A program made the translations under genes and the position numbers. Shown here piece after piece: positions 1 through 64,000 of a stretch of DNA of 64,000 bases. Origin of the DNA: an uncultured Actinomycetes bacterium (lineage in GTDB: Bacteria > Actinomycetota > Thermoleophilia > Gaiellales > Gaiellaceae); contig CAVYMQ010000002.1 of NCBI GenBank assembly GCA_963769665.1, positions 42,478 through 106,477 on the forward strand. The letters are read 5' to 3'. The notes under the pieces are model-generated. The model was not told the origin of the DNA. It did no database searches and saw nothing but the letters and a program-made list of their open reading frames with translations. The first letter of the stretch is position 1, and the number at the start of each line of letters is the position of its first letter.

Positions 1-1
1 C

Positions 2-1045
2 AACCCCGGCTTCTCGACCTCGGGACTCTCTGCCGTCGCCTCGGAATACTACGCCGCCACCGGGAAACGGTCGGGGCTGAGCCTGGCCGACGTCCGGCGT
101 CCGGACGTACGCGCCGCCGTACGGAGGGTCGAACGATCGATCGTGCACTACGGCGAGACGGCGAACGATCTCATCGAGAAGATGGATCTTTACGGCCAGC
201 CCTATGCGCACGCGGTGTACGCGCAGGAGACCACCGTGCGCGGCTACGACAGGCTCGTCCGAATCAAGCCCGCGGACGGCACCTTCGTCGCCGACTATCC
301 GCTGATCGCGCTCGAAGCTCCGTGGGTCAGCGCAAGCGCACGAGCGGCGGCGCGGGCGTTCCGCCGCTGGCTCGTCCCGAAGATCACGGCCGAGAACGCG
401 GCCGAGAGCGGCTTCGACATCCGTCGCCCGACCGGCCTCGTCGAGCTCGAGCCGCCGGAGCCGGAGGTGCTCGCCGCGATCCAGGACGCGTGGCACGAAG
501 ACCGCCCGCCCGCCAACATCGTGCTGGTCGTGGACACGTCGGCGTCGATGGCGACGCGCGGGCGCCTCGAGGCTGCCCAGCAGGGGCTGCTCTCGTTCCT
601 GGACGAGCTCTCGCCGGAGGACCGGGTCGCGCTCGTCACCTCCGGCGACTCGAAGACGATTGTCCGGCTGGGCGCGCAAGAGAGCAAGGCGGCGGTGTCC
701 CGCGCGGTGCGCGCTCTGTTCGCCGACGGCAACGAACCGGTCTACCCGGCGGTCTCGCGTGCGCTCGACGACGTACGCACGCTCGACGACCCGGACCGCA
801 TCAACGCTGTCGTCGTGCTCTCCGACGGTGCCGGCACGGACGTCGGTCGGAAGCACCTGTTGCGAAAGATTGCGCAGGAGCCGGTCACCGAAGGCACCGG
901 CGTCCGCATCTTCACCGTCGCGTACGGCAACCGGGCAGACGCCGACGAGCTCCGGCAGATTGCAGCGGACTCGGGCGGCACTTTCTTCCCGGCCGGCCCA
1001 AAGGACATCAAGGACGTCTACCGGGAGATCTCTTCCCATTTCTGA
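2..1045 (+). CDS. von Willebrand factor A (VWA) domain protein, 5' end outside window
   Basis: The frame is open from nt 2 with no stop. It has a MIDAS-like VLVVDTSASM motif, then VVVLSDG and FTVAYG as in the VWA fold. GC3 is high. Confidence 0.8.
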   Translation, partial: NPGFSTSGLSAVASEYYAATGKRSGLSLADVRRPDVRAAVRRVERSIVHYGETANDLIEKMDLYGQPYAHAVYAQETTVRGYDRLVRIKPADGTFVADYPLIALEAPWVSASARAAARAFRRWLVPKITAENAAESGFDIRRPTGLVELEPPEPEVLAAIQDAWHEDRPPANIVLVVDTSASMATRGRLEAAQQGLLSFLDELSPEDRVALVTSGDSKTIVRLGAQESKAAVSRAVRALFADGNEPVYPAVSRALDDVRTLDDPDRINAVVVLSDGAGTDVGRKHLLRKIAQEPVTEGTGVRIFTVAYGNRADADELRQIAADSGGTFFPAGPKDIKDVYREISSHF

Positions 1046-1052
1046 GACAGTC

Positions 1053-2165
1053 GTGAGAGAGATCGGCCGCTACCGAGTCGAGCGCGTGATCGGACGAGGC
1101 GGGGTGGCGATCGTCCATCTCGCCCATCAACCGGACCTCGAGCGGCCGGTGGCGCTGAAGGAGCTCGCCGGCCTCTCGGCGACGGATCCGACCGCGACAA
1201 CGCGATTTCTGCGCGAGGCCAGGCTCGGCGGCTCGCTTGAGAGTCCCAACATCGTCACCGTGTACGAGTACTTCGAGCACGGCGGCGTGCCTTACATCGC
1301 GATGGAGTTCCTGGCCCGGGGCTCGCTCCGGCCGCTCGTCGGGAGGCTGACGGACGAGCAGGTCGTCGGCGTCGTCGACGGCATCCTTGCCGGCCTCGCC
1401 GACGCTCACGAGAAGGAAATCGTCCACCGTGATCTCAAGCCGGAGAACGTGATGAGGACTCACGACGGAAGAGTGAAGATCGCCGACTTCGGGATCGCGA
1501 CCGCCTACGACGAGCTGGAGAACGCCAACCTGACGCCGCTCGGCGAGTTCGTCGGCGCCCCCGGCTACGTCTCTCCGGAGCAGGTGCTGGGGAAGGACGC
1601 GACAGCCGCAAGCGACCTCTATTCGGTCGGCGTGATCGCCTTCGAGCTCTTCACCGGCGCCGTGCCGTTCGCGGAGACGGGCGGCGGGAGCGCGCTGCTC
1701 GTCAGCAAGGTGAATCAGCGAGCGCCCAGCCTGTCGTCGCTCCGCCCCGACCTCGACAAGCGGCTGGCCGACTGGGTCGACAACCTGCTCGAGCGCGATC
1801 CCGGTCGGCGTCCGGACGGGGCAGCCGCGGTCGGCGAGGCGCTCGAGGACGTGGCTGAGGCCGCGCTCGGATCCCGTTGGCGGCGCACTGCGGTGCTGCC
1901 AAGCGGTCAGCCGGCGCTCGTCGACCCGGTGCAGACGCAGACGCTGCACACATTCGAGCTCGCACGCCTGCGGCTCGCGAAAGCACTGACCCGACCGCTG
2001 AACCTTGTTCTGCCCGGGCTCGTGATCGTGGCCGGCATTTTATGGGCGCAGTGGCTCTTCCTCGTTGCCGCACTGTTGTACCTCGTGCTTGTCCTGATCA
2101 GCTACTTCGACGAGGCCGAGGCTCACCGGGTGGCCGAGGCGCGAAGGCGCGGTCAGCGAGCGTGA
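1053..2165 (+). CDS. Ser/Thr protein kinase with C-terminal transmembrane segment
   Basis: GTG at 1053 lies 8 nt after the upstream stop, and the listed ORF 660..2165 is an out-of-phase 5' extension. Motifs are GRGGVAIV (Gly loop), VALK, HRDLKPEN, DFG and SPE. The tail LVIVAGILWAQWLFLVAALLYLVLVLI is hydrophobic. Confidence 0.9.
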   Translation: MREIGRYRVERVIGRGGVAIVHLAHQPDLERPVALKELAGLSATDPTATTRFLREARLGGSLESPNIVTVYEYFEHGGVPYIAMEFLARGSLRPLVGRLTDEQVVGVVDGILAGLADAHEKEIVHRDLKPENVMRTHDGRVKIADFGIATAYDELENANLTPLGEFVGAPGYVSPEQVLGKDATAASDLYSVGVIAFELFTGAVPFAETGGGSALLVSKVNQRAPSLSSLRPDLDKRLADWVDNLLERDPGRRPDGAAAVGEALEDVAEAALGSRWRRTAVLPSGQPALVDPVQTQTLHTFELARLRLAKALTRPLNLVLPGLVIVAGILWAQWLFLVAALLYLVLVLISYFDEAEAHRVAEARRRGQRA

Positions 2166-2212
2166 CCGACAATCGTGGCCTTGATCGCGACAGTTGATCG
2201 CAACAGCCTCAA

Positions 2213-2364
2213 GCGATCTACCGTCTGTACTACCGAACCGAGCGAACTTTGCGTGAGTGGAAAGCAGCGAGCCAGGCCCAACGGAGCCGGATGTGTTCCA
2301 CCCGATGTCGTTCAGCCGTTATCGCACCCAGGAGGTCGCCGGTTCGAGCCCGGCTGGCTCCACC
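2213..2364 (+). repeat. tRNA-Ala(CGC) 3'-half-containing 150-nt element, copy 1 (possible tRNA-like sRNA or att-type site)
   Basis: 5' module GCGATCTACCGTCTGTACTACCGAACCGAGCGAA. The 3' part TATCGCACCCAGGAGGTCGCCGGTTCGAGCCCGGCTGGCTCCA corresponds to anticodon loop T-CGC-A, stem CCAGG, variable AGGTC, T arm and acceptor 3' strand. There is no D arm and no 5' anticodon stem. Confidence 0.85.
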
Positions 2365-2366
2365 TC

Positions 2367-2392
2367 AAACCCCTGCTAGGCGGGGCTTTTTT
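2367..2392 (+). terminator. intrinsic terminator following repeat copy 1
   Basis: AAACCCCTGC-TAG-GCGGGG hairpin followed by C and a T6 run at 2387-2392. Confidence 0.7.
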
Positions 2393-2627
2393 GCACGTCA
2401 AGCCCGTGGCACACGGGGCGACGTCAACCGTGCTGAGGAGCCCTGTTCCGAGGCCGCACCCTCCGATCGAAAGCCCGACCGCTGGCCGGGTAGCGCTCGT
2501 CCTTCAGTTGTGGAGTCGAGGCGCAGTGCAAGGCACAGTGCCACACACAGTGCCGGCCACCGAGCTCACCATTGTCGAACGGCTGGCGCCGAGATCGTTC
2601 TCGCCCGGCGCAAGCCGGCGCGCGGAG

Positions 2628-3377
2628 ATGAAGGACGTGCTGATCGCGCTCACGCTCTCCGATCTCCGTGCGCGCTACGGTCGCGGGCCATGGCGACTCG
2701 GGAAGTGGTTGCTCGATCCCTTCGCGGTCGTCGGCGTCTACCTCCTGCTGGTCACCTTTGTCCTGAATCGCTCGGGGAGCGCTCCCGGCCTGAGCCTCGC
2801 GTGTGCCGTGGTTCCGTTCCAGCTCATCATGTCGACGGTCATCAACGCGATGGGAGCCGTTGAATCGCGGCGGGCGATCATCCTCAACATGGGATTTCGA
2901 CGCTCACTCATTCCCGTGTCTGCCGTGATGACGGAATCTGTCGCCTTCGCGGGAAGCTTGGTCCTACTTCCCCTCATGATGGCTGCATACCAGCTGGGTC
3001 CGGCGACCTCGCTCGTTTGGCTGCCTCTCGTCCTCGCTTCAAACCTCGCCTTTGCATTTGGCTTGGCCTATCCCGCATCGCTCTTCGGGCTCGCTTTCCG
3101 CGATCTCCGCATAATCGCGGTGAGCCTCGTCCGCACGGCCTTCTTTCTTGCGGCCGGGCTGGTCGCGTTGAGCGAGATCCCTGGGCGGACCGGCGAGCTT
3201 GTGCGGCTGAACCCCCTCACCGCAATCTTCGAGTCGTACCGCGACGTCTTCCTGTTCCAGCAGCGGCCCGCAGCCTGGGAGCTCCTCTACCCGGTGGTGA
3301 CGGGGCTCGTGCTGCTCGTGGTCTTCGTCCCGGTCTACCGTCGTGAGCAACAGCACTTCGCGAAGGTGCTCGAGTGA
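2628..3377 (+). CDS. ABC-2 type (Wzm-like) glycan export permease
   Basis: ATG at 2628 lies inside ORF 2175..3377, and the upstream part of that ORF runs through the tRNA-like repeat. It has an LSDLRARYG motif near the N-terminus and multiple hydrophobic helices. The stop overlaps the ATPase start. Confidence 0.8.
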   Translation: MKDVLIALTLSDLRARYGRGPWRLGKWLLDPFAVVGVYLLLVTFVLNRSGSAPGLSLACAVVPFQLIMSTVINAMGAVESRRAIILNMGFRRSLIPVSAVMTESVAFAGSLVLLPLMMAAYQLGPATSLVWLPLVLASNLAFAFGLAYPASLFGLAFRDLRIIAVSLVRTAFFLAAGLVALSEIPGRTGELVRLNPLTAIFESYRDVFLFQQRPAAWELLYPVVTGLVLLVVFVPVYRREQQHFAKVLE

Positions 3378-4087
3378 GCGTTGCGATCAACGGCGATGAG
3401 GTGGGGGTCCGCTTCCTGCTGGATCGCCAGCGCAGACCAGTCACGCCTGCGGTTGCCCGGTTGCGGCGGCATGTCTCTGAGATCTGGGCCTTGCGCGGAG
3501 TCAGTCTTTCCATCGGCCCCGGAGAAGCCGTCGCCCTGCTGGGGTCGAGTGGGGCCGGCAAGACGACTCTCTTGCGCTCGATTGCGGGCGTCCTCCCGGT
3601 CGACGCCGGGAAGCTGGACGTTCGGGGGCGCGTGGGCGCGCTGCTGTCGACAGCCGCCGGGCTCGTCGGCCTGCTCACCGGTCGCGAGAACGCGCTGCTA
3701 CTCGGCGTTCTGGCGGGTCTGTCCGTGGCGGAGTCACGCGAAGCGCTCGAGGTTGTCAAGAGCGAGAGCGGTCTTGGAGACGCTTTCGAGCGACCGGTGG
3801 CGAGCTATTCGCAAGGCATGCGCGCGCGGCTTGGATTCGTGGCGGCGGAGAGCGCGGCCACGAACATCCTCCTCCTCGATGAAGTGCATGAAGCACTCGA
3901 TCACGACTTTCGACAACGCGTAGAGCGGCGGGCCAAGCAGATCGTCGAGTCGGGTGGCATCGTCGTCGTCGCCGGCCACGACCACCCGCTCCTCGAGCGG
4001 CTCTGTCCGCGCGCCGTGCTGATGACGAACGGGAAGGTAACCGCTGACGGGAGTTTCGAGGAGGTTCGACGTACCTATCTCGGATGA
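3374..4087 (+). CDS. ABC transporter ATP-binding protein (Wzt/TagH-like)
   Basis: Walker A GSSGAGKTT, signature YSQGM, Walker B ILLLDE. GTGA start/stop overlap with the permease gene. Confidence 0.9.
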   Translation: MSVAINGDEVGVRFLLDRQRRPVTPAVARLRRHVSEIWALRGVSLSIGPGEAVALLGSSGAGKTTLLRSIAGVLPVDAGKLDVRGRVGALLSTAAGLVGLLTGRENALLLGVLAGLSVAESREALEVVKSESGLGDAFERPVASYSQGMRARLGFVAAESAATNILLLDEVHEALDHDFRQRVERRAKQIVESGGIVVVAGHDHPLLERLCPRAVLMTNGKVTADGSFEEVRRTYLG

Positions 4088-4109
4088 GCGCGGCACCCCT
4101 GGGACGCTC

Positions 4110-5018
4110 ATGACGCCCGAGCTCGCATGCGCAGTGCTCAGCTTTCGCGACGAGCCCGGCTTGATCGATGCGGTTCGGTCTGTCCTCGATCAGTCCGACC
4201 CAGTCGAGGTGGTCGTGGCGAACTCGGGCGGCGGTGACCCGGCGGCGCGGCTCGCCGCTGCTGGAATCGACCTGCGCGTGATCAGTTTTGAGGAGCGCCT
4301 ATATCCAGGTGGGGTGCGTAACGTCGGAATCGAGGCGACGGAAGCGCCATACGTCGCCTTCCTGGCTGCTGACTGCATCGCCGAGCCGGGATGGGTGGCG
4401 GGACGACTCCGCGAGCACCGTGCAGGCGCGGCAGCGGTCGCAAGCTCGGTTTGGAACGCGTTCCCGGATTCGACGTGCGCTTGGGCGTCGCTTCTCCTCC
4501 TTCACAGCCGTCTTACGGAGCTCAACAAACCCGGGCAGCGGCTGCTGTACGGGCTCTCGTACGACCGCCGTCTATTTGAGCGCTACGGCCTCTTCCGCGA
4601 GGATCTCCGAGCCGGAGAGGACACCGAGTTCAACGCCCGGCTCGGGCCTGAAGCGCGGGTGGTCGCCGCACGCGGTGTTCGAACGGCGCATCGCTATCCA
4701 ACCGAAATTCCTGCGATGCTGCAGGACGCATATCGTCGGGGACGCCTCCAGGCTGCGATGTTGGGCGCGATCGCAGGTGGTGGCAGCCCAAAAACTGCGA
4801 CCGTCGTCAGCCGGGGTCCGCAGAACATTCTGCGATCGTTCAGGTGCGCTTGGCGGGCGCCAAGAGAGCAACGGCGTCGCTTTCTCAGCGCTTGGCCGTT
4901 GGTCCCTGTCGCCGGAGTCGTGTACGCGGCGGGTGCGGTTTCCGCGCGCTGGCGGCCTTACGACGGCTTTGATGCCGTGAAACCCGCGCGGCGTGTGACC
5001 GAGAATGTACGCGCGTAG
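4110..5018 (+). CDS. glycosyltransferase family 2
   Basis: N-terminal CAVLSFRDEP...VVVANSGG Rossmann-like start, FLAADC acidic motif and GEDTEF motif. It sits in a glycan gene cluster. Confidence 0.75.
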   Translation: MTPELACAVLSFRDEPGLIDAVRSVLDQSDPVEVVVANSGGGDPAARLAAAGIDLRVISFEERLYPGGVRNVGIEATEAPYVAFLAADCIAEPGWVAGRLREHRAGAAAVASSVWNAFPDSTCAWASLLLLHSRLTELNKPGQRLLYGLSYDRRLFERYGLFREDLRAGEDTEFNARLGPEARVVAARGVRTAHRYPTEIPAMLQDAYRRGRLQAAMLGAIAGGGSPKTATVVSRGPQNILRSFRCAWRAPREQRRRFLSAWPLVPVAGVVYAAGAVSARWRPYDGFDAVKPARRVTENVRA

Positions 5019-5066
5019 TTTCGGCGGGTACGCCGCACGGTCGTACCTCGTCGTGTCGCGAGTCAA

Positions 5067-5843
5067 CTAGGTGTATCCGCGTCGGCGATCGATCGGCGTG
5101 AGACGCAACTGTCGCTCATCCGTTAAGTACCCATAGCCAATGCGCTGCCACCGAGCATTGGGATCGGCGAGCTCGTAACGGCGCCGACGTGCCAAGCGGT
5201 CTTCGCGCTCGATCATCCCGAGGTGATAGATCGTGATGTCAGCGAGTGGAAACCAGCGGCCGAATCGGCGGGATTGAAGAGGAGCCTTGATGCCGTGGAA
5301 CGGCGTTTGATCGAACGCATGGTCCTCGCGCGCCTTGTAGAGCCGAACCACGGTTTTCCGGCCCCAGCGTCCGTCGGAACGAAATCCGGAGGTCGAGTCC
5401 CATAGCTCGCGAAGCCGCACGGAGTACGCCCGAAGCCCGAAGAAGCGTCCGCGATGAATTACGCGCTCGGCGCGGACGCGGAAATCGCGTTCGAGGCGCT
5501 CGTCTGCGTCGATGCTGAGAATCCAGTCTGCGCGGTGGCGTATCGCTGCATTGACGAGTGCGCGGTGGTTTCCCACTTCGTCCCAAACAGGCCGGTCAGC
5601 CGGGACGCGGAGAAGCTCGAGCACACTCTCGCAAGCCTCCAAGAACTCTGCCGAGCCGTCTCGGGAACCGTCGTCGAGCGCAACGATCCCGTCGACGTGC
5701 GGAGCGACGTTGGTGATGAAACCGGGGAGGTAGTGCATCTCGTCTCGTACCGGGACGAGCGCGAGCAGGCGGACGCGTCGTCGGTCGGCCGTATCTGGGC
5801 CGCCCGAAGGGACTGCGGGGAGCCGGAGCAGGCGCTCGAGCAC
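5067..5843 (-). CDS. glycosyltransferase 2-like protein (paralog A of 10296..11075)
   Basis: DDGSRDGS and DADE motifs. I chose GTG at 5843 because the longer ORF to 6320 is Arg/Pro-rich and overlaps the upstream GT2 gene. It aligns over its full length with the product of 10296..11075. Confidence 0.75.
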   Translation of the reverse strand: MLERLLRLPAVPSGGPDTADRRRVRLLALVPVRDEMHYLPGFITNVAPHVDGIVALDDGSRDGSAEFLEACESVLELLRVPADRPVWDEVGNHRALVNAAIRHRADWILSIDADERLERDFRVRAERVIHRGRFFGLRAYSVRLRELWDSTSGFRSDGRWGRKTVVRLYKAREDHAFDQTPFHGIKAPLQSRRFGRWFPLADITIYHLGMIEREDRLARRRRYELADPNARWQRIGYGYLTDERQLRLTPIDRRRGYT

Positions 5844-5911
5844 GACCAGATTCTCGTAGCTTAGCTCGGCGATGCCATCAGACCGCCGACTAGTCGTGTC
5901 TGGACGGTTAG

Positions 5912-6841
5912 CTACTCGAGGCCGGCGCTGCGGTCGCCCGACCGCGCGCGGCGCCGATCGAGTAGGTGCGCCGCGAGGCCCGCGGGGACCGCCGCGATGG
6001 ACGTGAGCAGGTGCACAACATGGAGGCCGACGCCGACAATCGCGCCTCCCGCGCCCTGTCGCCGGAGGAGGAGCGCGTAGAAGCGGCGGTTGAGCGCGAG
6101 GAACGCAAGCGAAGAACCGGCGGCGATAACAGGGCGGCGGCGGATCAGCGCCCCGAGCGTCAGCAGACAGGCGAGTGCGCTCAAGCGATGCCTCCAACCG
6201 AGGTTCAGCGCCCGCGACATCGTTCGCTTGCGGGCGAGCAGAACCACCCACGGCACGCCGCGACCGAGAAAATCGGTCCGGATCATCGTTCCGAGCGTCC
6301 AGCGCTTCAAGTGGGTGCACTGAAGCTCCGGGTCGAGCAGAATACGCCCTCCGGCCGCCGACACCCGCATTCCGAGATCGACGTCTTCCAACGTCGAAAG
6401 GCGCTCGTCGAAGCCGCCGACGTCGGCGAAAATCTGCCGGCGGATTGCACCCAAGCCGGTCGAGAATGTCGTCGCGGGCCCCGCGGACGATTGATGAACG
6501 TGGTGGTGGAGGAGGTTTCGGAAGACGGAGACCGTCCCTACCGCCGGCGGCTCGTCGTCGAACGAGCCAAAGACTGCTGCCAGCCCGGCGTCGGCGAACG
6601 TTGCACGCAGCCTCTGAAAGGCGTCGGGGTGCACGACGACGTCTGCGTCGACGAAGACGAGGATCTCCCCGTTCGCTCGCCCTGCGCCGTCGTTTCGAGC
6701 TGAGGCCGGTGCCGCGAGCGCCGGTTCATGGACAACGATCACTTCCTCCGGCGGCTCTTCTGCGCACTTGATGGCGTGGAGACACCGCTCGAGCGTCGGC
6801 GGGCGATCCGTCGCCGGAACGATGACGCTGAGGCTGGGCAC
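5912..6841 (-). CDS. glycosyltransferase family 2 with C-terminal membrane segments
   Basis: SVIVPATDRPPTLERCL, ARNDGAGRANGEILVFVDADV and hydrophobic C-terminal helices. Confidence 0.85.
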   Translation of the reverse strand: MPSLSVIVPATDRPPTLERCLHAIKCAEEPPEEVIVVHEPALAAPASARNDGAGRANGEILVFVDADVVVHPDAFQRLRATFADAGLAAVFGSFDDEPPAVGTVSVFRNLLHHHVHQSSAGPATTFSTGLGAIRRQIFADVGGFDERLSTLEDVDLGMRVSAAGGRILLDPELQCTHLKRWTLGTMIRTDFLGRGVPWVVLLARKRTMSRALNLGWRHRLSALACLLTLGALIRRRPVIAAGSSLAFLALNRRFYALLLRRQGAGGAIVGVGLHVVHLLTSIAAVPAGLAAHLLDRRRARSGDRSAGLE

Positions 6842-6909
6842 CGCTCGATTCTAGGAACGTACAGCGGCCGCAGAGCTGGACGTTTGCATCGGCGGGTTAC
6901 GCTTTTTGG

Positions 6910-8580
6910 ATGGTCGGTCTCGCGTCTCGCCTCGCCGGAATGCAGCTGCGCCGACCGCTCGAGGCGGTAACCGAGACGGTTCGGCGTTTCGCGCTCGAGC
7001 CCGCGTACATCGCGCTCGTTCTGATTTGCATCGGCCTGATTCTTCGCATCGCCAACTTCGCGAGCAACGCGTCGCTGTGGCTCGACGAAGCGTTGCTCGC
7101 ACTCAACCTCCGGAATCGAGACTTCTCCGGCGTCTTGGGGACGCTCGACTTTCACCAGACTGCGCCGCCCCTGCACCTGATTGCGCACAAGGCGTCGGTT
7201 CTCGTTCTCGGTGACAGCGAGTACGCGCTGCGGGCGTTCCCACTCATGGCCGGGATCGCAGCGCTTGCGTTGTTTCCCGCCGTCGCCCGCCACTTCCTCG
7301 ACCGCTGGGCGGCTGTCCTCGCGCTCGGCCTCTTCGTCGTGCTCGGGCCGCTGATCGCGATCTCGGGCCAGGTGAAGCATTACTCAACCGACGTCGCAGT
7401 CGCCATCCTCCTCCTCTACGCGATCTCGCGGTTTCCGGCGTCGCGTCCGCTCCGGCTGCATGAAGCGGTGGCGTTCGGATGTGTCGGGGCCGTCGCGCCC
7501 TGGCTCTCGTACCCTGCGATTTTCTATCTCGCGGGTTTCGGCGTTGTCGTTGTCGGAGCGATCATCGCCCGACGACGGTGGCGCTCGTTGCCGACGCTCG
7601 TGATTCCGGCCGCGCTCTGGACTGCAAGCGTCGTGCTGTTGCTGTTCTACGCCCTCGATCGCGTTCGCGCGGTGCAGACGTCGCTGCGTGGAGACCCGAA
7701 CGCCTATGCCCCGCTTGCGTCGAGCGGGTCCGACTTGAGATGGTTCGTCGACGCGCCGGAACAGCTGCTCCGCGAATCTGCCGGACTCGCGTACGTGCCT
7801 GTCGCTACTGCGCTCGCGCTCGTCGGTCTCGCGTCGCTTCTCAGGCGCGACCCGGAGCGCGGACTGCTCCTCGCTTCGCCGCTGCTCTTCGCCGTCGTCG
7901 CATCCGCTCTCGACAAGTATCCGTTCGGCGGAAGGTTCAGCTTCTTTTACGTTCCTGTGCTGGTGTGCCTCGTGGCCGGAGGCGTCGATGCGATTGCGAA
8001 AGTCGCTGGCCTGTTCGTTCGACGTTTCGGAGGTCCGCGACTGACCGCCGCGACGGCGGTCGTGACCGGCCTCGCGCTCGTTGCCGTCATCGGACACACG
8101 TCCGCGCGCTCTGCCGCTCGAAACCTCGTTGCCCCGTCGGGACGCGAGGAGATCAAGCCGCTGCTCGAGCGCATGCAGCGCGAATGGAAGCGCGGGGACG
8201 CCGTCTACGTGTACTTCGCTGCTCAATACGCGTTTCGGTACTACGCCGAATGCAACGATTGCGGAGTCGCCGACCGCACCGGCGCGACGCGTGAGCTCTG
8301 GGCGCGCGTGCGGCCCACGGAAGGGCGGGAAGGGTGGGCACGGGCGGTAGCCTCACGTCCGCCGAAGCTCGTCGTCGCGACGGAAAGCAGTAACCACGTC
8401 GCCGAGCTGAACGGCTTGCGGGGAGAGGAGCGGGTCTGGGCGCTCTTTTCGCATGTCGGCGGTCGCCATCAGGCGATCGTCGCGGCCGTCGTCGCTCGTC
8501 TTGATGCGCTCGGAAGGCGCGTCTCGAAGCGCGAGACGAAGGGAGCCGTTTTGTACCTCTACGACCTCGGGAGCCGGTAG
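6910..8580 (+). CDS. membrane glycosyltransferase, GT39/ArnT-like (PMT family)
   Basis: About 10 or more hydrophobic helices, an N-terminal RIANFASNASLWLDEALLALNL motif typical of ArnT/PMT-type enzymes, and a soluble C-terminal domain. Confidence 0.7.
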   Translation: MVGLASRLAGMQLRRPLEAVTETVRRFALEPAYIALVLICIGLILRIANFASNASLWLDEALLALNLRNRDFSGVLGTLDFHQTAPPLHLIAHKASVLVLGDSEYALRAFPLMAGIAALALFPAVARHFLDRWAAVLALGLFVVLGPLIAISGQVKHYSTDVAVAILLLYAISRFPASRPLRLHEAVAFGCVGAVAPWLSYPAIFYLAGFGVVVVGAIIARRRWRSLPTLVIPAALWTASVVLLLFYALDRVRAVQTSLRGDPNAYAPLASSGSDLRWFVDAPEQLLRESAGLAYVPVATALALVGLASLLRRDPERGLLLASPLLFAVVASALDKYPFGGRFSFFYVPVLVCLVAGGVDAIAKVAGLFVRRFGGPRLTAATAVVTGLALVAVIGHTSARSAARNLVAPSGREEIKPLLERMQREWKRGDAVYVYFAAQYAFRYYAECNDCGVADRTGATRELWARVRPTEGREGWARAVASRPPKLVVATESSNHVAELNGLRGEERVWALFSHVGGRHQAIVAAVVARLDALGRRVSKRETKGAVLYLYDLGSR

Positions 8581-8680
8581 CGACGCGAGCAACCCTGGTC
8601 CGGAGCGACAGTCGGCCGCTGCGAACCAGTACTTTCGGGGGAAGAGAAGCTGGAAGCTGCGCGCTTGAATCGGGCGTCTA

Positions 8681-10249
8681 ATGGCAGATGCGGCACGCAG
8701 GCCGCTCCCGCTCCCGTTGCCGTTCGAGGCATTGAACGGTGACGGAGCACACATAGAGCCCGATCGTCGGCGAATCGGCTCTGGCGGCGGCGATTCGGCG
8801 TCGATCGGCACAGCGGTGCTCGGAGCCGGCCCCGCCGGCTTGACCGCTGCGTACGTCCTCAGCCGTCGCGGTGAGCGCGGCGTCGTCTTCGAGGCCGACG
8901 GAACCGTCGGCGGTCTTGCGAAGACGGTCGAGTTCAACGGCTATCGCTTCGACCTCGGAGGCCATCGGTTCTTCACGAAGCTGGCACCCATCCAGCGCTT
9001 GTGGGAGAGCGTCCTCGGCGCCGATTTCCTCGTCCGACCGCGCCTCTCGCGCATCTACTACCAGCAGAAGTACTTCTCGTACCCGCTCGCAGCGCGCGAG
9101 ACCGTCCTCCGGCTCGGCGTTGTCGAGTCGGTTCGTTGCCTGGTCTCGTACCTCGCAAGCCTAAGGCCGAGGCGCGCAGCTCCCGAGACGTTTCAGGACT
9201 GGGTGACCGCGCGGTTTGGTCGCCGCCTGTACGACGCGTTCTTTCGCTCCTACACCGAGAAGGTGTGGGGCATCCCCGGATCCGAGATTCGCTCCGAGTG
9301 GGCGGCCCAGCGAATCAAGGACTTCTCCTTAGCATCGGCGATCCTTTCCACTCTCCGCCTCGAGCGCCGGCAAGTAACGACGCTCATCGAAGAATTCCGC
9401 TACCCGCGCCTCGGGCCCGGCCAGATGTGGGAGGCGTTCCGCGAGCTGATCGAGGACGCCGGGATCGAAGTGCAGGTCAACCGGCCGTGCACCGCAATAG
9501 ATCACGACGGCTCGCGCATCAAGTCGGTTGCCGTCGGAGCGAACGGCTCGCAACTCGTGCACCCCGTCGATGCTGTGCTGTCGAGCCTGCCGTTGGGTGA
9601 GCTCGTCCTGATGCTAGAACCGGCGGCTCCGCCCGAGGTCGAGGCGGCGGCAAACCGCCTGCGGTACCGGGATCTCTGCGTCGTCGCGCTCATGACCACG
9701 CAGGCAGAGCCGTTCCCCGACAACTGGATCTACATCCACGATCCGGGAACGCGAGCCGGCCGCGTGCAGAACTTCGGCGCGTGGAGCCCGGATCTCGTTG
9801 TGCCCGGAACAACATGTCTCGGAGTCGAGTACTTCTGCTTCGAGGACGACGACATCTGGAAGATGAGTGACGCGGAGGCGGTCGCGCTCGCGACGAGTGA
9901 GCTCGATCGGATCGGACTCATCGATCCCGCACAAGTCTTCGACGGCATCAAGATCAGGGTTCCGAAGGCGTATCCGATGTACGACCGCCACTACGAGGAG
10001 AGCGTCGCGATGATTCGCGTGTACTTGGAGCGGTTCGAGAACTTGCGGACGTTCGGACGGAACGGACTCCATCGCTACAACAACCAGGACCACTCGATGT
10101 GGACGGCGATTCTCGCGACGCTCGACCTCCTCGACGGCGAGGGCGAGGATGTCTGGTCGGTCAACACCGAAGCCGAATATCACGAGCAGGGAGAGATGAC
10201 CGATCTGCTGCTCGACCTCGAACGCGTCGGCGCCCTCGCACCTGCGTGA
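8681..10249 (+). CDS. FAD/NAD(P)-binding oxidoreductase (amine-oxidase / UDP-galactopyranose-mutase-like)
   Basis: Dinucleotide-binding VLGAGPAGLTAAYVL...VFEADGTVGGLA motif and the downstream GGHRFF motif. The exact start is uncertain. Confidence 0.8.
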   Translation: MADAARRPLPLPLPFEALNGDGAHIEPDRRRIGSGGGDSASIGTAVLGAGPAGLTAAYVLSRRGERGVVFEADGTVGGLAKTVEFNGYRFDLGGHRFFTKLAPIQRLWESVLGADFLVRPRLSRIYYQQKYFSYPLAARETVLRLGVVESVRCLVSYLASLRPRRAAPETFQDWVTARFGRRLYDAFFRSYTEKVWGIPGSEIRSEWAAQRIKDFSLASAILSTLRLERRQVTTLIEEFRYPRLGPGQMWEAFRELIEDAGIEVQVNRPCTAIDHDGSRIKSVAVGANGSQLVHPVDAVLSSLPLGELVLMLEPAAPPEVEAAANRLRYRDLCVVALMTTQAEPFPDNWIYIHDPGTRAGRVQNFGAWSPDLVVPGTTCLGVEYFCFEDDDIWKMSDAEAVALATSELDRIGLIDPAQVFDGIKIRVPKAYPMYDRHYEESVAMIRVYLERFENLRTFGRNGLHRYNNQDHSMWTAILATLDLLDGEGEDVWSVNTEAEYHEQGEMTDLLLDLERVGALAPA

Positions 10250-10295
10250 TCGAACGCGCGGCCTCGGCTAGCCGACCCCGCAGCCTGCGCAGCTG

Positions 10296-11075
10296 ATGCG
10301 CGTAGTTCGGTGGTTGTTTCCCAACGAGATCTCGTCTCGGCGCCCAACCCTCCCCGGTCGACCGAGGACTCGCCTGCTCGCGCTCCTCGCCGTACGCGAC
10401 GGCATGCGGCATCTCCCAGCCTTCGTCGCTAACGTCGCGCCACAGGTCGACGGGATCATCGCGCTCGACGACGGCTCCCGAGACGGCTCCGCGGAGTTCC
10501 TGGAGCAAACGCCCGCAGTGATCGAACTCCTGCGCGTTCCGCCGAACCGGCCAGCGTGGGACGAGGTGGGAAATCACCGAGCGCTACTCGACGCGGCCCT
10601 TCGTCACGGCGCCGAGTGGGTCGTCTGTGTCGACGCCGACGAACGCTTGGAGTTCGAGTTCCGCAACCGTGCCGAACGCGTAATCAGGCGCGGGCGGCGG
10701 CGCGGCTATTCAGCGTATGCCGTCCGCATAAAGGAACTGTGGGATTCGAAAGACGGATTTCGGGCCGATGGCGTCTGGGGGCATAAAGCGCACGCTCGCC
10801 TGTTCGCAGCGCGGGCAGACCACGAGTTCGATTTGAGGCCGCTCCACGGCATCAAGGCACCGCTGCAGGCGCGTCGCAATGGGCAATACCCGCTTGCTGA
10901 TCTCAACATCTACCACCTGGGAATGCTCTTGCGCGAAGACCGGGTCGCCCGTCGGCGTCGATACGAGCTGGCAGATCCGGATCGGCGCTGGCAGGCGATC
11001 GGGTACGCCCACCTAACCGATGAGCAGGGGCTTTCGGTCAAGAGGCTCAACCCCCGCCGCGGCTATGCGGAGTGA
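10296..11075 (+). CDS. glycosyltransferase 2-like protein (paralog B of 5067..5843)
   Basis: DDGSRDGS and DADE motifs. Roughly two thirds of residues are identical by eye to paralog A, which is on the opposite strand. Confidence 0.8.
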   Translation: MRVVRWLFPNEISSRRPTLPGRPRTRLLALLAVRDGMRHLPAFVANVAPQVDGIIALDDGSRDGSAEFLEQTPAVIELLRVPPNRPAWDEVGNHRALLDAALRHGAEWVVCVDADERLEFEFRNRAERVIRRGRRRGYSAYAVRIKELWDSKDGFRADGVWGHKAHARLFAARADHEFDLRPLHGIKAPLQARRNGQYPLADLNIYHLGMLLREDRVARRRRYELADPDRRWQAIGYAHLTDEQGLSVKRLNPRRGYAE

Positions 11076-11107
11076 ACCGCCCACGCTGTAGCAGGCGGCG
11101 CGCCGTA

Positions 11108-11839
11108 CTACGGTGCTGGTCGAAACGCGAAACCATGACGGACAAGCCTCTTCAGGTTGCGAATGCGAGCCGCTCGGACGGGGAGGAGGACCCGCTTCCC
11201 GTCGATGGTGGCGGGGCGGACGGCGTCGAAGGTCCGGAACCGCCAGCTCGGCTCGACGAGTGCGAGGTCCGCGAGAGCACGGGTGCGATCGGACACAGAG
11301 ACGAACGCGGGATCTTCGAGCAACTCGGGGAACCGGACGTGCTCCTCCAACAACCGGCGCACGAACACCTGCTGCCGCTCGATGCGCGCGAGATCCGGAA
11401 GCACATTGGGCGCCGGATCGACCGCCGTCCTTGCGCCGAGCCATTGATGGATGCGCTCGCCCTCGAGCACCTCCTCGGGCGGCTCGAACACGACCAGCTT
11501 GCGCCCGTCCTCGAGCCTCTCGAGAGGATGAAGGGGGTACCAGAAGCGGAGCTTCTTCGGCACCGGGACGGTGAGGCGCACGTCCCCCAGCACGCTTTCG
11601 ACCGCGGAGCGGCGCACGCAGATACTCGCGCCAACGGCCGGCACGTACTCGGAGAGGGCGTCGAGGAGCAGGCCATGGCCGCCCAGTGCGAAGGCGCCGT
11701 TCACACGGTCTCCGACGACCCGCGACCACAGATCGCGGGGGATCCACAGCAGGCGCCGGCGCTTGGGATCGACGACGACGATGTTGTCGGTCGTCGCTTT
11801 CCAGTTGTCGCGATCCGTGATGCTGACGACGGTCGACAT
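11108..11839 (-). CDS. LCP (LytR-CpsA-Psr)-like protein without TM anchor
   Basis: TDNIVVVDPKRRRLLWIPRDLW...VNGAFALGG resembles the LCP core (D..ml..vdp......siPRD...in.ay..gg). Confidence 0.6.
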   Translation of the reverse strand: MSTVVSITDRDNWKATTDNIVVVDPKRRRLLWIPRDLWSRVVGDRVNGAFALGGHGLLLDALSEYVPAVGASICVRRSAVESVLGDVRLTVPVPKKLRFWYPLHPLERLEDGRKLVVFEPPEEVLEGERIHQWLGARTAVDPAPNVLPDLARIERQQVFVRRLLEEHVRFPELLEDPAFVSVSDRTRALADLALVEPSWRFRTFDAVRPATIDGKRVLLPVRAARIRNLKRLVRHGFAFRPAP

Positions 11840-11844
11840 TGCGG

Positions 11845-11943
11845 CTAGCCGAGATAGGCGCGGCGAACGGTCTCGAAGTCGCCGTCCGCGAGCACCTTAC
11901 CTTTCGTTATCAGCACGGCGTGGGAGCAGAGTCGCTCGAAATT
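11845..11943 (-). pseudogene. remnant of an ABC ATPase C-terminus (Wzt-like)
   Basis: The minus-strand translation FERLCSHAVLITKGKVLADGDFETVRRAYLG-stop matches the last 31 aa of the 3374..4087 product (LERLCPRAVLMTNGKVTADGSFEEVRRTYLG). No upstream ABC motifs remain. Confidence 0.7.
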
Positions 11944-12236
11944 CCTTTGGCCTGTCCTAGCTGCCTTGCTGCTGCGCAGCACGCGAGTCAAGCCGCTTAG
12001 GTCCGGGGATCAAGCTCCTTCGCGATCTCCGCGCCCTGCCGATCTTCGAGACGACACGGTAACGCTCGTTCTCCGACACGCTTGCGTTCCTTGCCTACTC
12101 GCACAGTTGTCGCGTCCAGGCACGCCGCACGGGCTGAGTTTCTCTCTCACGACTTGCATTGACGTCGCTGGTGTAGTCGCTGCATTCGTGACGGGGTTGC
12201 GCGGCTGAGTTCGGCACCTCACGCATTGCTTGTAGA

Positions 12237-12388
12237 GCGATCTACCGTCGGTGCTACCGAACTGAGCGAATCTCGCGTCATCTGCAACCACCGGATGTGG
12301 CCCAACGAAGCCGAAAGCGCTCCAGGTAACGCCGCTCGGCCGATATCGCACCCAGGAGGTCGCCGGTTCGGGCTCGGCTGGCTCCACC
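12237..12388 (+). repeat. tRNA-Ala(CGC) 3'-half-containing 150-nt element, copy 2
   Basis: Same 5' module (GCGATCTACCGTCGGTGCTACCGAACTGAGCGAA) and same 3' half, with two T-arm substitutions (GCCGGTTCGGGCTCGGC). It is followed by an imperfect hairpin and GTTTG. Confidence 0.85.
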
Positions 12389-12469
12389 TCCGAACCCGCT
12401 GGAAAACGGCGAGTTGTTTGTCTCCGCCAATTGCAAGTGTCCGTCCGCCACGTCGCTACGATCACGCGC

Positions 12470-12904
12470 GTGAAGGTTCGCAAAGAAATTCAGGTCGCCC
12501 GTCCACCTGCCCAGGCGTTCGCGTACGTCGCGGACTTCTCCAATGCCGCCGAGTGGGATCCAGGGATCCCGGAAGCCAGGAAGGTCAGCGACGGGCCAGT
12601 CGGTCAGGGGAGCGAGTTCGAGGTCGTTGCGCTCTTTCGCGGCAAGCGCCAGCGATTCCACTACGTCGTCACCGCGTTCGAGCCGGAACGCCGTCTCGTG
12701 CTCACGGGCGAAGGCGAGAAGGCAGCCTCGGTGGACGAGATCACCTTCGAACCAACGGAAGCCGGCACGCGAATCGTCTACGTGGCGGACATCCGGCTCA
12801 AAGGGATCGCTCGCGTGGCCGAGCCGCTGCTCGCCCAGACCATGAACCGGATGGCAGACGACGCTCTCGCCGGTCTGAAGTCCGTGCTCGATCAGCCGCG
12901 CTGA
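12470..12904 (+). CDS. SRPBCC (polyketide cyclase/dehydrase-like) family protein
   Basis: KVRKEIQVARPPAQAFAYVADFSNAAEWDPG is a typical SRPBCC N-terminus. Start is GTG 12470, or TTG 12431 as in the ORF track. Confidence 0.75.
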   Translation: MKVRKEIQVARPPAQAFAYVADFSNAAEWDPGIPEARKVSDGPVGQGSEFEVVALFRGKRQRFHYVVTAFEPERRLVLTGEGEKAASVDEITFEPTEAGTRIVYVADIRLKGIARVAEPLLAQTMNRMADDALAGLKSVLDQPR

Positions 12905-12963
12905 GCAAGGCGGTTTTGGGACGCGGCCCGGCGGGCGTGACCCGCCTCGAAACCGGCGCGGAG

Positions 12964-13584
12964 ATGCGTGTGACCGGGACGACCTCTCAGGCAGCGATCG
13001 TCTGCGTGAACGGAGGTCAGAGCGGCGAAATAGCGGGAACATGGAGCGCTTCGATCGAATGGCTGGTGCGCCGGTTGGCGCCCGACTTCCCAGAGCTCGG
13101 CTTCGCCGAGGTGAAGTACCGCATCAAGTCCTGGAAGCGGATGGACTGGTGTGTCGCGGACGCGATCGCCGCGGTCGAAGAGACCGGCGCGCCGCGGACG
13201 CTTCTGCTCGGCTTCTCGATGGGCGGGGCCGTCGCGATCCAGGCTGCCGCGAAGCCCAAGGTGCAGGCCGTCCTCGGGCTCGCGCCCTGGATCCCCGAGC
13301 GGCTGAGCCTCGAGACCCTGCGCGGAAAGCGGTTCGACGTGATTCACGGCTCGCTTGACCGCTGGCTGCCGGGCATCCCCGGTGTCAGTGCGACGAGCTC
13401 GCGCCGCGGGTACGAACGCGCTCGTGCACTCGGCATCGAAGGCGAGTACACGCTGGTCAAGGGAGCCCTGCACGGGATGGCGCTTCGCTTCGGAGGCGAT
13501 CAGCTGATCCCCCTGCCGCGCGCGGGCGCTTGGTCGAGGCTCGTCGCGGACGAGCTCGCTCGCTTTCAGGACTCGCCTGGCTGA
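12964..13584 (+). CDS. alpha/beta hydrolase
   Basis: ATG at 12964 lies within ORF 12226..13584. It has the nucleophile elbow GFSMGG and a downstream HG motif. The upstream part of the ORF is Arg-rich non-coding. Confidence 0.75.
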   Translation: MRVTGTTSQAAIVCVNGGQSGEIAGTWSASIEWLVRRLAPDFPELGFAEVKYRIKSWKRMDWCVADAIAAVEETGAPRTLLLGFSMGGAVAIQAAAKPKVQAVLGLAPWIPERLSLETLRGKRFDVIHGSLDRWLPGIPGVSATSSRRGYERARALGIEGEYTLVKGALHGMALRFGGDQLIPLPRAGAWSRLVADELARFQDSPG

Positions 13585-14501
13585 AGCCGCCGCCGGCCGA
13601 TCTGCTCGGCATCCGGCACCTTGACGTTCCAAACGAGACCGAGCTTCTCCAACCCGCGAATCACCCACCACGACACGTCGAACTGCCAGCGGTGCAGGCC
13701 GTGGCGCGCCGAAGCAGGGAATGCGTGGTGGTTGTTGTGCCAGCCTTCGCCGAACACGAGCACGGCTACGACCCAGTTGTTCCGCGCCTCGTCGCGCGAG
13801 CGATAGTCCTTGCGACCGAACATGTGGCAGATCGAATTCACGCTGAACGTGGCGTGCTGGTAGAGGAAGATCCGGATCAGGCCTCCCCACACCAAGCCCT
13901 CCATCCCTGCGAGCAAGGTGCCACCGATGGCGTAGCCGATCGCAAACGGGATCCCGAGCGTCAGCACGACCCAGACCAGGTAGAGGCGGTCGATCCAGGC
14001 GACGAGGCGGTCCTCGTAGAGATCTCTGCCGTAATCGCGTCCCTGCTCCATGCCGAGGTTCGTGAACAGCCAGCCGATGTGGGCGTGCACGAACCCTTTG
14101 ACCGCACCCCAGGCACCGTCGCCGTTGCCGACATGAGGTGAGTGCGGGTCTCCGGGCTTATCCGAGAGGGCGTGGTGCTTGCGATGGTCGGTCACCCACT
14201 GCGTGAGGGGCCCTTGCATCGTCATGCACCCGAGAATCGCGAGCAACGCCTTGACCGGAGCCGACGTCTCGAAGCCGCGATGGGTGAAGTACCGATGGAA
14301 GCCGATCGTCGTCCCGAACGCGCAGACGACGTACATCGTCACGAGGAGAACGAGATCCCGGAAGTGGAAGCCAACCCCCCAAAGCAGCCCCATCGCCGAG
14401 AGAAGGGCGAGCGGGGGGACGACGACGGCGATCAGCGTCACGACCTGGCTGATCAGGCTCGTCCGCGGGCGAACGGTTGCGATTCGGGCGGCGCTGTCCA
14501 T
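13566..14501 (-). CDS. acyl-CoA/acyl-lipid desaturase (membrane fatty acid desaturase)
   Basis: Three histidine boxes (HRYFTH, HRKHHA, HNNHHAFP) and N-terminal TM helices. Confidence 0.9.
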   Translation of the reverse strand: MDSAARIATVRPRTSLISQVVTLIAVVVPPLALLSAMGLLWGVGFHFRDLVLLVTMYVVCAFGTTIGFHRYFTHRGFETSAPVKALLAILGCMTMQGPLTQWVTDHRKHHALSDKPGDPHSPHVGNGDGAWGAVKGFVHAHIGWLFTNLGMEQGRDYGRDLYEDRLVAWIDRLYLVWVVLTLGIPFAIGYAIGGTLLAGMEGLVWGGLIRIFLYQHATFSVNSICHMFGRKDYRSRDEARNNWVVAVLVFGEGWHNNHHAFPASARHGLHRWQFDVSWWVIRGLEKLGLVWNVKVPDAEQIGRRRLQPGES

Positions 14502-14565
14502 GGTTTATCCCTTCCCGTTCGTGAGAGTAGCCAACCGATATTCGCGCTGAGTCGAATACCGGTTT

Positions 14566-15774
14566 ATGCGAGTTGCTGTCATCGGAAGCGGCGTGTCCGG
14601 CCTGGGTGCCGCACACGTGCTCTCGCCTGTCCACGAGGTCGAGATCTTCGAGCGGGAGACTCGCCCGGGCGGTCACACGCGCACCATTCGACGGGACGGG
14701 GTAGCGCTCGACACCGGTTTCCTCGTCCACAACGAGCGGAACTACCCGCTCCTGACACGCCTTCTTCAGGAGCTCGACGTTCCGACGCAGGACTCGGAGA
14801 TGTCGTTCTCCGTCTCGTGTGGCTGTGGGCTCGAGTACTCCGGGAGGCGGCCGTTTGCGCAGCCTCGCCGCGTCGGGGATGCCCGCTTCCATGCGCTCCT
14901 GTGGGAGATCGGACGCTGGCTGAGGACGGCGCGCCGGTCGCTGGACGAGCTCGACTGCGAGAACTGGTCGCTGGCGCGGTACCTCGACGAGCGGAGGTTC
15001 TCCGGACGGTTTCGCCGGCACTTCCTCGTCCCCCTGACCTCAGCGCTCTGGTCGACCGCACCCGGACGCGCACTCGACTACCCGGCGGCGGCCGCGATCC
15101 GCTTCTTCGAGAACCACGGCATGCTGGGCTTCGGCCGTTTCCGCTGGCGCTATGTCAGCGGCGGCAGCGACACGTACGTGCGCGAGCTGTCGACCAGGCT
15201 CGGGGGCAGACTCCGGCTGGGGCTAGGGGCCCGCTCGGTCCGACGTGGACCCGAGGGCGTCGAGCTGACGACCGACGACGGCGAGCGCCGGCACTTCGAC
15301 GCGATCGTCGTGGCGACCCACGCCGACCAGGCTCTCGGGCTGCTCGAGGATCCGACCGCGGAGGAGCAACGGATCCTGCGCAGCTTCGAGTACACGCGGA
15401 ACGACGCGATCCTCCACACGGATGCGTCAGTGCTGCCGCGCACGCGTGCGGCGCGCGCCTCGTGGAATTACCGCCTCGGAGGCAATGGAAGACCCACCGT
15501 CACGTACTACCTCAACAGACTTCAGCGACTCGACACGGACGTGGACTACTGCCTGACGCTGAACGAGGACATCGCCGACCAGCACGTGCTCGACCGCGCG
15601 GTCTTCGAGCACCCGCTCTACACGGTCGAGTCCCTGGCGGCGCAGGGAGAGCTGGCGTCGCTCTCTGGAGCGCGGCGAACGTACTTTGCCGGCGCGTACC
15701 ACGGCAACGGCTTCCATGAGGACGGGCTTGCGTCAGGTGTCCGCGCTGCGGCTGCACTCGGAGTGCAGTGGTGA
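14566..15774 (+). CDS. NAD(P)/FAD-dependent oxidoreductase (amine-oxidase-like)
   Basis: MRVAVIGSGVSGLGAAHVL dinucleotide fold. The stop overlaps the next gene. Confidence 0.85.
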   Translation: MRVAVIGSGVSGLGAAHVLSPVHEVEIFERETRPGGHTRTIRRDGVALDTGFLVHNERNYPLLTRLLQELDVPTQDSEMSFSVSCGCGLEYSGRRPFAQPRRVGDARFHALLWEIGRWLRTARRSLDELDCENWSLARYLDERRFSGRFRRHFLVPLTSALWSTAPGRALDYPAAAAIRFFENHGMLGFGRFRWRYVSGGSDTYVRELSTRLGGRLRLGLGARSVRRGPEGVELTTDDGERRHFDAIVVATHADQALGLLEDPTAEEQRILRSFEYTRNDAILHTDASVLPRTRAARASWNYRLGGNGRPTVTYYLNRLQRLDTDVDYCLTLNEDIADQHVLDRAVFEHPLYTVESLAAQGELASLSGARRTYFAGAYHGNGFHEDGLASGVRAAAALGVQW

Positions 15775-16505
15775 AATCGGGGCTCTACGAGGGAACGCTG
15801 ATGCACATCCGCCGCACGCCGGTTCGGAACGGGTTCACCTACCCGATCTCGTACTGGCTGATCGATCTCGACGAGTTGCCCGAGCTCGATCGCAAGCTAC
15901 GGCTTGTCTCGGTGAACGGCAGGAACGTCGTCGGCTTCCACGACCGCGACCACTTCCACGGTGATCAGCCGGTGAAGCAGGCGGTGCTCGATCTCGTAGG
16001 CGACCCCGACGTCGAGCGCGTGTTGATGCTGACGCAACCGCGGGTGCTGGGCTACGTCTTCAACCCGGTCACGTTCTACTGGTGCTACCGGGGCGACGGC
16101 TCCCTCGCCTGCATGGTCGCGGAGCTGAGCAACACGTTCGGCGAGCGGCTGCCCGAGGTCCTGCGGGGCTCGGGCCCGGCCTACGAGCACGAGAAGCACC
16201 TGCACGTGTCCCCCTTCATGGGGCTCGACCAATCCTACGAGTACGCATTCGCCGAGCCGGGCGAGGAGGTCTGGGCACGGATCCACGTTCGTGAGGACGG
16301 GGATCGCCCGCTCACCGCCGTGCTGCGCGGCCGACGGCGTGAACTGACCAACGCGAACGTCGCCCGCACGCTCGCCCGCTATCCGCTGATGCCGGCGCGA
16401 GTGTTCGGACTCATCCATTGGCAGGCGCTCCGGCTCTGGTGGAAGAGAGTTCCCTTTCACCACAAGCCCGCCTTCGAACAAGGCAAGGGATCGGTGCGGA
16501 CGTGA
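15768..16505 (+). CDS. DUF1365 family protein
   Basis: The size and the GxLxHxR...F.Y.....L.DLDEL pattern fit DUF1365. It sits in the conserved position between the FAD enzyme and the CFA synthase. Confidence 0.7.
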   Translation: MVKSGLYEGTLMHIRRTPVRNGFTYPISYWLIDLDELPELDRKLRLVSVNGRNVVGFHDRDHFHGDQPVKQAVLDLVGDPDVERVLMLTQPRVLGYVFNPVTFYWCYRGDGSLACMVAELSNTFGERLPEVLRGSGPAYEHEKHLHVSPFMGLDQSYEYAFAEPGEEVWARIHVREDGDRPLTAVLRGRRRELTNANVARTLARYPLMPARVFGLIHWQALRLWWKRVPFHHKPAFEQGKGSVRT

Positions 16506-17740
16506 GCGCGATCGGCCGAGCCGATCGCGCTCTGCGCGCCGCGCCCCGCGCAAAGCGGCTACCCGCCCTCGAGCGAGTTGCGAGCGCCGTGCTCGAGCGT
16601 GCGCTCGCGAACCTTCACGGCGGAACGCTCGAGGTGCGTTTGCCAGGAAGCAGCAGTGTCCGGCGCTTCGGGTCCGGGCCGGCCGTCACGATGGCGATTC
16701 ACGACCGGCGCTTCTTCCGGCGGGTCGCCACACGCGGCAAGGTCGGCGTCGGAGAGTCGTACACCGCCGGCGAATGGGACAGCGACGACCTGGTCTCGCT
16801 CTTCGAGCTCCTGCTGCGGAATGCGGGAGCCTCGGCCGACCGTCACTTGCGCGTTCGGCGATTGCTCGAGGCACGGCCGCGACTGAACACGCGAAACGGC
16901 TTCCTCCGTGCACGCCAGAACATCGCCTATCACTACGACCTCGGGAATGATCTCTTCGAGTTGATGCTCGACGAAACGATGACCTACTCGTGCGCCGTCT
17001 TCGAGCGGCAGGACGACCTACTCGAGGACGCGCAGCTGCGCAAGTATCAGCTGATCTGCAACAAGCTCCAACTCGAGCCCGGCGACCGCGTGCTCGAGAT
17101 CGGTTGCGGCTGGGGCGGTTTCGCGGCTTTCGCCGCACGCGAGCACGGCTGCAGCGTCACGGGCCTGACGATCTCCGCCGAGCAGGCTCGCCTCGCCCGC
17201 GAACGCACTGCAGGGCTCGACGTCCGCATTCTCGAGGAGGACTACCGGAGCCACCAGGGCAGCTATACGAAGGTCGCGTCGATCGAGATGCTCGAGGCAA
17301 TCGGCGAGCGTCAGTTCCCGACGTACTTCGAGGCGATCGATCGACTGCTCGAGCCGGGCGGCCTGGCGTGCATCCAGACGATTCTCGTCCCGGACGACCG
17401 CTGGGATCGGTACCGCAAGGCTCCCGACTGGATCGAGCAGTACGTTTTCCCCGGTTGCCTCATCCCGTCGCTGAGCGCGCTCACGCAAGCGATGACACGC
17501 AGTTCGCGATTGATGGTTCACGAGGTCGATGAGATCGGACCGCACTATGCGGAGACGCTTCGCCGCTGGCGAGCGAACTTCCAAGAGAGCATCCGGGAGG
17601 TTCGACGGCTCGGCTACGACCAGCGGTTCGAGCGAACCTGGAACTTCTACCTCGCGTTTTGTGAGGCAGCGTTCCGGACCCGCGCGCTCCGCGACGTCCA
17701 ACTCACTCTCACGCGGTCGTTCAACGAGGCGCTCGCATGA
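16502..17740 (+). CDS. cfa: cyclopropane-fatty-acyl-phospholipid synthase family methyltransferase
   Basis: GTG at 16502 overlaps the previous stop (GTGA). It has the SAM motif VLEIGCGWGGFA, YSCAVF, and an IEMLEAIG block typical of the CMAS family. Confidence 0.85.
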   Translation: MSAIGRADRALRAAPRAKRLPALERVASAVLERALANLHGGTLEVRLPGSSSVRRFGSGPAVTMAIHDRRFFRRVATRGKVGVGESYTAGEWDSDDLVSLFELLLRNAGASADRHLRVRRLLEARPRLNTRNGFLRARQNIAYHYDLGNDLFELMLDETMTYSCAVFERQDDLLEDAQLRKYQLICNKLQLEPGDRVLEIGCGWGGFAAFAAREHGCSVTGLTISAEQARLARERTAGLDVRILEEDYRSHQGSYTKVASIEMLEAIGERQFPTYFEAIDRLLEPGGLACIQTILVPDDRWDRYRKAPDWIEQYVFPGCLIPSLSALTQAMTRSSRLMVHEVDEIGPHYAETLRRWRANFQESIREVRRLGYDQRFERTWNFYLAFCEAAFRTRALRDVQLTLTRSFNEALA

Positions 17741-18318
17741 TCCTGTACGAGCTGCTCGAGCGCGTCGGCTTCCGCACCCTCGCCCGGAAGCTGTACAGGG
17801 TCCAGCTGCGGGGAGCAGAGCACATTCCGAAGACCGGCGGCGTCATCCTCGCAGCCAACCACGAGTCGATGTTCGACCCGTGGCTCCTCGCTCTCGCAAC
17901 GCCTCGTCGGGTGCGCTACATGGCCAAGTCGGAGCTCTGGCGTTACCCGCTGGTCGGACGTGCGCTGAACGCCTTCGGCGCCTTCCCGGTGGAGCGCGGA
18001 GTTGGAGACGCGGCCGCGATCTCGAACGCCGCGGACCTGCTGCGCGACGGCGAGGTGCTCGGAATCTTCCCGCAGGGAACGTCCAAGCAACTGCAGCGCC
18101 GCCCGTACCATCGCGGCGCGGCGCGGCTTGCGCTCGCAACGGGCGCTCCGATCGTCCCGGTCAGGCTCGTGGGCACGCGAGGTTTTCTGCGGCCCGGTCG
18201 CCCGCCTGCGCAGGTGATCGTCGGCGAGCCGATCGTCGTGCACCCGGCAAAGCCCACGCTTGTCGCGGCCAAGGAGCTCACGCAACGCGTCGAGCGCCGG
18301 CTCGTGGAGGCCGCGTGA
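17737..18318 (+). CDS. lysophospholipid (1-acyl-glycerol-3-phosphate) acyltransferase
   Basis: HX4D motif NHESMFD, and FPQGT and PIVPV blocks. ATGA overlap with the cfa-like gene. Confidence 0.85.
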   Translation: MILYELLERVGFRTLARKLYRVQLRGAEHIPKTGGVILAANHESMFDPWLLALATPRRVRYMAKSELWRYPLVGRALNAFGAFPVERGVGDAAAISNAADLLRDGEVLGIFPQGTSKQLQRRPYHRGAARLALATGAPIVPVRLVGTRGFLRPGRPPAQVIVGEPIVVHPAKPTLVAAKELTQRVERRLVEAA

Positions 18319-19112
18319 TCGAACATCGCTGGCAGCTGCTCCTCCTCGGGTGGGCCGTCGCGAGCGCTCTGCTCGGCGCGCTGTACGTGGTGCAGCGCCG
18401 CACAGGCGATGCGACCGCAGTCGATGCCGGCTGGGCCGGCTCACTTGCCGTGCTCGCCATCCTGTACGCCGCGCTCGGCCCCGGCGAGCTCTCACATCGC
18501 TTGTTGATCGCCGCGATGGCCGGGATCGAGAACCTCCGCATCGCACTACTCGTGCTCGCCCGGCTCGGGAAAGGCGAGGACACGCGTTACCGCGAACTCC
18601 GTGGCCGCTGGCGCGCACGGGGCCGCGAGCAAAGGACCTTCGCCATCTTCTACCAGGCGCAAGCATTCCTCGCCGCGGCGCTGTCGGTCCCATTCCTGCT
18701 GGCATCGTTCAACCGCCACGACGGGATCGAGCCAATCGAGTGGGCGGGCGCGGCGCTCTGGCTCGTCGCCGCACTCTTGGGGCACGTCTCGGATCAGCAA
18801 CTCGCACGCTTCAAGGCCGACCCCGCGAACAAGGGCAAGACGATGCGGTCGGGGATGTGGCGGTACTCACGCCATCCGAACTACTTCTTCCAGTCGCTCG
18901 TCTGGCTCGCCTACGCGCTCGTCGCCGTGGCTGCGCCCTGGGGCTGGATCGCGTTCGCGGCCCCTGCAGCGATCCTCTTCCTGATCCTCTACGTCACGGG
19001 TGTCCCACCCGCGGAGGAGCAGGCACTGAAGAGTCGCGGCGACGACTACCGCCGCTATCAACGTGAAACGAGCGTCTTCGTCCCGTGGTTTCCCAAGTCG
19101 TCGACAACCTGA
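18315..19112 (+). CDS. DUF1295 / steroid-5-alpha-reductase-like membrane protein
   Basis: GTG at 18315 overlaps the previous stop. It is multi-TM and has the C-terminal motif [13 protein letters not shown]. Confidence 0.8.
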
Positions 19113-20131
19113 TCGAGTCCGGGCGCGTCCCGGACCCGCTGCTTCGGCTCGGCATCCGCGCGAACCTCTTCGTGCGACTCGAACGCGAACGACGTAAAGG
19201 AATCGAGGAGAAACGGGCGTTCGTCGAGCGGCTGCGCGAGTCGCCCATCGCGGTGCAGGTCGAGAAGGCGAACGAACAGCACTACGAGTTGCCGCCCGAG
19301 TTCTTTCGCCTGGTGCTCGGCCCGCGCCTGAAGTACAGCTCGTGCTTCTGGCCGGAAGGCGTCGGAAACCTTGCGGCGGCGGAAGAAGCGATGCTGGGCC
19401 TGACGTGCGAGCGTGCGGGTGTGGAGGACGGGATGGAGTTGCTCGACCTCGGTTGCGGTTGGGGCTCGCTCACGCTCTGGCTCGCTGAGCGGTATCCGAC
19501 CGCGAGGATCCTTGCCGTTTCGAACTCGGCTCCGCAGCGGGAGTTCATCGAGTCGCAGAACGCGCCGAACGTCGAGGTGCTAACCGCAGACGCGAACACG
19601 CTCGAGCTCGAGGACGGTCGGTTCGACCGCATCCTCTCCGTCGAGATGCTCGAGCACATGCGCAACTACGAGGAGCTGTTCGGTCGGATCGCGTCGTGGC
19701 TTACACCAGAAGGCCGCTTCTTCTGCCACGTGTTCTCGCACAGAGCGTATGCGTATCCCTACGACGACACGTGGATGGGGCGCACCTTCTTCAGTGGCGG
19801 GACGATGCCCTCCGACGATCTCTTTTTCCACTTTCAGCGCGACCTCGTGGCCGCTGACCACTGGAGCATGTCGGGCACGCACTACGCACGTACGGCTGAG
19901 GCTTGGCTCGAACGCATGGACGAGCACGAGCCGGCGATCATGCGTGTCCTCTCGGATCAGTACGGCGGAGATCGCGCAAACGCGTGGTGGGCGAACTGGC
20001 GGGTCTTCTTCCTCGCGTGCGCGGAGCTCTGGGGCTATCGCGGGGGACGTGAGTGGCTCGTGTCTCACTACCTCTTCGAGAAGCGGCGGGCGGTGCGGTA
20101 CCCGGTTCCGGGAGCGGCTCTCTGCGACTAG
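19085..20131 (+). CDS. class I SAM-dependent methyltransferase (second CMAS-family member)
   Basis: [26 protein letters not shown] and VEMLEHM blocks. Confidence 0.85.
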
Positions 20132-20148
20132 TCGAGGAACAGTAGAGA

Positions 20149-20370
20149 GAGCTGAAGCACCCGGACGTCGAGCGTCTGCTCTCGGGCTGAGCATCGACTG
20201 GTGGATCGCCGGCGGCTGGGGCGCTCGACGTCGCCGTGCTACGCCCCGACCACCCAAAGAGATGCGACGTACGGGGAGACTTGCGGTCGCTCGCTGCACG
20301 AGCGTTGTCGACGTGCGTGGCGAAGCACTTTCTCGATGAACTCTTCGATGACGGCGCTTCAGCCTTGTGA
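20149..20370 (+). pseudogene. decayed nucleotidyltransferase-domain gene fragment
   Basis: The pieces ELKHPDVERLLSG-stop, SIDWWIAGGWG and ALDVAVLRPDHPK lie in two or three different frames. The pattern resembles WW.dGGW...DLDvav of nucleotidyltransferase-fold proteins. Confidence 0.3.
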
Positions 20371-20562
20371 AACTCTCGCCCTAGACGAACGCCCCCGCTT
20401 CAGACGGTGTCGGAAACTCGCTAGCGATTGTGGACACCCTGGTGTTGCGGACGGAAAACCCGACGCCGGGCCGCTGTCGGCGCTCCAGCGGGCGGCAAGC
20501 GAGATCACTTCTTGGCTGTGTGTGAGTGGACGACGACGGGGGACCGGAAGTAGGGTGCGGAT

Positions 20563-21138
20563 ATGGGGTCGGGCGGTCGGCGAGGGGTCTCGAGGTCAGG
20601 TCTCGTCGCCGTCTGCGTGCTGCTCACGTTGTGCAGTGGAGTGGCGGCGAGAGGAGCAACTGCAGAGATCGTCCCGGGCGAGAGCATTCGCGGCGTCGCG
20701 CTAGGCATGACTCAGGCTCAAGTGATCGCGACGATCCGCGCACCCGGCGGCAGTGACAAGCAACGGGCCTCGAGCGGGCCTGGCCATCACACGCTCACGT
20801 GGGGGTTCGGCCCCGAGAGGCTGACGGTGACCTTCTCCAGCAAACGGAGCCTGAAGGGGGCTCGTGTCACCGCGGTAACGACCACGTCTTCCATCGACAC
20901 CGTACAAGGCGTAGGCGTCGGAAGCACGCTCGCGGCCGTTAAGACGGCGATCCCGCGGCTGTCTTGCGACAAGCCTCGGCCCCGCTTCCGGGAGTTCGCG
21001 TGCCGCGACCGGGTCGAGCGCGTTGGCGCTCGAGTGACGCAGGTCTACGTTCGGACGGCGACGAAACGGGTGACCTCGATCGCAGTCTGCCACGTTGTGA
21101 CGAAGCTGCAGGGCTTTCCACTCTGCTACTTCCCCTAA
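20563..21138 (+). CDS. secreted hypothetical protein
   Basis: Signal-peptide-like N-terminus (RRGVSRSGLVAVCVLLTLCSGVAARGA). GC3 is moderate and lower than in neighbouring genes. Confidence 0.55.
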   Translation: MGSGGRRGVSRSGLVAVCVLLTLCSGVAARGATAEIVPGESIRGVALGMTQAQVIATIRAPGGSDKQRASSGPGHHTLTWGFGPERLTVTFSSKRSLKGARVTAVTTTSSIDTVQGVGVGSTLAAVKTAIPRLSCDKPRPRFREFACRDRVERVGARVTQVYVRTATKRVTSIAVCHVVTKLQGFPLCYFP

Positions 21139-21320
21139 CACGCCCCGTGAAGAATTGACCGGGTGCAGGAGCTTAGCCCAGCGGCGTGATGCGTCCCGCC
21201 AAGTCTGGGCGGGAGGTAAGACCTCCTGGGAGGAAGCAAGAAGGCGAATCGGGCCCGCACCAGGCGACGCTAGAACTCGTTTCCCGTCGTCGCGAGCCTC
21301 TCGGTCTATCGGGCAAGCCC

Positions 21321-21366
21321 GCAATTGGTAAGCACGCAATTTGGTAAGCACGCAATTGGTAAGCAT
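21321..21366. repeat. three tandem 15-16-nt repeats GCAAT(T)TGGTAAGCAC
   Basis: Units are gcaattggtaagcac, gcaatttggtaagcac and gcaattggtaagcat. They lie in a low-GC intergenic region 130 nt upstream of the RidA gene. Confidence 0.9.
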
Positions 21367-21496
21367 GTGCAACCGCGTGGTTCGGTTACGGCTCGGTCGC
21401 CACAAGGCTGTCTTCCTGCGGCGCGCAGGCCAGCTTCATCGGTGATAAGTAGACGGGCGTGATGGAGCTCGTCGAGGGCGTCCTCGTATCGATGGG

Positions 21497-21895
21497 GTGG
21501 CTTCCGTGACCGAACACGACCGCCAAACGCTTGTCGAAGATGAGTCGTCGACGATCCCGTACTCGCCTGGGCTGCGGGTCGGCGACACGATCTATGTCTC
21601 GGGGACGATCGGTCGGCCGCGGGGCGGGGACCTCGCCGCCGACATCACCGAGCAGTTCCGGCAGCTCTACCGCAATATCGCAGTCGTGCTCGGCGAAGCG
21701 GACGCGACGTGGGCCGACGTCGTCGAGTTGACCTCGTACCACATCGGCCTCCGCGAGCACATCGAGATACTCTTCGCCGTCCACCGCGAGTTCGTCGCCG
21801 AGCCGTACCCCGCATGGACAGCGGTCGGCGTGACGGAGCTCCTCAACAAGGACGCCGTGCTCGAGATCGCCGTGACGGCCGTTCGACGGCAGTAG
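21497..21895 (+). CDS. RidA/YjgF family protein
   Basis: 132 aa with the pattern GDTIYVSGTIG...ELTSYH...PAWTAVGV..L....LEI typical of the RidA family. Confidence 0.85.
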   Translation: MASVTEHDRQTLVEDESSTIPYSPGLRVGDTIYVSGTIGRPRGGDLAADITEQFRQLYRNIAVVLGEADATWADVVELTSYHIGLREHIEILFAVHREFVAEPYPAWTAVGVTELLNKDAVLEIAVTAVRRQ

Positions 21896-21918
21896 CCGGT
21901 CTAGTCGCGCCCCGGGCT

Positions 21919-21953
21919 ATGGGCCGACGCGTTCCCAAACGCCTTCGGCCCAT
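21919..21953 (+). terminator. hairpin downstream of RidA gene
   Basis: ATGGGCCGA...TCGGCCCAT 9-bp stem with inner GCGTT/AACGC pairing. The T tract is weak (CATTCTCC). Confidence 0.4.
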
Positions 21954-22269
21954 TCTCCAAAGCAGCGGCGCCGTTGACCCGTTCGAACGGACCCGGTGCC
22001 GACACGAGTTTAACGCCAGGGCTTCGTGCACGGATACGACCGTTTTACGGGGGGGCGAGCGGGCCACGAGCGACGCCGCCGCGCGCGAGAACCCCTGGCT
22101 CATCACACTTCGCCTCGCGATGTGTTTGGTGCGGGGGCGGCGGCTGCGGACTCGTCTTGTTGTGTCAGGACTAGGCTGGCACGGTGGCGCGGCAGCCGAT
22201 CTTCACTCCTGATCGCCGGCTGCGTGTCTTCGTCTCGTCGACGCTTCGCGAGTAGCCCTCGAGCGCACG

Positions 22270-24699
22270 GTGGCGCGTGAGGCGATCGCGTCGCTGCGCC
22301 TAACCCCAGTGCTTTTCGAGCAGGGCGCACGGCCGCACGTTCCCCGCGATTTGTATACGGCCTACGTCGATCAGTGCGACGTGTTCGTGGGCATCTATTG
22401 GCAGAGCTACGGCTGGGTCGCACCGGGAGGCGCTGTCTCGGGACTTGAGGACGAGTACGAGCTCGCGCGGGGTAAACCTAAGCTGCTGTACATAAAGGAG
22501 CCGGCGTTCGATCGCGAGGAACGCCTGCGCGTGCTCATCCGGCGCATCGAGGACGAGGCCGGCCCTGCGTACCGGACGTTCTCCACAGTCGAGGAGTTGG
22601 GGCGGATTGTGAGAGACGACCTCGCCCTGCTGCTCACCGAGCGCTTCCACGCGAGCACCGACGAGCGCGACCAGCGGTCAGAGCTCCCCGCGCGCACGAC
22701 CTCGTTCGTCGGTCGCGACCACGAGGTCAACGAAGTGTCGCGTCTGGTCGAACGAAGCGATGTTCGGCTCGTCACACTTACCGGCCCGGGCGGCATCGGC
22801 AAAACGCGGCTTGCCGTTGAGGCCGCGCGCCGGCTGGCTCCGCGTTTCCGAGAGGGCGCGGCCTATGTCGCCCTCGACCGGGTTGCGGATCCGGAGCTCG
22901 TGCCGGCAGCCGTCGCTGACGCGGTCGGGTTGCCCTCTCTCGGCCCGGACCCGGTGGATGCTCTGGCTCGTCGCCTGCGTGAGCGGCATCTCCTGCTTGT
23001 CGTCGACAACTTCGAGCACGTTCTGGCTGCCGCTCCTCTACTCACGCAGCTGCTCGAGGCCTGCGAGCAGCTGGAGGTGCTCGCAACGAGCCGCGAGCCT
23101 CTACGCCTACAGGGTGAGCACGAGTACAGCGTCCCGCCCCTTGAGGCTGCCCCAACTCTCTTCATGGAACGAGTCGCGGCGATGCGGCCCGACGTCGTCT
23201 GGAACGAAGAGAACGTGCGTGCTGCGGGTGAGATCTGTGCTCAAGTCGATCATCTGCCGCTTGCAGTCGAACTCGTGGCGGGCGCAGCGCGTCTGTTTTC
23301 ACCGAGTGTCCTGGTTGAACACATTGAGTCCTCGCTTGACGCGCCCTCGACCGGGCGACGAGACGCGCCGGCGCGCCAGCAGACGGTGCGCGCCACGATC
23401 GACTGGAGCTACGGGCTGCTGAATGAAGACGAGCGTGACCTCTTCGAGCGACTTGGCGTATTCGCCGGCTCGTTCACGATCGAAGCGGCTGGTTCGGTCG
23501 CGGGCGAGCAGGCACTGGCAGTTCTCTCGACGCTCTCTGCGCTCGTGGACAAGAGCCTGCTCGTGCATGCGGCGTCAGAGTCTGAGACCCGTTTTCGCAT
23601 GCTTCGGGTCGTTGCGGAGTATGCAGCTGAGCGGCTCTGCGATCGGGCGGACGCGGAGGACATCAGTGTCGCGCATGCGGAGTACTACGCCGATCTCGCC
23701 CGAGCCGCGTACTCCGGATTGCGGGGAAGCGAGCAGCGAGGCTGGAAGGACACTCTCGACTTCGAGCGTGAGAACATTCGCCGCGCTGTCGGGCACCTCG
23801 CTCGAACCGGACGCGTGGACGAAGCTGCTGATCTGGTTTGGTCGGTGTGGGTGTACTGGCTCACCGGACACGTGCTGGAGGGACGAAAGCTCGCCGGTGA
23901 TCTCCTAGCTTTGACCCGCGAGCTCTCCGAGCGGGGACGTGCCCGTCTCCAAACTGTCGAGGGAGTACTCGCGGGACTTCTGTCCGACATCGGCACCGCC
24001 CAGGCAGCACTCGGCCAGGCAACGGCCTGGTTTGAGGAGCACGACGACAACGAGGGAAAGGCGAGCGCGCTCGCCGGGCTCGCGCTTGCGACTGCCCCGG
24101 TCGACCCCGAACGCGCCCGATCGCTGATGCTCGAGAGCGCGAGCTTGTTTGCGGGGATCGGCGATGCGTGGGGGGAGGCGATCGTCCTAGGGTCGCTGGG
24201 GTGGCTGGATACAGGCCGAGGCGACTTCAGCGAAGAACGCCTCTTCGAGCGCGCGTACGCCCTCGCCCGCCACGTGGACGACGAAGTAGCGACAGCGCAC
24301 ACAGCCACGAACCTTGCCGAGCTGCGCCTGGCCAGCGGGCAAGCCGACGAGGCGCGTGACGCGCTGGACACTGCACTCACGGCCCTTGAGGCCGTGCGGC
24401 TTTACGACGGCCTTTCGTATTCACTCGAAGCTACCGCCCGGCTCGCCAAGAGCGACAATCGCTCCCACGAGGCGGCTCGCCTGCTTGGGGCGGCCGATGG
24501 GCTGCGTGAGGAGGTGGGCATGCCGATCTGGGGCCCACGACTAAGCCGCTTCGAAGCGCTCGCGCAAACCGTGAGGAGTGATGTTGGCGAGGCCTCGTTC
24601 GCGGCCCGCTGGGCGGAAGGGCGCACACTCAGCTTCGACGCCGCGCTGGCAACGGCCCGTGACATCCTGCACGGCGCCGAGGCTGACGTGCGTTCTTGA
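22270..24699 (+). CDS. STAND-type NTPase with TPR C-terminus and DUF4062-like N-terminal module (N-terminus interrupted by a frameshift)
   Basis: P-loop GPGGIGKTRLA, Walker B LLLVVDNFEH, an ARQQT..ATIDWSY block and TPR-like repeats. The N-terminal REAIASL...CDVFVGIYWQSYG resembles DUF4062. The RVFVSSTLRE start of that domain lies upstream in another frame. Confidence 0.8.
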   Translation: MAREAIASLRLTPVLFEQGARPHVPRDLYTAYVDQCDVFVGIYWQSYGWVAPGGAVSGLEDEYELARGKPKLLYIKEPAFDREERLRVLIRRIEDEAGPAYRTFSTVEELGRIVRDDLALLLTERFHASTDERDQRSELPARTTSFVGRDHEVNEVSRLVERSDVRLVTLTGPGGIGKTRLAVEAARRLAPRFREGAAYVALDRVADPELVPAAVADAVGLPSLGPDPVDALARRLRERHLLLVVDNFEHVLAAAPLLTQLLEACEQLEVLATSREPLRLQGEHEYSVPPLEAAPTLFMERVAAMRPDVVWNEENVRAAGEICAQVDHLPLAVELVAGAARLFSPSVLVEHIESSLDAPSTGRRDAPARQQTVRATIDWSYGLLNEDERDLFERLGVFAGSFTIEAAGSVAGEQALAVLSTLSALVDKSLLVHAASESETRFRMLRVVAEYAAERLCDRADAEDISVAHAEYYADLARAAYSGLRGSEQRGWKDTLDFERENIRRAVGHLARTGRVDEAADLVWSVWVYWLTGHVLEGRKLAGDLLALTRELSERGRARLQTVEGVLAGLLSDIGTAQAALGQATAWFEEHDDNEGKASALAGLALATAPVDPERARSLMLESASLFAGIGDAWGEAIVLGSLGWLDTGRGDFSEERLFERAYALARHVDDEVATAHTATNLAELRLASGQADEARDALDTALTALEAVRLYDGLSYSLEATARLAKSDNRSHEAARLLGAADGLREEVGMPIWGPRLSRFEALAQTVRSDVGEASFAARWAEGRTLSFDAALATARDILHGAEADVRS

Positions 24700-24786
24700 C
24701 CCGAAATAGACGCTCCGCGCGACCTCATCGGCCGGACCGCCAAAGGTGCTGCGGTCGATCACGCAGAGTGGACTGCATGTCAAGCG

Positions 24787-25089
24787 GTGGCCATGATCGG
24801 TCTCCTCGAGCTCGACCGCGCGCGGGCAAGGTGGATCGCCACAACGAAGTCGCTGGCCGGAACACCTCTCGGCGCGCTCGAGGTGCGCGCCGCACGTCCG
24901 ATCGGCGCGTACGACGTCTACGCCCTGGCTGTGGACTTCCTTCTGCGAGGAACAGAGCCTGCCTCGCTATCGGCTTACCTTGAGGCGATCGGCCGAGGAG
25001 CCCCCTGGCGAGCAGCATTTGCCACCACGTTCGGCATGACGATCGAGACCTTCTTCGTCGAGTTCGCCGCCTATCGCCAGACGCTGTAA
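24787..25089 (+). CDS. hypothetical protein
   Basis: 100-aa ORF with reasonable GC3 and a globular-looking sequence. No motif was recognised. Confidence 0.4.
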   Translation: MAMIGLLELDRARARWIATTKSLAGTPLGALEVRAARPIGAYDVYALAVDFLLRGTEPASLSAYLEAIGRGAPWRAAFATTFGMTIETFFVEFAAYRQTL

Positions 25090-25224
25090 ACGTTCCGCGC
25101 CCCGGAGGTGACGGCGTTCGCCAGGTCGGGGTCTTAAGGGCATCGCAACTCGTCCTTAAGCGCTCCGTCGCACTGTGAGGCGGTCAACGCAGAGCCCTCA
25201 CAGGGCGGAAAGGAGCGTCAGGAG

Positions 25225-25788
25225 ATGATCAGGTCGGGAGACACCCTTGAGAACCCCGTCACGGGGGAGCGGATCGTGTTTCGGAAGACCGCAGCCGACA
25301 CCGGCGGAGCCCTCGTCCTGGTCGAGTGCGTCGTGCAGCCGGGGGGAGCCGTCGCGGCGGCGCACGTGCACCCGCACCAGGAGGAGCGTTTCGAGGTCCT
25401 GCGAGGGAGCGTCGGGTTCCGGCTCGGACGCAAGAAGAGCGTGGCCGGTCCAGGAACAAGGATCAGCGTGCCCGCAGGGACACCGCACAAGTTCTGGAAC
25501 GCGGGTCCGGACGAGGCGCACTTCGTCTGCGAGATCAGGCCCGCGCAGCAGTTCGAGCAACTGATCGAGACGATGTTCGGCCTCGCCGCGGATGGCAAGA
25601 CGAACCGTAAGGGGATGCCGAACCCCCTTCGCCTCGCGGTGATCGCGGACCACCACTTCGGCGACCTGCGCCTGCCGCTCGTGCCCGCCTGGATGCAGCG
25701 CGCAGCCCTCTCGCTGGGCGCCCCGCTCGGCCGGCTTCTCGGCTACGACGCCCGGTACGTGCCGGCCGGCGAGGTGGTCGCAGCGTGA
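25225..25788 (+). CDS. cupin domain protein
   Basis: Good SD (GGAAAGGAG). It has the cupin motif G..VAAAHVHPHQEE.F.V..G followed by PAGTPH. Confidence 0.8.
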   Translation: MIRSGDTLENPVTGERIVFRKTAADTGGALVLVECVVQPGGAVAAAHVHPHQEERFEVLRGSVGFRLGRKKSVAGPGTRISVPAGTPHKFWNAGPDEAHFVCEIRPAQQFEQLIETMFGLAADGKTNRKGMPNPLRLAVIADHHFGDLRLPLVPAWMQRAALSLGAPLGRLLGYDARYVPAGEVVAA

Positions 25789-25913
25789 TCGGCCGCCGCT
25801 TCAGGCGTCGAGCGCTCGTCGGGCTGCTCTTCCTCTGCCTGTGTGGTTTCGCCCTCCTGGGATTCATCTTGCAGGCGGCGGCCCTGGTCGAGAGGCGAAC
25901 CGCGGCAACGTAG
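25785..25913 (+). CDS. possible 42-aa membrane micro-protein
   Basis: GTGA overlap with the cupin stop. The sequence is VIGRRFRRRALVGLLFLCLCGFALLGFILQAAALVERRTAAT, a single TM helix. Confidence 0.35.
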   Translation: MIGRRFRRRALVGLLFLCLCGFALLGFILQAAALVERRTAAT

Positions 25914-25940
25914 AGAGAGGATGAGTCTGGGGGGGCCGTC

Positions 25941-28751
25941 ATGCGGCCCCCCGCCCTGACGTTGACCGGGGGCGTCCCCGGGGGGAGACTTAGGCCCCGC
26001 TCACCGGGGGTCACCCACCTGTCTCATTTGCTCGAATTCCGAGTCCTCGGCCCGCTCGGGGTCGCGCGTGGCGCCGAGGAGCTCCAGCTCCCGGGCCGCA
26101 AGCCTCGCGCCCTGCTTGCGTACCTGCTGTTGCATGCGAACGAGACCCTCTCCCGCGATCGCCTGATCGACGCGCTCTGGGGCGAAGAGCCGCCGCAGAC
26201 AGCAGCGAACGCACTGCAGGTGCACGTCCATGCGCTGCGTCGCGCGCTCGGCAGGGATCGACTGGTGACCCACGGCTCGGGTTACACGGTCCGCGTCCAC
26301 GAAGGTGAGCTCGATCTCCATCGGTTTCTCGATCTGTTCGCCCGCGGCACGGCGGCGCTCGGCGACGGTCGGCTCGAGGAGGCGGATCGCCTGCTTGCCG
26401 ACGCGCTCGCGCTCTTTCGCGGTCACCCCCTCGGGGAGTTCGCCGCGGAACCGTTCGCCTCGGCAGAGCTCGGACGTCTCGAGGAGTTGCAGTTGGCGGC
26501 TCGTGAACGTCGCCTCGAAGCGGCCGTTGAGCTCGGCCGACACGCTGACGCGCTCGGCGAGCTCGAGACGCTCGTCCGCGAACAGCCCCTGCGGGAAGGC
26601 GCGCGTGCTCTCCAGATGCTCGCCCTCTACCGCTCGGGCCGGCAAGCCGAAGCGCTCGGGGCCTACGCCGAAGCCCGGCGGGTGCTCGTGGACGAGCTCG
26701 GACTCGAGCCGGGACGTGCGCTGCAGGAGCTCGAAGGACGGATCCTGCGCCACGATCCCTCGCTCGACGCGACACGGCCGCGAACAGCGCACGGATCCCT
26801 GCCGGTCCCCGCCTCGCCGCTCATCGGTCGCGAGCTCGAGCTCGCCGCGACCGCCGCGCTGCTGCGCCGCGACGATGTCCGACTGTTGACGCTCTGCGGT
26901 CCCGGCGGCACCGGCAAGACGCGACTCGCGCTGGCGCTGGCGCATGAGCTCCAGTCCGCGTTCGCGGACGGTGCCGCCTTCGTCGACCTTGCCCCCGTGG
27001 AGGACGACGTCCTCGTCCCGGGTGCCGTCGCCGCGGCGCTCGACGTGACCCGAGCGCCCGGCCGCTCTCTGCACGAGTCGATCGCGGAGGCGGTGCGATC
27101 GTCGCGCCTCCTCGTCGTGATCGACAACTTCGAGCACGTGCTCGGCGCCGCGACGCTGGTGTCGGACTTGCTCGCGGCAGGATCCGGGATCAGCGTGGTC
27201 GTGACGAGTCGCGCTCGTTTGCGACTTGCAGGGGAGTACGCCTACGACGTGCCGCCGCTCGCCGAAGACGATGCCGTCCGCCTCTTCGTCACCCGTGCGC
27301 AAGCGGCGGACCGCGCGTTCGAGCTCACCGAGACCAACACGGAGGCAGTGAGAGCGATCTGCCGCGGCGTCGACGGGCTGCCTCTGGGCATCGAGCTTGC
27401 GGCGGCGCGAAGCCGGCTGTTTCCAGCGGAGGTCTTGGCCGCCCGGCTCGGCAGTCGGCTGTCGCTCCTGACCACGGGCACACGCGACGCGCCCGCGCGT
27501 CAGCAGACCCTCCGCGCGACGATCGACTGGAGCTACCGGCTCCTCGAGCCAGAGGTGCGTCGAGCGTTCGCGCGCTTCGGCGTCTTCGCCGGCGGCTGCA
27601 CGATCGACGCGGCGGAGGTGGTCTGTGACGCGGACGTCGAGTCAGTGGCGACCCTCGTCGAGAGCAGCCTCGTGCAGCGAGCCGGCGAGCGGCTCACGCT
27701 CCTCGAAACGGTGCGCCATTACGCGCTCGAACGTCTCGACGAGGAAGGCGCCGAAGCACGCCGCGCGCACGCCGAGTACTTCGTCGCGTTCGCCGAGCGC
27801 GCTGAGCCTCACGAGACGGCGTCGCTCGAGAAGCTCGAGCACGAGCACGACAATCTTCGAGCCGCTCTCGCGTTCGCGCGGCAGCACGGCCCGGCCGAAC
27901 TGCAACTGCGGCTGTGCAACGCCCTCTGGCTGCTCTGGTACGTCCGCGGCTTCCTCGCGGAGGGGCGCAACGAGTTCCAGGCAGCGCTGGCCAGTGGATT
28001 GGGCGGACCCGTCCTCCGTGCCGAGGCCCTGAGGGCCGCCGCCGTGCTCGCCTGGGCTCAGGGCGACCTCGACCGCGCGGAGGCCGACGTCGAGGAAAGC
28101 ATTCCGCTGTACCGCGCGCTCGGCGACGATGCCGGTCTCGCCGGATCGCTCATCACGGCGGGACTGATCGCTCAGGACCGCGGCGAACTCGCACTCGCAA
28201 AGGAACGGCACGAAGAGTCGCGCCAGCTCGCAGAGGCCGCTGGTCACCGCCGCCGAGAAGGGGCCGCCCTGGCCAACCTCGGTGACGTTGCACTCCTCGA
28301 CGGCGACATCGCCGGAGCGTGGGATCTGTACCGCCGGAGCGAGGCCGTCTGCGCGACCGCCGGTGACGACCGCGGCCGCGCAATCGCGCTCATGTCGTTC
28401 GGGATCCTCTCCCTCCGTGCGGAGCGAGACGTGCCGGCCGCGCGGCGATGGTTCCGCGAGAGTCTTGAAGTCTTCGCGAGGATCGGCCATACCGAGCGGG
28501 TAGTGAGCTCCCTCACAGGACTCGCTGCCGCGACCGCCCCGACGGACGCCGAGCTCGCCGCGCGGATGCTCGGCGCGGCGGCCGGCCTGCGTGCCGCCAT
28601 GGGCCTCCGCATCGAGGCGTGGTGGGAGCAGCCCGTAATCGATGAGGCGACTGCAGCACTGGAACAGGAACTCGGCGACGCGTTCGCCGCTGCGACTGCT
28701 GCCGGGCGAGCGATGCCGGAGGAGACCATGCGCGACGCGCTCGCGTCCTGA
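25941..28751 (+). CDS. SARP/BTAD-family transcriptional regulator fused to STAND NTPase and TPR repeats (AfsR-like)
   Basis: N-terminal winged-helix/BTAD ([11 protein letters not shown]...LLAYLLL...[12 protein letters not shown] helices), P-loop [21 protein letters not shown] and a TPR tail. The start may be TTG 26028. Confidence 0.9.
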
Positions 28752-28765
28752 CTCGCGACGGCCCG

Positions 28766-28850
28766 ACGGTTGTACTACCGAATGCTCGACACGAAAGTTG
28801 CACGTCTTACGTTTGACCGTGAGGAGGGGGGTGTTCGGCTCAACCTCCCG
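28766..28850 (+). repeat. degenerate, internally shortened copy of the tRNA-half element
   Basis: GACGGTTGTACTACCGAATGCTCGACACGAAAG resembles the 5' module of copy 1. About 25 nt later, GAGGAGGGGGGTGTTCGGCTCAACCTCC resembles AGGAGG...GTTCGrGCyC...CTCC of the tRNA half. Confidence 0.4.
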
Positions 28851-29022
28851 CCGCGGTCGATCGGGCATGGGATCAACTCCGTGTTCCACGCGACGCACCG
28901 CCAGAACTTCCTCGTGCCGCCGCGTGCGCACCGCTCCTTCCCTCTGTCTGAATTGCGATCGTAGCGGCGCGTTCTCGCGAGGTGTCCACGGCCCCGACAT
29001 CGCCTCGTCAGGGCAGCACGCG

Positions 29023-29174
29023 TCGATCTACCGTCCGTGCTACCGAACTGAGTGAATTTCATGTCATCCGGGCGCAGCGAACGTGGCTCAATGACGCCCA
29101 ATCTGTACAACGTGAGGTCGTTCGGCCGATATCGCACCCAGGAGGTCGCCGGTTCGAGCCCGGCTGGCTCCACC
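29023..29174 (+). repeat. tRNA-Ala(CGC) 3'-half-containing 150-nt element, copy 3
   Basis: 5' module TCGATCTACCGTCCGTGCTACCGAACTGAGTGAA. The 3' 43 nt are identical to copy 1. It is followed by an AACCC...GGGTT hairpin and CTGTTGT. Confidence 0.85.
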
Positions 29175-29476
29175 TCAACCCCTGCTTCCGCGTGGGTTCT
29201 GTTGTCCCCGGTGGCGACACTACGCGACGCAGCAAATGGCGGGACCTCGTCGACGGCTGGGAGTTCGACTCCTGCGCTTGTACCGGGCCCGCCGAAGGCG
29301 CACACTGTGGGCGTCACGCGGTATCGGATGGGAGGGGGCGATGCGAAACGCACTTGTCTTCGTGGCGTCGGTGGCAGTCGCAGCAGTGTTCGTCCGGGTC
29401 TATGCGCACGAGATCTACACGCTGCGTCCCCCTCAGCGGTAGGTATTCCGTGTGGTAGGCCCGGTCGGCCGTAGCG

Positions 29477-29785
29477 GTGCCGGAGTCGCCGGCGCGCCCG
29501 GCGGAGGCGCCGTCGTCAACATCCACACGAACGGACTGCGATGCCGTCCCCGGGACATATCAGGTCTCGCTGAACGTGTTCCCGACGAGCATGAATTGTA
29601 CGGGCGCGACCTTCGCGGTTCCGACTGCGACGATCACCACGAATGCGATCGGAAACGGCTTGGCCGACTTCAAGTTCACCCCTGCGGACGTGGCGGCGTT
29701 CCGCGGCATGACGTTCAGCATCAACTGGACGGTTGTCGGGCCTGCGACGTACAAGACCGCCTGCACGGTCGTCGCCCTCGACTGA
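29477..29785 (+). CDS. small Cys-containing hypothetical protein
   Basis: Clear high-GC3 coding signal from about 29530. There are four Cys and a beta-rich sequence. The GTG start is uncertain. A separate signal-peptide-like mini-ORF lies upstream at 29341..29442. Confidence 0.5.
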   Translation: MPESPARPAEAPSSTSTRTDCDAVPGTYQVSLNVFPTSMNCTGATFAVPTATITTNAIGNGLADFKFTPADVAAFRGMTFSINWTVVGPATYKTACTVVALD

Positions 29786-29965
29786 TCACACCGCGACGGG
29801 CCGGAATCGGCGTCGATTTCGGCCCGTGTAGCGCCGAGAGACCGAGCGGGCTTGGGCGCGTGGACAACTCGCGTGAAGATGCGCTTTCCAGGACGAAGGG
29901 GCGCGCCAACTGCGCGTGGAGGGAAAAGCGGTGAACCTCGTTGCACGAATAGTTCTGCGTAACTC

Positions 29966-29994
29966 TTGACGCGCCGCTCGCAGAAGTGCACAAT
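29966..29994 (+). promoter_or_regulatory. sigma70-like promoter candidate
   Basis: TTGACG, 17 nt, then CACAAT, in a locally low-GC stretch. AAAGGAGG lies about 25 nt downstream. Confidence 0.35.
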
Positions 29995-30255
29995 GCTTCG
30001 TTCACGTTCCGCACACGAAAGGAGGTCAGCTTTGAATTTCGATCCACTTAATGCGAGCTGGCCTCTCGGTGCGGACACGGTCCGCGGCTAAGACCCAGCG
30101 CGCCACACAGAGTCCTGCTCGTCGGTAAAACCTGCCGGTGCAGCAGCCAGCCGCCGCACGTCACGCGTGCGGCCGACAGAAGGGAGACGCGTCCGTGGGA
30201 CGCCTGTTCCGTGCATCGCCAAACGCCCCTGCGACCAATGTGGAGAGGAGGAAGC

Positions 30256-30432
30256 ATGTATTACGAAGAGCTCGAACAGCGGACCCGTGATCACCGCAGC
30301 CAGCTGATGCGCGAGGCTGAGCAGGCGCGGCTGCGGGCGGCATCACGGACGCAGCGCCAGTGGCGCCGATCTCGCGCGTTGGCCGCAACGCTCCAGCTGC
30401 TCCACTCGCGTAGGACGTCGGCGCACGCGTGA
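30256..30432 (+). CDS. 58-aa hypothetical protein (charged helical, REAEQARL type)
   Basis: Strong SD GGAGAGGAGGAAGC before ATG 30256. The sequence is MYYEELEQRTRDHRSQLMREAEQARLRAASRTQRQW... and is followed by a strong hairpin. Confidence 0.5.
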   Translation: MYYEELEQRTRDHRSQLMREAEQARLRAASRTQRQWRRSRALAATLQLLHSRRTSAHA

Positions 30433-30443
30433 CCGGCACGTCA

Positions 30444-30476
30444 AGAGGGGCGCCCGCTCTCGAGCGGCGCCCCTCT
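30444..30476 (+). terminator. strong hairpin after the 58-aa ORF
   Basis: AGAGGGGCGCC...GGCGCCCCTCT forms an 11-bp perfect stem. There is no clear T tract. Confidence 0.5.
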
Positions 30477-30480
30477 AAGT

Positions 30481-30539
30481 GACGCCGTTCGATTGATATC
30501 GCACCCAGGAGGTCGCCGGTTCGAGCCCGGCTGGCTCCA
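30481..30539 (+). repeat. tRNA-Ala(CGC) 3'-half element, copy 4 (3' part only)
   Basis: GACGCCGTTCGATTGATATCGCACCCAGGAGGTCGCCGGTTCGAGCCCGGCTGGCTCCA. Identity to the other copies stops at the discriminator A, and the 5' module is absent. Confidence 0.85.
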
Positions 30540-30704
30540 TTCCTCAGACGCGCAGGGCTGGTCGCTGGCCCGAGCCTCCCCTCCGTTAACCATATGGACA
30601 ACGGCGACAGGCGACCGCGCGCCCGTAGTTTCTCGAATCGGATGGGGGGTAGGCAGCGCCTGTCGTGAACACGACGAACGGTTCGCTCAACCGAGGAGGA
30701 TCTC

Positions 30705-30872
30705 TTGGAGAAAGACGAGCATCACGATCGCGACCCTGACCCAGTCGACCCCGAGGACGCCGACCCCGGCATCGCCGGCGGCGGTGGTCCAGCCGCGGTC
30801 ATCTACGGCGAGGACGAGGAGTCCGAGGAGCACGGCGATCGTCTGGCGCAAGATCCGGACGACAGCGTCTGA
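30705..30872 (+). CDS. possible 55-aa highly acidic protein
   Basis: SD GAGGAGGA 5 nt before TTG 30705. The product is D/E-rich. The antisense ORF 30687..30881 has equally good GC3, so the call is ambiguous. Confidence 0.25.
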   Translation: MEKDEHHDRDPDPVDPEDADPGIAGGGGPAAVIYGEDEESEEHGDRLAQDPDDSV

Positions 30873-30905
30873 CCCCGGCATCGGCCCACCAGCTCACCGG
30901 TTAAC

Positions 30906-32009
30906 GTGAAAGCGCGCCGGGGGAAGGTGCTCTGCCTCGTCTTGGCCGGCGGCGAGGGCGGGCGGTTGGGAAGACTCACGGATGGCCGCGCAAAGCCTGC
31001 GCTGCCGTTCGGGGGCGTCTACCGCCTGATCGACTTCCCCCTCTCCAACTGTCACCACAGTCGCATCTCCGACGTGTGGGTGATCCAGCAGTACGAGGCG
31101 CACACGCTCTCGGAACACCTCGCCAACGGCCGCCCATGGGATCTCGACCGGACATGGGGTGGGATGCGCGTCGTGCATCCGACGACTGGGGATGAGGAAA
31201 GCGGCTTCTACGAGGGGAACGCCGACGCAATCAACCGCAATCGCGCGGCGATCGAGAGGTTCGACCCGGAGCTCCTGCTCGTGCTCAGCGCGGACGCCGT
31301 CTACCAGTTGGACTACTCGGACGTGCTCGAACGCCACCGTGAGCGAGGCGCTGAGGCGACCGCTGTCACAACTGTGAAGTCACCTGACGAAGCCTCCCGT
31401 CTCGGAACCGTCGCTGTCGACAGTGACGGGAGAGTCACCGCGTTCGAGTACAAGCCAACGCAGCCGCAGAGCGAGATCGTTACCACCGAGGTATTCGTCT
31501 ACGACGCGAAGGCGCTTCTTCGCACGCTTGCCGAAATCGAGGCGGAAGGCGAGACGCTCTCCGACTTCGGCCATGCGCTTCTGCCCCGCTTGGTCGATCG
31601 GGGCAACACCTGGGCCGTCGACCTCGGGGGCTACTGGCGCGATGTCGGCACTCTCGAAAGCTATTGGCAAGCGCACATGGACCTTCTGGAACCGGAGCCG
31701 CCGTTGCGGCTCGACGATCGCGAGTGGCCGATTCTCACGCGGGCGTCCCAACGCCCACCCGCGCGAATTGAGGCGTCAGCCAGAGTTCAGAGCAGCCTCA
31801 TCTCACCGGGCTGCACTGTTCAGGGTCGAGTCTCGCGCTCGGTGCTCGGGCGGGGAGTTGTTGTCCCGGCAGGGGTGGAGGTCATCGACTCGGTCGTGCT
31901 TGGCGACTCGGTGATCGATGCCAACATCGAACGAGTCATCGTCGACGAAGGGGCCGACGTCGTTGTGGAAACCACGGGTGGAAAGGACGAGCCGGCAGTC
32001 ATTGCGTGA
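30906..32009 (+). CDS. glgC: glucose-1-phosphate adenylyltransferase
   Basis: LAGGEGGRLGRLT...KPALPFGG.YRLIDF.LSN motif, and a left-handed beta-helix-like C-terminal region. Confidence 0.85.
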   Translation: MKARRGKVLCLVLAGGEGGRLGRLTDGRAKPALPFGGVYRLIDFPLSNCHHSRISDVWVIQQYEAHTLSEHLANGRPWDLDRTWGGMRVVHPTTGDEESGFYEGNADAINRNRAAIERFDPELLLVLSADAVYQLDYSDVLERHRERGAEATAVTTVKSPDEASRLGTVAVDSDGRVTAFEYKPTQPQSEIVTTEVFVYDAKALLRTLAEIEAEGETLSDFGHALLPRLVDRGNTWAVDLGGYWRDVGTLESYWQAHMDLLEPEPPLRLDDREWPILTRASQRPPARIEASARVQSSLISPGCTVQGRVSRSVLGRGVVVPAGVEVIDSVVLGDSVIDANIERVIVDEGADVVVETTGGKDEPAVIA

Positions 32010-32073
32010 CGAGCGGTTAAGAATCCGCCCGATCGGACAACACTCCGGGGCTCATTCGTTCTAAGGGGGGACG

Positions 32074-33222
32074 ATGGACAAGAGTCGGCCGCGTGGCCGC
32101 AGTAGCGCCCGGGTTCTCGCGTTGTTCGCCGTGCTCGGGCTGGCGCTCGTCTTTTCCGTAGGGATCGTTACGGCGAGCCCTGGCGAGCAGTACTCGGGGC
32201 CGCACTTCGGCGCCGACAACTTCCCGGCCGGGTGCATCCGGGACATGTCGCCAACCAACCCGGAGAACATCTGCCATCACATGCGCACCAACCTCAACGC
32301 GCTCGACTCACCCAAGGTCGACGTGCTGGTGATGGTTCCGGTCTCACCGACCGTGGAGCGCGACATTCGGATCATGCGCCAATCGGTCGAGATGTGGGAA
32401 GGCGGTATCGACTACCTCGCGGGTCAGATGGGGCTCGGATGGCTCGCCGCGGGCATGGACTTTCACATCACCGTCGACCGCGTCGACCTCGCGGGTGACG
32501 GCGGCGAGTTCACCACGTACCCGATCGTGGACCCGGAGATCGTCGTGATCGCGACGAACCCCGTCGGCGGCATCGGCATCGGCGTCGACCCGATTCCGCT
32601 CGTGTTCACCGACGAGAACCTCGTGCCCTGCCACAACGTGGCGAACCCGTTCGACTTCGAGTACTGGGAGAACCTCCCGGGCTTCAACGATCACCATAGG
32701 GAGCGCAGCGGGACCTACGTCGAGGACTGCGGCGGCGCCGGCGGAAACATCTGCTTCGCGATCAACGGCGCGATCGACCCGGTGCCCGGGCAGATCGACG
32801 TCTTCAATCTCTTCGACCTCGTTTCGCACGAGTTCGGGCACTGCCTCACGCTCGGCCACGTCGGCGACGGCGCCGAAGGCGAATGGGGCGTCGTCCCGAC
32901 CAACGACATCATGGCGTACAGCGCCGATCCGCCCGGGCTGAACAAGTGCGTGTCGACCCTCGACGTCGAGGGTGTGGCCATCCGCATGAGCAATTACCTC
33001 GACGTGAACGCCGACGGGAGGGTCGACGGCGCCGACCGCCTGCTCGCCAACGATCAGATCGGCGAGGGCGGGAACCCGTTCCAGATCCAGCACCCGGGCG
33101 ACCACCTCTACGCGTCGAGCAGCGGGTCCCCTCTCGCCTGTCCCCAGCCTGACCTGGGGCTCCTGCCGGGACGGCGCACGAACTGGGAGCCGACGCCGGT
33201 CGCGTCGACACTGAAGCGCTAG
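32074..33222 (+). CDS. secreted zinc metalloprotease (HExxH...H, metzincin-like)
   Basis: Signal peptide RVLALFAVLGLALVFSVGIVTASP and zinc site HEFGHCLTLGH. Confidence 0.75.
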   Translation: MDKSRPRGRSSARVLALFAVLGLALVFSVGIVTASPGEQYSGPHFGADNFPAGCIRDMSPTNPENICHHMRTNLNALDSPKVDVLVMVPVSPTVERDIRIMRQSVEMWEGGIDYLAGQMGLGWLAAGMDFHITVDRVDLAGDGGEFTTYPIVDPEIVVIATNPVGGIGIGVDPIPLVFTDENLVPCHNVANPFDFEYWENLPGFNDHHRERSGTYVEDCGGAGGNICFAINGAIDPVPGQIDVFNLFDLVSHEFGHCLTLGHVGDGAEGEWGVVPTNDIMAYSADPPGLNKCVSTLDVEGVAIRMSNYLDVNADGRVDGADRLLANDQIGEGGNPFQIQHPGDHLYASSSGSPLACPQPDLGLLPGRRTNWEPTPVASTLKR

Positions 33223-33234
33223 CGGGGTCGCGTC

Positions 33235-33276
33235 AACGGCGAGCTCGACCGTTCGAGGGTCGAGCTCGCCGTTTCG
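33235..33276 (+). terminator. intrinsic terminator after protease gene
   Basis: Perfect 16-bp inverted repeat AACGGCGAGCTCGACC / GGTCGAGCTCGCCGTT with a 7-nt loop, ending in GTTT. Confidence 0.7.
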
Positions 33277-33359
33277 CCTAAGCTCCCGGTGTCGGGGTCT
33301 GAGGGGGTCCGGTCCTGCCGCATCACAGACGGTACGAGCTCGTTCTGATCACGGTCGTC

Positions 33360-35117
33360 GTGGCGGCGTTCGCGGCGTCGGCTGGTCCCGGCTCGCAGTC
33401 GGCGTCGGCAACCCACGACTGCGGGCTCCCTCACACGACGCCGGTCTGGATCGAGTTCGGCCAGGGCTCGGTTCCGCCCGAAGTGCGCGCCGTCTTTGCG
33501 CGACCAGGCGTGGTCCTCGCGGCCAGCGGCACGGCGCTGCCCGCGCAATACCGGGCGAGTGGTGCAGCGACCACCTACTTCGTGCTGAACCTGCCGACGT
33601 TCGTCGGTGAGCCGGCCACGCCGGACGACCCGGCGCAGATCGCGACGAGAGCCGACACGCTTTATCAGCTCGCGGTCGCGTCGACAGCGTGCGCGACGCC
33701 GTACATCGCGTTGAACGAGTTGCTCGGCCCGAGCCTCGCGACCCCGTGGACACCCAACAACGCGCAGTACCGGGCAAACGTGCTCGCGCTGATGGAGCGG
33801 TTGGCCGCGCGAGGAGCGCGCCCGGTGCTGCTCGTGCACGGCGATCCGAACGTGGCCGGGGCTGCCGCGGCATGGTGGGCGAGTGTCGCGCGCGCAGGGT
33901 CGATCGTGTACGAGGCCTACTACGACGCGCGCAACATCAGCCGGCTCGGGCCGCTGATAGGCAATCGCCGCGTGCGGCTCGGCATGCGCAGCGTCGTCAG
34001 GCGCTTCGTCGGTGCCGGCGTGCCGCGCGAGCGCCTCGGCTTCATGCTCGGCTTTCAGGTCGCGCCGGGTGCGTTGGGCCGTGAGGGGCTCCAGCCGCGC
34101 GAGGAGTGGTTCCGCATGGTCAAGTGGCAGGCGCTCGCCGCGCAGCAGGTCGCGCGTGACGAGCAGACCCCCACGGTCTGGTCGTGGGGCTGGGGCAACT
34201 TCGGTCCGCAGAGCATCGACCCCGACAAGCCGGCCGCGGCGTGCGTCTACCTCTGGTCCCGCGACCCCGCCCTCTGTGACGGGCCCGCGGTCGCGGGCGC
34301 GGCGTTCAACGCGTCGCGGGAGGAGGGCCAGATCCTGCTACCCGCTGGGGTGCACTGCCGGTTCCCGGGCGGCACGGTGCGTGAGAGCGCCGTGGTCGCG
34401 GTACAGCGCCTGACCCAAAACCGGCACTCAGCGGTGACCGCGACGTTCGCACGAGCGGTTCTCGAACGACGCGTGCGCGTCACTGCGGCGGAGATCGTGC
34501 GTGCCGAGACCGCAGTCGTGGCGCGGGCGTTTCGCGGCTCCCGGACGGCGTACGTTCGCGCTCTGAACCGCCGACGCGCGACCCTGGCGATCGCCCGCGG
34601 CATCCTCGCCGACGAGGTCCGTCGGCAGAAGATCGTGCGCCTCGCACGCACGGCCGGCGTGGCGCCGCTCGCCTGGACGTCCGACGTGACGTCCGCCGCA
34701 GCGAATGCCGCCACTTGTGCGCGCGACGACCTCCCGGGCTACGGCGACTTCCCTCGCGCGAACGAGCTCGACGTGAACGTCGTGCCGCTTCCCTCGCTGG
34801 TCCCGTTCCTGCGTGCCGACCGCAAGCCTCCGATTGCACCGCGGGGCCTCGTCGTCACGCGCGAGGTGGGCACGACGAACGCCGCCGTGCTCGACTGGGC
34901 GGACGGGCCGGAGTCGGACCATGCGGGCTACCGCGTCTTCCGCGCCCTGGTACCCGGCGGTCCCTACACGGAGCTCACGAGGACGACGATCGTCCGCTCG
35001 ACCTTCCGGGACGCGTCCATCCCCGCCGGGGCTACGCCGTACTACATCGTCCGGGCGTTCGACGCGTCGGCGAACCGCAGCAGCAATTCGGCCGAGGCGT
35101 CGCTACAGCAACCGTAG
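33360..35117 (+). CDS. secreted protein with C-terminal fibronectin type III-like domain
   Basis: Hydrophobic leader (LVLITVVVAAFAASAGPGSQSASA spans the listed start, so the true start may lie upstream on a rare codon). The C-terminal LDWADGPESDHAGYRVFRA...YYIVRAFDASANRS is FN3-like. Confidence 0.7.
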   Translation: MAAFAASAGPGSQSASATHDCGLPHTTPVWIEFGQGSVPPEVRAVFARPGVVLAASGTALPAQYRASGAATTYFVLNLPTFVGEPATPDDPAQIATRADTLYQLAVASTACATPYIALNELLGPSLATPWTPNNAQYRANVLALMERLAARGARPVLLVHGDPNVAGAAAAWWASVARAGSIVYEAYYDARNISRLGPLIGNRRVRLGMRSVVRRFVGAGVPRERLGFMLGFQVAPGALGREGLQPREEWFRMVKWQALAAQQVARDEQTPTVWSWGWGNFGPQSIDPDKPAAACVYLWSRDPALCDGPAVAGAAFNASREEGQILLPAGVHCRFPGGTVRESAVVAVQRLTQNRHSAVTATFARAVLERRVRVTAAEIVRAETAVVARAFRGSRTAYVRALNRRRATLAIARGILADEVRRQKIVRLARTAGVAPLAWTSDVTSAAANAATCARDDLPGYGDFPRANELDVNVVPLPSLVPFLRADRKPPIAPRGLVVTREVGTTNAAVLDWADGPESDHAGYRVFRALVPGGPYTELTRTTIVRSTFRDASIPAGATPYYIVRAFDASANRSSNSAEASLQQP

Positions 35118-35130
35118 AGCCCTCTCCCTC

Positions 35131-35550
35131 CTACTTCAGCGCTGTGCTCACCTTCTCGATCGTCTCGCTCTCGGCGGTCTCGCCGCCCTCGGCAGCCTGC
35201 GCTACCGACCGTGTCACGTCGACGACGAACTGTCGGTACGAGTCCAGCTCGTCGGGAGCCTTCGACGCGAGCGTCGTCTTCGCGCTCTGCAGCGCCTCCA
35301 GCGTCTCTCGTTCCACCTTGTCGGGCGAAGTCGTGAGGCCGAACCCCGTCCCACGCGTGTCGGCGAGTTCGCGGATGAACTCACTCGCGTTGCTCTGCTT
35401 TGCCTCTGCAAGATGCTTGCCGAGCACACCCGCTTCCTTGAACGTGTCGAAGAAGCTCCGGTCGCTCAGCGAAACGAGCAGACCCGCCCCCGCCACACCC
35501 TTCTGCATCGACTCCCACTCCTGCTCCGTGAAATCGGACTTCTTGGCCAT
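35131..35550 (-). CDS. conserved hypothetical protein
   Basis: SD AAGGAGGGG before the ATG. The 139-aa product is helical with high GC3. Confidence 0.65.
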   Translation of the reverse strand: MAKKSDFTEQEWESMQKGVAGAGLLVSLSDRSFFDTFKEAGVLGKHLAEAKQSNASEFIRELADTRGTGFGLTTSPDKVERETLEALQSAKTTLASKAPDELDSYRQFVVDVTRSVAQAAEGGETAESETIEKVSTALK

Positions 35551-35587
35551 GACCCCTCCTTGTCGAAGACGGTAGAGCGTTCCCGAA

Positions 35588-35806
35588 TCAGTCGTGTTCT
35601 ACCCCGCGCGATGAGAAGGGGCGCCAGTCGTCGAAGTCCCAGTCCAGGCCCCCGCACATCGGGCACTGAAGCGGAGTCGCGCTGGTAACGGCCCCGAACC
35701 CGCATCCCACGCAACGCAGCTCGAGCCGCGCAGGTTCGCGTGGTGGGTAGGGCCTTACGGAAGCGCCTCTCAAACCCGCCGACTGCTCAGACAACCGTTC
35801 GTTCAT
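35588..35806 (-). CDS. zinc-ribbon protein (72 aa)
   Basis: ATG at 35806 lies within ORF 35588..36166. It has CVGC...18 aa...CPMC cysteine pairs. Confidence 0.55.
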   Translation of the reverse strand: MNERLSEQSAGLRGASVRPYPPREPARLELRCVGCGFGAVTSATPLQCPMCGGLDWDFDDWRPFSSRGVEHD

Positions 35807-35891
35807 CGCCACAACCTCAAGCCTCTCGTCCGTCCGTCCGGAGCGGCTGCGGAACCGGAGCACGGTTCCCCAGCCGCCCCAGCATCCGGTC

Positions 35892-36152
35892 CTAGCGATC
35901 TGGCGTGACGTCCGCGCGACCACGGTCCGGCTCGCGATGAACGACGTCGTCGCGTCGCTTCCGACCTGCCAGACCGGCAAGCCCAGCGAGACCGAGTAGC
36001 CCGATCCAGCCGTAGTCGGTCCCGTCGTCGTCGTCGGTCTCCTCAGTCGTATCGTCCTGCGCCACCCGATACACATCCGCCGACGCCCCTGGTGCCGAAG
36101 CGCCGACTCCGAGAATCGCAACCGCCAACAGTAAGGTGAGTCTGTTCCGCAT
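35892..36152 (-). CDS. small secreted acidic protein with Gly/Leu-rich C-terminal anchor
   Basis: Signal peptide MRNRLTLLLAVAILGVGASAPGASA, an acidic DDTTEETDDDDGTD stretch, then WIGLLGLAGLAGLAGRKRR. Confidence 0.6.
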   Translation of the reverse strand: MRNRLTLLLAVAILGVGASAPGASADVYRVAQDDTTEETDDDDGTDYGWIGLLGLAGLAGLAGRKRRDDVVHREPDRGRADVTPDR

Positions 36153-36231
36153 TGGTCCGCCTCCATTGGTTGAGCGTCAAGCCTTGCCCTGTTCCGCCAC
36201 GGGGGCGGTTAAACGTTTTGACGGGACAAGC

Positions 36232-36546
36232 TCACCGGAGCCATGGCGCCAGAAGCTCCTCGATCTGGCGGCAGCCGACCGGCTTCGTGACTCGTCCCCG
36301 AATGAGTCCTCCGTCCACGATGACGAGCGCCGGGGTTTCAGTCACCTCGAGCCGCATCGCGAAGTCCGCGTGCTTGTCGGCGTCGACGCGGTGGACCTGG
36401 AAGGTCGTGTGGTTGCGGCGACGCTGCAGCACCTGAGCCAGGAACCCTTCGACTCGCCTCGACTGGCCCGACCGGGGGGAGAAGAAGAAAATCAGCCCGG
36501 GCTTTTCGGCCGGCAGATCGAGTCGAGCGGCCGTCCGAGCGCTCAT
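36232..36546 (-). CDS. thioredoxin-fold protein lacking the CxxC motif
   Basis: LIFFFSPRSGQSRRVEGFL...ETPALVIV matches the thioredoxin-fold topology. SPRSGQS replaces the active-site cysteines. Confidence 0.6.
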   Translation of the reverse strand: MSARTAARLDLPAEKPGLIFFFSPRSGQSRRVEGFLAQVLQRRRNHTTFQVHRVDADKHADFAMRLEVTETPALVIVDGGLIRGRVTKPVGCRQIEELLAPWLR

Positions 36547-36926
36547 GATGTGGCCACCGCGACGTTGTCGACCGCTTCGGACAACGTGGAAGCGATGCGG
36601 AAGTGGCCGTCCAGATACCGCTCGATCCCGCGCGTGGTCACGTCGTTGTCGATGACGAGCGTGAGCGTGCCGCCGCTCAAGCGGATTCGGCGCGAATGCT
36701 GCAACAGCACGCCGAGAACGCTCGAGTGGAGAAACGGCACATCGAGCAGGTCCAGGATGAGGTGTTGAGCACCGTTGTTCTGAAGCGTCTCCAGCTCGCG
36801 GTCGACCTTAGGCGTCTGCTCGAGATCGAGGTCGCCTCTCAGGCTCACCACGGAGACGCCGTTCTCCAGCTGGGCCGACGTGAGCCTGAAGTTGACGTAG
36901 TTCACGGCGGCCAACGTACTCGGCAC
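36543..36926 (-). CDS. STAS-domain protein (anti-sigma-factor antagonist-like)
   Basis: VVSLRGDLDLEQ...HLILDLLDVPFLHSSVLGVLL fits the SpoIIAA/RsbV-like pattern. ATGA overlap with the downstream gene. Confidence 0.75.
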   Translation of the reverse strand: MPSTLAAVNYVNFRLTSAQLENGVSVVSLRGDLDLEQTPKVDRELETLQNNGAQHLILDLLDVPFLHSSVLGVLLQHSRRIRLSGGTLTLVIDNDVTTRGIERYLDGHFRIASTLSEAVDNVAVATS

Positions 36927-36963
36927 TCCGTACGCGTTCTCGCAGAGTTTCGTGTGCGTTAGC

Positions 36964-37647
36964 TCACATTGCCGTCAGCTTGTACCCCACTCCTCGCACC
37001 GTCACGACCCGCTCGGGAAGCTTCGGGTCCCGTTCGACCTTGCGCCGGAGATTCGAGATGTGGATGTCGCAGGCGCGCTGGTCGCCCACGTAGCTGCTGT
37101 CCCAGAGATGCTCCATCAGCTCGCGCCGGCTGAACACTCGTTCCGGCTGCGAGGCCATGAGGGCGAGGAGCGTGAACTCGGAGCGAGTGAGGCTACGCGG
37201 CTCACCGTCGACCGTGACTCGGTGCGCGTATGGGTCGAGTTCGAGCCCTCCCACCCGAAGCCGTCGCGAGGAGACGGTTCGGTCGAGCTCACGACGGCGC
37301 AGCAAAGCCCGGACCCGGCTCACGAGCTCTGCCATCGAGAACGGCTTCGTGACGTAGTCGTCGGCGCCCGCTTCCAGCCCCAAGACCCGGTCGCCCTCGC
37401 CACCCTTCGCGGTGAGGACGATCACCGGTAGCGGGCTCTCGCTCCGCAGGCGGCGGAGGATCTCGGTGCCCGAGAGGCTTGGGAGCATCAGGTCGAGGAC
37501 CATCAGGTCGAAGTCGCGATTCAGTGCCTGTGTGAGCGCGGTTTCCCCGTCGTCTGCGGTCTCGACCTCGTACCCCTCGCCGCGCAGCGTGTAGGCGAGT
37601 GCATCGAGGATCGCCGGCTCGTCCTCGACGACCAGGATCCTCGTCAT
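36964..37647 (-). CDS. OmpR-family response regulator
   Basis: The REC domain has ILVVEDEP, DLMLP and KPF. The winged-helix C-terminus has LTRSEFTLL...VRGVGYKL. Confidence 0.9.
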   Translation of the reverse strand: MTRILVVEDEPAILDALAYTLRGEGYEVETADDGETALTQALNRDFDLMVLDLMLPSLSGTEILRRLRSESPLPVIVLTAKGGEGDRVLGLEAGADDYVTKPFSMAELVSRVRALLRRRELDRTVSSRRLRVGGLELDPYAHRVTVDGEPRSLTRSEFTLLALMASQPERVFSRRELMEHLWDSSYVGDQRACDIHISNLRRKVERDPKLPERVVTVRGVGYKLTAM

Positions 37648-38639
37648 GTCAGCATCCTTGCGCCCGGCAATCGGATCGAGAAGCTCGTCCCCGCGGACGA
37701 GGTCTCGAGCTCGAGTTCGCCATCGATCGCCTTGACGGCCTCGGCGGCGATCGACAGTCCGAGGCCGAAGCCGTCCGTCGGAGCATCGCCCCGGTAGAAA
37801 CGGTCGAAGATGCGTTCGCGGTCGGACTCACTGATCCCGCCTCCGTTGTCGCGCACTTGGATCCGCACGGCCTGGTCGAAGCGCTTTCCGGCCAACACGA
37901 TCGGTCCGCGAGAGTGTTTGGCGGCGTTTTGACCAAGGTTGGCGAGCGCCTGCTCGAGCAGCGAGCGGTTCGCCAGGACAGCGACGTCGGCGGCGCAGTC
38001 GACGTCCACCCTTCGCCCTGGAGCAAGACCGCCGGCCACCGAGCTCAAAAGCGCGGCGACTGGAACGATCTCCTGTCGAGGGCGTTCGACGCCCGTCTGG
38101 GCGCGGGCAAGGACGAGCAAGGCTCGGGCCAGGCGGTCGAGACGGCCGCACGCTGCCTCGACGTGTGCGAGAAAGCGATCGCGGTCAGCGGCGTTGTCCT
38201 TCGCACCTGCCTGAAGCACTTGCACCGCGCTCGTGATCGCGGCGAGCGGGGTCTGCAACTCATGCGCGGCGTTCGTCACGAAGTCGCGTTCCGCCCGCTC
38301 TCGGCGCTCGCGGGCGCTGACGTCCTCGAGGGTGACGATCGTGCTGCCTCCGACCCGCGTCACGCAGCCTTCGATCTCCGCACGCGATTCGTCCGGACGC
38401 TCCAGCTCGAGGCGGATCGGGTCGGCAAGCGCCGACGACAAAAGCTTCGACACGAGGGCCGCTCCGGGCTCTGATGTGCCGGAATCGCGGAGTCCCGCCG
38501 CGAGCTCGTCGGACGAGAGCCCGAGCAGCTCTTCCGCCCGGCGGGTGACGAGTCGGAGCTCGCCCCCTGCATCGAAGATCAGTAGGCAGGCAGGGAGCTC
38601 GTACAGGACCGAGGTCGGCAACTCGCCACGCTCGGGCAT
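37644..38639 (-). CDS. sensor histidine kinase (PAS-HisKA-HATPase)
   Basis: H box HELQTPLAAI, N box NAAKHS, G1 DNGGGI and G2 GFGLGLS. I chose ATG 38639 because the longer ORF to 38807 overlaps the upstream small gene. Confidence 0.85.
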   Translation of the reverse strand: MPERGELPTSVLYELPACLLIFDAGGELRLVTRRAEELLGLSSDELAAGLRDSGTSEPGAALVSKLLSSALADPIRLELERPDESRAEIEGCVTRVGGSTIVTLEDVSARERRERAERDFVTNAAHELQTPLAAITSAVQVLQAGAKDNAADRDRFLAHVEAACGRLDRLARALLVLARAQTGVERPRQEIVPVAALLSSVAGGLAPGRRVDVDCAADVAVLANRSLLEQALANLGQNAAKHSRGPIVLAGKRFDQAVRIQVRDNGGGISESDRERIFDRFYRGDAPTDGFGLGLSIAAEAVKAIDGELELETSSAGTSFSIRLPGARMLT

Positions 38640-38646
38640 GGCGCCT

Positions 38647-38979
38647 TCAGCTCCGCGGATCTGTTTGAGCTGCCACTTTCGCAGGATCACCGGGATGCTT
38701 CCTGACGACGGCGTAGACCTCAGTCGTGGCGACGACGTCTTCGACGTCGGGGATCTCATGACCCGGCACGATCGCGAAGAGGACGGGGTCGCTCCGAAGC
38801 TCTTCATACGCGCGCGGCGCGATGGAGAACCGATCGTCGCAGGTCGCGTGCCCGCACTCGCACATGATCTCGAAGTTGTCCGTGATCGTGGCGAAGGCCT
38901 CGTTGACGCTCCGCAGCTTCTCGTTCACTTCCCGATAGACGGCTTCGTTGAGCCCGATTCTCCGCTCGCGCGCGCTCAA
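38647..38979 (-). CDS. small CEC-x4-C protein, paralog 2
   Basis: TTG at 38979 forms a TTGA overlap with the upstream stop. It has NEAVYREVNEKL...MCECGHATC...YEELRSDP...VPGH...DPRS. The rest of listed ORF 38647..39366 is out-of-phase extension. Confidence 0.65.
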   Translation of the reverse strand: MSARERRIGLNEAVYREVNEKLRSVNEAFATITDNFEIMCECGHATCDDRFSIAPRAYEELRSDPVLFAIVPGHEIPDVEDVVATTEVYAVVRKHPGDPAKVAAQTDPRS

Positions 38980-39353
38980 CCGCCACCTCCGCGTGGGTCG
39001 AGTTCCTCCACGATGTCCCCCGCGTAGCCTGTCTTCTCGACGATCTCGTAGCGACCACGGTCGGCCACGATCTCCGCCGCACCCTGTGCAGCGCGCACGT
39101 GCCCTGGGGCGATCAAGAAGTGTCGCGGGTTCCCTCGGATCTCCTCGTACTGGCCCATCGAGAGCACGAGCAGCTCCCGGCAGTTCCCATCCGCGCACTC
39201 GCAGATGAACGGAATCCGCTCGAGCACGTCGTACTTCGCGGCGGCCTCCTCGATGCCCTCGTTCGCCTCGCGGAAGAGCGCCTCGTTCCGGGCGACCCGC
39301 TCCTGGGTGACGAGGTCCGGCTGTTCCTCGTCGTCTCGCTCCCGCTGTGCCAT
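38976..39353 (-). CDS. small CEC-x4-C protein, paralog 1
   Basis: NEALFREANEGI...ICECADGNC...YEEIRGNP...APGH...LDPRG. Confidence 0.7.
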   Translation of the reverse strand: MAQRERDDEEQPDLVTQERVARNEALFREANEGIEEAAAKYDVLERIPFICECADGNCRELLVLSMGQYEEIRGNPRHFLIAPGHVRAAQGAAEIVADRGRYEIVEKTGYAGDIVEELDPRGGGG

Positions 39354-39366
39354 CGCTCAGCCGCAC

Positions 39367-39391
39367 TTACCCGTCGCACGACACTGGAAAC
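39367..39391 (-). promoter_or_regulatory. general-stress (SigB/SigF-type) promoter candidate
   Basis: The minus strand reads GTTTCC, 13 nt, then GGGTAA. The -10 element ends 13 nt before ATG 39353. Confidence 0.4.
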
Positions 39392-39499
39392 GCAGAATGA
39401 AGTGTGAGCAAACCCACGCGGTATTGAGGTTTTTACGGGCACGCGTGCGGCAAGGAGACGTCTTCCTAGCAGGCACGAAACGACGAGTGGGGGGGTCAC

Positions 39500-39988
39500 A
39501 TGACTGAAGTTGCCGACGAACGACGGCAAGACGAAGGCGTGCGCGAGCGCGCCGGCGGAGCGGTCGAGGACGCAGCCTCGGCTGCGCAGGACAAGGCGCT
39601 GGAGCTGCGCTCCAAGGGGGCGAACCAGCTTCGCGACCAACTCGACACCAGAACGACCGATGTCGGAAAGCAGGCGAAGACGGTTGCGCAGGCCTTTCGC
39701 CAGAGCGGCGAGAAGCTCCGTGGCGAGGGGAACACGCAGGCCGCAAGCGCCACCGACATGGCAGCACAGCGCGTGGAGCAGCTCGGCGAGTACCTCGAGC
39801 GCATCCAGGGCGACGAGCTACTGCGTGACGCAGAGCGTTTCGCGCGTCAGCGGCCCTGGCTTCTCGCGGGGATCGGCATGTTCGCGGGTCTCGTCGCCTC
39901 GCGGATGATGAAGGCGTCGTCGGAACAGCGCTACCAGGCGTCGAGCTCCGAGCGCGCCACTCCGACGAGCCCGGGACGGAGTGCCTGA
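39500..39988 (+). CDS. DUF883/YqjD-like membrane-anchored stress protein
   Basis: Long charged helical region, then a C-terminal RQRPWLLAGIGMFAGLVASRMMK anchor. Confidence 0.65.
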   Translation: MTEVADERRQDEGVRERAGGAVEDAASAAQDKALELRSKGANQLRDQLDTRTTDVGKQAKTVAQAFRQSGEKLRGEGNTQAASATDMAAQRVEQLGEYLERIQGDELLRDAERFARQRPWLLAGIGMFAGLVASRMMKASSEQRYQASSSERATPTSPGRSA

Positions 39989-40413
39989 TGTCGACCGACA
40001 CCGAAAGCACGCTCGGTCGGCGCGACGAGTCGCTCGGTGAGGTCGCACGTGATCTGACGCGGGACCTCTCGCTGCTCGTGCGGCAGGAGGTACAGCTCGC
40101 GAAGACCGAGATGGCCGAGAAGGGCCGGGTCGCCGCGCCGGGGGTCGGCATGATCGGAGGAGCAACGGTTGCTGCGCTCCTCGCGGGCGGTGCGTTGACG
40201 GCCGCTGCGATCCTCGCGCTCGCGATCTTCTTGCCCGAGTGGCTGGCGGCGCTGGTAGTGGGCGCCGTGCTCGCTGTCGTTGCGTATGTGCTCGTGAAGC
40301 AAGGCAAGGAGCGCGTGGCCGAGGCCGGCGCGCCGATCCCTGAACAGACCATCGAAACCGTGAAGGAGGACGTCGAATGGGCCAAGACTCGAGCCAGCTC
40401 CGCGAGGAGCTAG
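39988..40413 (+). CDS. actinobacterial holin-X (phage holin 3/6 superfamily) membrane protein
   Basis: LVRQEVQLAKTEMAEKG followed by two TM helices. ATGA-type overlap with the upstream gene. Confidence 0.65.
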   Translation: MSTDTESTLGRRDESLGEVARDLTRDLSLLVRQEVQLAKTEMAEKGRVAAPGVGMIGGATVAALLAGGALTAAAILALAIFLPEWLAALVVGAVLAVVAYVLVKQGKERVAEAGAPIPEQTIETVKEDVEWAKTRASSARS

Positions 40414-40895
40414 AGGAAACCCGCTCGCGTGTGGGCGAAGAGGTCGACGCAATCAGCTACAAGACCGACGTCGGCGCGCGCGTGGGGGACTACGTGAGCG
40501 AGAAGAAGGACGCCGTGACGTCGAAGCTGACGAAGCCGATCCCTGATCGTGCGCAGATCCGGCAGGTGCGTCGTACCGCGGAGCGGAACCCGCTCGGTCT
40601 CGCCGTCGGGGCAGCCGGCGTCGGGTTCGCGCTCGGACTTCTGCTTCCGGGGACCCGCGTCGAGAACGAGAAGCTCGGCGCTGCAGGCGACAAGGTGGGC
40701 GAGGTCGCCCGTGAGGGCTGGGAGCACGGCAAGCAAGTCGCTCAGGACACCGCACAGGGGGCGATGGAGGCGGCGAAGGACAGCTCGAGCCGCCACACCG
40801 AGGAACTCTCCTCGTCGCTTCAGGAGCGGCTGCCTGCAGGGCAGGAACAGACGGCACAGACGAAGCGGCCCAAGCGGCAGCCGAAGGCCTCGTAG
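40377..40895 (+). CDS. DUF3618 domain protein
   Basis: N-terminal SSQLREELEETRSRVGEEVDAISYK is typical of DUF3618. One central TM-like segment (PLGLAVGAAGVGFALGLLLPG). Confidence 0.65.
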   Translation: MGQDSSQLREELEETRSRVGEEVDAISYKTDVGARVGDYVSEKKDAVTSKLTKPIPDRAQIRQVRRTAERNPLGLAVGAAGVGFALGLLLPGTRVENEKLGAAGDKVGEVAREGWEHGKQVAQDTAQGAMEAAKDSSSRHTEELSSSLQERLPAGQEQTAQTKRPKRQPKAS

Positions 40896-40973
40896 ATGGG
40901 GGCACGTGTCGGGGGCCTGCGGCGCCTCCGACACGTGCTCTCAGCATCACGCAACTCCGACGAAAGGAATCAG

Positions 40974-41951
40974 ATGATTCTCCGCCTCGACCGACTGCAG
41001 GTCAGCCTGCCACCTCCATCCGAACCCGACCCGGCGGGCGCAGCCGCAGTGCAGGAGCTGCTCGGCGGGAAGTTCGGCGAGATGTCCACGTGGCTCAACT
41101 ACACGTTCCAGTCGTTCAACTTCCGGGGCCGCCAGGGTGCGCGCCCGTTCTACGACCTCGTTTCCAGCATCGCGACGGAGGAGTTCGGCCACGTCGAGCT
41201 CGTTTCGGCGACGATCAACACGATGCTCACCGGGGCGTCGCCCGTCGACGGGCGCGCGCCCGATGCAGCGCTCGCCGAGGTCAAGGGAATCGGCAACCCG
41301 CACCACTTCCTCGCCGGCGGCCAAGGCGCGCTCCCGCAGAACTCTCAGGGACGCCCCTGGAATGGCGACTTCGTGTTTTCGTCGGGCGATTTGGTCGAGG
41401 ATTTGACGCACAACTTCTTCCTCGAGACGGGCGCCCGCAACGGCAAGCTCAAGGTCTACGAGATGGTCGAGCACCCGGCCGCCCGAGCGTTGACGGGGTA
41501 CCTGCTCGTCCGCGGCGGCGTGCACCAGCTCGCTTACGCACGCGCGCTCGAACTGTTGACCGGAGCAGACCTGATGAAGCTCTTTCCCTCCCCGCGAATT
41601 CCCACGGAGAAGATCCCTGAGTGCCAGCCGCATCTCGAGCGAGGAGAGCATCTCCGGCTGTACCGCTTCTCGCAGGAGGACTTCCAGGAGGTCACGGCCG
41701 TCTTCAAGGGACCGCACCCGGAGACCGGCGAGGAACTCGAGGTCGCAGACGTCCCGCATCCGATCGGGGCGCCGGCGCACGACCTGCCTCCGCAGCCCGC
41801 CGTGTTCGCACCGGACTACGCGCCCGAGGAGATCGCGCAGATCGCGCAGAAACTGCGCAAGCAGGCGGGCCTTCCGAAGGAGCCGACGGGGCAGGTCTCC
41901 GAGGAGTCGGCCGAGCTGGTCGACACGCTGGTGGGCAAGGCTCGGTCCTAG
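40974..41951 (+). CDS. manganese catalase family protein
   Basis: ATG at 40974 lies within ORF 40896..41951. It has LLGGKFGEMSTWLNYTFQSF and ATEEFGHVELV di-metal motifs. Confidence 0.85.
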   Translation: MILRLDRLQVSLPPPSEPDPAGAAAVQELLGGKFGEMSTWLNYTFQSFNFRGRQGARPFYDLVSSIATEEFGHVELVSATINTMLTGASPVDGRAPDAALAEVKGIGNPHHFLAGGQGALPQNSQGRPWNGDFVFSSGDLVEDLTHNFFLETGARNGKLKVYEMVEHPAARALTGYLLVRGGVHQLAYARALELLTGADLMKLFPSPRIPTEKIPECQPHLERGEHLRLYRFSQEDFQEVTAVFKGPHPETGEELEVADVPHPIGAPAHDLPPQPAVFAPDYAPEEIAQIAQKLRKQAGLPKEPTGQVSEESAELVDTLVGKARS

Positions 41952-42015
41952 AGGATCACGACCCGGCGCGGCGAATGCCGCGCCGGGTCGGGCGCGGCCT
42001 CCTCGGGCGAGTGAC

Positions 42016-43350
42016 GTGGGCATGCGGATAGGTGCGCCCGGTTCGGCACGCTCGACGGCGGGTATGCCGCCGCAGGTGAGGCTCTCAAAGCTCCTGATCA
42101 ATCTGAAGTCGAGCGTGTGGCTCGTGCCGGTCCTGTGCGTGCTCGCCGGCGCGGTACTGTCGTTCGGGACGATCGCGCTCGACCGCTCTTTCGACTATCA
42201 GGCGATCCCGCAGAGCCTGGTCGGCGGCCCAGACGCGGCCACCGAGATCCTCGGGACAGTTGCCGTCTCGATGGTCAGCTTGACTGCGCTCGTGCTCACG
42301 ATCACGATGGTGGTTGTCCAGCTGGCGATGGGTCAGTTCTCGCCGCGGATCGTCCAGCGGATCCTCCAGGACAAGCCGAGCGGGCTCGCGATCGGCCTCT
42401 TCGTTGCGACGTTCGTGCACTCGATCCTGGCGCTCCGCGAAGTGACGAACAACGGCGACGGCAGTGGGAACGTGCCAGGGATCGCGGTAGTCACGGCGTT
42501 CGCGCTCGTGCTCATAAGCATCGCCGTCCTCGTCATCTACGTACACCACATCGGCCGGGCGCTGCGTGTCTCAGCCCTGATCGAGCTCGTGGGGAAGGAG
42601 ACGCGCACGCTGCTCGACCGCAAGTACCCCGACAAAGGCTCCACTCCCGAACGTGAGACGGGAGGGCGGTTCATCGTCGAGGCGCAGAGCTCGGGCGTAC
42701 TCACCGGATTCAGCGTCGACCTACTCGTCGAAGAGGCCCGACGCGCAAACTGCCAGCTCGAGTTGTGCCCAGCGCTCGGCGAGTTCGTCCCTGCGGGAGC
42801 CCCGCTGTTCCGAGTCGCCGGCGACCGCAACCGCCTGGACGAGGACGCGCTCACCAGGGCCCTCATCCTCCAGCTCGAGCCCACACTGGACGAGGACGTC
42901 GCCTACGGTGTCCGACTCCTCGTCGACATCGCCGAGCGTTCGCTCGCCGAGTCACCCTTCCAGGATCCGACGACTGCGGTACAGGCGATCGATCGCTTGC
43001 ATGATCTTCTGCGACAGCTCGCACGGCGACCCTTCCCCGACGGCAGGCATCGGGACGAAGCGGGCGAGATCAGGCTGACCGTGAAGACGATGAGCTGGGA
43101 GGCGTACGTTCATCTCGCGTTCGACGAGATCCGCATGGCGGGCGCAGGCTCGCCCCAGGTGTCGCGAAGGCTGAAGGCCGCGCTCGAGGATCTGCGGACG
43201 ATCGTGCCTTTACAGCGCCTCTCAGTTCTCGACGAGCAGCTCGACCTGCTCACAGCCGCGACAGAGGCAGCCATGGACGATGCGCGAGACGTCGACATGG
43301 CGTTGCACCGGGATCCGGAGGGTATCGGCGCCGCATCGTCGCGTCCCTGA
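42016..43350 (+). CDS. DUF2254 membrane protein
   Basis: Four N-terminal TM helices (SVWLVPVL...), then a soluble domain with the typical DIAERSLAESPFQDPTTAVQAIDRL block. The start may be 42064. Confidence 0.7.
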   Translation: MGMRIGAPGSARSTAGMPPQVRLSKLLINLKSSVWLVPVLCVLAGAVLSFGTIALDRSFDYQAIPQSLVGGPDAATEILGTVAVSMVSLTALVLTITMVVVQLAMGQFSPRIVQRILQDKPSGLAIGLFVATFVHSILALREVTNNGDGSGNVPGIAVVTAFALVLISIAVLVIYVHHIGRALRVSALIELVGKETRTLLDRKYPDKGSTPERETGGRFIVEAQSSGVLTGFSVDLLVEEARRANCQLELCPALGEFVPAGAPLFRVAGDRNRLDEDALTRALILQLEPTLDEDVAYGVRLLVDIAERSLAESPFQDPTTAVQAIDRLHDLLRQLARRPFPDGRHRDEAGEIRLTVKTMSWEAYVHLAFDEIRMAGAGSPQVSRRLKAALEDLRTIVPLQRLSVLDEQLDLLTAATEAAMDDARDVDMALHRDPEGIGAASSRP

Positions 43351-43453
43351 ACGCTGAAAGCATCACTCCCACGGCCACCACAGCCGCATCTCCGACGTGT
43401 GGTGGTTCCGGCAATACCAGTAAAACCACTTGGCGAACCAGTGGCGGGGCTTG

Positions 43454-43786
43454 CTATTGCCGCGAGCGCGGATCGAGCTTTTCCACGTATTCGCCCGCGT
43501 CGCCCGTCTTTCGCACGATCCAGTAACCCTTGTTCTCGCTGGCCAAGGTCTCGACCTCCGGCGTGAAGTGGCGTGGCAAGACGAAGAACTGGGTGGGATC
43601 GGCCCTGACGTTCTCGTACTCCGCGGCGGTCAGCGAGACCTGGAAAGTGCAATCAGCGTTCGCGCACTCGCAGAAGTACTCGAAGTCGGCGTCTGACCCG
43701 AGTCCGTCTGCCGTCGCCTTGATCCGTTCGTTGACCTCGCGAAACAGCGCTTCGTTTTGCGCCATCCGCTTTTCGCGCTGGTCCAC
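43454..43786 (-). CDS. small CEC-x4-C protein, paralog 3
   Basis: NEALFREVNERI...FCECANADC...YENVRADP...LPRH...LDPRS. GTG start at 43786. Confidence 0.7.
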   Translation of the reverse strand: MDQREKRMAQNEALFREVNERIKATADGLGSDADFEYFCECANADCTFQVSLTAAEYENVRADPTQFFVLPRHFTPEVETLASENKGYWIVRKTGDAGEYVEKLDPRSRQ

Positions 43787-43795
43787 GGCGTCACC

Positions 43796-43966
43796 CTAAC
43801 CGGGAGGCTTCGTGGGCGGGTCACTGGGAGGACGCTTGCCGAACTGGAGCATGATCTGGTTCGTACGTTCCTCGATCCACTCGGCGCTGGGAGGCGGCTG
43901 GAGCCGTCCCAGGAGCGTCGCGATCGCCTCGCGAGCGTCTTTGATGTGCTGAGGTTCGCCGGGCAT
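43796..43966 (-). CDS. possible 56-aa protein upstream of paralog 3
   Basis: The sequence is MPGEPQHIKDAREAIATLLGRLQPPPSAEWIEERTNQIMLQFGKRPPSDPPTKPPG. GC3 is about 75% and the stop lies 10 nt before the next start. It is below the ORF-track size cutoff. Confidence 0.3.
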   Translation of the reverse strand: MPGEPQHIKDAREAIATLLGRLQPPPSAEWIEERTNQIMLQFGKRPPSDPPTKPPG

Positions 43967-44083
43967 TTCCGAGGACTGAGACTCCGCAAGCGCGGTGAAC
44001 TTGTCTTCCGCTCCGAGGAGCGCTCAAACCCTGAATCGGGCCTTGCGGGTAGCGATCCTGTTCCGTGGGTAGCGCGTGAGTTG

Positions 44084-45763
44084 ATGAATGCTGCTCTGCC
44101 GGACGCACTGACCCGCCTCAGGGACGACCTGAAGGCCGTACGTCTTCTGCTCGAGGTGGACGGCGCGCGGGACGCTCGGCAGGCGCGCGATGCCGCGGTC
44201 GCACAGATCGACGACTACGTCCTGCCTCGGATCAGGCAGATGGATGCGCCTGTCTTGATGGTCGTCGGGGGTTCGACAGGAGCCGGGAAGTCGACGATCT
44301 TGAACAGCCTCATCGGCACCGAGGTCAGCCCGGCCGGGGTTCTGCGTCCGACGACTCGGGCGCCGGTGCTTGCCTGCCACCCCGACGACCTGCACTGGTT
44401 CGAGGACCTGCGGATCTTGCCCAAGCTCTCGCGCACGACCGGCGCCTCGGGCGGGGCGGAGGGGTCATTGAGGCTCGTGCCGACCACCGCCCTCCAGCCG
44501 GGGCTCGCGCTGCTCGACTCGCCGGACATCGACTCCGTGCTCGCGGAGAATCGAGCTCTCGCCAACCAACTGCTCGCTGCGGCTGACGCATGGCTGTTCG
44601 TGACGACGGCCGCGCGGTACGCGGACGCGGTGCCTTGGGAGTTCCTGCGGAGCGCACGCGAGCGCGGAACGTCGCTCTCGATCGTGTTGAACCGCGTGCC
44701 CGACGATGCGCGAGAGGTTGCGGCGCACCTCCGCGAGATGCTGCGCGAGCAGGATCTCGCGGAGGCGGAGCTACTCGTCGTGCCGGAGACAGGGCTCGTC
44801 GACGGGCTGTTGCCCGCGCGTGCGCTTGCGCCGGTGCGCCAGTGGCTCGACGCACTCGCTGCCGACGCGGCGGCGCGCTCAGACCTGATCAGACGAACAC
44901 TCAAGGGAGCGCTTGCGAGTCTGCCCGCGCGTGCAGGCGGCGTTACGACCGCTGCCGCCGAGCAGCTGGCTGCGGCGTCCGAGCTACGGGCGGAGGTCGA
45001 CGCCGCCTACGCCGGGGCGCAGCGCGAGGTCGAGGAGGCGATGCGGAGTGGGTCGCTCCTCCGCGGTGAGGTGCTCGCGCGCTGGCATGAGGTGATCGGT
45101 ACGGGCGATGTGATGCGCGCGCTCGAGTCGCGAGTCGGTTGGGTGCGTGACCGGGTGAAGAGCGTGCTCACGGGAAAGCCGGCCCCAGACGAAGAGCTGC
45201 GAGTTGCGGTCGAGAACCGGATCGAGGCAGTGATCCGGGCCGCCGCGGAGCGGGCATCGGAACGAGCAGCGCGGGCGTGGCGTGAACACGCGTCGGGTCG
45301 AACGCTGCTCGCCGACTCGACGACGTTCGACCGCGCCTCGCGTGAGCTCGAGGCCCTCACCGAAGACGAGGTTCGCGCGTGGCAAGGATTCGTGTTCGAG
45401 CTCGTGAGTCGCGAGGGCGAATCGAAGCGGACGACCGCGCGCCTCGCCTCGCTGGGTGTGAACGGCGCGGGGCTCACCGTGATGCTGGCCGTGTTCGCGC
45501 ACACGGGCGGACTGACGGGCGCTGAAGTCGTCGTCGCGGGCGGCACATCGGCGATCAGCCAGAAGGTGCTCGAGGCGATCTTCGGTGACCAAGCGGTGAG
45601 GACGCTGGCCGCGCGCGCGAGAGAGGACCTCCTCGAGCGGGCCGAGCAGCTCCTGCGGGCCGACTCAGCGCGCTTCGACGAGTTGCTCGACGCGAGTGCT
45701 CCGGACGCGGAGAGCGTCGCGAGGCTGCACGGGTCGCTCGACGCAGTTCGACGCGCTGCGTGA
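44084..45763 (+). CDS. dynamin-like / HSR1-type GTPase 1
   Basis: ATG at 44084 lies within ORF 43757..45763. G1 is GGSTGAGKST, G3 is LLDSPDIDS and the G4-like motif is LNRVP. It has a long helical C-terminus. Confidence 0.8.
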   Translation: MNAALPDALTRLRDDLKAVRLLLEVDGARDARQARDAAVAQIDDYVLPRIRQMDAPVLMVVGGSTGAGKSTILNSLIGTEVSPAGVLRPTTRAPVLACHPDDLHWFEDLRILPKLSRTTGASGGAEGSLRLVPTTALQPGLALLDSPDIDSVLAENRALANQLLAAADAWLFVTTAARYADAVPWEFLRSARERGTSLSIVLNRVPDDAREVAAHLREMLREQDLAEAELLVVPETGLVDGLLPARALAPVRQWLDALAADAAARSDLIRRTLKGALASLPARAGGVTTAAAEQLAAASELRAEVDAAYAGAQREVEEAMRSGSLLRGEVLARWHEVIGTGDVMRALESRVGWVRDRVKSVLTGKPAPDEELRVAVENRIEAVIRAAAERASERAARAWREHASGRTLLADSTTFDRASRELEALTEDEVRAWQGFVFELVSREGESKRTTARLASLGVNGAGLTVMLAVFAHTGGLTGAEVVVAGGTSAISQKVLEAIFGDQAVRTLAARAREDLLERAEQLLRADSARFDELLDASAPDAESVARLHGSLDAVRRAA

Positions 45764-47334
45764 GCAACGACCTCGACAGGCGCCTGGTCGCACTCGCCGA
45801 GGCGGCGAGGCTGGCGGAGGGCCGACTCGACGACGACGCGGTGGCTCGCGCGAGCGCTGTCGTGGAAAAGGCCGGCGCGAGACTCGGCTTCGGGATCGAG
45901 AACACGGTCGTGGCACTCGCAGGCTCGACAGGCGTCGGGAAGTCGCAGCTCTTCAATGCGCTGTCGAGCTCCGAGCTCGCGGCGGTCAGCCGTCGCCGGC
46001 CGACGACGTCTGTCACCCAGGCGGCGGTGTGGGGAGACGGCGCCGATCCGCTTCTGGACTGGCTCGAGGTCGCACGACGCCACCGCCTCGATCCAGGGGA
46101 GCTCGGGGGCATGGTGTTGCTCGACCTTCCGGACTTCGACTCGATCGAGCGCCACCACCGCGACGAAGTCGACCGGGTCGTCGCGCTCGCCGATCTCGTC
46201 CTGTGGGTCGTCGAGCCGCAGAAGTACGCCGACGCTGCCTTGCACGAGCGGTACCTGCGCCCGCTCGCATCGCACGCAGCTGCGATGGCGATCGTTCTCA
46301 ACCAATCGGATCTGTTGTCGCCGGCGGACGTCGCTGCGTGGCGCGACGACATGGCTCGGCTCCTCGCTGAGGATGGCCTCGGCGACGTCTCGGTCGTAGT
46401 CGTCTCGGCCCGGACGGGGGCGGGCCTCGAAGAGCTACGGCAGCTGCTCCGCAGACGCGTTGCCGCTCGTCGGGCTGCGGTCGAGCGTCTCGAGGCTGAC
46501 GTCGCCGATGCTGCCGGGGCGTTGGCGAACGCGAGCGGGACAGGTACGCCCGCCGGCATCCGTGGCGACGATCGAGCCCGCTTGCTCGCCGCGCTCGAGG
46601 ACGCCGCGGGCGTGCCGGTCATCGTGCAGGCTGTGGACGCCGCCCACAGGCGTCGCGGCTCGCTTGCCACTGGGTGGCCGTTCGTGCGCTGGATCCGGCG
46701 TTTTCGGCCTGACCCTCTGCGTCGGCTGCGACTTCCCGAGACGCCACAACCCTCGGTGCGGACTTCCCGCCCGGAGCCGACCGAGGTTCAGCGCGCGCAG
46801 GTCGCGACCGCCGCACGCGCGCTCGCCGACCGTGCTGCCGAGGGGCTGCCCGCGCCCTGGCCGCGGCTCGTCCGCGACGCCGCGACCCAGCACGAAGCCG
46901 AGCTCCCCGACCGGCTCGACCGCGCCGTTTCCGGCACCGATTTGCACGTCGGCCGACCCCGCTGGTGGCGCGCAGCCGCCTTTCTTCAGCGCGTGTTCGC
47001 GGCCGCCACGATCGTCGGGATGCTCTGGCTGCTGGTCCTCGCCGTGCTCGGCTACCTCCACATCGACGAGGTCGTGCCGCTGCCCGAGCTCTGGGACGTT
47101 CCGATCCCGACGCTGTTCCTGCTCGGCGGGATCGCAGCCGGCGTCGTCTTCGCCTTCGTCTTCAGGCTCGTGAATGCGGCAAGCGGCCGACGCCGTGGTC
47201 GATCCGCTGCCCGCTCGCTGCGGAGACAGATCGAGGAAGTGGCCAAGGAGCACGTGCTCGGCCCGGTAGAGGCCGAGCTCGAGAGCCACGCGCAGCTGCG
47301 CAAGGCGATCGAGCTGGCGAAGCCCGGAACGTGA
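45760..47334 (+). CDS. dynamin-like / HSR1-type GTPase 2 with C-terminal TM helices
   Basis: GTGA overlap with GTPase 1. G1 is GSTGVGKSQ, G3 is LLDLPDFDS and G4 is LNQSD. There are two C-terminal TM helices. Confidence 0.8.
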   Translation: MSNDLDRRLVALAEAARLAEGRLDDDAVARASAVVEKAGARLGFGIENTVVALAGSTGVGKSQLFNALSSSELAAVSRRRPTTSVTQAAVWGDGADPLLDWLEVARRHRLDPGELGGMVLLDLPDFDSIERHHRDEVDRVVALADLVLWVVEPQKYADAALHERYLRPLASHAAAMAIVLNQSDLLSPADVAAWRDDMARLLAEDGLGDVSVVVVSARTGAGLEELRQLLRRRVAARRAAVERLEADVADAAGALANASGTGTPAGIRGDDRARLLAALEDAAGVPVIVQAVDAAHRRRGSLATGWPFVRWIRRFRPDPLRRLRLPETPQPSVRTSRPEPTEVQRAQVATAARALADRAAEGLPAPWPRLVRDAATQHEAELPDRLDRAVSGTDLHVGRPRWWRAAAFLQRVFAAATIVGMLWLLVLAVLGYLHIDEVVPLPELWDVPIPTLFLLGGIAAGVVFAFVFRLVNAASGRRRGRSAARSLRRQIEEVAKEHVLGPVEAELESHAQLRKAIELAKPGT

Positions 47335-47340
47335 CCGCGG

Positions 47341-47451
47341 CTACGCCTGGACGGCCGCACGCCGAGCCGACCGGCGGCGATACGCCGCGAACGCGATCTT
47401 CCACGCCTTGCGAGCGAGCCAGAGGAGGATCAGGTTGCGGATGCGGAGCAT
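47341..47451 (-). CDS. possible 36-aa amphipathic/membrane peptide
   Basis: The sequence is MLRIRNLILLWLARKAWKIAFAAYRRRSARRAAVQA. It is convergent with GTPase 2 and is the only plausible part of listed ORF 47341..48207. Confidence 0.2.
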   Translation of the reverse strand: MLRIRNLILLWLARKAWKIAFAAYRRRSARRAAVQA

Positions 47452-47543
47452 GTGAAGGGTTCTGGGCACTGGGGCCGCGCCGCAAACCAGACGACCGGCC
47501 TGAGCGGCTCGCTCCCTTCGATTCAGAACACACCGTGATGGCG

Positions 47544-48737
47544 CTAGGCGGCGGCTTTGAGCGAGCGGTCGACCGCGTCCGGAGCGAGGACGTGCTCGAT
47601 CGCCATGTTCGCCGCCCCGATCACGCCGGCGCGGTCGCCGAGCCGGCACGGGACGATTCGGAGGTCGCGCGTCGCGAGCGGGAGGGAGCGGCTGATGATT
47701 CCCTCGCGCACGCCGGCCAGTAGGTGCTCGTGCGCTTCGGCGATGTCCCCGCCGATGACGATCACTGCGGGGTTGAAGAAGTTGACGGTGCCCGCGAGGA
47801 CTTCGCCGAGCGTGCGCCCGGCGTCGCGCACCATCCTGATCGCGCCGGCGTGGCCGCTCCGCACGAGCCGGACGACGTCGCGGCTGCGTGATGCGCTCTC
47901 GCCCGAAGCGGCGAGCCGTTCCGCGATTGCTTGACCGCCGGCGATCGCCTCGAGACAACCGACGTTGCCGCAGCGGCACACGACGTCCGTCCGGTCGGTC
48001 GCGCGGATGTGGCCGATGTCTCCCGCTGCGCCGCGTGCGCCGCGGTGGATGTGGCCGTCCGCCACGATGCCGCAGCCGATCCCCGTCCCCACCTTGATCA
48101 GCAGCAGGTGCTCCGTCTCTGCGTGGTGAGTGCGGTGCTCTCCGAGCGCCATGATGTTGACGTCGTTGTCGACGAGGACCGGCGCGCGGTAACGGCTCTC
48201 GAACCACTCCGGGATCGGGAAGTCGTCCCAGCCGGGCATGATCGGCGGGTTCACCGGCCGCCCGCTGTCGAATTCGACGGGGCCCGGTACGCCGATTCCG
48301 ATGCCGTACACGTCGTCGGGAGCCCGACCCACCTCCGCGAGGAGCTCGTCGAATCGATCGGCGACCCAGCTCAAGGCCGCCTCGGGCCCGGCGGCGATCT
48401 CCAGGTCGGACGCCCGCTCGGCGAGTGGCTCACCGCCGAGATCGCTCAGCGCCACGCGCGCATGCGTCGCGCCGAGGTCCGCGACCAGCACGACGCCCGC
48501 CCCGCGGTTGAAGGCGAGCACCGTGGCCGGGCGGCCACCGGTCGAAGCGCCGCCGCCGGCTTCGTAGACGAGCCCTTGCTCGAGCAGCGCGTCCACGCGC
48601 TGGGCGACGGTCGACCGGGCGAGACCGGTTTCCCGGGCGAGATCGGCACGGGTGACCGCGACGCCCTCACGGATCAGGCGCAGGAGTGCACCGGCGCTGG
48701 TCTGGGAGGACTGCGTCGGAGCACGTTTTGTCGCCAT
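47544..48737 (-). CDS. ROK-family transcriptional regulator
   Basis: N-terminal HTH (RADLARETGLARSTVAQRV), ROK motifs GIGVPGPV and a CRCGNVGCLE zinc site. Confidence 0.9.
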   Translation of the reverse strand: MATKRAPTQSSQTSAGALLRLIREGVAVTRADLARETGLARSTVAQRVDALLEQGLVYEAGGGASTGGRPATVLAFNRGAGVVLVADLGATHARVALSDLGGEPLAERASDLEIAAGPEAALSWVADRFDELLAEVGRAPDDVYGIGIGVPGPVEFDSGRPVNPPIMPGWDDFPIPEWFESRYRAPVLVDNDVNIMALGEHRTHHAETEHLLLIKVGTGIGCGIVADGHIHRGARGAAGDIGHIRATDRTDVVCRCGNVGCLEAIAGGQAIAERLAASGESASRSRDVVRLVRSGHAGAIRMVRDAGRTLGEVLAGTVNFFNPAVIVIGGDIAEAHEHLLAGVREGIISRSLPLATRDLRIVPCRLGDRAGVIGAANMAIEHVLAPDAVDRSLKAAA

Positions 48738-48775
48738 AGTGCGCCAAATTACAGCATCGGTTGGACGAAGTATGC

Positions 48776-48815
48776 GAACTTATGATTGACAGCTGGACTA
48801 AGTTCGGTTTAGGCT
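48776..48815 (+). promoter_or_regulatory. promoter plus inverted-repeat operator candidate for the sugar operon
   Basis: GAACTTA-N16-TAAGTTC inverted repeat spanning TTGACA (48786-91). TAGGCT at 48810-15 lies 9 nt before ATG 48825, so the leader is short or absent. Confidence 0.4.
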
Positions 48816-48824
48816 CCCGCTCGG

Positions 48825-49973
48825 ATGACGCACCTCCGCGCGGCGATTGCAGGAACCGGGTTCATCGGGAAGGTGCACGCACGGTCGGCGCGACTCGCGG
48901 GAGCCCGGCTGGTCGGCGTCGCGGCCTCGACACCGGAATCCGCTCGGGCGGCGGCAGCGGAGCTCGGCGCCGAACGACATTTCGCGTCGGCGCAAGAGCT
49001 GGTGGGCGATCCGGAAGTCGACGTCGTCCACCTCTGCACGCCCAATCATCTCCACCTGCCGCTCGCCGAGGCTGCGCTCGCAGCGGGGAAGCACGTGATC
49101 TGCGAGAAGCCGCTCGCGCTCGACGCCGGAGGGGCGCAACGGCTCGTGGACGCGGCGGCAGAGTCGGGAAAGCAGGCGGCCGTACCGTTCGTCTACCGGT
49201 ACTACCCGACCGTGCGCGAGGCGCGCGAGCGAGTTGCGAGTGGGCGGACCGGTTCCCTGCGCCTGCTCCACGGCACGTACTTGCAGGACTGGCTGCTGCG
49301 GGCGGACGACGGCAACTGGCGCGTGGACGAGCAGCTTGGCGGTGCGTCGCGCGCGTTCGCCGACATCGGCTCGCACTGGTGCGACCTCGCCGAGTTCGTC
49401 TCGGGCCAGCGCATCGAGCGCCTCTCTGCGCGGCTGCTCACCGCCGTGCCGGAGCGAGTCAGTGAGGCAGGTCACGCGTTCGCGACCGCAGGAGGCGGCA
49501 GCGAGCTGCGCCAGGTGACGACCGAAGACGCCGCACTCGTCCAGTTCGAGACCGACGCGGGGGCAATCGGGTCGGTCGTCGTCAGCCAGATCTCCGCTGG
49601 ACGCAAGAACCGGCTCTGGCTCGAGGTCGACGGGACCGAGGAGGCGCTCGCCTTCGACCAGGAGCACCCGGAGGAGCTCTGGTGCGGCCGGCGCGAGGCG
49701 CTGACGATCGTGCGCCGGGACCCGACCACGCTATCCCCGGCCGCGGCGCGCTTCGCGACGCTGCCCGCCGGTCACCCGCAGGGCTACGCCGACTGCTTCG
49801 ACGCGTTCGTCGCGGACGTCTACGAGGGAATCGGCGCCGGCTCGACGATCGCAGGAACGCCGACGTTCGCCGACGGACTGCGTGCCGCGCTGATCACCGA
49901 AGCCGTGCTGACCTCCGCTCGTGAGGAGCGGTGGGTCGACGTGGCTGCGAGTCCCGCCGTGGTGGCAACGTGA
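48825..49973 (+). CDS. Gfo/Idh/MocA family oxidoreductase
   Basis: N-terminal AIAGTGFIGKVHA Rossmann motif and an EKPLA motif. Confidence 0.85.
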   Translation: MTHLRAAIAGTGFIGKVHARSARLAGARLVGVAASTPESARAAAAELGAERHFASAQELVGDPEVDVVHLCTPNHLHLPLAEAALAAGKHVICEKPLALDAGGAQRLVDAAAESGKQAAVPFVYRYYPTVREARERVASGRTGSLRLLHGTYLQDWLLRADDGNWRVDEQLGGASRAFADIGSHWCDLAEFVSGQRIERLSARLLTAVPERVSEAGHAFATAGGGSELRQVTTEDAALVQFETDAGAIGSVVVSQISAGRKNRLWLEVDGTEEALAFDQEHPEELWCGRREALTIVRRDPTTLSPAAARFATLPAGHPQGYADCFDAFVADVYEGIGAGSTIAGTPTFADGLRAALITEAVLTSAREERWVDVAASPAVVAT

Positions 49974-50893
49974 AGCTCGGCTTCCTGACCTCGTGCATGC
50001 CGGAGCGCAGCCTCGAGGACATCGCTGCGTGGGCGGGAGCCAACGGCTTCGAGGCGCTCGAGCTCGCCGCGTGGCCTCAGCTCGGCGACCGGCCGTTCAC
50101 GGCAAGCCACGTCAGGGCGGACGCCTTCGACGAGGGCGAAGCCGAGCGAGTTCGCAAGGCGCTCGACGATCAGGGTCTCGTGCTCTCCGCGCTCGCGTAC
50201 TACGACAACAACCTCGCGCCGGACGCTGCCGAGCGCGAGGCGTACCACGCGCACCTGCGCGCGTGCATCGACGCGGCGGCCGCGCTCGGCGGCGTCCCCG
50301 TCGGCACGTTCATCGGACGCGACCCCGGACGCACCGTCGCCGAGAACCTTCGCGAAGCAGAGCGCGTCTTTCCGCCGCTCGTCGATTACGCCGGTGAGCG
50401 CGGCGTGCGCCTGATGATCGAGAACTGCGTGATGGAGGGCTGGCATCCGGACGGGTACCCCGGCAACCTCGCGTACTCGCCCGAGCTGTGGGAGTGGATG
50501 TTCGAGCTCGGCCTCTTTCTGAACTTCGACCCGTCGCACCTGCTCTGGCTCGGGATCGACCCCGTCGAAGCGCTGCGGCCGTACGTCGACAGGGTGGCGC
50601 ACGCGCACGCGAAGGACGCCGAGACGTTTCCGAACGAGCGCAACCGCTATGGCTTCTTCGGCCGGCTTTCGACGCGCGAAGCAGATCCGTGGGACATGGG
50701 CTGGTGGCGGTACCGGATCCCCGGCCTCGGGCACGTCGACTTCCACGGTTACGTCGAAACGCTGCGCGAAGGCGGGTTCGACGGTGTGCTCTCGGTGGAG
50801 CACGAGGATCCGGTCCTGGCCGGCACGCCCGAGCTGGTCGAGCAGGGCCTCCAGGTCGCCCGCGACAACCTTCATCCCCTGGTCGCGCGATGA
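49970..50893 (+). CDS. sugar phosphate isomerase/epimerase (xylose-isomerase-like TIM barrel)
   Basis: GTG at 49970 overlaps the previous stop. It has LMIENC, DPSHL and SVEHED motifs. Confidence 0.8.
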   Translation: MKLGFLTSCMPERSLEDIAAWAGANGFEALELAAWPQLGDRPFTASHVRADAFDEGEAERVRKALDDQGLVLSALAYYDNNLAPDAAEREAYHAHLRACIDAAAALGGVPVGTFIGRDPGRTVAENLREAERVFPPLVDYAGERGVRLMIENCVMEGWHPDGYPGNLAYSPELWEWMFELGLFLNFDPSHLLWLGIDPVEALRPYVDRVAHAHAKDAETFPNERNRYGFFGRLSTREADPWDMGWWRYRIPGLGHVDFHGYVETLREGGFDGVLSVEHEDPVLAGTPELVEQGLQVARDNLHPLVAR

Positions 50894-52401
50894 CGAAGGT
50901 TCTCGAGGTTCGCAACCTGGTCAAGGAGTACCCGGGCGTCAAGGCGCTCCAGGGTGTCGACCTCGACGTGCTCGAGGCCGAGGTTCACTGTCTGCTCGGG
51001 CCGAACGGCGCAGGCAAGTCGACGCTCATCAAGTGTGTCTCGGGCGCGGTGGAGCCGACCAGCGGCGAGATCCTCTTCATGGGCGAGCCGCTGCCGGCGG
51101 GGGATCCCGCGGGATCGCTGAAGCGCGGAGTGGCGACGATCTATCAGGAGCTCGATCTCGTCCCCGACCTGAGCGTCGCGGAGAGCATCTTCCTTGCGCA
51201 CGAGCCTCGCCGCGGCCCGCTGCTCGACCTCGACAAGATGTATCGCGACTCGGCTGCGCTGCTCGCGCGGCTCGGACACGAGTCGATCCCCGTGCGCGCG
51301 AAGGTGGGGAAGCTCCGGCCGGCGGCGCAGCAGATCGTGTCGATCGCTCGCGCGCTGTCGGGCAACGTGAAGTTGCTCGTCATGGACGAGCCTTCGGCGA
51401 TCCTCGACGACGCCGAGATCAGCACGCTCTTCGACGTCGTTCGCCGGTTGACCGCGGAGGGTGTCGGAGTCGTCTACATCTCGCACCGCCTGGACGAGAT
51501 CCGGCGCATCGGCGACCGCGTCACGGTCCTCGCCGACGGACGCACGACCGCGAGCGGTCTCCCTGCCACGACGCCGACCGGTGAGCTGGTCGAGCTCATG
51601 GTCGGGCGAAAGGTCGATCAGCTCTATCCGGACCGCCCGATCGGCACCGATCGTGTTCTGCTCGAGGTCCGAGACGCCAGGCGGCTGCCTGCAGTTCGCG
51701 GGGTCAGCCTCAAGGTGCACGCGGGCGAGGTCGTGGGCCTCGGAGGGCTCGTGGGCTCCGGCCGCACGGAGCTGCTCTGGTTGATCTACGGCCTCGACCA
51801 GCTCGAGGAGGGCGAGATCCTCGTCGAGGGCAAGCGGCTGCGGCCCGGCGCGCGCAACGCGATTCGCCGCGGTCTCGGGATGGCGCCGGAAGATCGCAAG
51901 TCGCAGGCGCTCGTTCTCGACTGGAGCGAGACGAAGAACGTGACGATCGCCGACCTGTCGCGCTTCTCACGCGTGCTGCTCGACGTCCGCAAGGAGCGCG
52001 AGAGCGCGCGCAAGGAACTGCGGGCGCTGAACACGGTGCCGGACGATCCGGACCGCATCGTTCGACTGCTCTCCGGTGGCAACCAGCAGAAGGTCGTGCT
52101 CGCGCGCTGGTTGCTCCACGGGTGCCGCGTGCTGCTGCTCGACGAGCCGACGCGCGGCGTCGACATCGCGACGAAGGCCGAGATCTACCGGATCATCGGG
52201 AAGCTCGCGCAGTCGGGTCTCGGTGTCCTCGTCGTCTCATCCGAGCTCGAGGAGCTCGCGCACATCTGCACACGCGTCCTCGTCATGCGCGACGGCGAGA
52301 TCGTCGCCGAAGTCGACGGTAAGGACGCCACAGAGCGAGAGCTCCTTCGGCACGCCGTCGCGCCCACCGATGCTCCCGTTCTCGTCGAGGAGGTTGTATG
52401 A
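50890..52401 (+). CDS. sugar ABC transporter ATP-binding protein (two ABC domains, RbsA/MglA-like)
   Basis: ATG at 50890 overlaps the previous stop. Walker A is GPNGAGKST, Walker B is LLVMDEPSA, and the second domain has LSGGNQQKV and LLLDEPTRGVD. Confidence 0.9.
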   Translation: MTKVLEVRNLVKEYPGVKALQGVDLDVLEAEVHCLLGPNGAGKSTLIKCVSGAVEPTSGEILFMGEPLPAGDPAGSLKRGVATIYQELDLVPDLSVAESIFLAHEPRRGPLLDLDKMYRDSAALLARLGHESIPVRAKVGKLRPAAQQIVSIARALSGNVKLLVMDEPSAILDDAEISTLFDVVRRLTAEGVGVVYISHRLDEIRRIGDRVTVLADGRTTASGLPATTPTGELVELMVGRKVDQLYPDRPIGTDRVLLEVRDARRLPAVRGVSLKVHAGEVVGLGGLVGSGRTELLWLIYGLDQLEEGEILVEGKRLRPGARNAIRRGLGMAPEDRKSQALVLDWSETKNVTIADLSRFSRVLLDVRKERESARKELRALNTVPDDPDRIVRLLSGGNQQKVVLARWLLHGCRVLLLDEPTRGVDIATKAEIYRIIGKLAQSGLGVLVVSSELEELAHICTRVLVMRDGEIVAEVDGKDATERELLRHAVAPTDAPVLVEEVV

Positions 52402-53420
52402 CCGCTCCTGCCCAACCGTCCGATCCCGGCCGCGGTGCCGCGCTCACGCAGCGCGTGAAGACGCTCGAGCTGCAGGAATACGCGCTGGCAATCGTCGTCG
52501 TCCTGCTGTTCGTCGCCGGTGCGATCCTGAAGCCCGACACGTTCCCGACCTGGGACAACGTCCGCAACATGCTGACGCAGGCGAGCGTCGTCGGCGTGCT
52601 CGCGATCGGCATGACCTTCGTGATCGCGACCGCCGGCATCGACCTGTCGGTGGGCTCGATGGTCGCGGCCGCCGGGGTCTTCGGAGGGATCATGGTCGGC
52701 ACGGACGGCACGAGCAGCCTCGTCTTCATCCTCGCGGCGATCGCGTTCGCGACCTTCCTCGGCACGGTCAACGCGACGGCCGTCGCCTACGGGCGGGTCG
52801 TTCCCTTCATCGCCACGCTCGCGATGTTCTCGGTCGCGAGGGGCCTTGCGCTGCTCCTGAACGACCAGCTACCAGTGAGCCTGCTCGACCTGAACGGAGG
52901 CTCGTTCGGCGATCCGCGCCCCTTCTCGCTGCTCTGGTTCGGCAACGGCCGGATCGGTGGGATTCCGGTGTCGGTGTACGTCTTCCTCGGGATCACGGTG
53001 ATCGGGTGGATCGTCCTGAACCGCACCCGCTACGGCCGCTACGTCGTGGCGGTCGGCGGCAACCGCGAAGCCGCCCGCATCGCAGGCGTCCCCGTCAGGC
53101 GGATCATCTTCAGCGTCTACGCCCTGTCCGGATTCCTCGCCGGAATCTCTGCCGTGCTCCTGTGCGCGCGGCTCGGGAGCGCCTCGCCGGTGAGCGGCAA
53201 CCTCTACGAGCTCGACGCGATCGGTGCGGTGGTGATCGGCGGGACCGCCCTCGCGGGAGGACGAGCGACGATCGTCGGCACGTTCCTCGGGGTGCTCACG
53301 TTCGCGCTCATCTTCAGCCTCATGACTCAGCTCAATCTGTCCACCGAGATCCAGCAGGTGACGAAGGGCTTGATCGTCCTCGGAGCCGTCCTGCTGCAGC
53401 GCCCGGAGGCGCGTTACTAA
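52398..53420 (+). CDS. sugar ABC transporter permease (RbsC-like)
   Basis: ATGA overlap. It is multi-TM with TAGIDLSVGS and GG.A..GGR.TI.GT motifs. Confidence 0.9.
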   Translation: MTAPAQPSDPGRGAALTQRVKTLELQEYALAIVVVLLFVAGAILKPDTFPTWDNVRNMLTQASVVGVLAIGMTFVIATAGIDLSVGSMVAAAGVFGGIMVGTDGTSSLVFILAAIAFATFLGTVNATAVAYGRVVPFIATLAMFSVARGLALLLNDQLPVSLLDLNGGSFGDPRPFSLLWFGNGRIGGIPVSVYVFLGITVIGWIVLNRTRYGRYVVAVGGNREAARIAGVPVRRIIFSVYALSGFLAGISAVLLCARLGSASPVSGNLYELDAIGAVVIGGTALAGGRATIVGTFLGVLTFALIFSLMTQLNLSTEIQQVTKGLIVLGAVLLQRPEARY

Positions 53421-53467
53421 TGCCCGACACGGCCGGGCGAAGCAGTCACAACAACGGGAGGTATGCA

Positions 53468-54499
53468 ATGTCGCGCAAGCGACTCCTCATCTCCATCGCA
53501 TCGGCTCTGCTGCTGGCGGTCGCTGCGACGGCATGCATGAGTGACAGCGAGACGGTCACGCAGACGGTCACAGTCGGCGAGACCACCGGCGGAACAGCGT
53601 CGGGCAAGACGGTGAAGATCATCGCGAGCGTCCCGCCGACCGACCACGGGTGGCTCGGCGCGATCTCGAAGAACGCCCAGGCCGCAGCCGACCAGTACGA
53701 CGACGTCGACTTCGAGCTGGTCCAGGCAGCGGACGCGGACTCGCAGGCTCAGCAGATCGAGCAGGCGATCGCTCAGAATCCGGACGTCATCGTCGTGCTG
53801 CCCCAGGACGGTGCCGCGCTGACGCCGGTTGCCCAGAAGGCCGAGCGTGCCGGTATCCGGGTCGTCAACATCGACCGCCTCTTCACCGCACCGGACGCCG
53901 CGACGGCAACCATCCTCGGCGACAACTACCAGATCGGCGTTCTGGCGGCGACCTACATCGCCGACCAGTTGAAGTGCCAGGGCAACGTCGTCGAGATCCA
54001 GGGTCTGGCCGGCATCTCGGTCACGACCGACCGGACGAAGGGCTTCACCGACACGCTCAAGCAGAAGTGCCCGGGTGGCGGCGTCAAGATCGTCGCGTCG
54101 CAGCCGGGCGACTTCAACCCCGACAAGGGGCTGACCGTGATGGAGAACATCCTGCAGGCCCAGAACAGCATCGACGCCGTGTACACGCACGACGACGACA
54201 TGGCGCAGGGCGTCGTCCAGGCGATCCGCAACGCGAACCGCGACGACGAGATGTTCCTGACCGGCGTCGGCGGGTCGCAGGACGCGATGAAGCAGATCAA
54301 GGAGGGCGGCCTCTACCGGGCCACGTTCCTCTACAACCCGAACATGGCGGCGACCGCCGTGAACATGGCGCGCCTGATCGGGCTCGGCCAGGGCTTCTCC
54401 GAGCTCGTTCCACCGGAGGTTCCGCGCACGCTGGTCGTCCCTGCTGCCGTTGTCACCAAGGACAACGTCGAGCAGTACGAGAAGTACGCGTTCAACTAA
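53468..54499 (+). CDS. sugar ABC transporter substrate-binding lipoprotein (RbsB-like)
   Basis: ATG at 53468 lies within ORF 52076..54499. It has the lipobox LLAVAATAC and periplasmic-binding-protein type I blocks. Confidence 0.85.
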   Translation: MSRKRLLISIASALLLAVAATACMSDSETVTQTVTVGETTGGTASGKTVKIIASVPPTDHGWLGAISKNAQAAADQYDDVDFELVQAADADSQAQQIEQAIAQNPDVIVVLPQDGAALTPVAQKAERAGIRVVNIDRLFTAPDAATATILGDNYQIGVLAATYIADQLKCQGNVVEIQGLAGISVTTDRTKGFTDTLKQKCPGGGVKIVASQPGDFNPDKGLTVMENILQAQNSIDAVYTHDDDMAQGVVQAIRNANRDDEMFLTGVGGSQDAMKQIKEGGLYRATFLYNPNMAATAVNMARLIGLGQGFSELVPPEVPRTLVVPAAVVTKDNVEQYEKYAFN

Positions 54500-54520
54500 C
54501 CCAATCGACCCCCACAGCGG

Positions 54521-54549
54521 CCCGCCGGATGACGACTTCGTCCGGCGGG
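54521..54549 (+). terminator. hairpin after the ABC operon
   Basis: CCCGCCGGA...TCCGGCGGG forms a 9-bp stem with an 11-nt loop. There is no strong T tract. Confidence 0.45.
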
Positions 54550-54766
54550 TCGCGCCGTCGCCGGAAGCGGATCCGGCCGGCTCACGCAGGCGCAGGCGGA
54601 CGAGCACCTCGCGAACGCCGAGGCGCGGTTCACGGATCTCGTGAACGGCACGAGGCCCGAAGGCGGCCGGCACGGGTTCGGCAGCCCCCCGGCAGCGAGG
54701 CAATCCGCCGACGCGTAGGCACTTCGCGCCGCAGCCGTCCCGCGCCGGGCGGCTGCGGCCAACGCC

Positions 54767-55435
54767 TCAGGCGGTCGTGCGTGCCCGGTCGAGGCCGTCG
54801 AGAATGAGGTCGAGCCCCATCTCGAACCCGCTCGTCTCCTCGTCGTGCGGCTCGATGTGCTGGTGGATGTGCTCGACGAGGTCGGGGTACTCCTCGACGG
54901 GGATCTGCTCGAGGAAGCCCGCGGCCAGGTCGGCGAGCTCCTCGCCCTTGTACGGGAAGTTGAGCTGCTGGAGCGTGTAGCCCAGGACGTAGCTCTCGAG
55001 GATGTGAAACGCGTGGTAGATCAGCTCGGGCGAGAAGCCCGCCTCGCGCAGCGTCCTGAGCATCCAGTCGCCGTTTCGCAGCCGTGCCGGGCCGCCGCCC
55101 TGCGACATCCAGATGCTCGTTGCCCAGCGGTGGCGCAGGAGAACATCGCGGGACGAGATCGCGTTCCTGCGCATCGCGAGCTTCCAGTCGTTCTCGTCGG
55201 AAGGCAGATCGAACTCGCCCGCGACGAGGTCGATGATGCCGCCCAGGATCTCGCCCTTGTTGGCGACGTGGTTGTACAGCGACATCGCCTCGACCCCGAG
55301 CTCCTTCGCGAGCCTGCGCATGCTGAGGGCGTCGATTCCCTCCGCGTCGGCGAGCTCGATCGCGGCGCGCAGGACCCGCTCCTTGCTGAGAGGGGTACGA
55401 GGCGCTGCTGCATGCGGGTCGGTTTGCCTGGCCAT
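54767..55435 (-). CDS. TetR-family transcriptional regulator
   Basis: The HTH region is ERVLRAAIELADAEGIDALSMRRLAKELGVEAMSLYNHV, with a TetR-C-like tail. Confidence 0.9.
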   Translation of the reverse strand: MARQTDPHAAAPRTPLSKERVLRAAIELADAEGIDALSMRRLAKELGVEAMSLYNHVANKGEILGGIIDLVAGEFDLPSDENDWKLAMRRNAISSRDVLLRHRWATSIWMSQGGGPARLRNGDWMLRTLREAGFSPELIYHAFHILESYVLGYTLQQLNFPYKGEELADLAAGFLEQIPVEEYPDLVEHIHQHIEPHDEETSGFEMGLDLILDGLDRARTTA

Positions 55436-55452
55436 ACGCCGTAAGCGTACGC
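55435..55452 (-). promoter_or_regulatory. operator-like motif copy (TACGCCGTAAGC)
   Basis: TACGCCGTAAGCGTACGCG abuts the TetR start codon and contains the inverted repeat TACGC-N5-GCGTA. Confidence 0.4.
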
Positions 55453-55455
55453 GCG

Positions 55456-56418
55456 TCAGACGGTGACGACGATCTTCCCCCGGGCGTGTCCTTCACCCAG
55501 GTACCTGAGCGCATCGGGCACCTGGCTCAGCTCGTAGCGCCGGTCGATGACCGACTTCACTTTTCCCTCCGCGAGCTGCTCGCTCATGAACGCGAGGTCC
55601 TCTTTCGTGATCTTGGCGACGAAGTTGACCACGCTCTGGCTTCGACCCAGTGACGTCAGACGGCTTCCGATGAGGTGCTTCAGAGGTCCGAGGCCACGCG
55701 CCGACATCGGCGCTCCGACCGCGACGACGATCGCGTTCGGTTGCAAGACGCGGCGGAACTCGAGGAACGGGCGGCTTCCCGCGATGTCGAGCATGAGATC
55801 GTGGTGCTCGCCGCTTCGCGTGAAGTCGTGCTTTGTGTAGTCGACGACGTGGTCCGCACCGAGCGAGCCGGCCTGGTCGACGTTCCGCGTGCTGCACACG
55901 GCGGTCACCTCGGCGCCGAACGACTTCGCGAGCTGAACGGCGTACGTGCCGACACCTCCGGACGCGCCGTTGATCAGCACCTTCTGCCCGGCCTGGACTT
56001 TCCCGTGGTCGCGCAGGGCCTGGAGCGCGGTGAGCGCTGCGACCGGCACGCCCGCCGCCTCCTCGTACGACACGTTGGCCGGCTTCTTGACGAGGCGAAC
56101 TTCACGGGCAGCTGCGTGTTCCGCCCAGGCTCCGCCCGAGGTGCCGAACACGTCGTCACCGACCTGGAACTCGGTGACGTCTTTGCCGACCGCTTCCACG
56201 CGTCCTGCCACGTCGCCGCCGATCGACGGGCTCTTCGGGCTGCGCAGCCCGCTGTCGAACCGGGCGAAGAACGGCCCTTGAACTCGGTACCACTCCGCCG
56301 GGTTCACCGAGGATGCGTGCACCTTCAGCAGCACCTGATGGTCTTCGATGACGGGCAGGTCGACGTCTCGGAGCTCGACCCCGTCGGAGCCGTACGTGTG
56401 GTGGACGATCGCCTTCAT
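55456..56418 (-). CDS. NAD(P)-dependent medium-chain dehydrogenase/quinone oxidoreductase
   Basis: The MDR fold has VLINGASGGVGTYAVQLAK for cofactor binding and a GroES-like N-terminus. Confidence 0.85.
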   Translation of the reverse strand: MKAIVHHTYGSDGVELRDVDLPVIEDHQVLLKVHASSVNPAEWYRVQGPFFARFDSGLRSPKSPSIGGDVAGRVEAVGKDVTEFQVGDDVFGTSGGAWAEHAAAREVRLVKKPANVSYEEAAGVPVAALTALQALRDHGKVQAGQKVLINGASGGVGTYAVQLAKSFGAEVTAVCSTRNVDQAGSLGADHVVDYTKHDFTRSGEHHDLMLDIAGSRPFLEFRRVLQPNAIVVAVGAPMSARGLGPLKHLIGSRLTSLGRSQSVVNFVAKITKEDLAFMSEQLAEGKVKSVIDRRYELSQVPDALRYLGEGHARGKIVVTV

Positions 56419-56420
56419 GC

Positions 56421-56600
56421 TCAGGCCGTCCGGGCCGCGAGCGGCCTGCGGTCGAGGCGATCCGCGAGGCAGCGCAGGGACGAAGCGAGGCGGTGGGCCG
56501 TCGCCGCACTGCGGAGACGTGCAACGGCCGCCTCCCGGCAGAGGTCGTCGGCCCGTTGGTGGGCGACGGCGAGCAGGTCGAGCGGGTGGGCGAGGAACAT
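56421..56600 (-). CDS. possible 59-aa leader-type protein (Ala/Arg/Leu-rich helical)
   Basis: GGAGG lies 7 nt before ATG 56600 and the stop lies 2 nt before the dehydrogenase ATG. The sequence is MFLAHPLDLLAVAHQRADDLCREAAVARLRSAA... Confidence 0.35.
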   Translation of the reverse strand: MFLAHPLDLLAVAHQRADDLCREAAVARLRSAATAHRLASSLRCLADRLDRRPLAARTA

Positions 56601-56625
56601 CGGGTGACCTCCAGGTTGATTACAG

Positions 56626-56670
56626 CGTAAGCGTACGCCGTAAGCTACACGTACGCCGTAAGCTTGTCAA
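56626..56670 (-). promoter_or_regulatory. promoter with two to three copies of the TACGCCGTAAGC operator motif
   Basis: The minus strand reads TTGACA, 17 nt, then TAGCTT. Plus-strand motif copies lie at 56634-45 and 56652-63, with a partial copy at 56626-32, and they overlap the spacer and the region after the -10. Confidence 0.45.
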
Positions 56671-57113
56671 GCCTGGAAGCCGAGCCTGCGGTGGCTTCCG
56701 TCGCAGAATGGCTTGTTCCCGGATGCGCCGCAGCGGCAGAGCGCGACGCGCGTGTCCTCGCGGACGAGTCGCCCGTCGGGATCGACGATCCGCACGTGGC
56801 CGCGCACGAACAGCGGGCCGTTCGGCCGCGGCTCGACGGCGGGAGGCTCCGTCGCCGTCTCCTGCGGCCCGCCGTCGAGGCGTCGGAAGTGCAACGCGCC
56901 GGTCGGGCAGGTGAGGACGGCCTCGGCGACCTGATCCGCGGTTGCTGCGTCGACGATCACCCACGGGCGCGCGTCCGGATCGAAGACCTGCGGCAGGCTG
57001 CGAACGCAGTTGCGCACGTGGATGCAGAGCCTCGGCTCCCAGTGCACCTCGATCGCCTCGTTCGCGTAGACGCGCCGCGGGCCGCGCTCCTGCTCCGGCG
57101 ACGGCTCGCTCAC
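56667..57113 (-). CDS. iron-sulfur protein with CDGSH-type motif
   Basis: GTG at 57113 overlaps the GNAT stop (GTGA). It has C..H..C......C-type N-terminal cysteines and C-terminal CRCGASGNKPFCDGSH. Confidence 0.7.
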   Translation of the reverse strand: MSEPSPEQERGPRRVYANEAIEVHWEPRLCIHVRNCVRSLPQVFDPDARPWVIVDAATADQVAEAVLTCPTGALHFRRLDGGPQETATEPPAVEPRPNGPLFVRGHVRIVDPDGRLVREDTRVALCRCGASGNKPFCDGSHRRLGFQA

Positions 57114-57397
57114 TTGACGATGTCCTCGTACTCGCGGTGGCGCCGAAGGTACGCGCCGACGAACGGGCACAACGGAACGACTCGGAGGCCGTGGGCGCGG
57201 ATGTCGTCCAGCGCGTATGCGACGAGCTGTTCGCCGAGCCCGTGGCCCTCGAGCTGCGGAGCGATCTCGGTGTGGATCAGGGTGACGACGCCGTCTCTCG
57301 CCCGGTAGATCAGCTCACCGACGACCTCGTCTTCGACGAGCAGCTCGTAGCGGTGAGCTGCGTCGTTGTCTCGAACCGTCGCTGCCAGCGCGGCCAT
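57110..57397 (-). CDS. small GNAT-family N-acetyltransferase (YjdJ-like)
   Basis: 95 aa with the block GHGLGEQLVAYALDDIRAHGLRVVPLCPFV. Confidence 0.75.
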   Translation of the reverse strand: MAALAATVRDNDAAHRYELLVEDEVVGELIYRARDGVVTLIHTEIAPQLEGHGLGEQLVAYALDDIRAHGLRVVPLCPFVGAYLRRHREYEDIVK

Positions 57398-57425
57398 CTC
57401 ACGACCTTAGCGACGCGGGTCGAGG

Positions 57426-58352
57426 CTACGTCTCGCCGAAGGGGCTGACGCTCGTGTACTTGAACCCCGTGTCGACCGCGAGCGTGACGATCACCGCCTC
57501 GGGGCCGAGTCGATTCGCGAGTCGGTGTGCGCCGACGACGTTCGCGCCCGTGGAGATGCCGGCGAAGATCCCTTCCTCGGCCGCGAGCCGACGCGTCATC
57601 GCGATCGCCTCGTCGTCGCCGATCGGCTCGAGGTGGTCCACCTTGTCGGCGTCCCAGTGCGGCATCACCAGGCCCGTCCAGCCCTGGATCAGGAACGGCC
57701 CCTGTGCGCCGCCGCTGATCGCCGCCGACGAGGCGGGCTCGTGCGCCTGGATGAACACGCCGTGGGGGCGCAGCGCCTCGGAGACGCCCAGCACCGAGCT
57801 CGCAGTGCCCATCCCGTGGCAGAACGCGGTGACGCGCCCCTCGGTCTGCTCCCAGATCTCCCGGCCGAGGTTGTCGCGATGGTCGGGGATGATGTACGGG
57901 TTGTTGAACTGGTCGGTCGCGTAGTGGCCGGGCTGCGCCGCGAGCTCGGCGGCGCGGGCGACCATGTTCTGGATGTCCTTCGCGGTGACCTTCGGACGCC
58001 CCTCGACGGACTTCACGACGTCGAGCTCTGCGCCGAGCGCACGCATCAGGTGGAACCGCTCCTTCGTGAAGCAGTCGGCGATCACGATCAGCGGGCGATA
58101 GCCCTTCGCGCGGCACACGAGCGCCAGCGCGGGGCCCGTGCTCCCGCCGGTGTACTCGACGATCGTGTCGCCCTGCGAGATCAGACCGTCCCGTTCTGCG
58201 CCCTCGATCATCGCGAGCGCCATTCGGTCCTTCATCGATCCCGTGGGGTTGCGGTACTCCAGCTTCAGCCAGAGTTCCGCCCCGTTCTCCGGCGCGCAGC
58301 GACGCACACGGACGAGCGGGGTGTCTCCGATCGTGTCGAGGATCGACGTCAT
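57426..58352 (-). CDS. cysteine synthase / PLP-dependent beta-replacement enzyme
   Basis: ATG at 58352 lies within ORF 57426..59147. It has the PLP-lysine motif NPTGSMKDR and GMGTASS and GISTGAN blocks. Confidence 0.85.
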   Translation of the reverse strand: MTSILDTIGDTPLVRVRRCAPENGAELWLKLEYRNPTGSMKDRMALAMIEGAERDGLISQGDTIVEYTGGSTGPALALVCRAKGYRPLIVIADCFTKERFHLMRALGAELDVVKSVEGRPKVTAKDIQNMVARAAELAAQPGHYATDQFNNPYIIPDHRDNLGREIWEQTEGRVTAFCHGMGTASSVLGVSEALRPHGVFIQAHEPASSAAISGGAQGPFLIQGWTGLVMPHWDADKVDHLEPIGDDEAIAMTRRLAAEEGIFAGISTGANVVGAHRLANRLGPEAVIVTLAVDTGFKYTSVSPFGET

Positions 58353-58385
58353 GCGTCTGAGGTCGCCGCGGCGAACGCGTTGTGA

Positions 58386-59237
58386 ATGCCAGTTCTGAAC
58401 AAGCGAACGACGCCCATGGCCACGCGAACGTATCCTGTTCCGATGCCGGCTGGAGACGCTGACCGGGACAAGGCCGTCAGCCACATCAGCCGGGCCTACC
58501 CCGACCGGGTCGAAGTGCGCGGCCGCGATCTGTGCGGCGACCTGATGGGCAGGTTGAGCTTCACCGAGTACTTCCACCTGCTGCTCACCGGGCGCGAGCC
58601 GACCGACGACCAGCGCTTCTTCCTCGACCTGCTGCTCGTCGCGATCGCCGAGCACGGGCTGATGCCGAGCAACATCGCCGCGCGCATGACGCTCGCCGCC
58701 GATCCGGAGTCGCTCCAGGGCGCGGTCGCGGCGGGGATCCTCGGCGCCGGGCCGGTCGTCCTCGGCACGTCGGAGTCCTGCGCACGGCTGCTCGAGGAAG
58801 CGCAGAAGGAGGTGGCGGCCGGCGGCGCACCTGCGACCGTCGCAGGTGACTTCGCGCGAGCGATTCATTCCGTGGGCGGCAAGGTGCCTGGTTTCGGTCA
58901 TCCGGTGCACCGTCCGCTCGACCCTCGTGCCGAGCGGATTCTCGTGCTCGCCGACTCGCGTGACGTGAGCGGGCCGCACGTTCTGCTTGCGCGCGCGTTG
59001 CGCGAGTCGGTCGCGGAGGTCTGGGAGAAGCCGCTCGCGATGAACGTCGCGATGCCGATTGCGGCGGTGATGCTCGACCTCGGCTTCTCGACCGACGTCG
59101 TGAAGTCCGTGCCCATTCTCGCGCGCACGGCCGGGTTGCTCGCGCACCTCGCCGAGGAGCAGGAGCGGCCGCTCGGCTTTCGGCTGGCAGCGGCGGCGGA
59201 GGAGGCGGTCGAGTACGAGCCCGATGCTCGCGCCTGA
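58386..59237 (+). CDS. citryl-CoA lyase / citrate-synthase-like protein
   Basis: LLLVAIAEHGLMPS, GFGHPVH and DPRA blocks are typical of the short citrate-synthase-family lyases. The start is uncertain (58386 or 58416). Confidence 0.7.
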   Translation: MPVLNKRTTPMATRTYPVPMPAGDADRDKAVSHISRAYPDRVEVRGRDLCGDLMGRLSFTEYFHLLLTGREPTDDQRFFLDLLLVAIAEHGLMPSNIAARMTLAADPESLQGAVAAGILGAGPVVLGTSESCARLLEEAQKEVAAGGAPATVAGDFARAIHSVGGKVPGFGHPVHRPLDPRAERILVLADSRDVSGPHVLLARALRESVAEVWEKPLAMNVAMPIAAVMLDLGFSTDVVKSVPILARTAGLLAHLAEEQERPLGFRLAAAAEEAVEYEPDARA

Positions 59238-60528
59238 AGTCGAGAGCCGCCCGTGGGCGGAGCAGCTCGGGGTCGACGCTGCGAGCTACCGCACGCAACT
59301 CGCCTATCTCTTCGAGCGCTCGGCGTTCTACCGCGCGAAGCTGACCGCTGCAGGGTTCGACTCCGACGATGCCGCGGGCGGGCTCGAGGAGATCGCACAG
59401 CTGCCGCTCACCGAGAAGCACGAGCTTCGCGCGACATGCACGCCCGACAACCCAATCGGCGCGCACCTCTGCGCGACACCGACCGAGATCGTGCGCATCT
59501 ACTCGACGAGCGGCACGACGGGAAGGCCGAGCTACGTTCCGCTCATGGCCGGGGACCTCGACAACTGGGTAACCGGCTCGGCTCGCAGCTACGCAGCCTC
59601 CGGCGTGGCGGCCGGCCAGCGAATCGTCTCCACGTACAACGCCGGGCCGTTCGTGGCAGGGGCGGCGCTCGCCTCGTTCGAGCGCATCGGGCTCACGCAC
59701 GTTCCGGTGGGGACCGGGAACACCGAGCGCCTGATGCTCGCCGTCGAGCTCCTCAGACCGGACGCCGTGGTGCTGACGCCCTCGTATGCCGCGTACCTCG
59801 TCGAGTGGGCTGCGGAGCGGAGCGTCGAGCTTCGAGAGTCGAGCGTCGCGCGCGTGCTCGTCGCCGGCGAGCCCGGCGGCGGTGAGCCTGCGTTCCGCTC
59901 GAAGCTCGAGGAAGGCTGGGGCGCGCAGGTCACCGAGGCGATGGGGATCGGCGACATCGGTGTGTCGCTGTGGGGTGAGTGCGAAGAGCGGGACGGCATG
60001 CACCTGGGAGCGCGCGGTTTCGTGCACCCCGAGTTGATCGACCCCGAGACGGGCGCCGCGATCGCGTTGGAGGACGGCGCTACGGGCGAGCTCGTGTTGA
60101 CCCACCTTCAGCACCGCGCGGCGCCGCTTCTGCGCTTCCGCACGCGTGATCACGTGCAGATGCGAATGAGCCCGTGTGCGTGCGGTCGCACGGGGCCGCG
60201 CGTGCGGTGCATCGGCCGGACCGACGACATGCTCATCGTCCGCGGCGTCAACGTCTTCCCATCGGCGATTCGTGAGGTAGTGAGCGCGTTCGCTCCGGCT
60301 GTGAGTGGTCACATCGTCGTCAAGCCGGTGACGCGGGGCGTGCAGCAGCAGCCGCCGCTTCCCGTGAGCGTCGAGCTCGCGCAGGGTGCGGCAGGAGACG
60401 ACGCGCTCGCGGACGCGATTCGGCAACGGCTGCGAGAGGCGCTCGTCGTCCAGACGCGCGTCGAGCTCGTGGCGTGGGGGAGCCTCGAGCGCAGCGAGTA
60501 CAAGTCGAAGCTGGTCGAGCACTCGTGA
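59224..60528 (+). CDS. phenylacetate-CoA ligase family (PaaK / F390-synthetase-like) adenylating enzyme
   Basis: YSTSGTTGRPSY P-loop-like motif, and TEAMG and RTDDMLIVRGVNVFP blocks. Confidence 0.8.
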   Translation: MLAPEVESRPWAEQLGVDAASYRTQLAYLFERSAFYRAKLTAAGFDSDDAAGGLEEIAQLPLTEKHELRATCTPDNPIGAHLCATPTEIVRIYSTSGTTGRPSYVPLMAGDLDNWVTGSARSYAASGVAAGQRIVSTYNAGPFVAGAALASFERIGLTHVPVGTGNTERLMLAVELLRPDAVVLTPSYAAYLVEWAAERSVELRESSVARVLVAGEPGGGEPAFRSKLEEGWGAQVTEAMGIGDIGVSLWGECEERDGMHLGARGFVHPELIDPETGAAIALEDGATGELVLTHLQHRAAPLLRFRTRDHVQMRMSPCACGRTGPRVRCIGRTDDMLIVRGVNVFPSAIREVVSAFAPAVSGHIVVKPVTRGVQQQPPLPVSVELAQGAAGDDALADAIRQRLREALVVQTRVELVAWGSLERSEYKSKLVEHS

Positions 60529-61556
60529 GCGGCGTTCTGCTCACGTCGGTCGTCGGGAGCTATCCCCAGCCCGACTGGCTGATCGACCGGGAGCGGCTCG
60601 GCGACCGGCTCCCGCCGCGAGTACGAGCTCGTGAGCTGTGGCGCGTCGAGGAGGCGTACCTCGAGGAGGCGCAGGACGATGCGACCCGCATCGCCGTGCG
60701 AGACATGGAGCGCGCCGGCGTCGACGTGATCACGGACGGCGAGATGCGCAGGGAGAGCTACTCCAACCGGTTCGCGACGGCACTCGACGGTGTCGACCTC
60801 GATCAGCCCGGTGTCGCGCTCGACCGCACGGGTCACGAGAATCCCGTTCCGCGAGTGGTCGGCCCGATCCGCCGCACCCGACCGGTCGAGGTTCGAGACG
60901 TCGAGTTCCTCCGCTCGATCACCGACCGCCGGATCAAGATCACGGTGCCGGGGCCGTTCACGATGACGCAGCAGGCGCAGAACGACCACTACGATGACGA
61001 TCGGAGCCTCGCGCTCGCCTACGCGGAAGCGGTCAACGAGGAGCTCCAGGATCTCAAGGCGGCCGGCGCCGACGTCGTGCAGATCGACGAGCCGTATCTC
61101 CAGGCGCGACCGGAGCCCGCGCGCGAGTACGCACTCGAGGCGATCAACCGCGCGCTCGACGGGATCGAGGGGGAGACGGTTCTCCACACCTGCTTCGGCT
61201 ACGCGCACATCGTCCACGAGCGGCTTCCCGGCTATCCGTTCCTCCGCGAGCTCGCGCAGTGCGACGCGACGCACGTCTCGCTCGAAGCTGCGCAGCCGAA
61301 CCTCGATCCCGAGTTGTTGCGCGACCTTGCCGACAAGACGATCGTGCTGGGCGTCCTCGATCTCGGCTCGAGCACTGTCGAGACGTCGCACGTCGTCGCC
61401 GACCGGATCCGTCGAGCGCTCACGGTGCTGCCGCCGGAGCGGCTCGTGCTCGCGCCCGACTGCGGGATGAAGTACCTCTCGCGCGAGACGGCGTTCCGCA
61501 AGCTCGAGGCGATGGTCGAGGGCGCACGCGTCGTGCGCGAAGAGCTGGGCCTCTAA
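60525..61556 (+). CDS. cobalamin-independent methionine synthase (MetE C-terminal domain)-like protein
   Basis: GTG at 60525 overlaps the previous stop. It has VVGSYPQPDWL, DGEMRRESY, HTCFGY and APDCGMKY (zinc ligands H, C, C). Confidence 0.8.
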   Translation: MSGVLLTSVVGSYPQPDWLIDRERLGDRLPPRVRARELWRVEEAYLEEAQDDATRIAVRDMERAGVDVITDGEMRRESYSNRFATALDGVDLDQPGVALDRTGHENPVPRVVGPIRRTRPVEVRDVEFLRSITDRRIKITVPGPFTMTQQAQNDHYDDDRSLALAYAEAVNEELQDLKAAGADVVQIDEPYLQARPEPAREYALEAINRALDGIEGETVLHTCFGYAHIVHERLPGYPFLRELAQCDATHVSLEAAQPNLDPELLRDLADKTIVLGVLDLGSSTVETSHVVADRIRRALTVLPPERLVLAPDCGMKYLSRETAFRKLEAMVEGARVVREELGL

Positions 61557-61687
61557 CAGCTCGTACCTCGTTCGAGGGGTTTTCCCCGCGGACGCCGACT
61601 CAGGGGCCATACTGGGAAGACGGTGTTTCGCTGCGGCTCACCGTGTGATTCAGATGAGTCCGCAACAGCGAGAGGAGCCGTAGCGAG

Positions 61688-62977
61688 ATGCCGACCTGGA
61701 CGACTTGGGTTCTCGTCGGGATCGTGCTGTGGCTCGGCATCTTCATCCTTCTCGGGATCTTCGCCGGAGCGTTGATCGCCGTCGGCCGCGGCGGCGCCGA
61801 CCGCGCCGAGCGGGCCAGCGCGCTGAGCTCAGCAGCTTCGAGGCGCTCGCGAAGATCGCCGATCGCCTCAGTCATCTCGCCCGAGCTCGACCGGGAGCGA
61901 GTCCTCGTGGTCGACGACGACCCCGGCCTTCGGTTGCTCCTGCGCACGACGCTGCCGGCGAGCGAGTTCCACGTCGAGGAGGCGGATTCGGCCGAAGCTG
62001 CCAAGGAGACCGCCAAGTTCTTTCGCCCGGAAGTCGTCATCCTCGACATCGGCCTTCGCGGGCAGGACGGGCTCGCGTTCTGCCGCGAGCTCAAGCGTTC
62101 CGCGCGTTCGCCCCACGTGATCCTGCTCACCGGCGCCGACATCGACGGCGAGCGGCTTCGCAGCGCGGGGGCCGACGCGTGGTTGCGGAAGCCGTTCAGC
62201 CCGGTCGAGCTGCTCATGCTCGTGGACAAGGTCAGCCACGAGACCAGCCTGGTCGACGCCGGTGCGTCGGCGTCGGCAGATGAGCAACTCCTGATCTACG
62301 CGCGTGACCTCAGCCGCGTCGTCGAGGTCGAGCGAGGGCAGCGCCGGCTCCTGCAGCACGCCTACCGCCAGACCGTGACTGCACTCTCCGACGCACTCGA
62401 AGCCAAGGACCGGTCGACGGGTCAGCACGGTCGCCGCGTGCAACGGTACGGGCTCGAGCTCGCTGCGGCGTACGACGAGTCGCTGGTCGCCGACCCCAGC
62501 CTCGAATACGGGTTCCTGCTCCACGACGTCGGTAAGATCGGAATCCCGGAGACGATTCTCCGCAAGCCGGGTCCGCTCGACGACACCGAGCGGCGGCTGA
62601 TGCAGCGTCATCCGCTGCTGGGCGTCGAGATTCTCGACGGCATTCCGCTCCTCGAGGGAGCAGGGCTCGAGGTCGTGCGCTCGCACCACGAGCGCTGGGA
62701 CGGCAGGGGCTACCCGGACGGTCTCGCAGGCGAGGAGATTCCGGTGGCCGCCCGCATCTTCGCGCTCGCCGACGCGCTCGACGCGATCACCACCGATCGC
62801 CCGTACCGCAAGCGGCTCTCCTGGGAGACCGCGATCGACGAGATCCTCGGAAACAGCAACTCGCAGTTTCGACCCCGGCGTGGTCGCGGCGTTCGCGCTG
62901 CGCGAGAGCAGGCTCAGGCAGATCGCCGCGGAGCTGACCGAACGCGCCGCGTGAGCCTGGCTACTCGAGTGCGCTGA
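61688..62977 (+). CDS. membrane-anchored response-regulator receiver + HD-GYP phosphodiesterase (3' end apparently frameshifted)
   Basis: N-terminal TM helix, REC domain (VLVVDDDP, ILDIGL, KPF), then HD-GYP (LLHDVGKIG, HHERWDGRGYP). After ...NSQF the frame turns Arg-rich, while the +1 frame reads DPGVVAAF...stop at 62954. Confidence 0.8.
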   Translation: MPTWTTWVLVGIVLWLGIFILLGIFAGALIAVGRGGADRAERASALSSAASRRSRRSPIASVISPELDRERVLVVDDDPGLRLLLRTTLPASEFHVEEADSAEAAKETAKFFRPEVVILDIGLRGQDGLAFCRELKRSARSPHVILLTGADIDGERLRSAGADAWLRKPFSPVELLMLVDKVSHETSLVDAGASASADEQLLIYARDLSRVVEVERGQRRLLQHAYRQTVTALSDALEAKDRSTGQHGRRVQRYGLELAAAYDESLVADPSLEYGFLLHDVGKIGIPETILRKPGPLDDTERRLMQRHPLLGVEILDGIPLLEGAGLEVVRSHHERWDGRGYPDGLAGEEIPVAARIFALADALDAITTDRPYRKRLSWETAIDEILGNSNSQFRPRRGRGVRAAREQAQADRRGADRTRRVSLATRVR

Positions 62978-63692
62978 TCGCGAACGCGATCGCGAACCCG
63001 AGCGTCGTCGCGAGCCCGACGAGCTTCCCGCCGTGATCGAACGCCTCCGGCATCATCGTGTCGGCGAGCATCGTCAGGATTGCCCCGGCCGCGAACGAGA
63101 GCACGAACGCGATCGCCGACCCGCTCGCGTCGTCGAAGAAGACATAGCCGGCGAGCGACGACAACGCGGTTACCAACGCGACGAGCAGCCAGAGCACGAT
63201 CGTGTTTCGGCGGCTCCAGCCCGCGCGCGTCAGGCCGCTGGTCGCCGCGATCGCCTCCGGAAGGTTCGAGAGGAACACCGCGGCCAGCATCGCGGCACTG
63301 ACGACGCCTCCCTGGACGATCGTCAGGCCCAGCACGATCGACTCGGGGATCCCGTCCAGCACGATTCCGAGGAGGATCGCCAGCGGAGAGCCCGAGGCCT
63401 GCTCACCGGACGAGCTCTTTCGGTTGTCACCGCCGTAGCGGTCGATCAACGTGTCGCCGACGAAGAACGTGGCCGCGCCGGCGAAGAGGCCGAGCGGGAC
63501 CGCCCAGGGCCCATCTGCCGTGACAAAGGCCTCGCTGACGAGCTCGTACGCCACCGCCGAGATGAGCACCCCGGCTCCGAACGCCATCACGAGGCCGAGG
63601 AGCCGAACGCTTACGGGCGTGAACATCGCGATCAGCGCGCCGAGGACGAGCGACGAGCCCGCGACGGCACCCCAGAAGAGTGCGGCCCCCAT
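62961..63692 (-). CDS. ZIP family metal transporter (ZupT-like)
   Basis: Eight hydrophobic helices, a central Ser/Gly-rich loop, and an LPEAIA motif. Confidence 0.8.
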   Translation of the reverse strand: MGAALFWGAVAGSSLVLGALIAMFTPVSVRLLGLVMAFGAGVLISAVAYELVSEAFVTADGPWAVPLGLFAGAATFFVGDTLIDRYGGDNRKSSSGEQASGSPLAILLGIVLDGIPESIVLGLTIVQGGVVSAAMLAAVFLSNLPEAIAATSGLTRAGWSRRNTIVLWLLVALVTALSSLAGYVFFDDASGSAIAFVLSFAAGAILTMLADTMMPEAFDHGGKLVGLATTLGFAIAFAISALE

Positions 63693-63774
63693 TACGGGTT
63701 CCGGCGTCCAGACTCGGTCGGCGACGCAAACAGGCGCTCAGTATCGCCCGGAAGCGCACGCGTAGGATCACGTC

Positions 63775-64000
63775 GTGTCCCGAGCCGAGGCCCTGCCTTT
63801 GTCAGCGCGCGAACCGGCAGCGGCCTATGCGACCTGCCGGCGCATGCTTCGGAGGCACGACCCGACCTACTACCTCGCGGTTTCCCGGCTTCCGAAACAG
63901 AAACGCTCAGCTGTGTACGCGCTCTACGGCTTCGTTCGGGGCGCCGACGAGATCGTCGACGGGGCCGGCTCCGACCTTCGACCGGACGAGCGCCGCGCGG
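63775..64000 (+). CDS. phytoene/squalene synthase family protein, 3' end outside window
   Basis: GTG at 63775. The sequence has YATCRRMLRRHDPTYYLAV..LP...R.AVYALYGFVRGADEIVD, a typical N-terminus with the first Asp-rich region beginning. Confidence 0.75.
   Translation, partial: MSRAEALPLSAREPAAAYATCRRMLRRHDPTYYLAVSRLPKQKRSAVYALYGFVRGADEIVDGAGSDLRPDERRA

Follow-up and report, generated by a model that had tools for sequence, protein, structure and literature searches.

Four repeat units ending in tRNA-Ala(CGC) sequence as probable attR-type junctions of stacked integrative elements in a Gaiellaceae genome

The window, the whole 64-kb stretch of DNA analysed here, contains a repeat family consisting of three 150-nt units and one 5'-truncated copy, all located on the + strand. 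The 5' module of the full units is a direct repeat of the form CTACCG-N6-CTACCGAAC, and the units separate three islands populated by accessory-type genes. The GC content of the islands (0.64-0.67) is lower than that of the remainder of the window (0.69-0.72). The features are listed in order of position.

2213..2362, + strand: unit 1, P arm 2213-2320 and core 2321-2362; probable attR-type junction; nhmmer E 3e-35
2214..2238, + strand: putative arm-type direct repeat of unit 1 (CTACCG-N6-CTACCGAAC); its homologues occur on both the P and the P' side in intact elements, overlapping the integrase 3' end
2363..12236, no strand: island 1, with an ABC transporter, four GT2 glycosyltransferases, a flavin amine-oxidase-like enzyme and a LytR_cpsA_psr-like protein; no integrase; GC 0.64-0.67
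2370..2392, + strand: hairpin with T run following unit 1, which is the terminator of the tRNA gene itself and accompanies the core
12237..12386, + strand: unit 2, P arm and core 12345-12386; two T-arm substitutions; nhmmer E 1.5e-35
12238..12262, + strand: putative arm-type direct repeat of unit 2; 25-nt module match
12387..29022, no strand: island 2, with an SRPBCC protein, a fatty-acid desaturase, an amine-oxidase/DUF1365/CMAS cluster, an acyltransferase, a methyltransferase, RidA, a STAND NTPase, a cupin and a SARP regulator; no integrase
29023..29172, + strand: unit 3, P arm and core 29131-29172; nhmmer E 2.9e-37
29024..29048, + strand: putative arm-type direct repeat of unit 3; 25-nt module match
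29173..30474, no strand: island 3, 1.3 kb, small ORFs only, no Pfam match
30475..30539, + strand: unit 4, 5'-truncated, about 22 nt of core-proximal P arm and core 30498-30539; E 3.2e-17

The 64-kb window was found to contain no integrase or excisionase, no replication gene, no P' repeat and no intact tRNA, and ARAGORN likewise detected no tRNA within it. Thus the blocks are integrase-less islands bounded by P-arm-plus-core junctions and, as the parts of a mobile element are absent from the window, it is from the boundaries only that a mobile origin of the blocks is deduced. No empty site matching the window's islands was recovered.

A profile derived from 61 related units matches the window at exactly four places (2212-2362, 12236-12386, 29022-29172 and 30475-30539) and nowhere else in the 64 kb. 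The match to unit 4 spans model positions 89-153 only, as this copy lacks its distal arm and direct repeat. The 29-nt T-arm/acceptor pattern occurs four times on the + strand against none expected from shuffles, and the 25-nt 5' module occurs three times in the window, again with none expected. The exact 150-nt length is also displayed by 8 of 9 full units from other genomes. A first-pass annotation, made from the letters of the sequence alone, had described these repeats, and its coordinates, strand and sequence description are borne out, as are the exact 150-nt length of the three full copies and the two T-arm substitutions of copy 2. Its fourth copy is indeed truncated, but retains ~65 nt (the core plus ~22 nt of core-proximal arm) rather than 59 nt.

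Every unit terminates in 42 nt of tRNA-Ala(CGC) 3' sequence, which extend from the anticodon loop through the discriminator base. These nucleotides match the intact tRNA-Ala(cgc) of relatives from the first anticodon-loop base onward (L005 4926-4998; L007 1057-1129), and the phage and plasmid matches beneath the core carry a tRNA-Ala annotation. The tRNA identity in unit 1 begins at A2321, where the loop ATCGCAC starts; the tRNA-Ala 3' half recognised in the first pass is retained with a corrected start. Homology had also been noted past the tRNA end, and it corresponds to the terminator hairpin of the tRNA gene, a CCCTGCT..GGCGGGG hairpin shared by positions 2370-2392 and the 3' flank of the intact L133 tRNA-Ala. 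In L007 the intact tRNA-Ala is positioned 630 bp ahead of a full unit on the same strand. In L005 the intact tRNA is adjoined by typA, and at the corresponding place L003 displays the tRNA 3' half only, which is the expected outcome if an element integrated there.

The 108 nt ahead of the core are the P arm of the element. CTACCG-N6-CTACCGAAC, with its 12-bp period, would provide paired arm-type sites for integrase binding ~101 nt from the crossover region. The other P-arm blocks at fixed positions are a second AACTGAG-type repeat, a GCTTGAACAAGC-type palindrome (GGCCCAACGGAGCC in the window) and CGGCCGAT, which adjoins the core. The 61 non-redundant diverged units produce a near gap-free alignment in which the sequence blocks keep their positions, and such fixed spacing without RNA structure fits a nucleoprotein assembly site. 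The first-pass annotation had offered, as its second reading, a paralogous family of tRNA-like small-RNA genes with their own terminators. The constant 150-nt length agrees with this reading, as do the intergenic location of all units with a hairpin directly 3' (followed by a T run after unit 1) and the pairing of the module with the T-arm region when RNAalifold is given three sequences only. However, the hairpin is the terminator of the tRNA itself, and the 5' acceptor strand and D arm are missing from the units. The Rfam and covariation comparisons that the annotation had proposed returned no matching family and no covariation: across the 61 sequences the T arm is the sole consensus helix (covariation term -0.02), while candidate local hairpins are paired in 79.1% of cells as opposed to 77.0% after shuffling. 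The stability of single-sequence folds does not exceed that of shuffles (z -0.6 to +1.1). In addition, the module occurs 3' of the core and within integrase genes, a distribution for which an RNA gene offers no explanation, and the small-RNA reading is close to refuted.

The unit is widespread, with more than 120 loci in Gaiellaceae, other Thermoleophilia genomes and environmental metagenomes. Its orientation is always that of the intact tRNA, and same-strand arrays are frequent: all 13 contigs with at least two junctions carry them on one strand, and the same holds for the four window copies and for at least four copies on contig CAWBFA010000002.1. This regularity speaks against a small non-autonomous repeat, either MITE-like or spread by segmental duplication or gene conversion, in which the tRNA fragment would be incidental. 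Such a repeat might account for multiple copies per genome amid unrelated neighbourhoods and for the occurrence of module-only and half-only variants, but terminal inverted repeats, target-site duplications and a nearby transposase were not found, and the within-genome copies are strongly diverged at their centre, which does not fit recent copying. We consider this origin very improbable.

The connection between the unit and an integrase is provided by intact elements of relatives. L133, a complete element of ~9 kb, displays the order tRNA-Ala, P' repeat, excisionase-like gene, integrase, P repeat and tRNA half, its excisionase-like gene being of the HTH_17 type and accompanied by a RepB-primase-like gene (weak match).

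L133, 2418-2493: tRNA-Ala, with the P' repeat at ~+70
L133, 10001-11194: integrase, the last 17 codons of which are the direct repeat; ~100 nt further lies the tRNA-Ala 3' half

The first-pass annotation had thought an integrase beside an intact tRNA-Ala worth seeking outside the window; among relatives, L133 carries an integrase in an element bounded by the tRNA-Ala and by a homologous unit. L134 and L135 target tRNA-His with the same design. In the intact elements of relatives the same repeat flanks the core on both sides. Its hexamer varies by element, and the P and P' repeats share one element-specific version: GTACTA in L133 and L135, GCTACTA in L134, GGTACC in L045 and CTACY in others. 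The P' repeat is located at a fixed +63 to +70 in ten junctions, always direct and never inverted. A tandem peptide at the C-terminal end of 30 of 120 integrases is the translated repeat, and in the corresponding frame the module of the window translates as STVGATELSES. The integrase stop region is overlapped by the P-arm repeat in certain elements (L133) and by the P' repeat in others (L045). Module, integrase and P' repeat are linked in these relatives through the sister variants GGTACC, GTACTA and GCTACTA; no integrase attached directly to a unit with the exact CTACCG-type module was found. Module-only copies at a conserved site 3' of greA (L003, L005 and L006) do not fit and lie outside what the integration-scar model explains.

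Of the 69 junctions whose downstream flank reaches at least 1.5 kb, only 3 have an integrase; this sample may be biased by the TAT that the scan pattern required before the loop. The absence of an integrase, which the first-pass annotation had called odd, is thus the rule and not the exception. Since junctions are common and well preserved though integrases are rare, either recent decay or continued use is needed.

Taken together, the units are probably attR-type junctions (P arm plus core) of tyrosine-integrase integrative elements that target tRNA-Ala(CGC) in Gaiellaceae and other Thermoleophilia. The 42-nt core and its continuation into the tRNA terminator would form the identity segment where strands exchange. 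Elements would enter one tRNA gene in succession, every integration rebuilding the tRNA at its left end and displacing older elements rightward, so that a same-strand array would arise in which the displaced elements each end in a P-arm-plus-core junction. The window blocks probably arrived as such elements and would later have lost their left-end modules (P' arm, integrase, excisionase and replication genes) by deletion, leaving cargo blocks of 10.0, 16.8 and 1.4 kb with junctions between them; the fourth junction would also have lost its distal arm. The intact tRNA would be situated upstream of the window. This agrees with the first reading of the first-pass annotation, scars of serial site-specific integration, which is supported by the same-orientation upstream tRNA-Ala of relatives, by L133, by P and P' repeats that co-vary with the element and by the consistently same-strand arrays; the P-O-P' hybrid sites it envisaged do not hold, as the window junctions comprise P arm and core only.

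The islands might instead be cis-mobilizable and cassette-like, an integrase encoded elsewhere excising, shuffling or co-transferring them through P-arm-plus-core recombination. A P arm nearly free of indels across 150 nt in the 61 diverged units, three window modules that remain intact amid differing surroundings and the large excess of junctions over integrases are consistent with sites still in use, and a like proposal has been made for 15 integrase-less ssrA islands (PMC3146451). In contrast, without P' arms the attL-type partner is missing, so that an island cannot be excised singly by the canonical route and only recombination between like junctions could occur. Neither circular junctions nor alternative arrangements were observed, and the T-arm changes of copy 2 and the truncation of copy 4 resemble decay. 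Continued use is accordingly rated unlikely. Under the preferred reading, stacked integration at tRNA-Ala, the locus illustrates a well-known and ordinary route to accessory-gene stacking, serial tRNA-gene insertion, here among soil actinobacteria of a little-studied group.

The attP of heterobivalent tyrosine integrases of the lambda type carries direct-repeat arm-type sites on its P and P' arms, each set at a constant distance from a short core, and accessory-factor sites in between; the spacing is conserved while the sequence is free. The present element family shares this arm layout and conserved spacing, which here are known from sequence, with binding putative; it differs in that the repeat overlapping the integrase stop is the P-arm one (L133) or the P' one (L045). 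Prochlorococcus tycheposon islands (Hackl et al., bioRxiv 10.1101/2020.12.28.424599) similarly contain tyrosine-recombinase elements at tRNA genes, newcomers displacing older elements deeper into the island. They belong to another phylum, their integrases and att arms are unrelated to those described here, and a long length-conserved arm at every partial tRNA, as present here, is unreported for them. In the tandem ssrA islands of Dehalococcoides (McMurdie et al. 2011, PMC3146451) several islands likewise follow one another 3' of a single small-RNA gene. A direct repeat of the target gene 3' end delimits every island, with a conserved extra motif directly 5' of it, and the integrase ORF extends into the att site; 15 of the islands, about half, carry no integration module, and for these cis-mobilization has been proposed. 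Their target is tmRNA instead of tRNA-Ala, and their repeat has 20 bp with a T-loop crossover, in contrast to 42 nt plus terminator and an anticodon-loop crossover region here. Because their integrase is a CcrB-like serine recombinase they are without arm-type sites, whereas the present units keep a 108-nt P arm with putative arm-type repeats. The actinomycete integrative and conjugative elements, or AICEs (pSAM2, SLP1, pMEA300 and the tandem AICESav3728/AICESav3708; te Poele et al. 2008, PMC2440964), share actinobacterial hosts and a tyrosine integrase with excisionase, and L133 resembles them in size and in its int, xis-like and weakly matched RepB-primase genes. Their hosts are Actinomycetes proper and not Thermoleophilia, L133-L135 contain no recognisable conjugation gene, FtsK-like Tra included, and the AICE backbone is entirely missing from the window's islands. 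Where tandem AICEs occupy one tRNA gene, a 44-bp att site remains between the elements (PMC2440964). The window islands resemble both these tandem AICEs and the tandem ssrA islands of Dehalococcoides.

Three copies of the 150-nt unit and a fourth, short copy are present on the + strand where the first-pass annotation had placed them, and they separate three blocks of 1.4-16.8 kb that carry genes on both strands:

2213-2362, + strand, unit 1
2363-12236, block 1: ABC transporter, GT2 glycosyltransferases, LytR-like protein
12237-12386, + strand, unit 2
12387-29022, block 2: desaturase, amine-oxidase/DUF1365/CMAS cluster, acyltransferase, STAND NTPase, SARP regulator
29023-29172, + strand, unit 3
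29173-30474, block 3: small ORFs only
30475-30539, + strand, unit 4, truncated at its 5' end

A 61-unit profile finds exactly four places in the 64 kb, namely 2212-2362, 12236-12386, 29022-29172 and 30475-30539. The 29-nt T-arm/acceptor string occurs four times in the window and the 25-nt 5' module, CTACCG-N6-CTACCGAAC, three times, compared with no occurrence of either in any of 100 shuffles. The full unit consists of a 108-nt P arm followed by a core, the last 42 nt, which in every copy is the 3' part of tRNA-Ala(CGC), as had been recognised. The intact tRNA-Ala(cgc) genes of the related stretches L005, L007 and L133 read ...CCTGG-ATCGCAC-CCAGGAGGTCGCCGGTTCGAGCCCGGCTAGCTCCA and, beginning with the first base of the anticodon loop, match the units without a difference. 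Beneath these 42 nt the matches in phage and plasmid collections are annotated tRNA-Ala genes and nothing else, and a phage or plasmid origin of the unit was dropped because the collections match through those genes only; scans of viral contigs for the unit gave no match, or chance matches only. The two T-arm substitutions of copy 2 alter the T loop (A to G) and make one T-stem pair weaker, and in copy 4 the distal P arm is replaced. The tRNA part of the units is thus free of tRNA-type constraint, as the substitutions of copy 2 and the truncation of copy 4 indicate. A strong inverted repeat with 11-nt arms (30444-30476, AGAGGGGCGCC ... GGCGCCCCTCT) lies directly upstream of unit 4, at the replaced distal P arm, and probably serves as terminator for the DNA that was inserted or joined at this point.

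Conserved blocks stand at fixed positions in the P arm: the direct repeat CTACC(R)-N6/7-CTACC(R)AAC-TGAG, a second (G)AACTGAG, a GCTTGAACAAGC-type palindrome and CGGCG(T/A)T beside the loop. Judged from sequence, a site at which a protein-DNA complex assembles would be expected to look like this. In L045, another related stretch, the unit is followed by the direct repeat GGTACC-N6-GGTACCAAAC, the same variant as in its P arm, and next after this downstream repeat lies a tyrosine integrase on the opposite strand, reading toward the core. Such P' repeats were found at 10 junctions; their distance from the tRNA end is fixed at +63 to +70 nt, and every one is direct rather than inverted. The P repeat stands at about -101 and is the only one of the two in the window. 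The L045 integrase has 4,171 relatives at E ≤ 1e-20; these measure ~400 aa and carry a Phage_integrase domain, and the named ones belong to Actinomycetota, Solirubrobacterales and Thermoleophilaceae MAGs. Integrases are linked to att sites in the relatives L045, L123 and L133, and at tRNA-His in L134 and L135. The element in L133 is laid out as follows:

2418-2493, tRNA-Ala(cgc), the target, then a P' repeat at ~+70 and small ORFs
interior, a 534-aa protein with a weak RepB-primase match (RepB_primase_C, E 1e-3) and an HTH_17 (excisionase-type) gene
10001-11194, integrase, whose last 17 codons (GTTPGTKPSETERTEVT*) are the direct repeat GGTACTACGCCGGGTACTAAACCGAGCGAA
right end, ~100 nt after the integrase, then the tRNA-Ala 3' half

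An L133-like design is found at tRNA-His(gtg) in L134 and L135, with two cargo genes between the integrase (P0009 and P0011 among the 120 listed relatives of the L045 enzyme) and the P arm. The direct repeat, ~100 nt and the tRNA-His 3' half occupy ~12400-12560 in L134 and ~12510-12611 in L135. In each element the P and P' repeats have their own common hexamer, GTACTA, GCTACTA or GGTACC. Thirty of the 120 listed integrases carry a C-terminal tandem peptide (GAKRGAKLSES, GPNSGPNLSETE, GTNSGTNLSETE and others) that is the translated arm-type repeat, and the window module reads STVGATELSES in the corresponding frame. The integrase ORF would run into its own binding sites, and its C-terminal tail would therefore be shaped by a DNA-level constraint. 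From the co-variation of the repeats and their translation, the module is read as a putative P-arm pair of arm-type sites to which integrase would bind. Among the loci examined, none has an integrase attached to a unit with the exact CTACCG module.

The folding of the units was considered in relation to the proposal that they are genes for tRNA-like small RNAs. Rfam at gathering thresholds matched no family in the window, and single-sequence folds of either strand were no more stable than dinucleotide shuffles (z -0.6 to +1.1). RNAalifold run on three sequences gave a long-range pairing between the module and the T-arm region, which is gone with 61 sequences. In the near-gapless alignment of 61 non-redundant units the T arm is the only consensus helix, with a covariation term of -0.02, and the covariation for which a check had been suggested was found nowhere outside the T arm in these units. 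Two local hairpins (TGAG..CTCA and the GCTTGAACAAGC palindrome) are paired in 79.1% of cells versus 77.0% in column shuffles and were rejected, the T arm as positive control pairing in 99%; the GCTTGAACAAGC palindrome may be a protein-binding site. The units have no 5' acceptor strand, and their 3' strand varies (TGGCTCC, CAGCTCC, TACCTCC, TCGCTCC) with no compensating partner within the unit. With no Rfam family, no fold above shuffles, no covariation and no acceptor stem, the small-RNA proposal is rejected as extremely improbable. A split, permuted or two-piece tRNA or tmRNA was likewise discarded: the core has the Ala anticodon and equals an ordinary tRNA gene, and relatives have an intact tRNA-Ala(cgc). 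A coding unit had been considered on the grounds of two variable module positions 3 nt apart and of an ORF through the module that reads DLPSVLPN*; it was rejected on stops in every frame across copies, no 3-nt periodicity and upstream ORFs that are short and unrelated. The coding idea was partly true, because the repeat overlaps integrase C-terminal codons in intact relatives.

A module scan of species-representative genomes gave nine stretches, all from Gaiellaceae or uncultured Actinomycetes MAGs, and the 914-kb contig CAWBFA010000002.1 has at least four copies on a single strand. Full units elsewhere measure exactly 150 nt in eight of nine, with strongly diverged centres. Partial forms are the module without the tRNA half (L002, L003, L005, L006) and the tRNA half without the module (window copy 4, L003). 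In oriented coordinates the module-only copies stand at ~2613 in L002, ~3163 in L003, ~5702 in L005 and ~183 in L006, and comprise the module plus part of the P-arm centre; those of L003, L005 and L006, which belong to different species, share one chromosomal site that follows greA and is ~2.6 kb away from the position of tRNA-Ala and typA. The module-only copies after greA do not fit a simple attR or P' model. An intact tRNA-Ala lies on the same strand 630 bp upstream of the full unit in L007 and upstream of the junction in L133. The intact tRNA of L005 adjoins typA, and its relative L003 (TypA 91.5% identical) has the tRNA 3' half only at that position, as expected from the integration of an element there. 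The closest relative, L001 (82-94% protein identity, two genes), is rearranged.

Environmental metagenome contigs yielded at least 120 stretches in a junction scan in which the anticodon loop had to be preceded by TAT, so that intact tRNAs were left out; canonical attR sites, of which that of L133 (GGGATCGCAC) is one, were thereby missed as well, and orphan junctions may be over-represented. Among the stretches listed, 13 contigs have at least two junctions, 1.1-6.4 kb apart and on one strand in 13 of 13. An integrase is present at 3 of 69 sampled junctions with enough flank, a sample in which orphans may be over-represented by the TAT scan. Two units stand nearly back to back in L089 (337-560, oriented): at +65 from a full unit stands another direct repeat, and after it come a shortened centre and a diverged stretch resembling a tRNA half (GAATCGCTCCCGGGAGGTCGCCGGTTCGAGTCCGGCT). 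The pair looks like the remains of two junctions between which nearly an entire element was lost by deletion. A second kind of P arm stands before the tRNA-Ala 3' half in L013, L036, L042 (two), L043, L049, L050, L060, L067, L073 and L081, with ATCCGCG / TATCCG repeats and a central CTCTAGAATG or CTCCAGAGCCGAAAAC block, in hosts whose T arm is GGCGG/CCGCC or GTCGG/CCGAC. It presumably represents a different element family with the same target.

GC is 0.64-0.67 across most of the island region of the window versus 0.69-0.72 elsewhere in it. The absence of an integrase and of an intact tRNA-Ala, remarked on in the first-pass annotation, was borne out: ARAGORN found no tRNA anywhere in the 64 kb, which begin 2.2 kb before unit 1, and a catalytic-motif regex and tblastn with the 120 integrases found no integrase or integrase remnant (best tblastn E > 0.04); the window also has no P' repeat and no backbone gene. 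Its islands are assigned to putative mobile elements by their boundaries only. Immediately upstream of unit 1 are a VWA-domain protein (2-1045) and a Ser/Thr protein kinase (1059-2165), neither of them an integrase, in a stretch (2-2165) with a GC of 0.68-0.70, above that of the islands. Island 2 encodes two large STAND NTPases (22270-24699 and 25941-28751), one with DUF4062, NB-ARC and TPR, the other a SARP-type regulator with BTAD, NB-ARC and TPR; PADLOC gave no defence-system match for either beyond generic TPR and AAA hits. In the same island an amine-oxidase-like flavoprotein, DUF1365 and a cyclopropane-fatty-acid-synthase-like methyltransferase form a cluster (14566-17740), adjoined by a fatty-acid desaturase (13566-14501, - strand) and an acyltransferase (17737-18318). 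The cluster with these two genes is a lipid-tailoring module carried as island cargo.

The reading of the units as att scars of serial integration, the other proposal of the first-pass annotation, is well supported and in our judgement likely to be correct: the core is tRNA-Ala, the orientation is same-strand, and some relatives have repeats on both arms and a linked integrase. Elements would have integrated serially at a tRNA-Ala gene that would lie upstream of the window, and each would then have lost its tRNA-proximal module (P', int, xis, rep). Serial integration followed by module loss is the most economical history. Stages of decay are found across the sampled loci, with P-O-P'-int in L045 and L123, P-O-P' without integrase in eight loci and P-O only in 43 module-bearing junctions. 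The excess of junctions over integrases, more than 20 to 1, and the 150-nt spacing kept nearly indel-free across highly diverged copies would also be explained if the tRNA-Ala locus served as a cassette platform, in which integrase-less blocks between functional P-arm-plus-core sites are exchanged, reordered or co-mobilised by an integrase acting in trans. Such a use is unlikely; if true, the locus would be a functional analogue of the integron, with heterobivalent att sites at a tRNA gene as its building parts. Under serial integration with module loss, the reading preferred here, a conspicuous repeat is explained without a new RNA, and ~28 kb of the window would be marked as a stack of islands acquired horizontally at a tRNA-Ala gene, with cell-envelope glycan genes, lipid-tailoring genes and regulators as cargo. 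The analysis also defines a putative att architecture (42-nt core, 108-nt P arm, direct-repeat arm sites at ~-101 and ~+65, and a repeat overlapping the integrase 3' end) for a large integrase family (> 4,000 relatives, E ≤ 1e-20) undescribed in the literature searched. The hosts, Thermoleophilia, are an abundant and poorly studied soil group, in whose MAGs the boundaries of islands can be drawn from the junction signature; that so large a proportion of junctions have no integrase gives a lead on whether islands stay mobilizable.

Among known systems, integrons are recognised by an IntI-type integrase, attI at the array head, hairpin attC sites and mostly a single promoterless gene per cassette. 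An integron cassette array was rejected for the window, which has no integrase, units with no hairpin potential above shuffles, and blocks of 1.4-16.8 kb with genes on both strands. MITEs have terminal inverted repeats and a target-site duplication and insert in either orientation; a MITE or other non-autonomous transposon was rejected, the units having no terminal inverted repeats and all copies lying on one strand in every array. AICEs are att-bounded elements of ~9-24 kb with int, xis, a replication gene and an FtsK-like transfer gene. L133 has int, the HTH_17 gene and the weak RepB_primase_C match (E 1e-3) and no recognisable Tra; the window islands have no int, xis, replication or Tra gene. 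The AICE attB overlaps the tRNA 3' end, and in Streptomyces avermitilis, AICEs stacked in tandem in a single tRNA-Arg gene are separated by a 44-bp att site (PMC2440964). In Dehalococcoides, rows of islands lie downstream of ssrA; the boundary of each is a 20-bp copy of the 3' end of ssrA, upstream of which is a conserved motif, and the integrase ORF overlaps att. The 15 ssrA islands that lack an integration module are, by the authors' proposal, cis-mobilizable (PMC3146451). A search of open-access text found no paper on the present element family in Gaiellales or other Thermoleophilia. The window array is thus ordinary in kind, a new example of tRNA-targeted tandem island arrays, and what is specific to it is the host group, the long, length-conserved P arm in every copy and the rarity of integrases (3/69).
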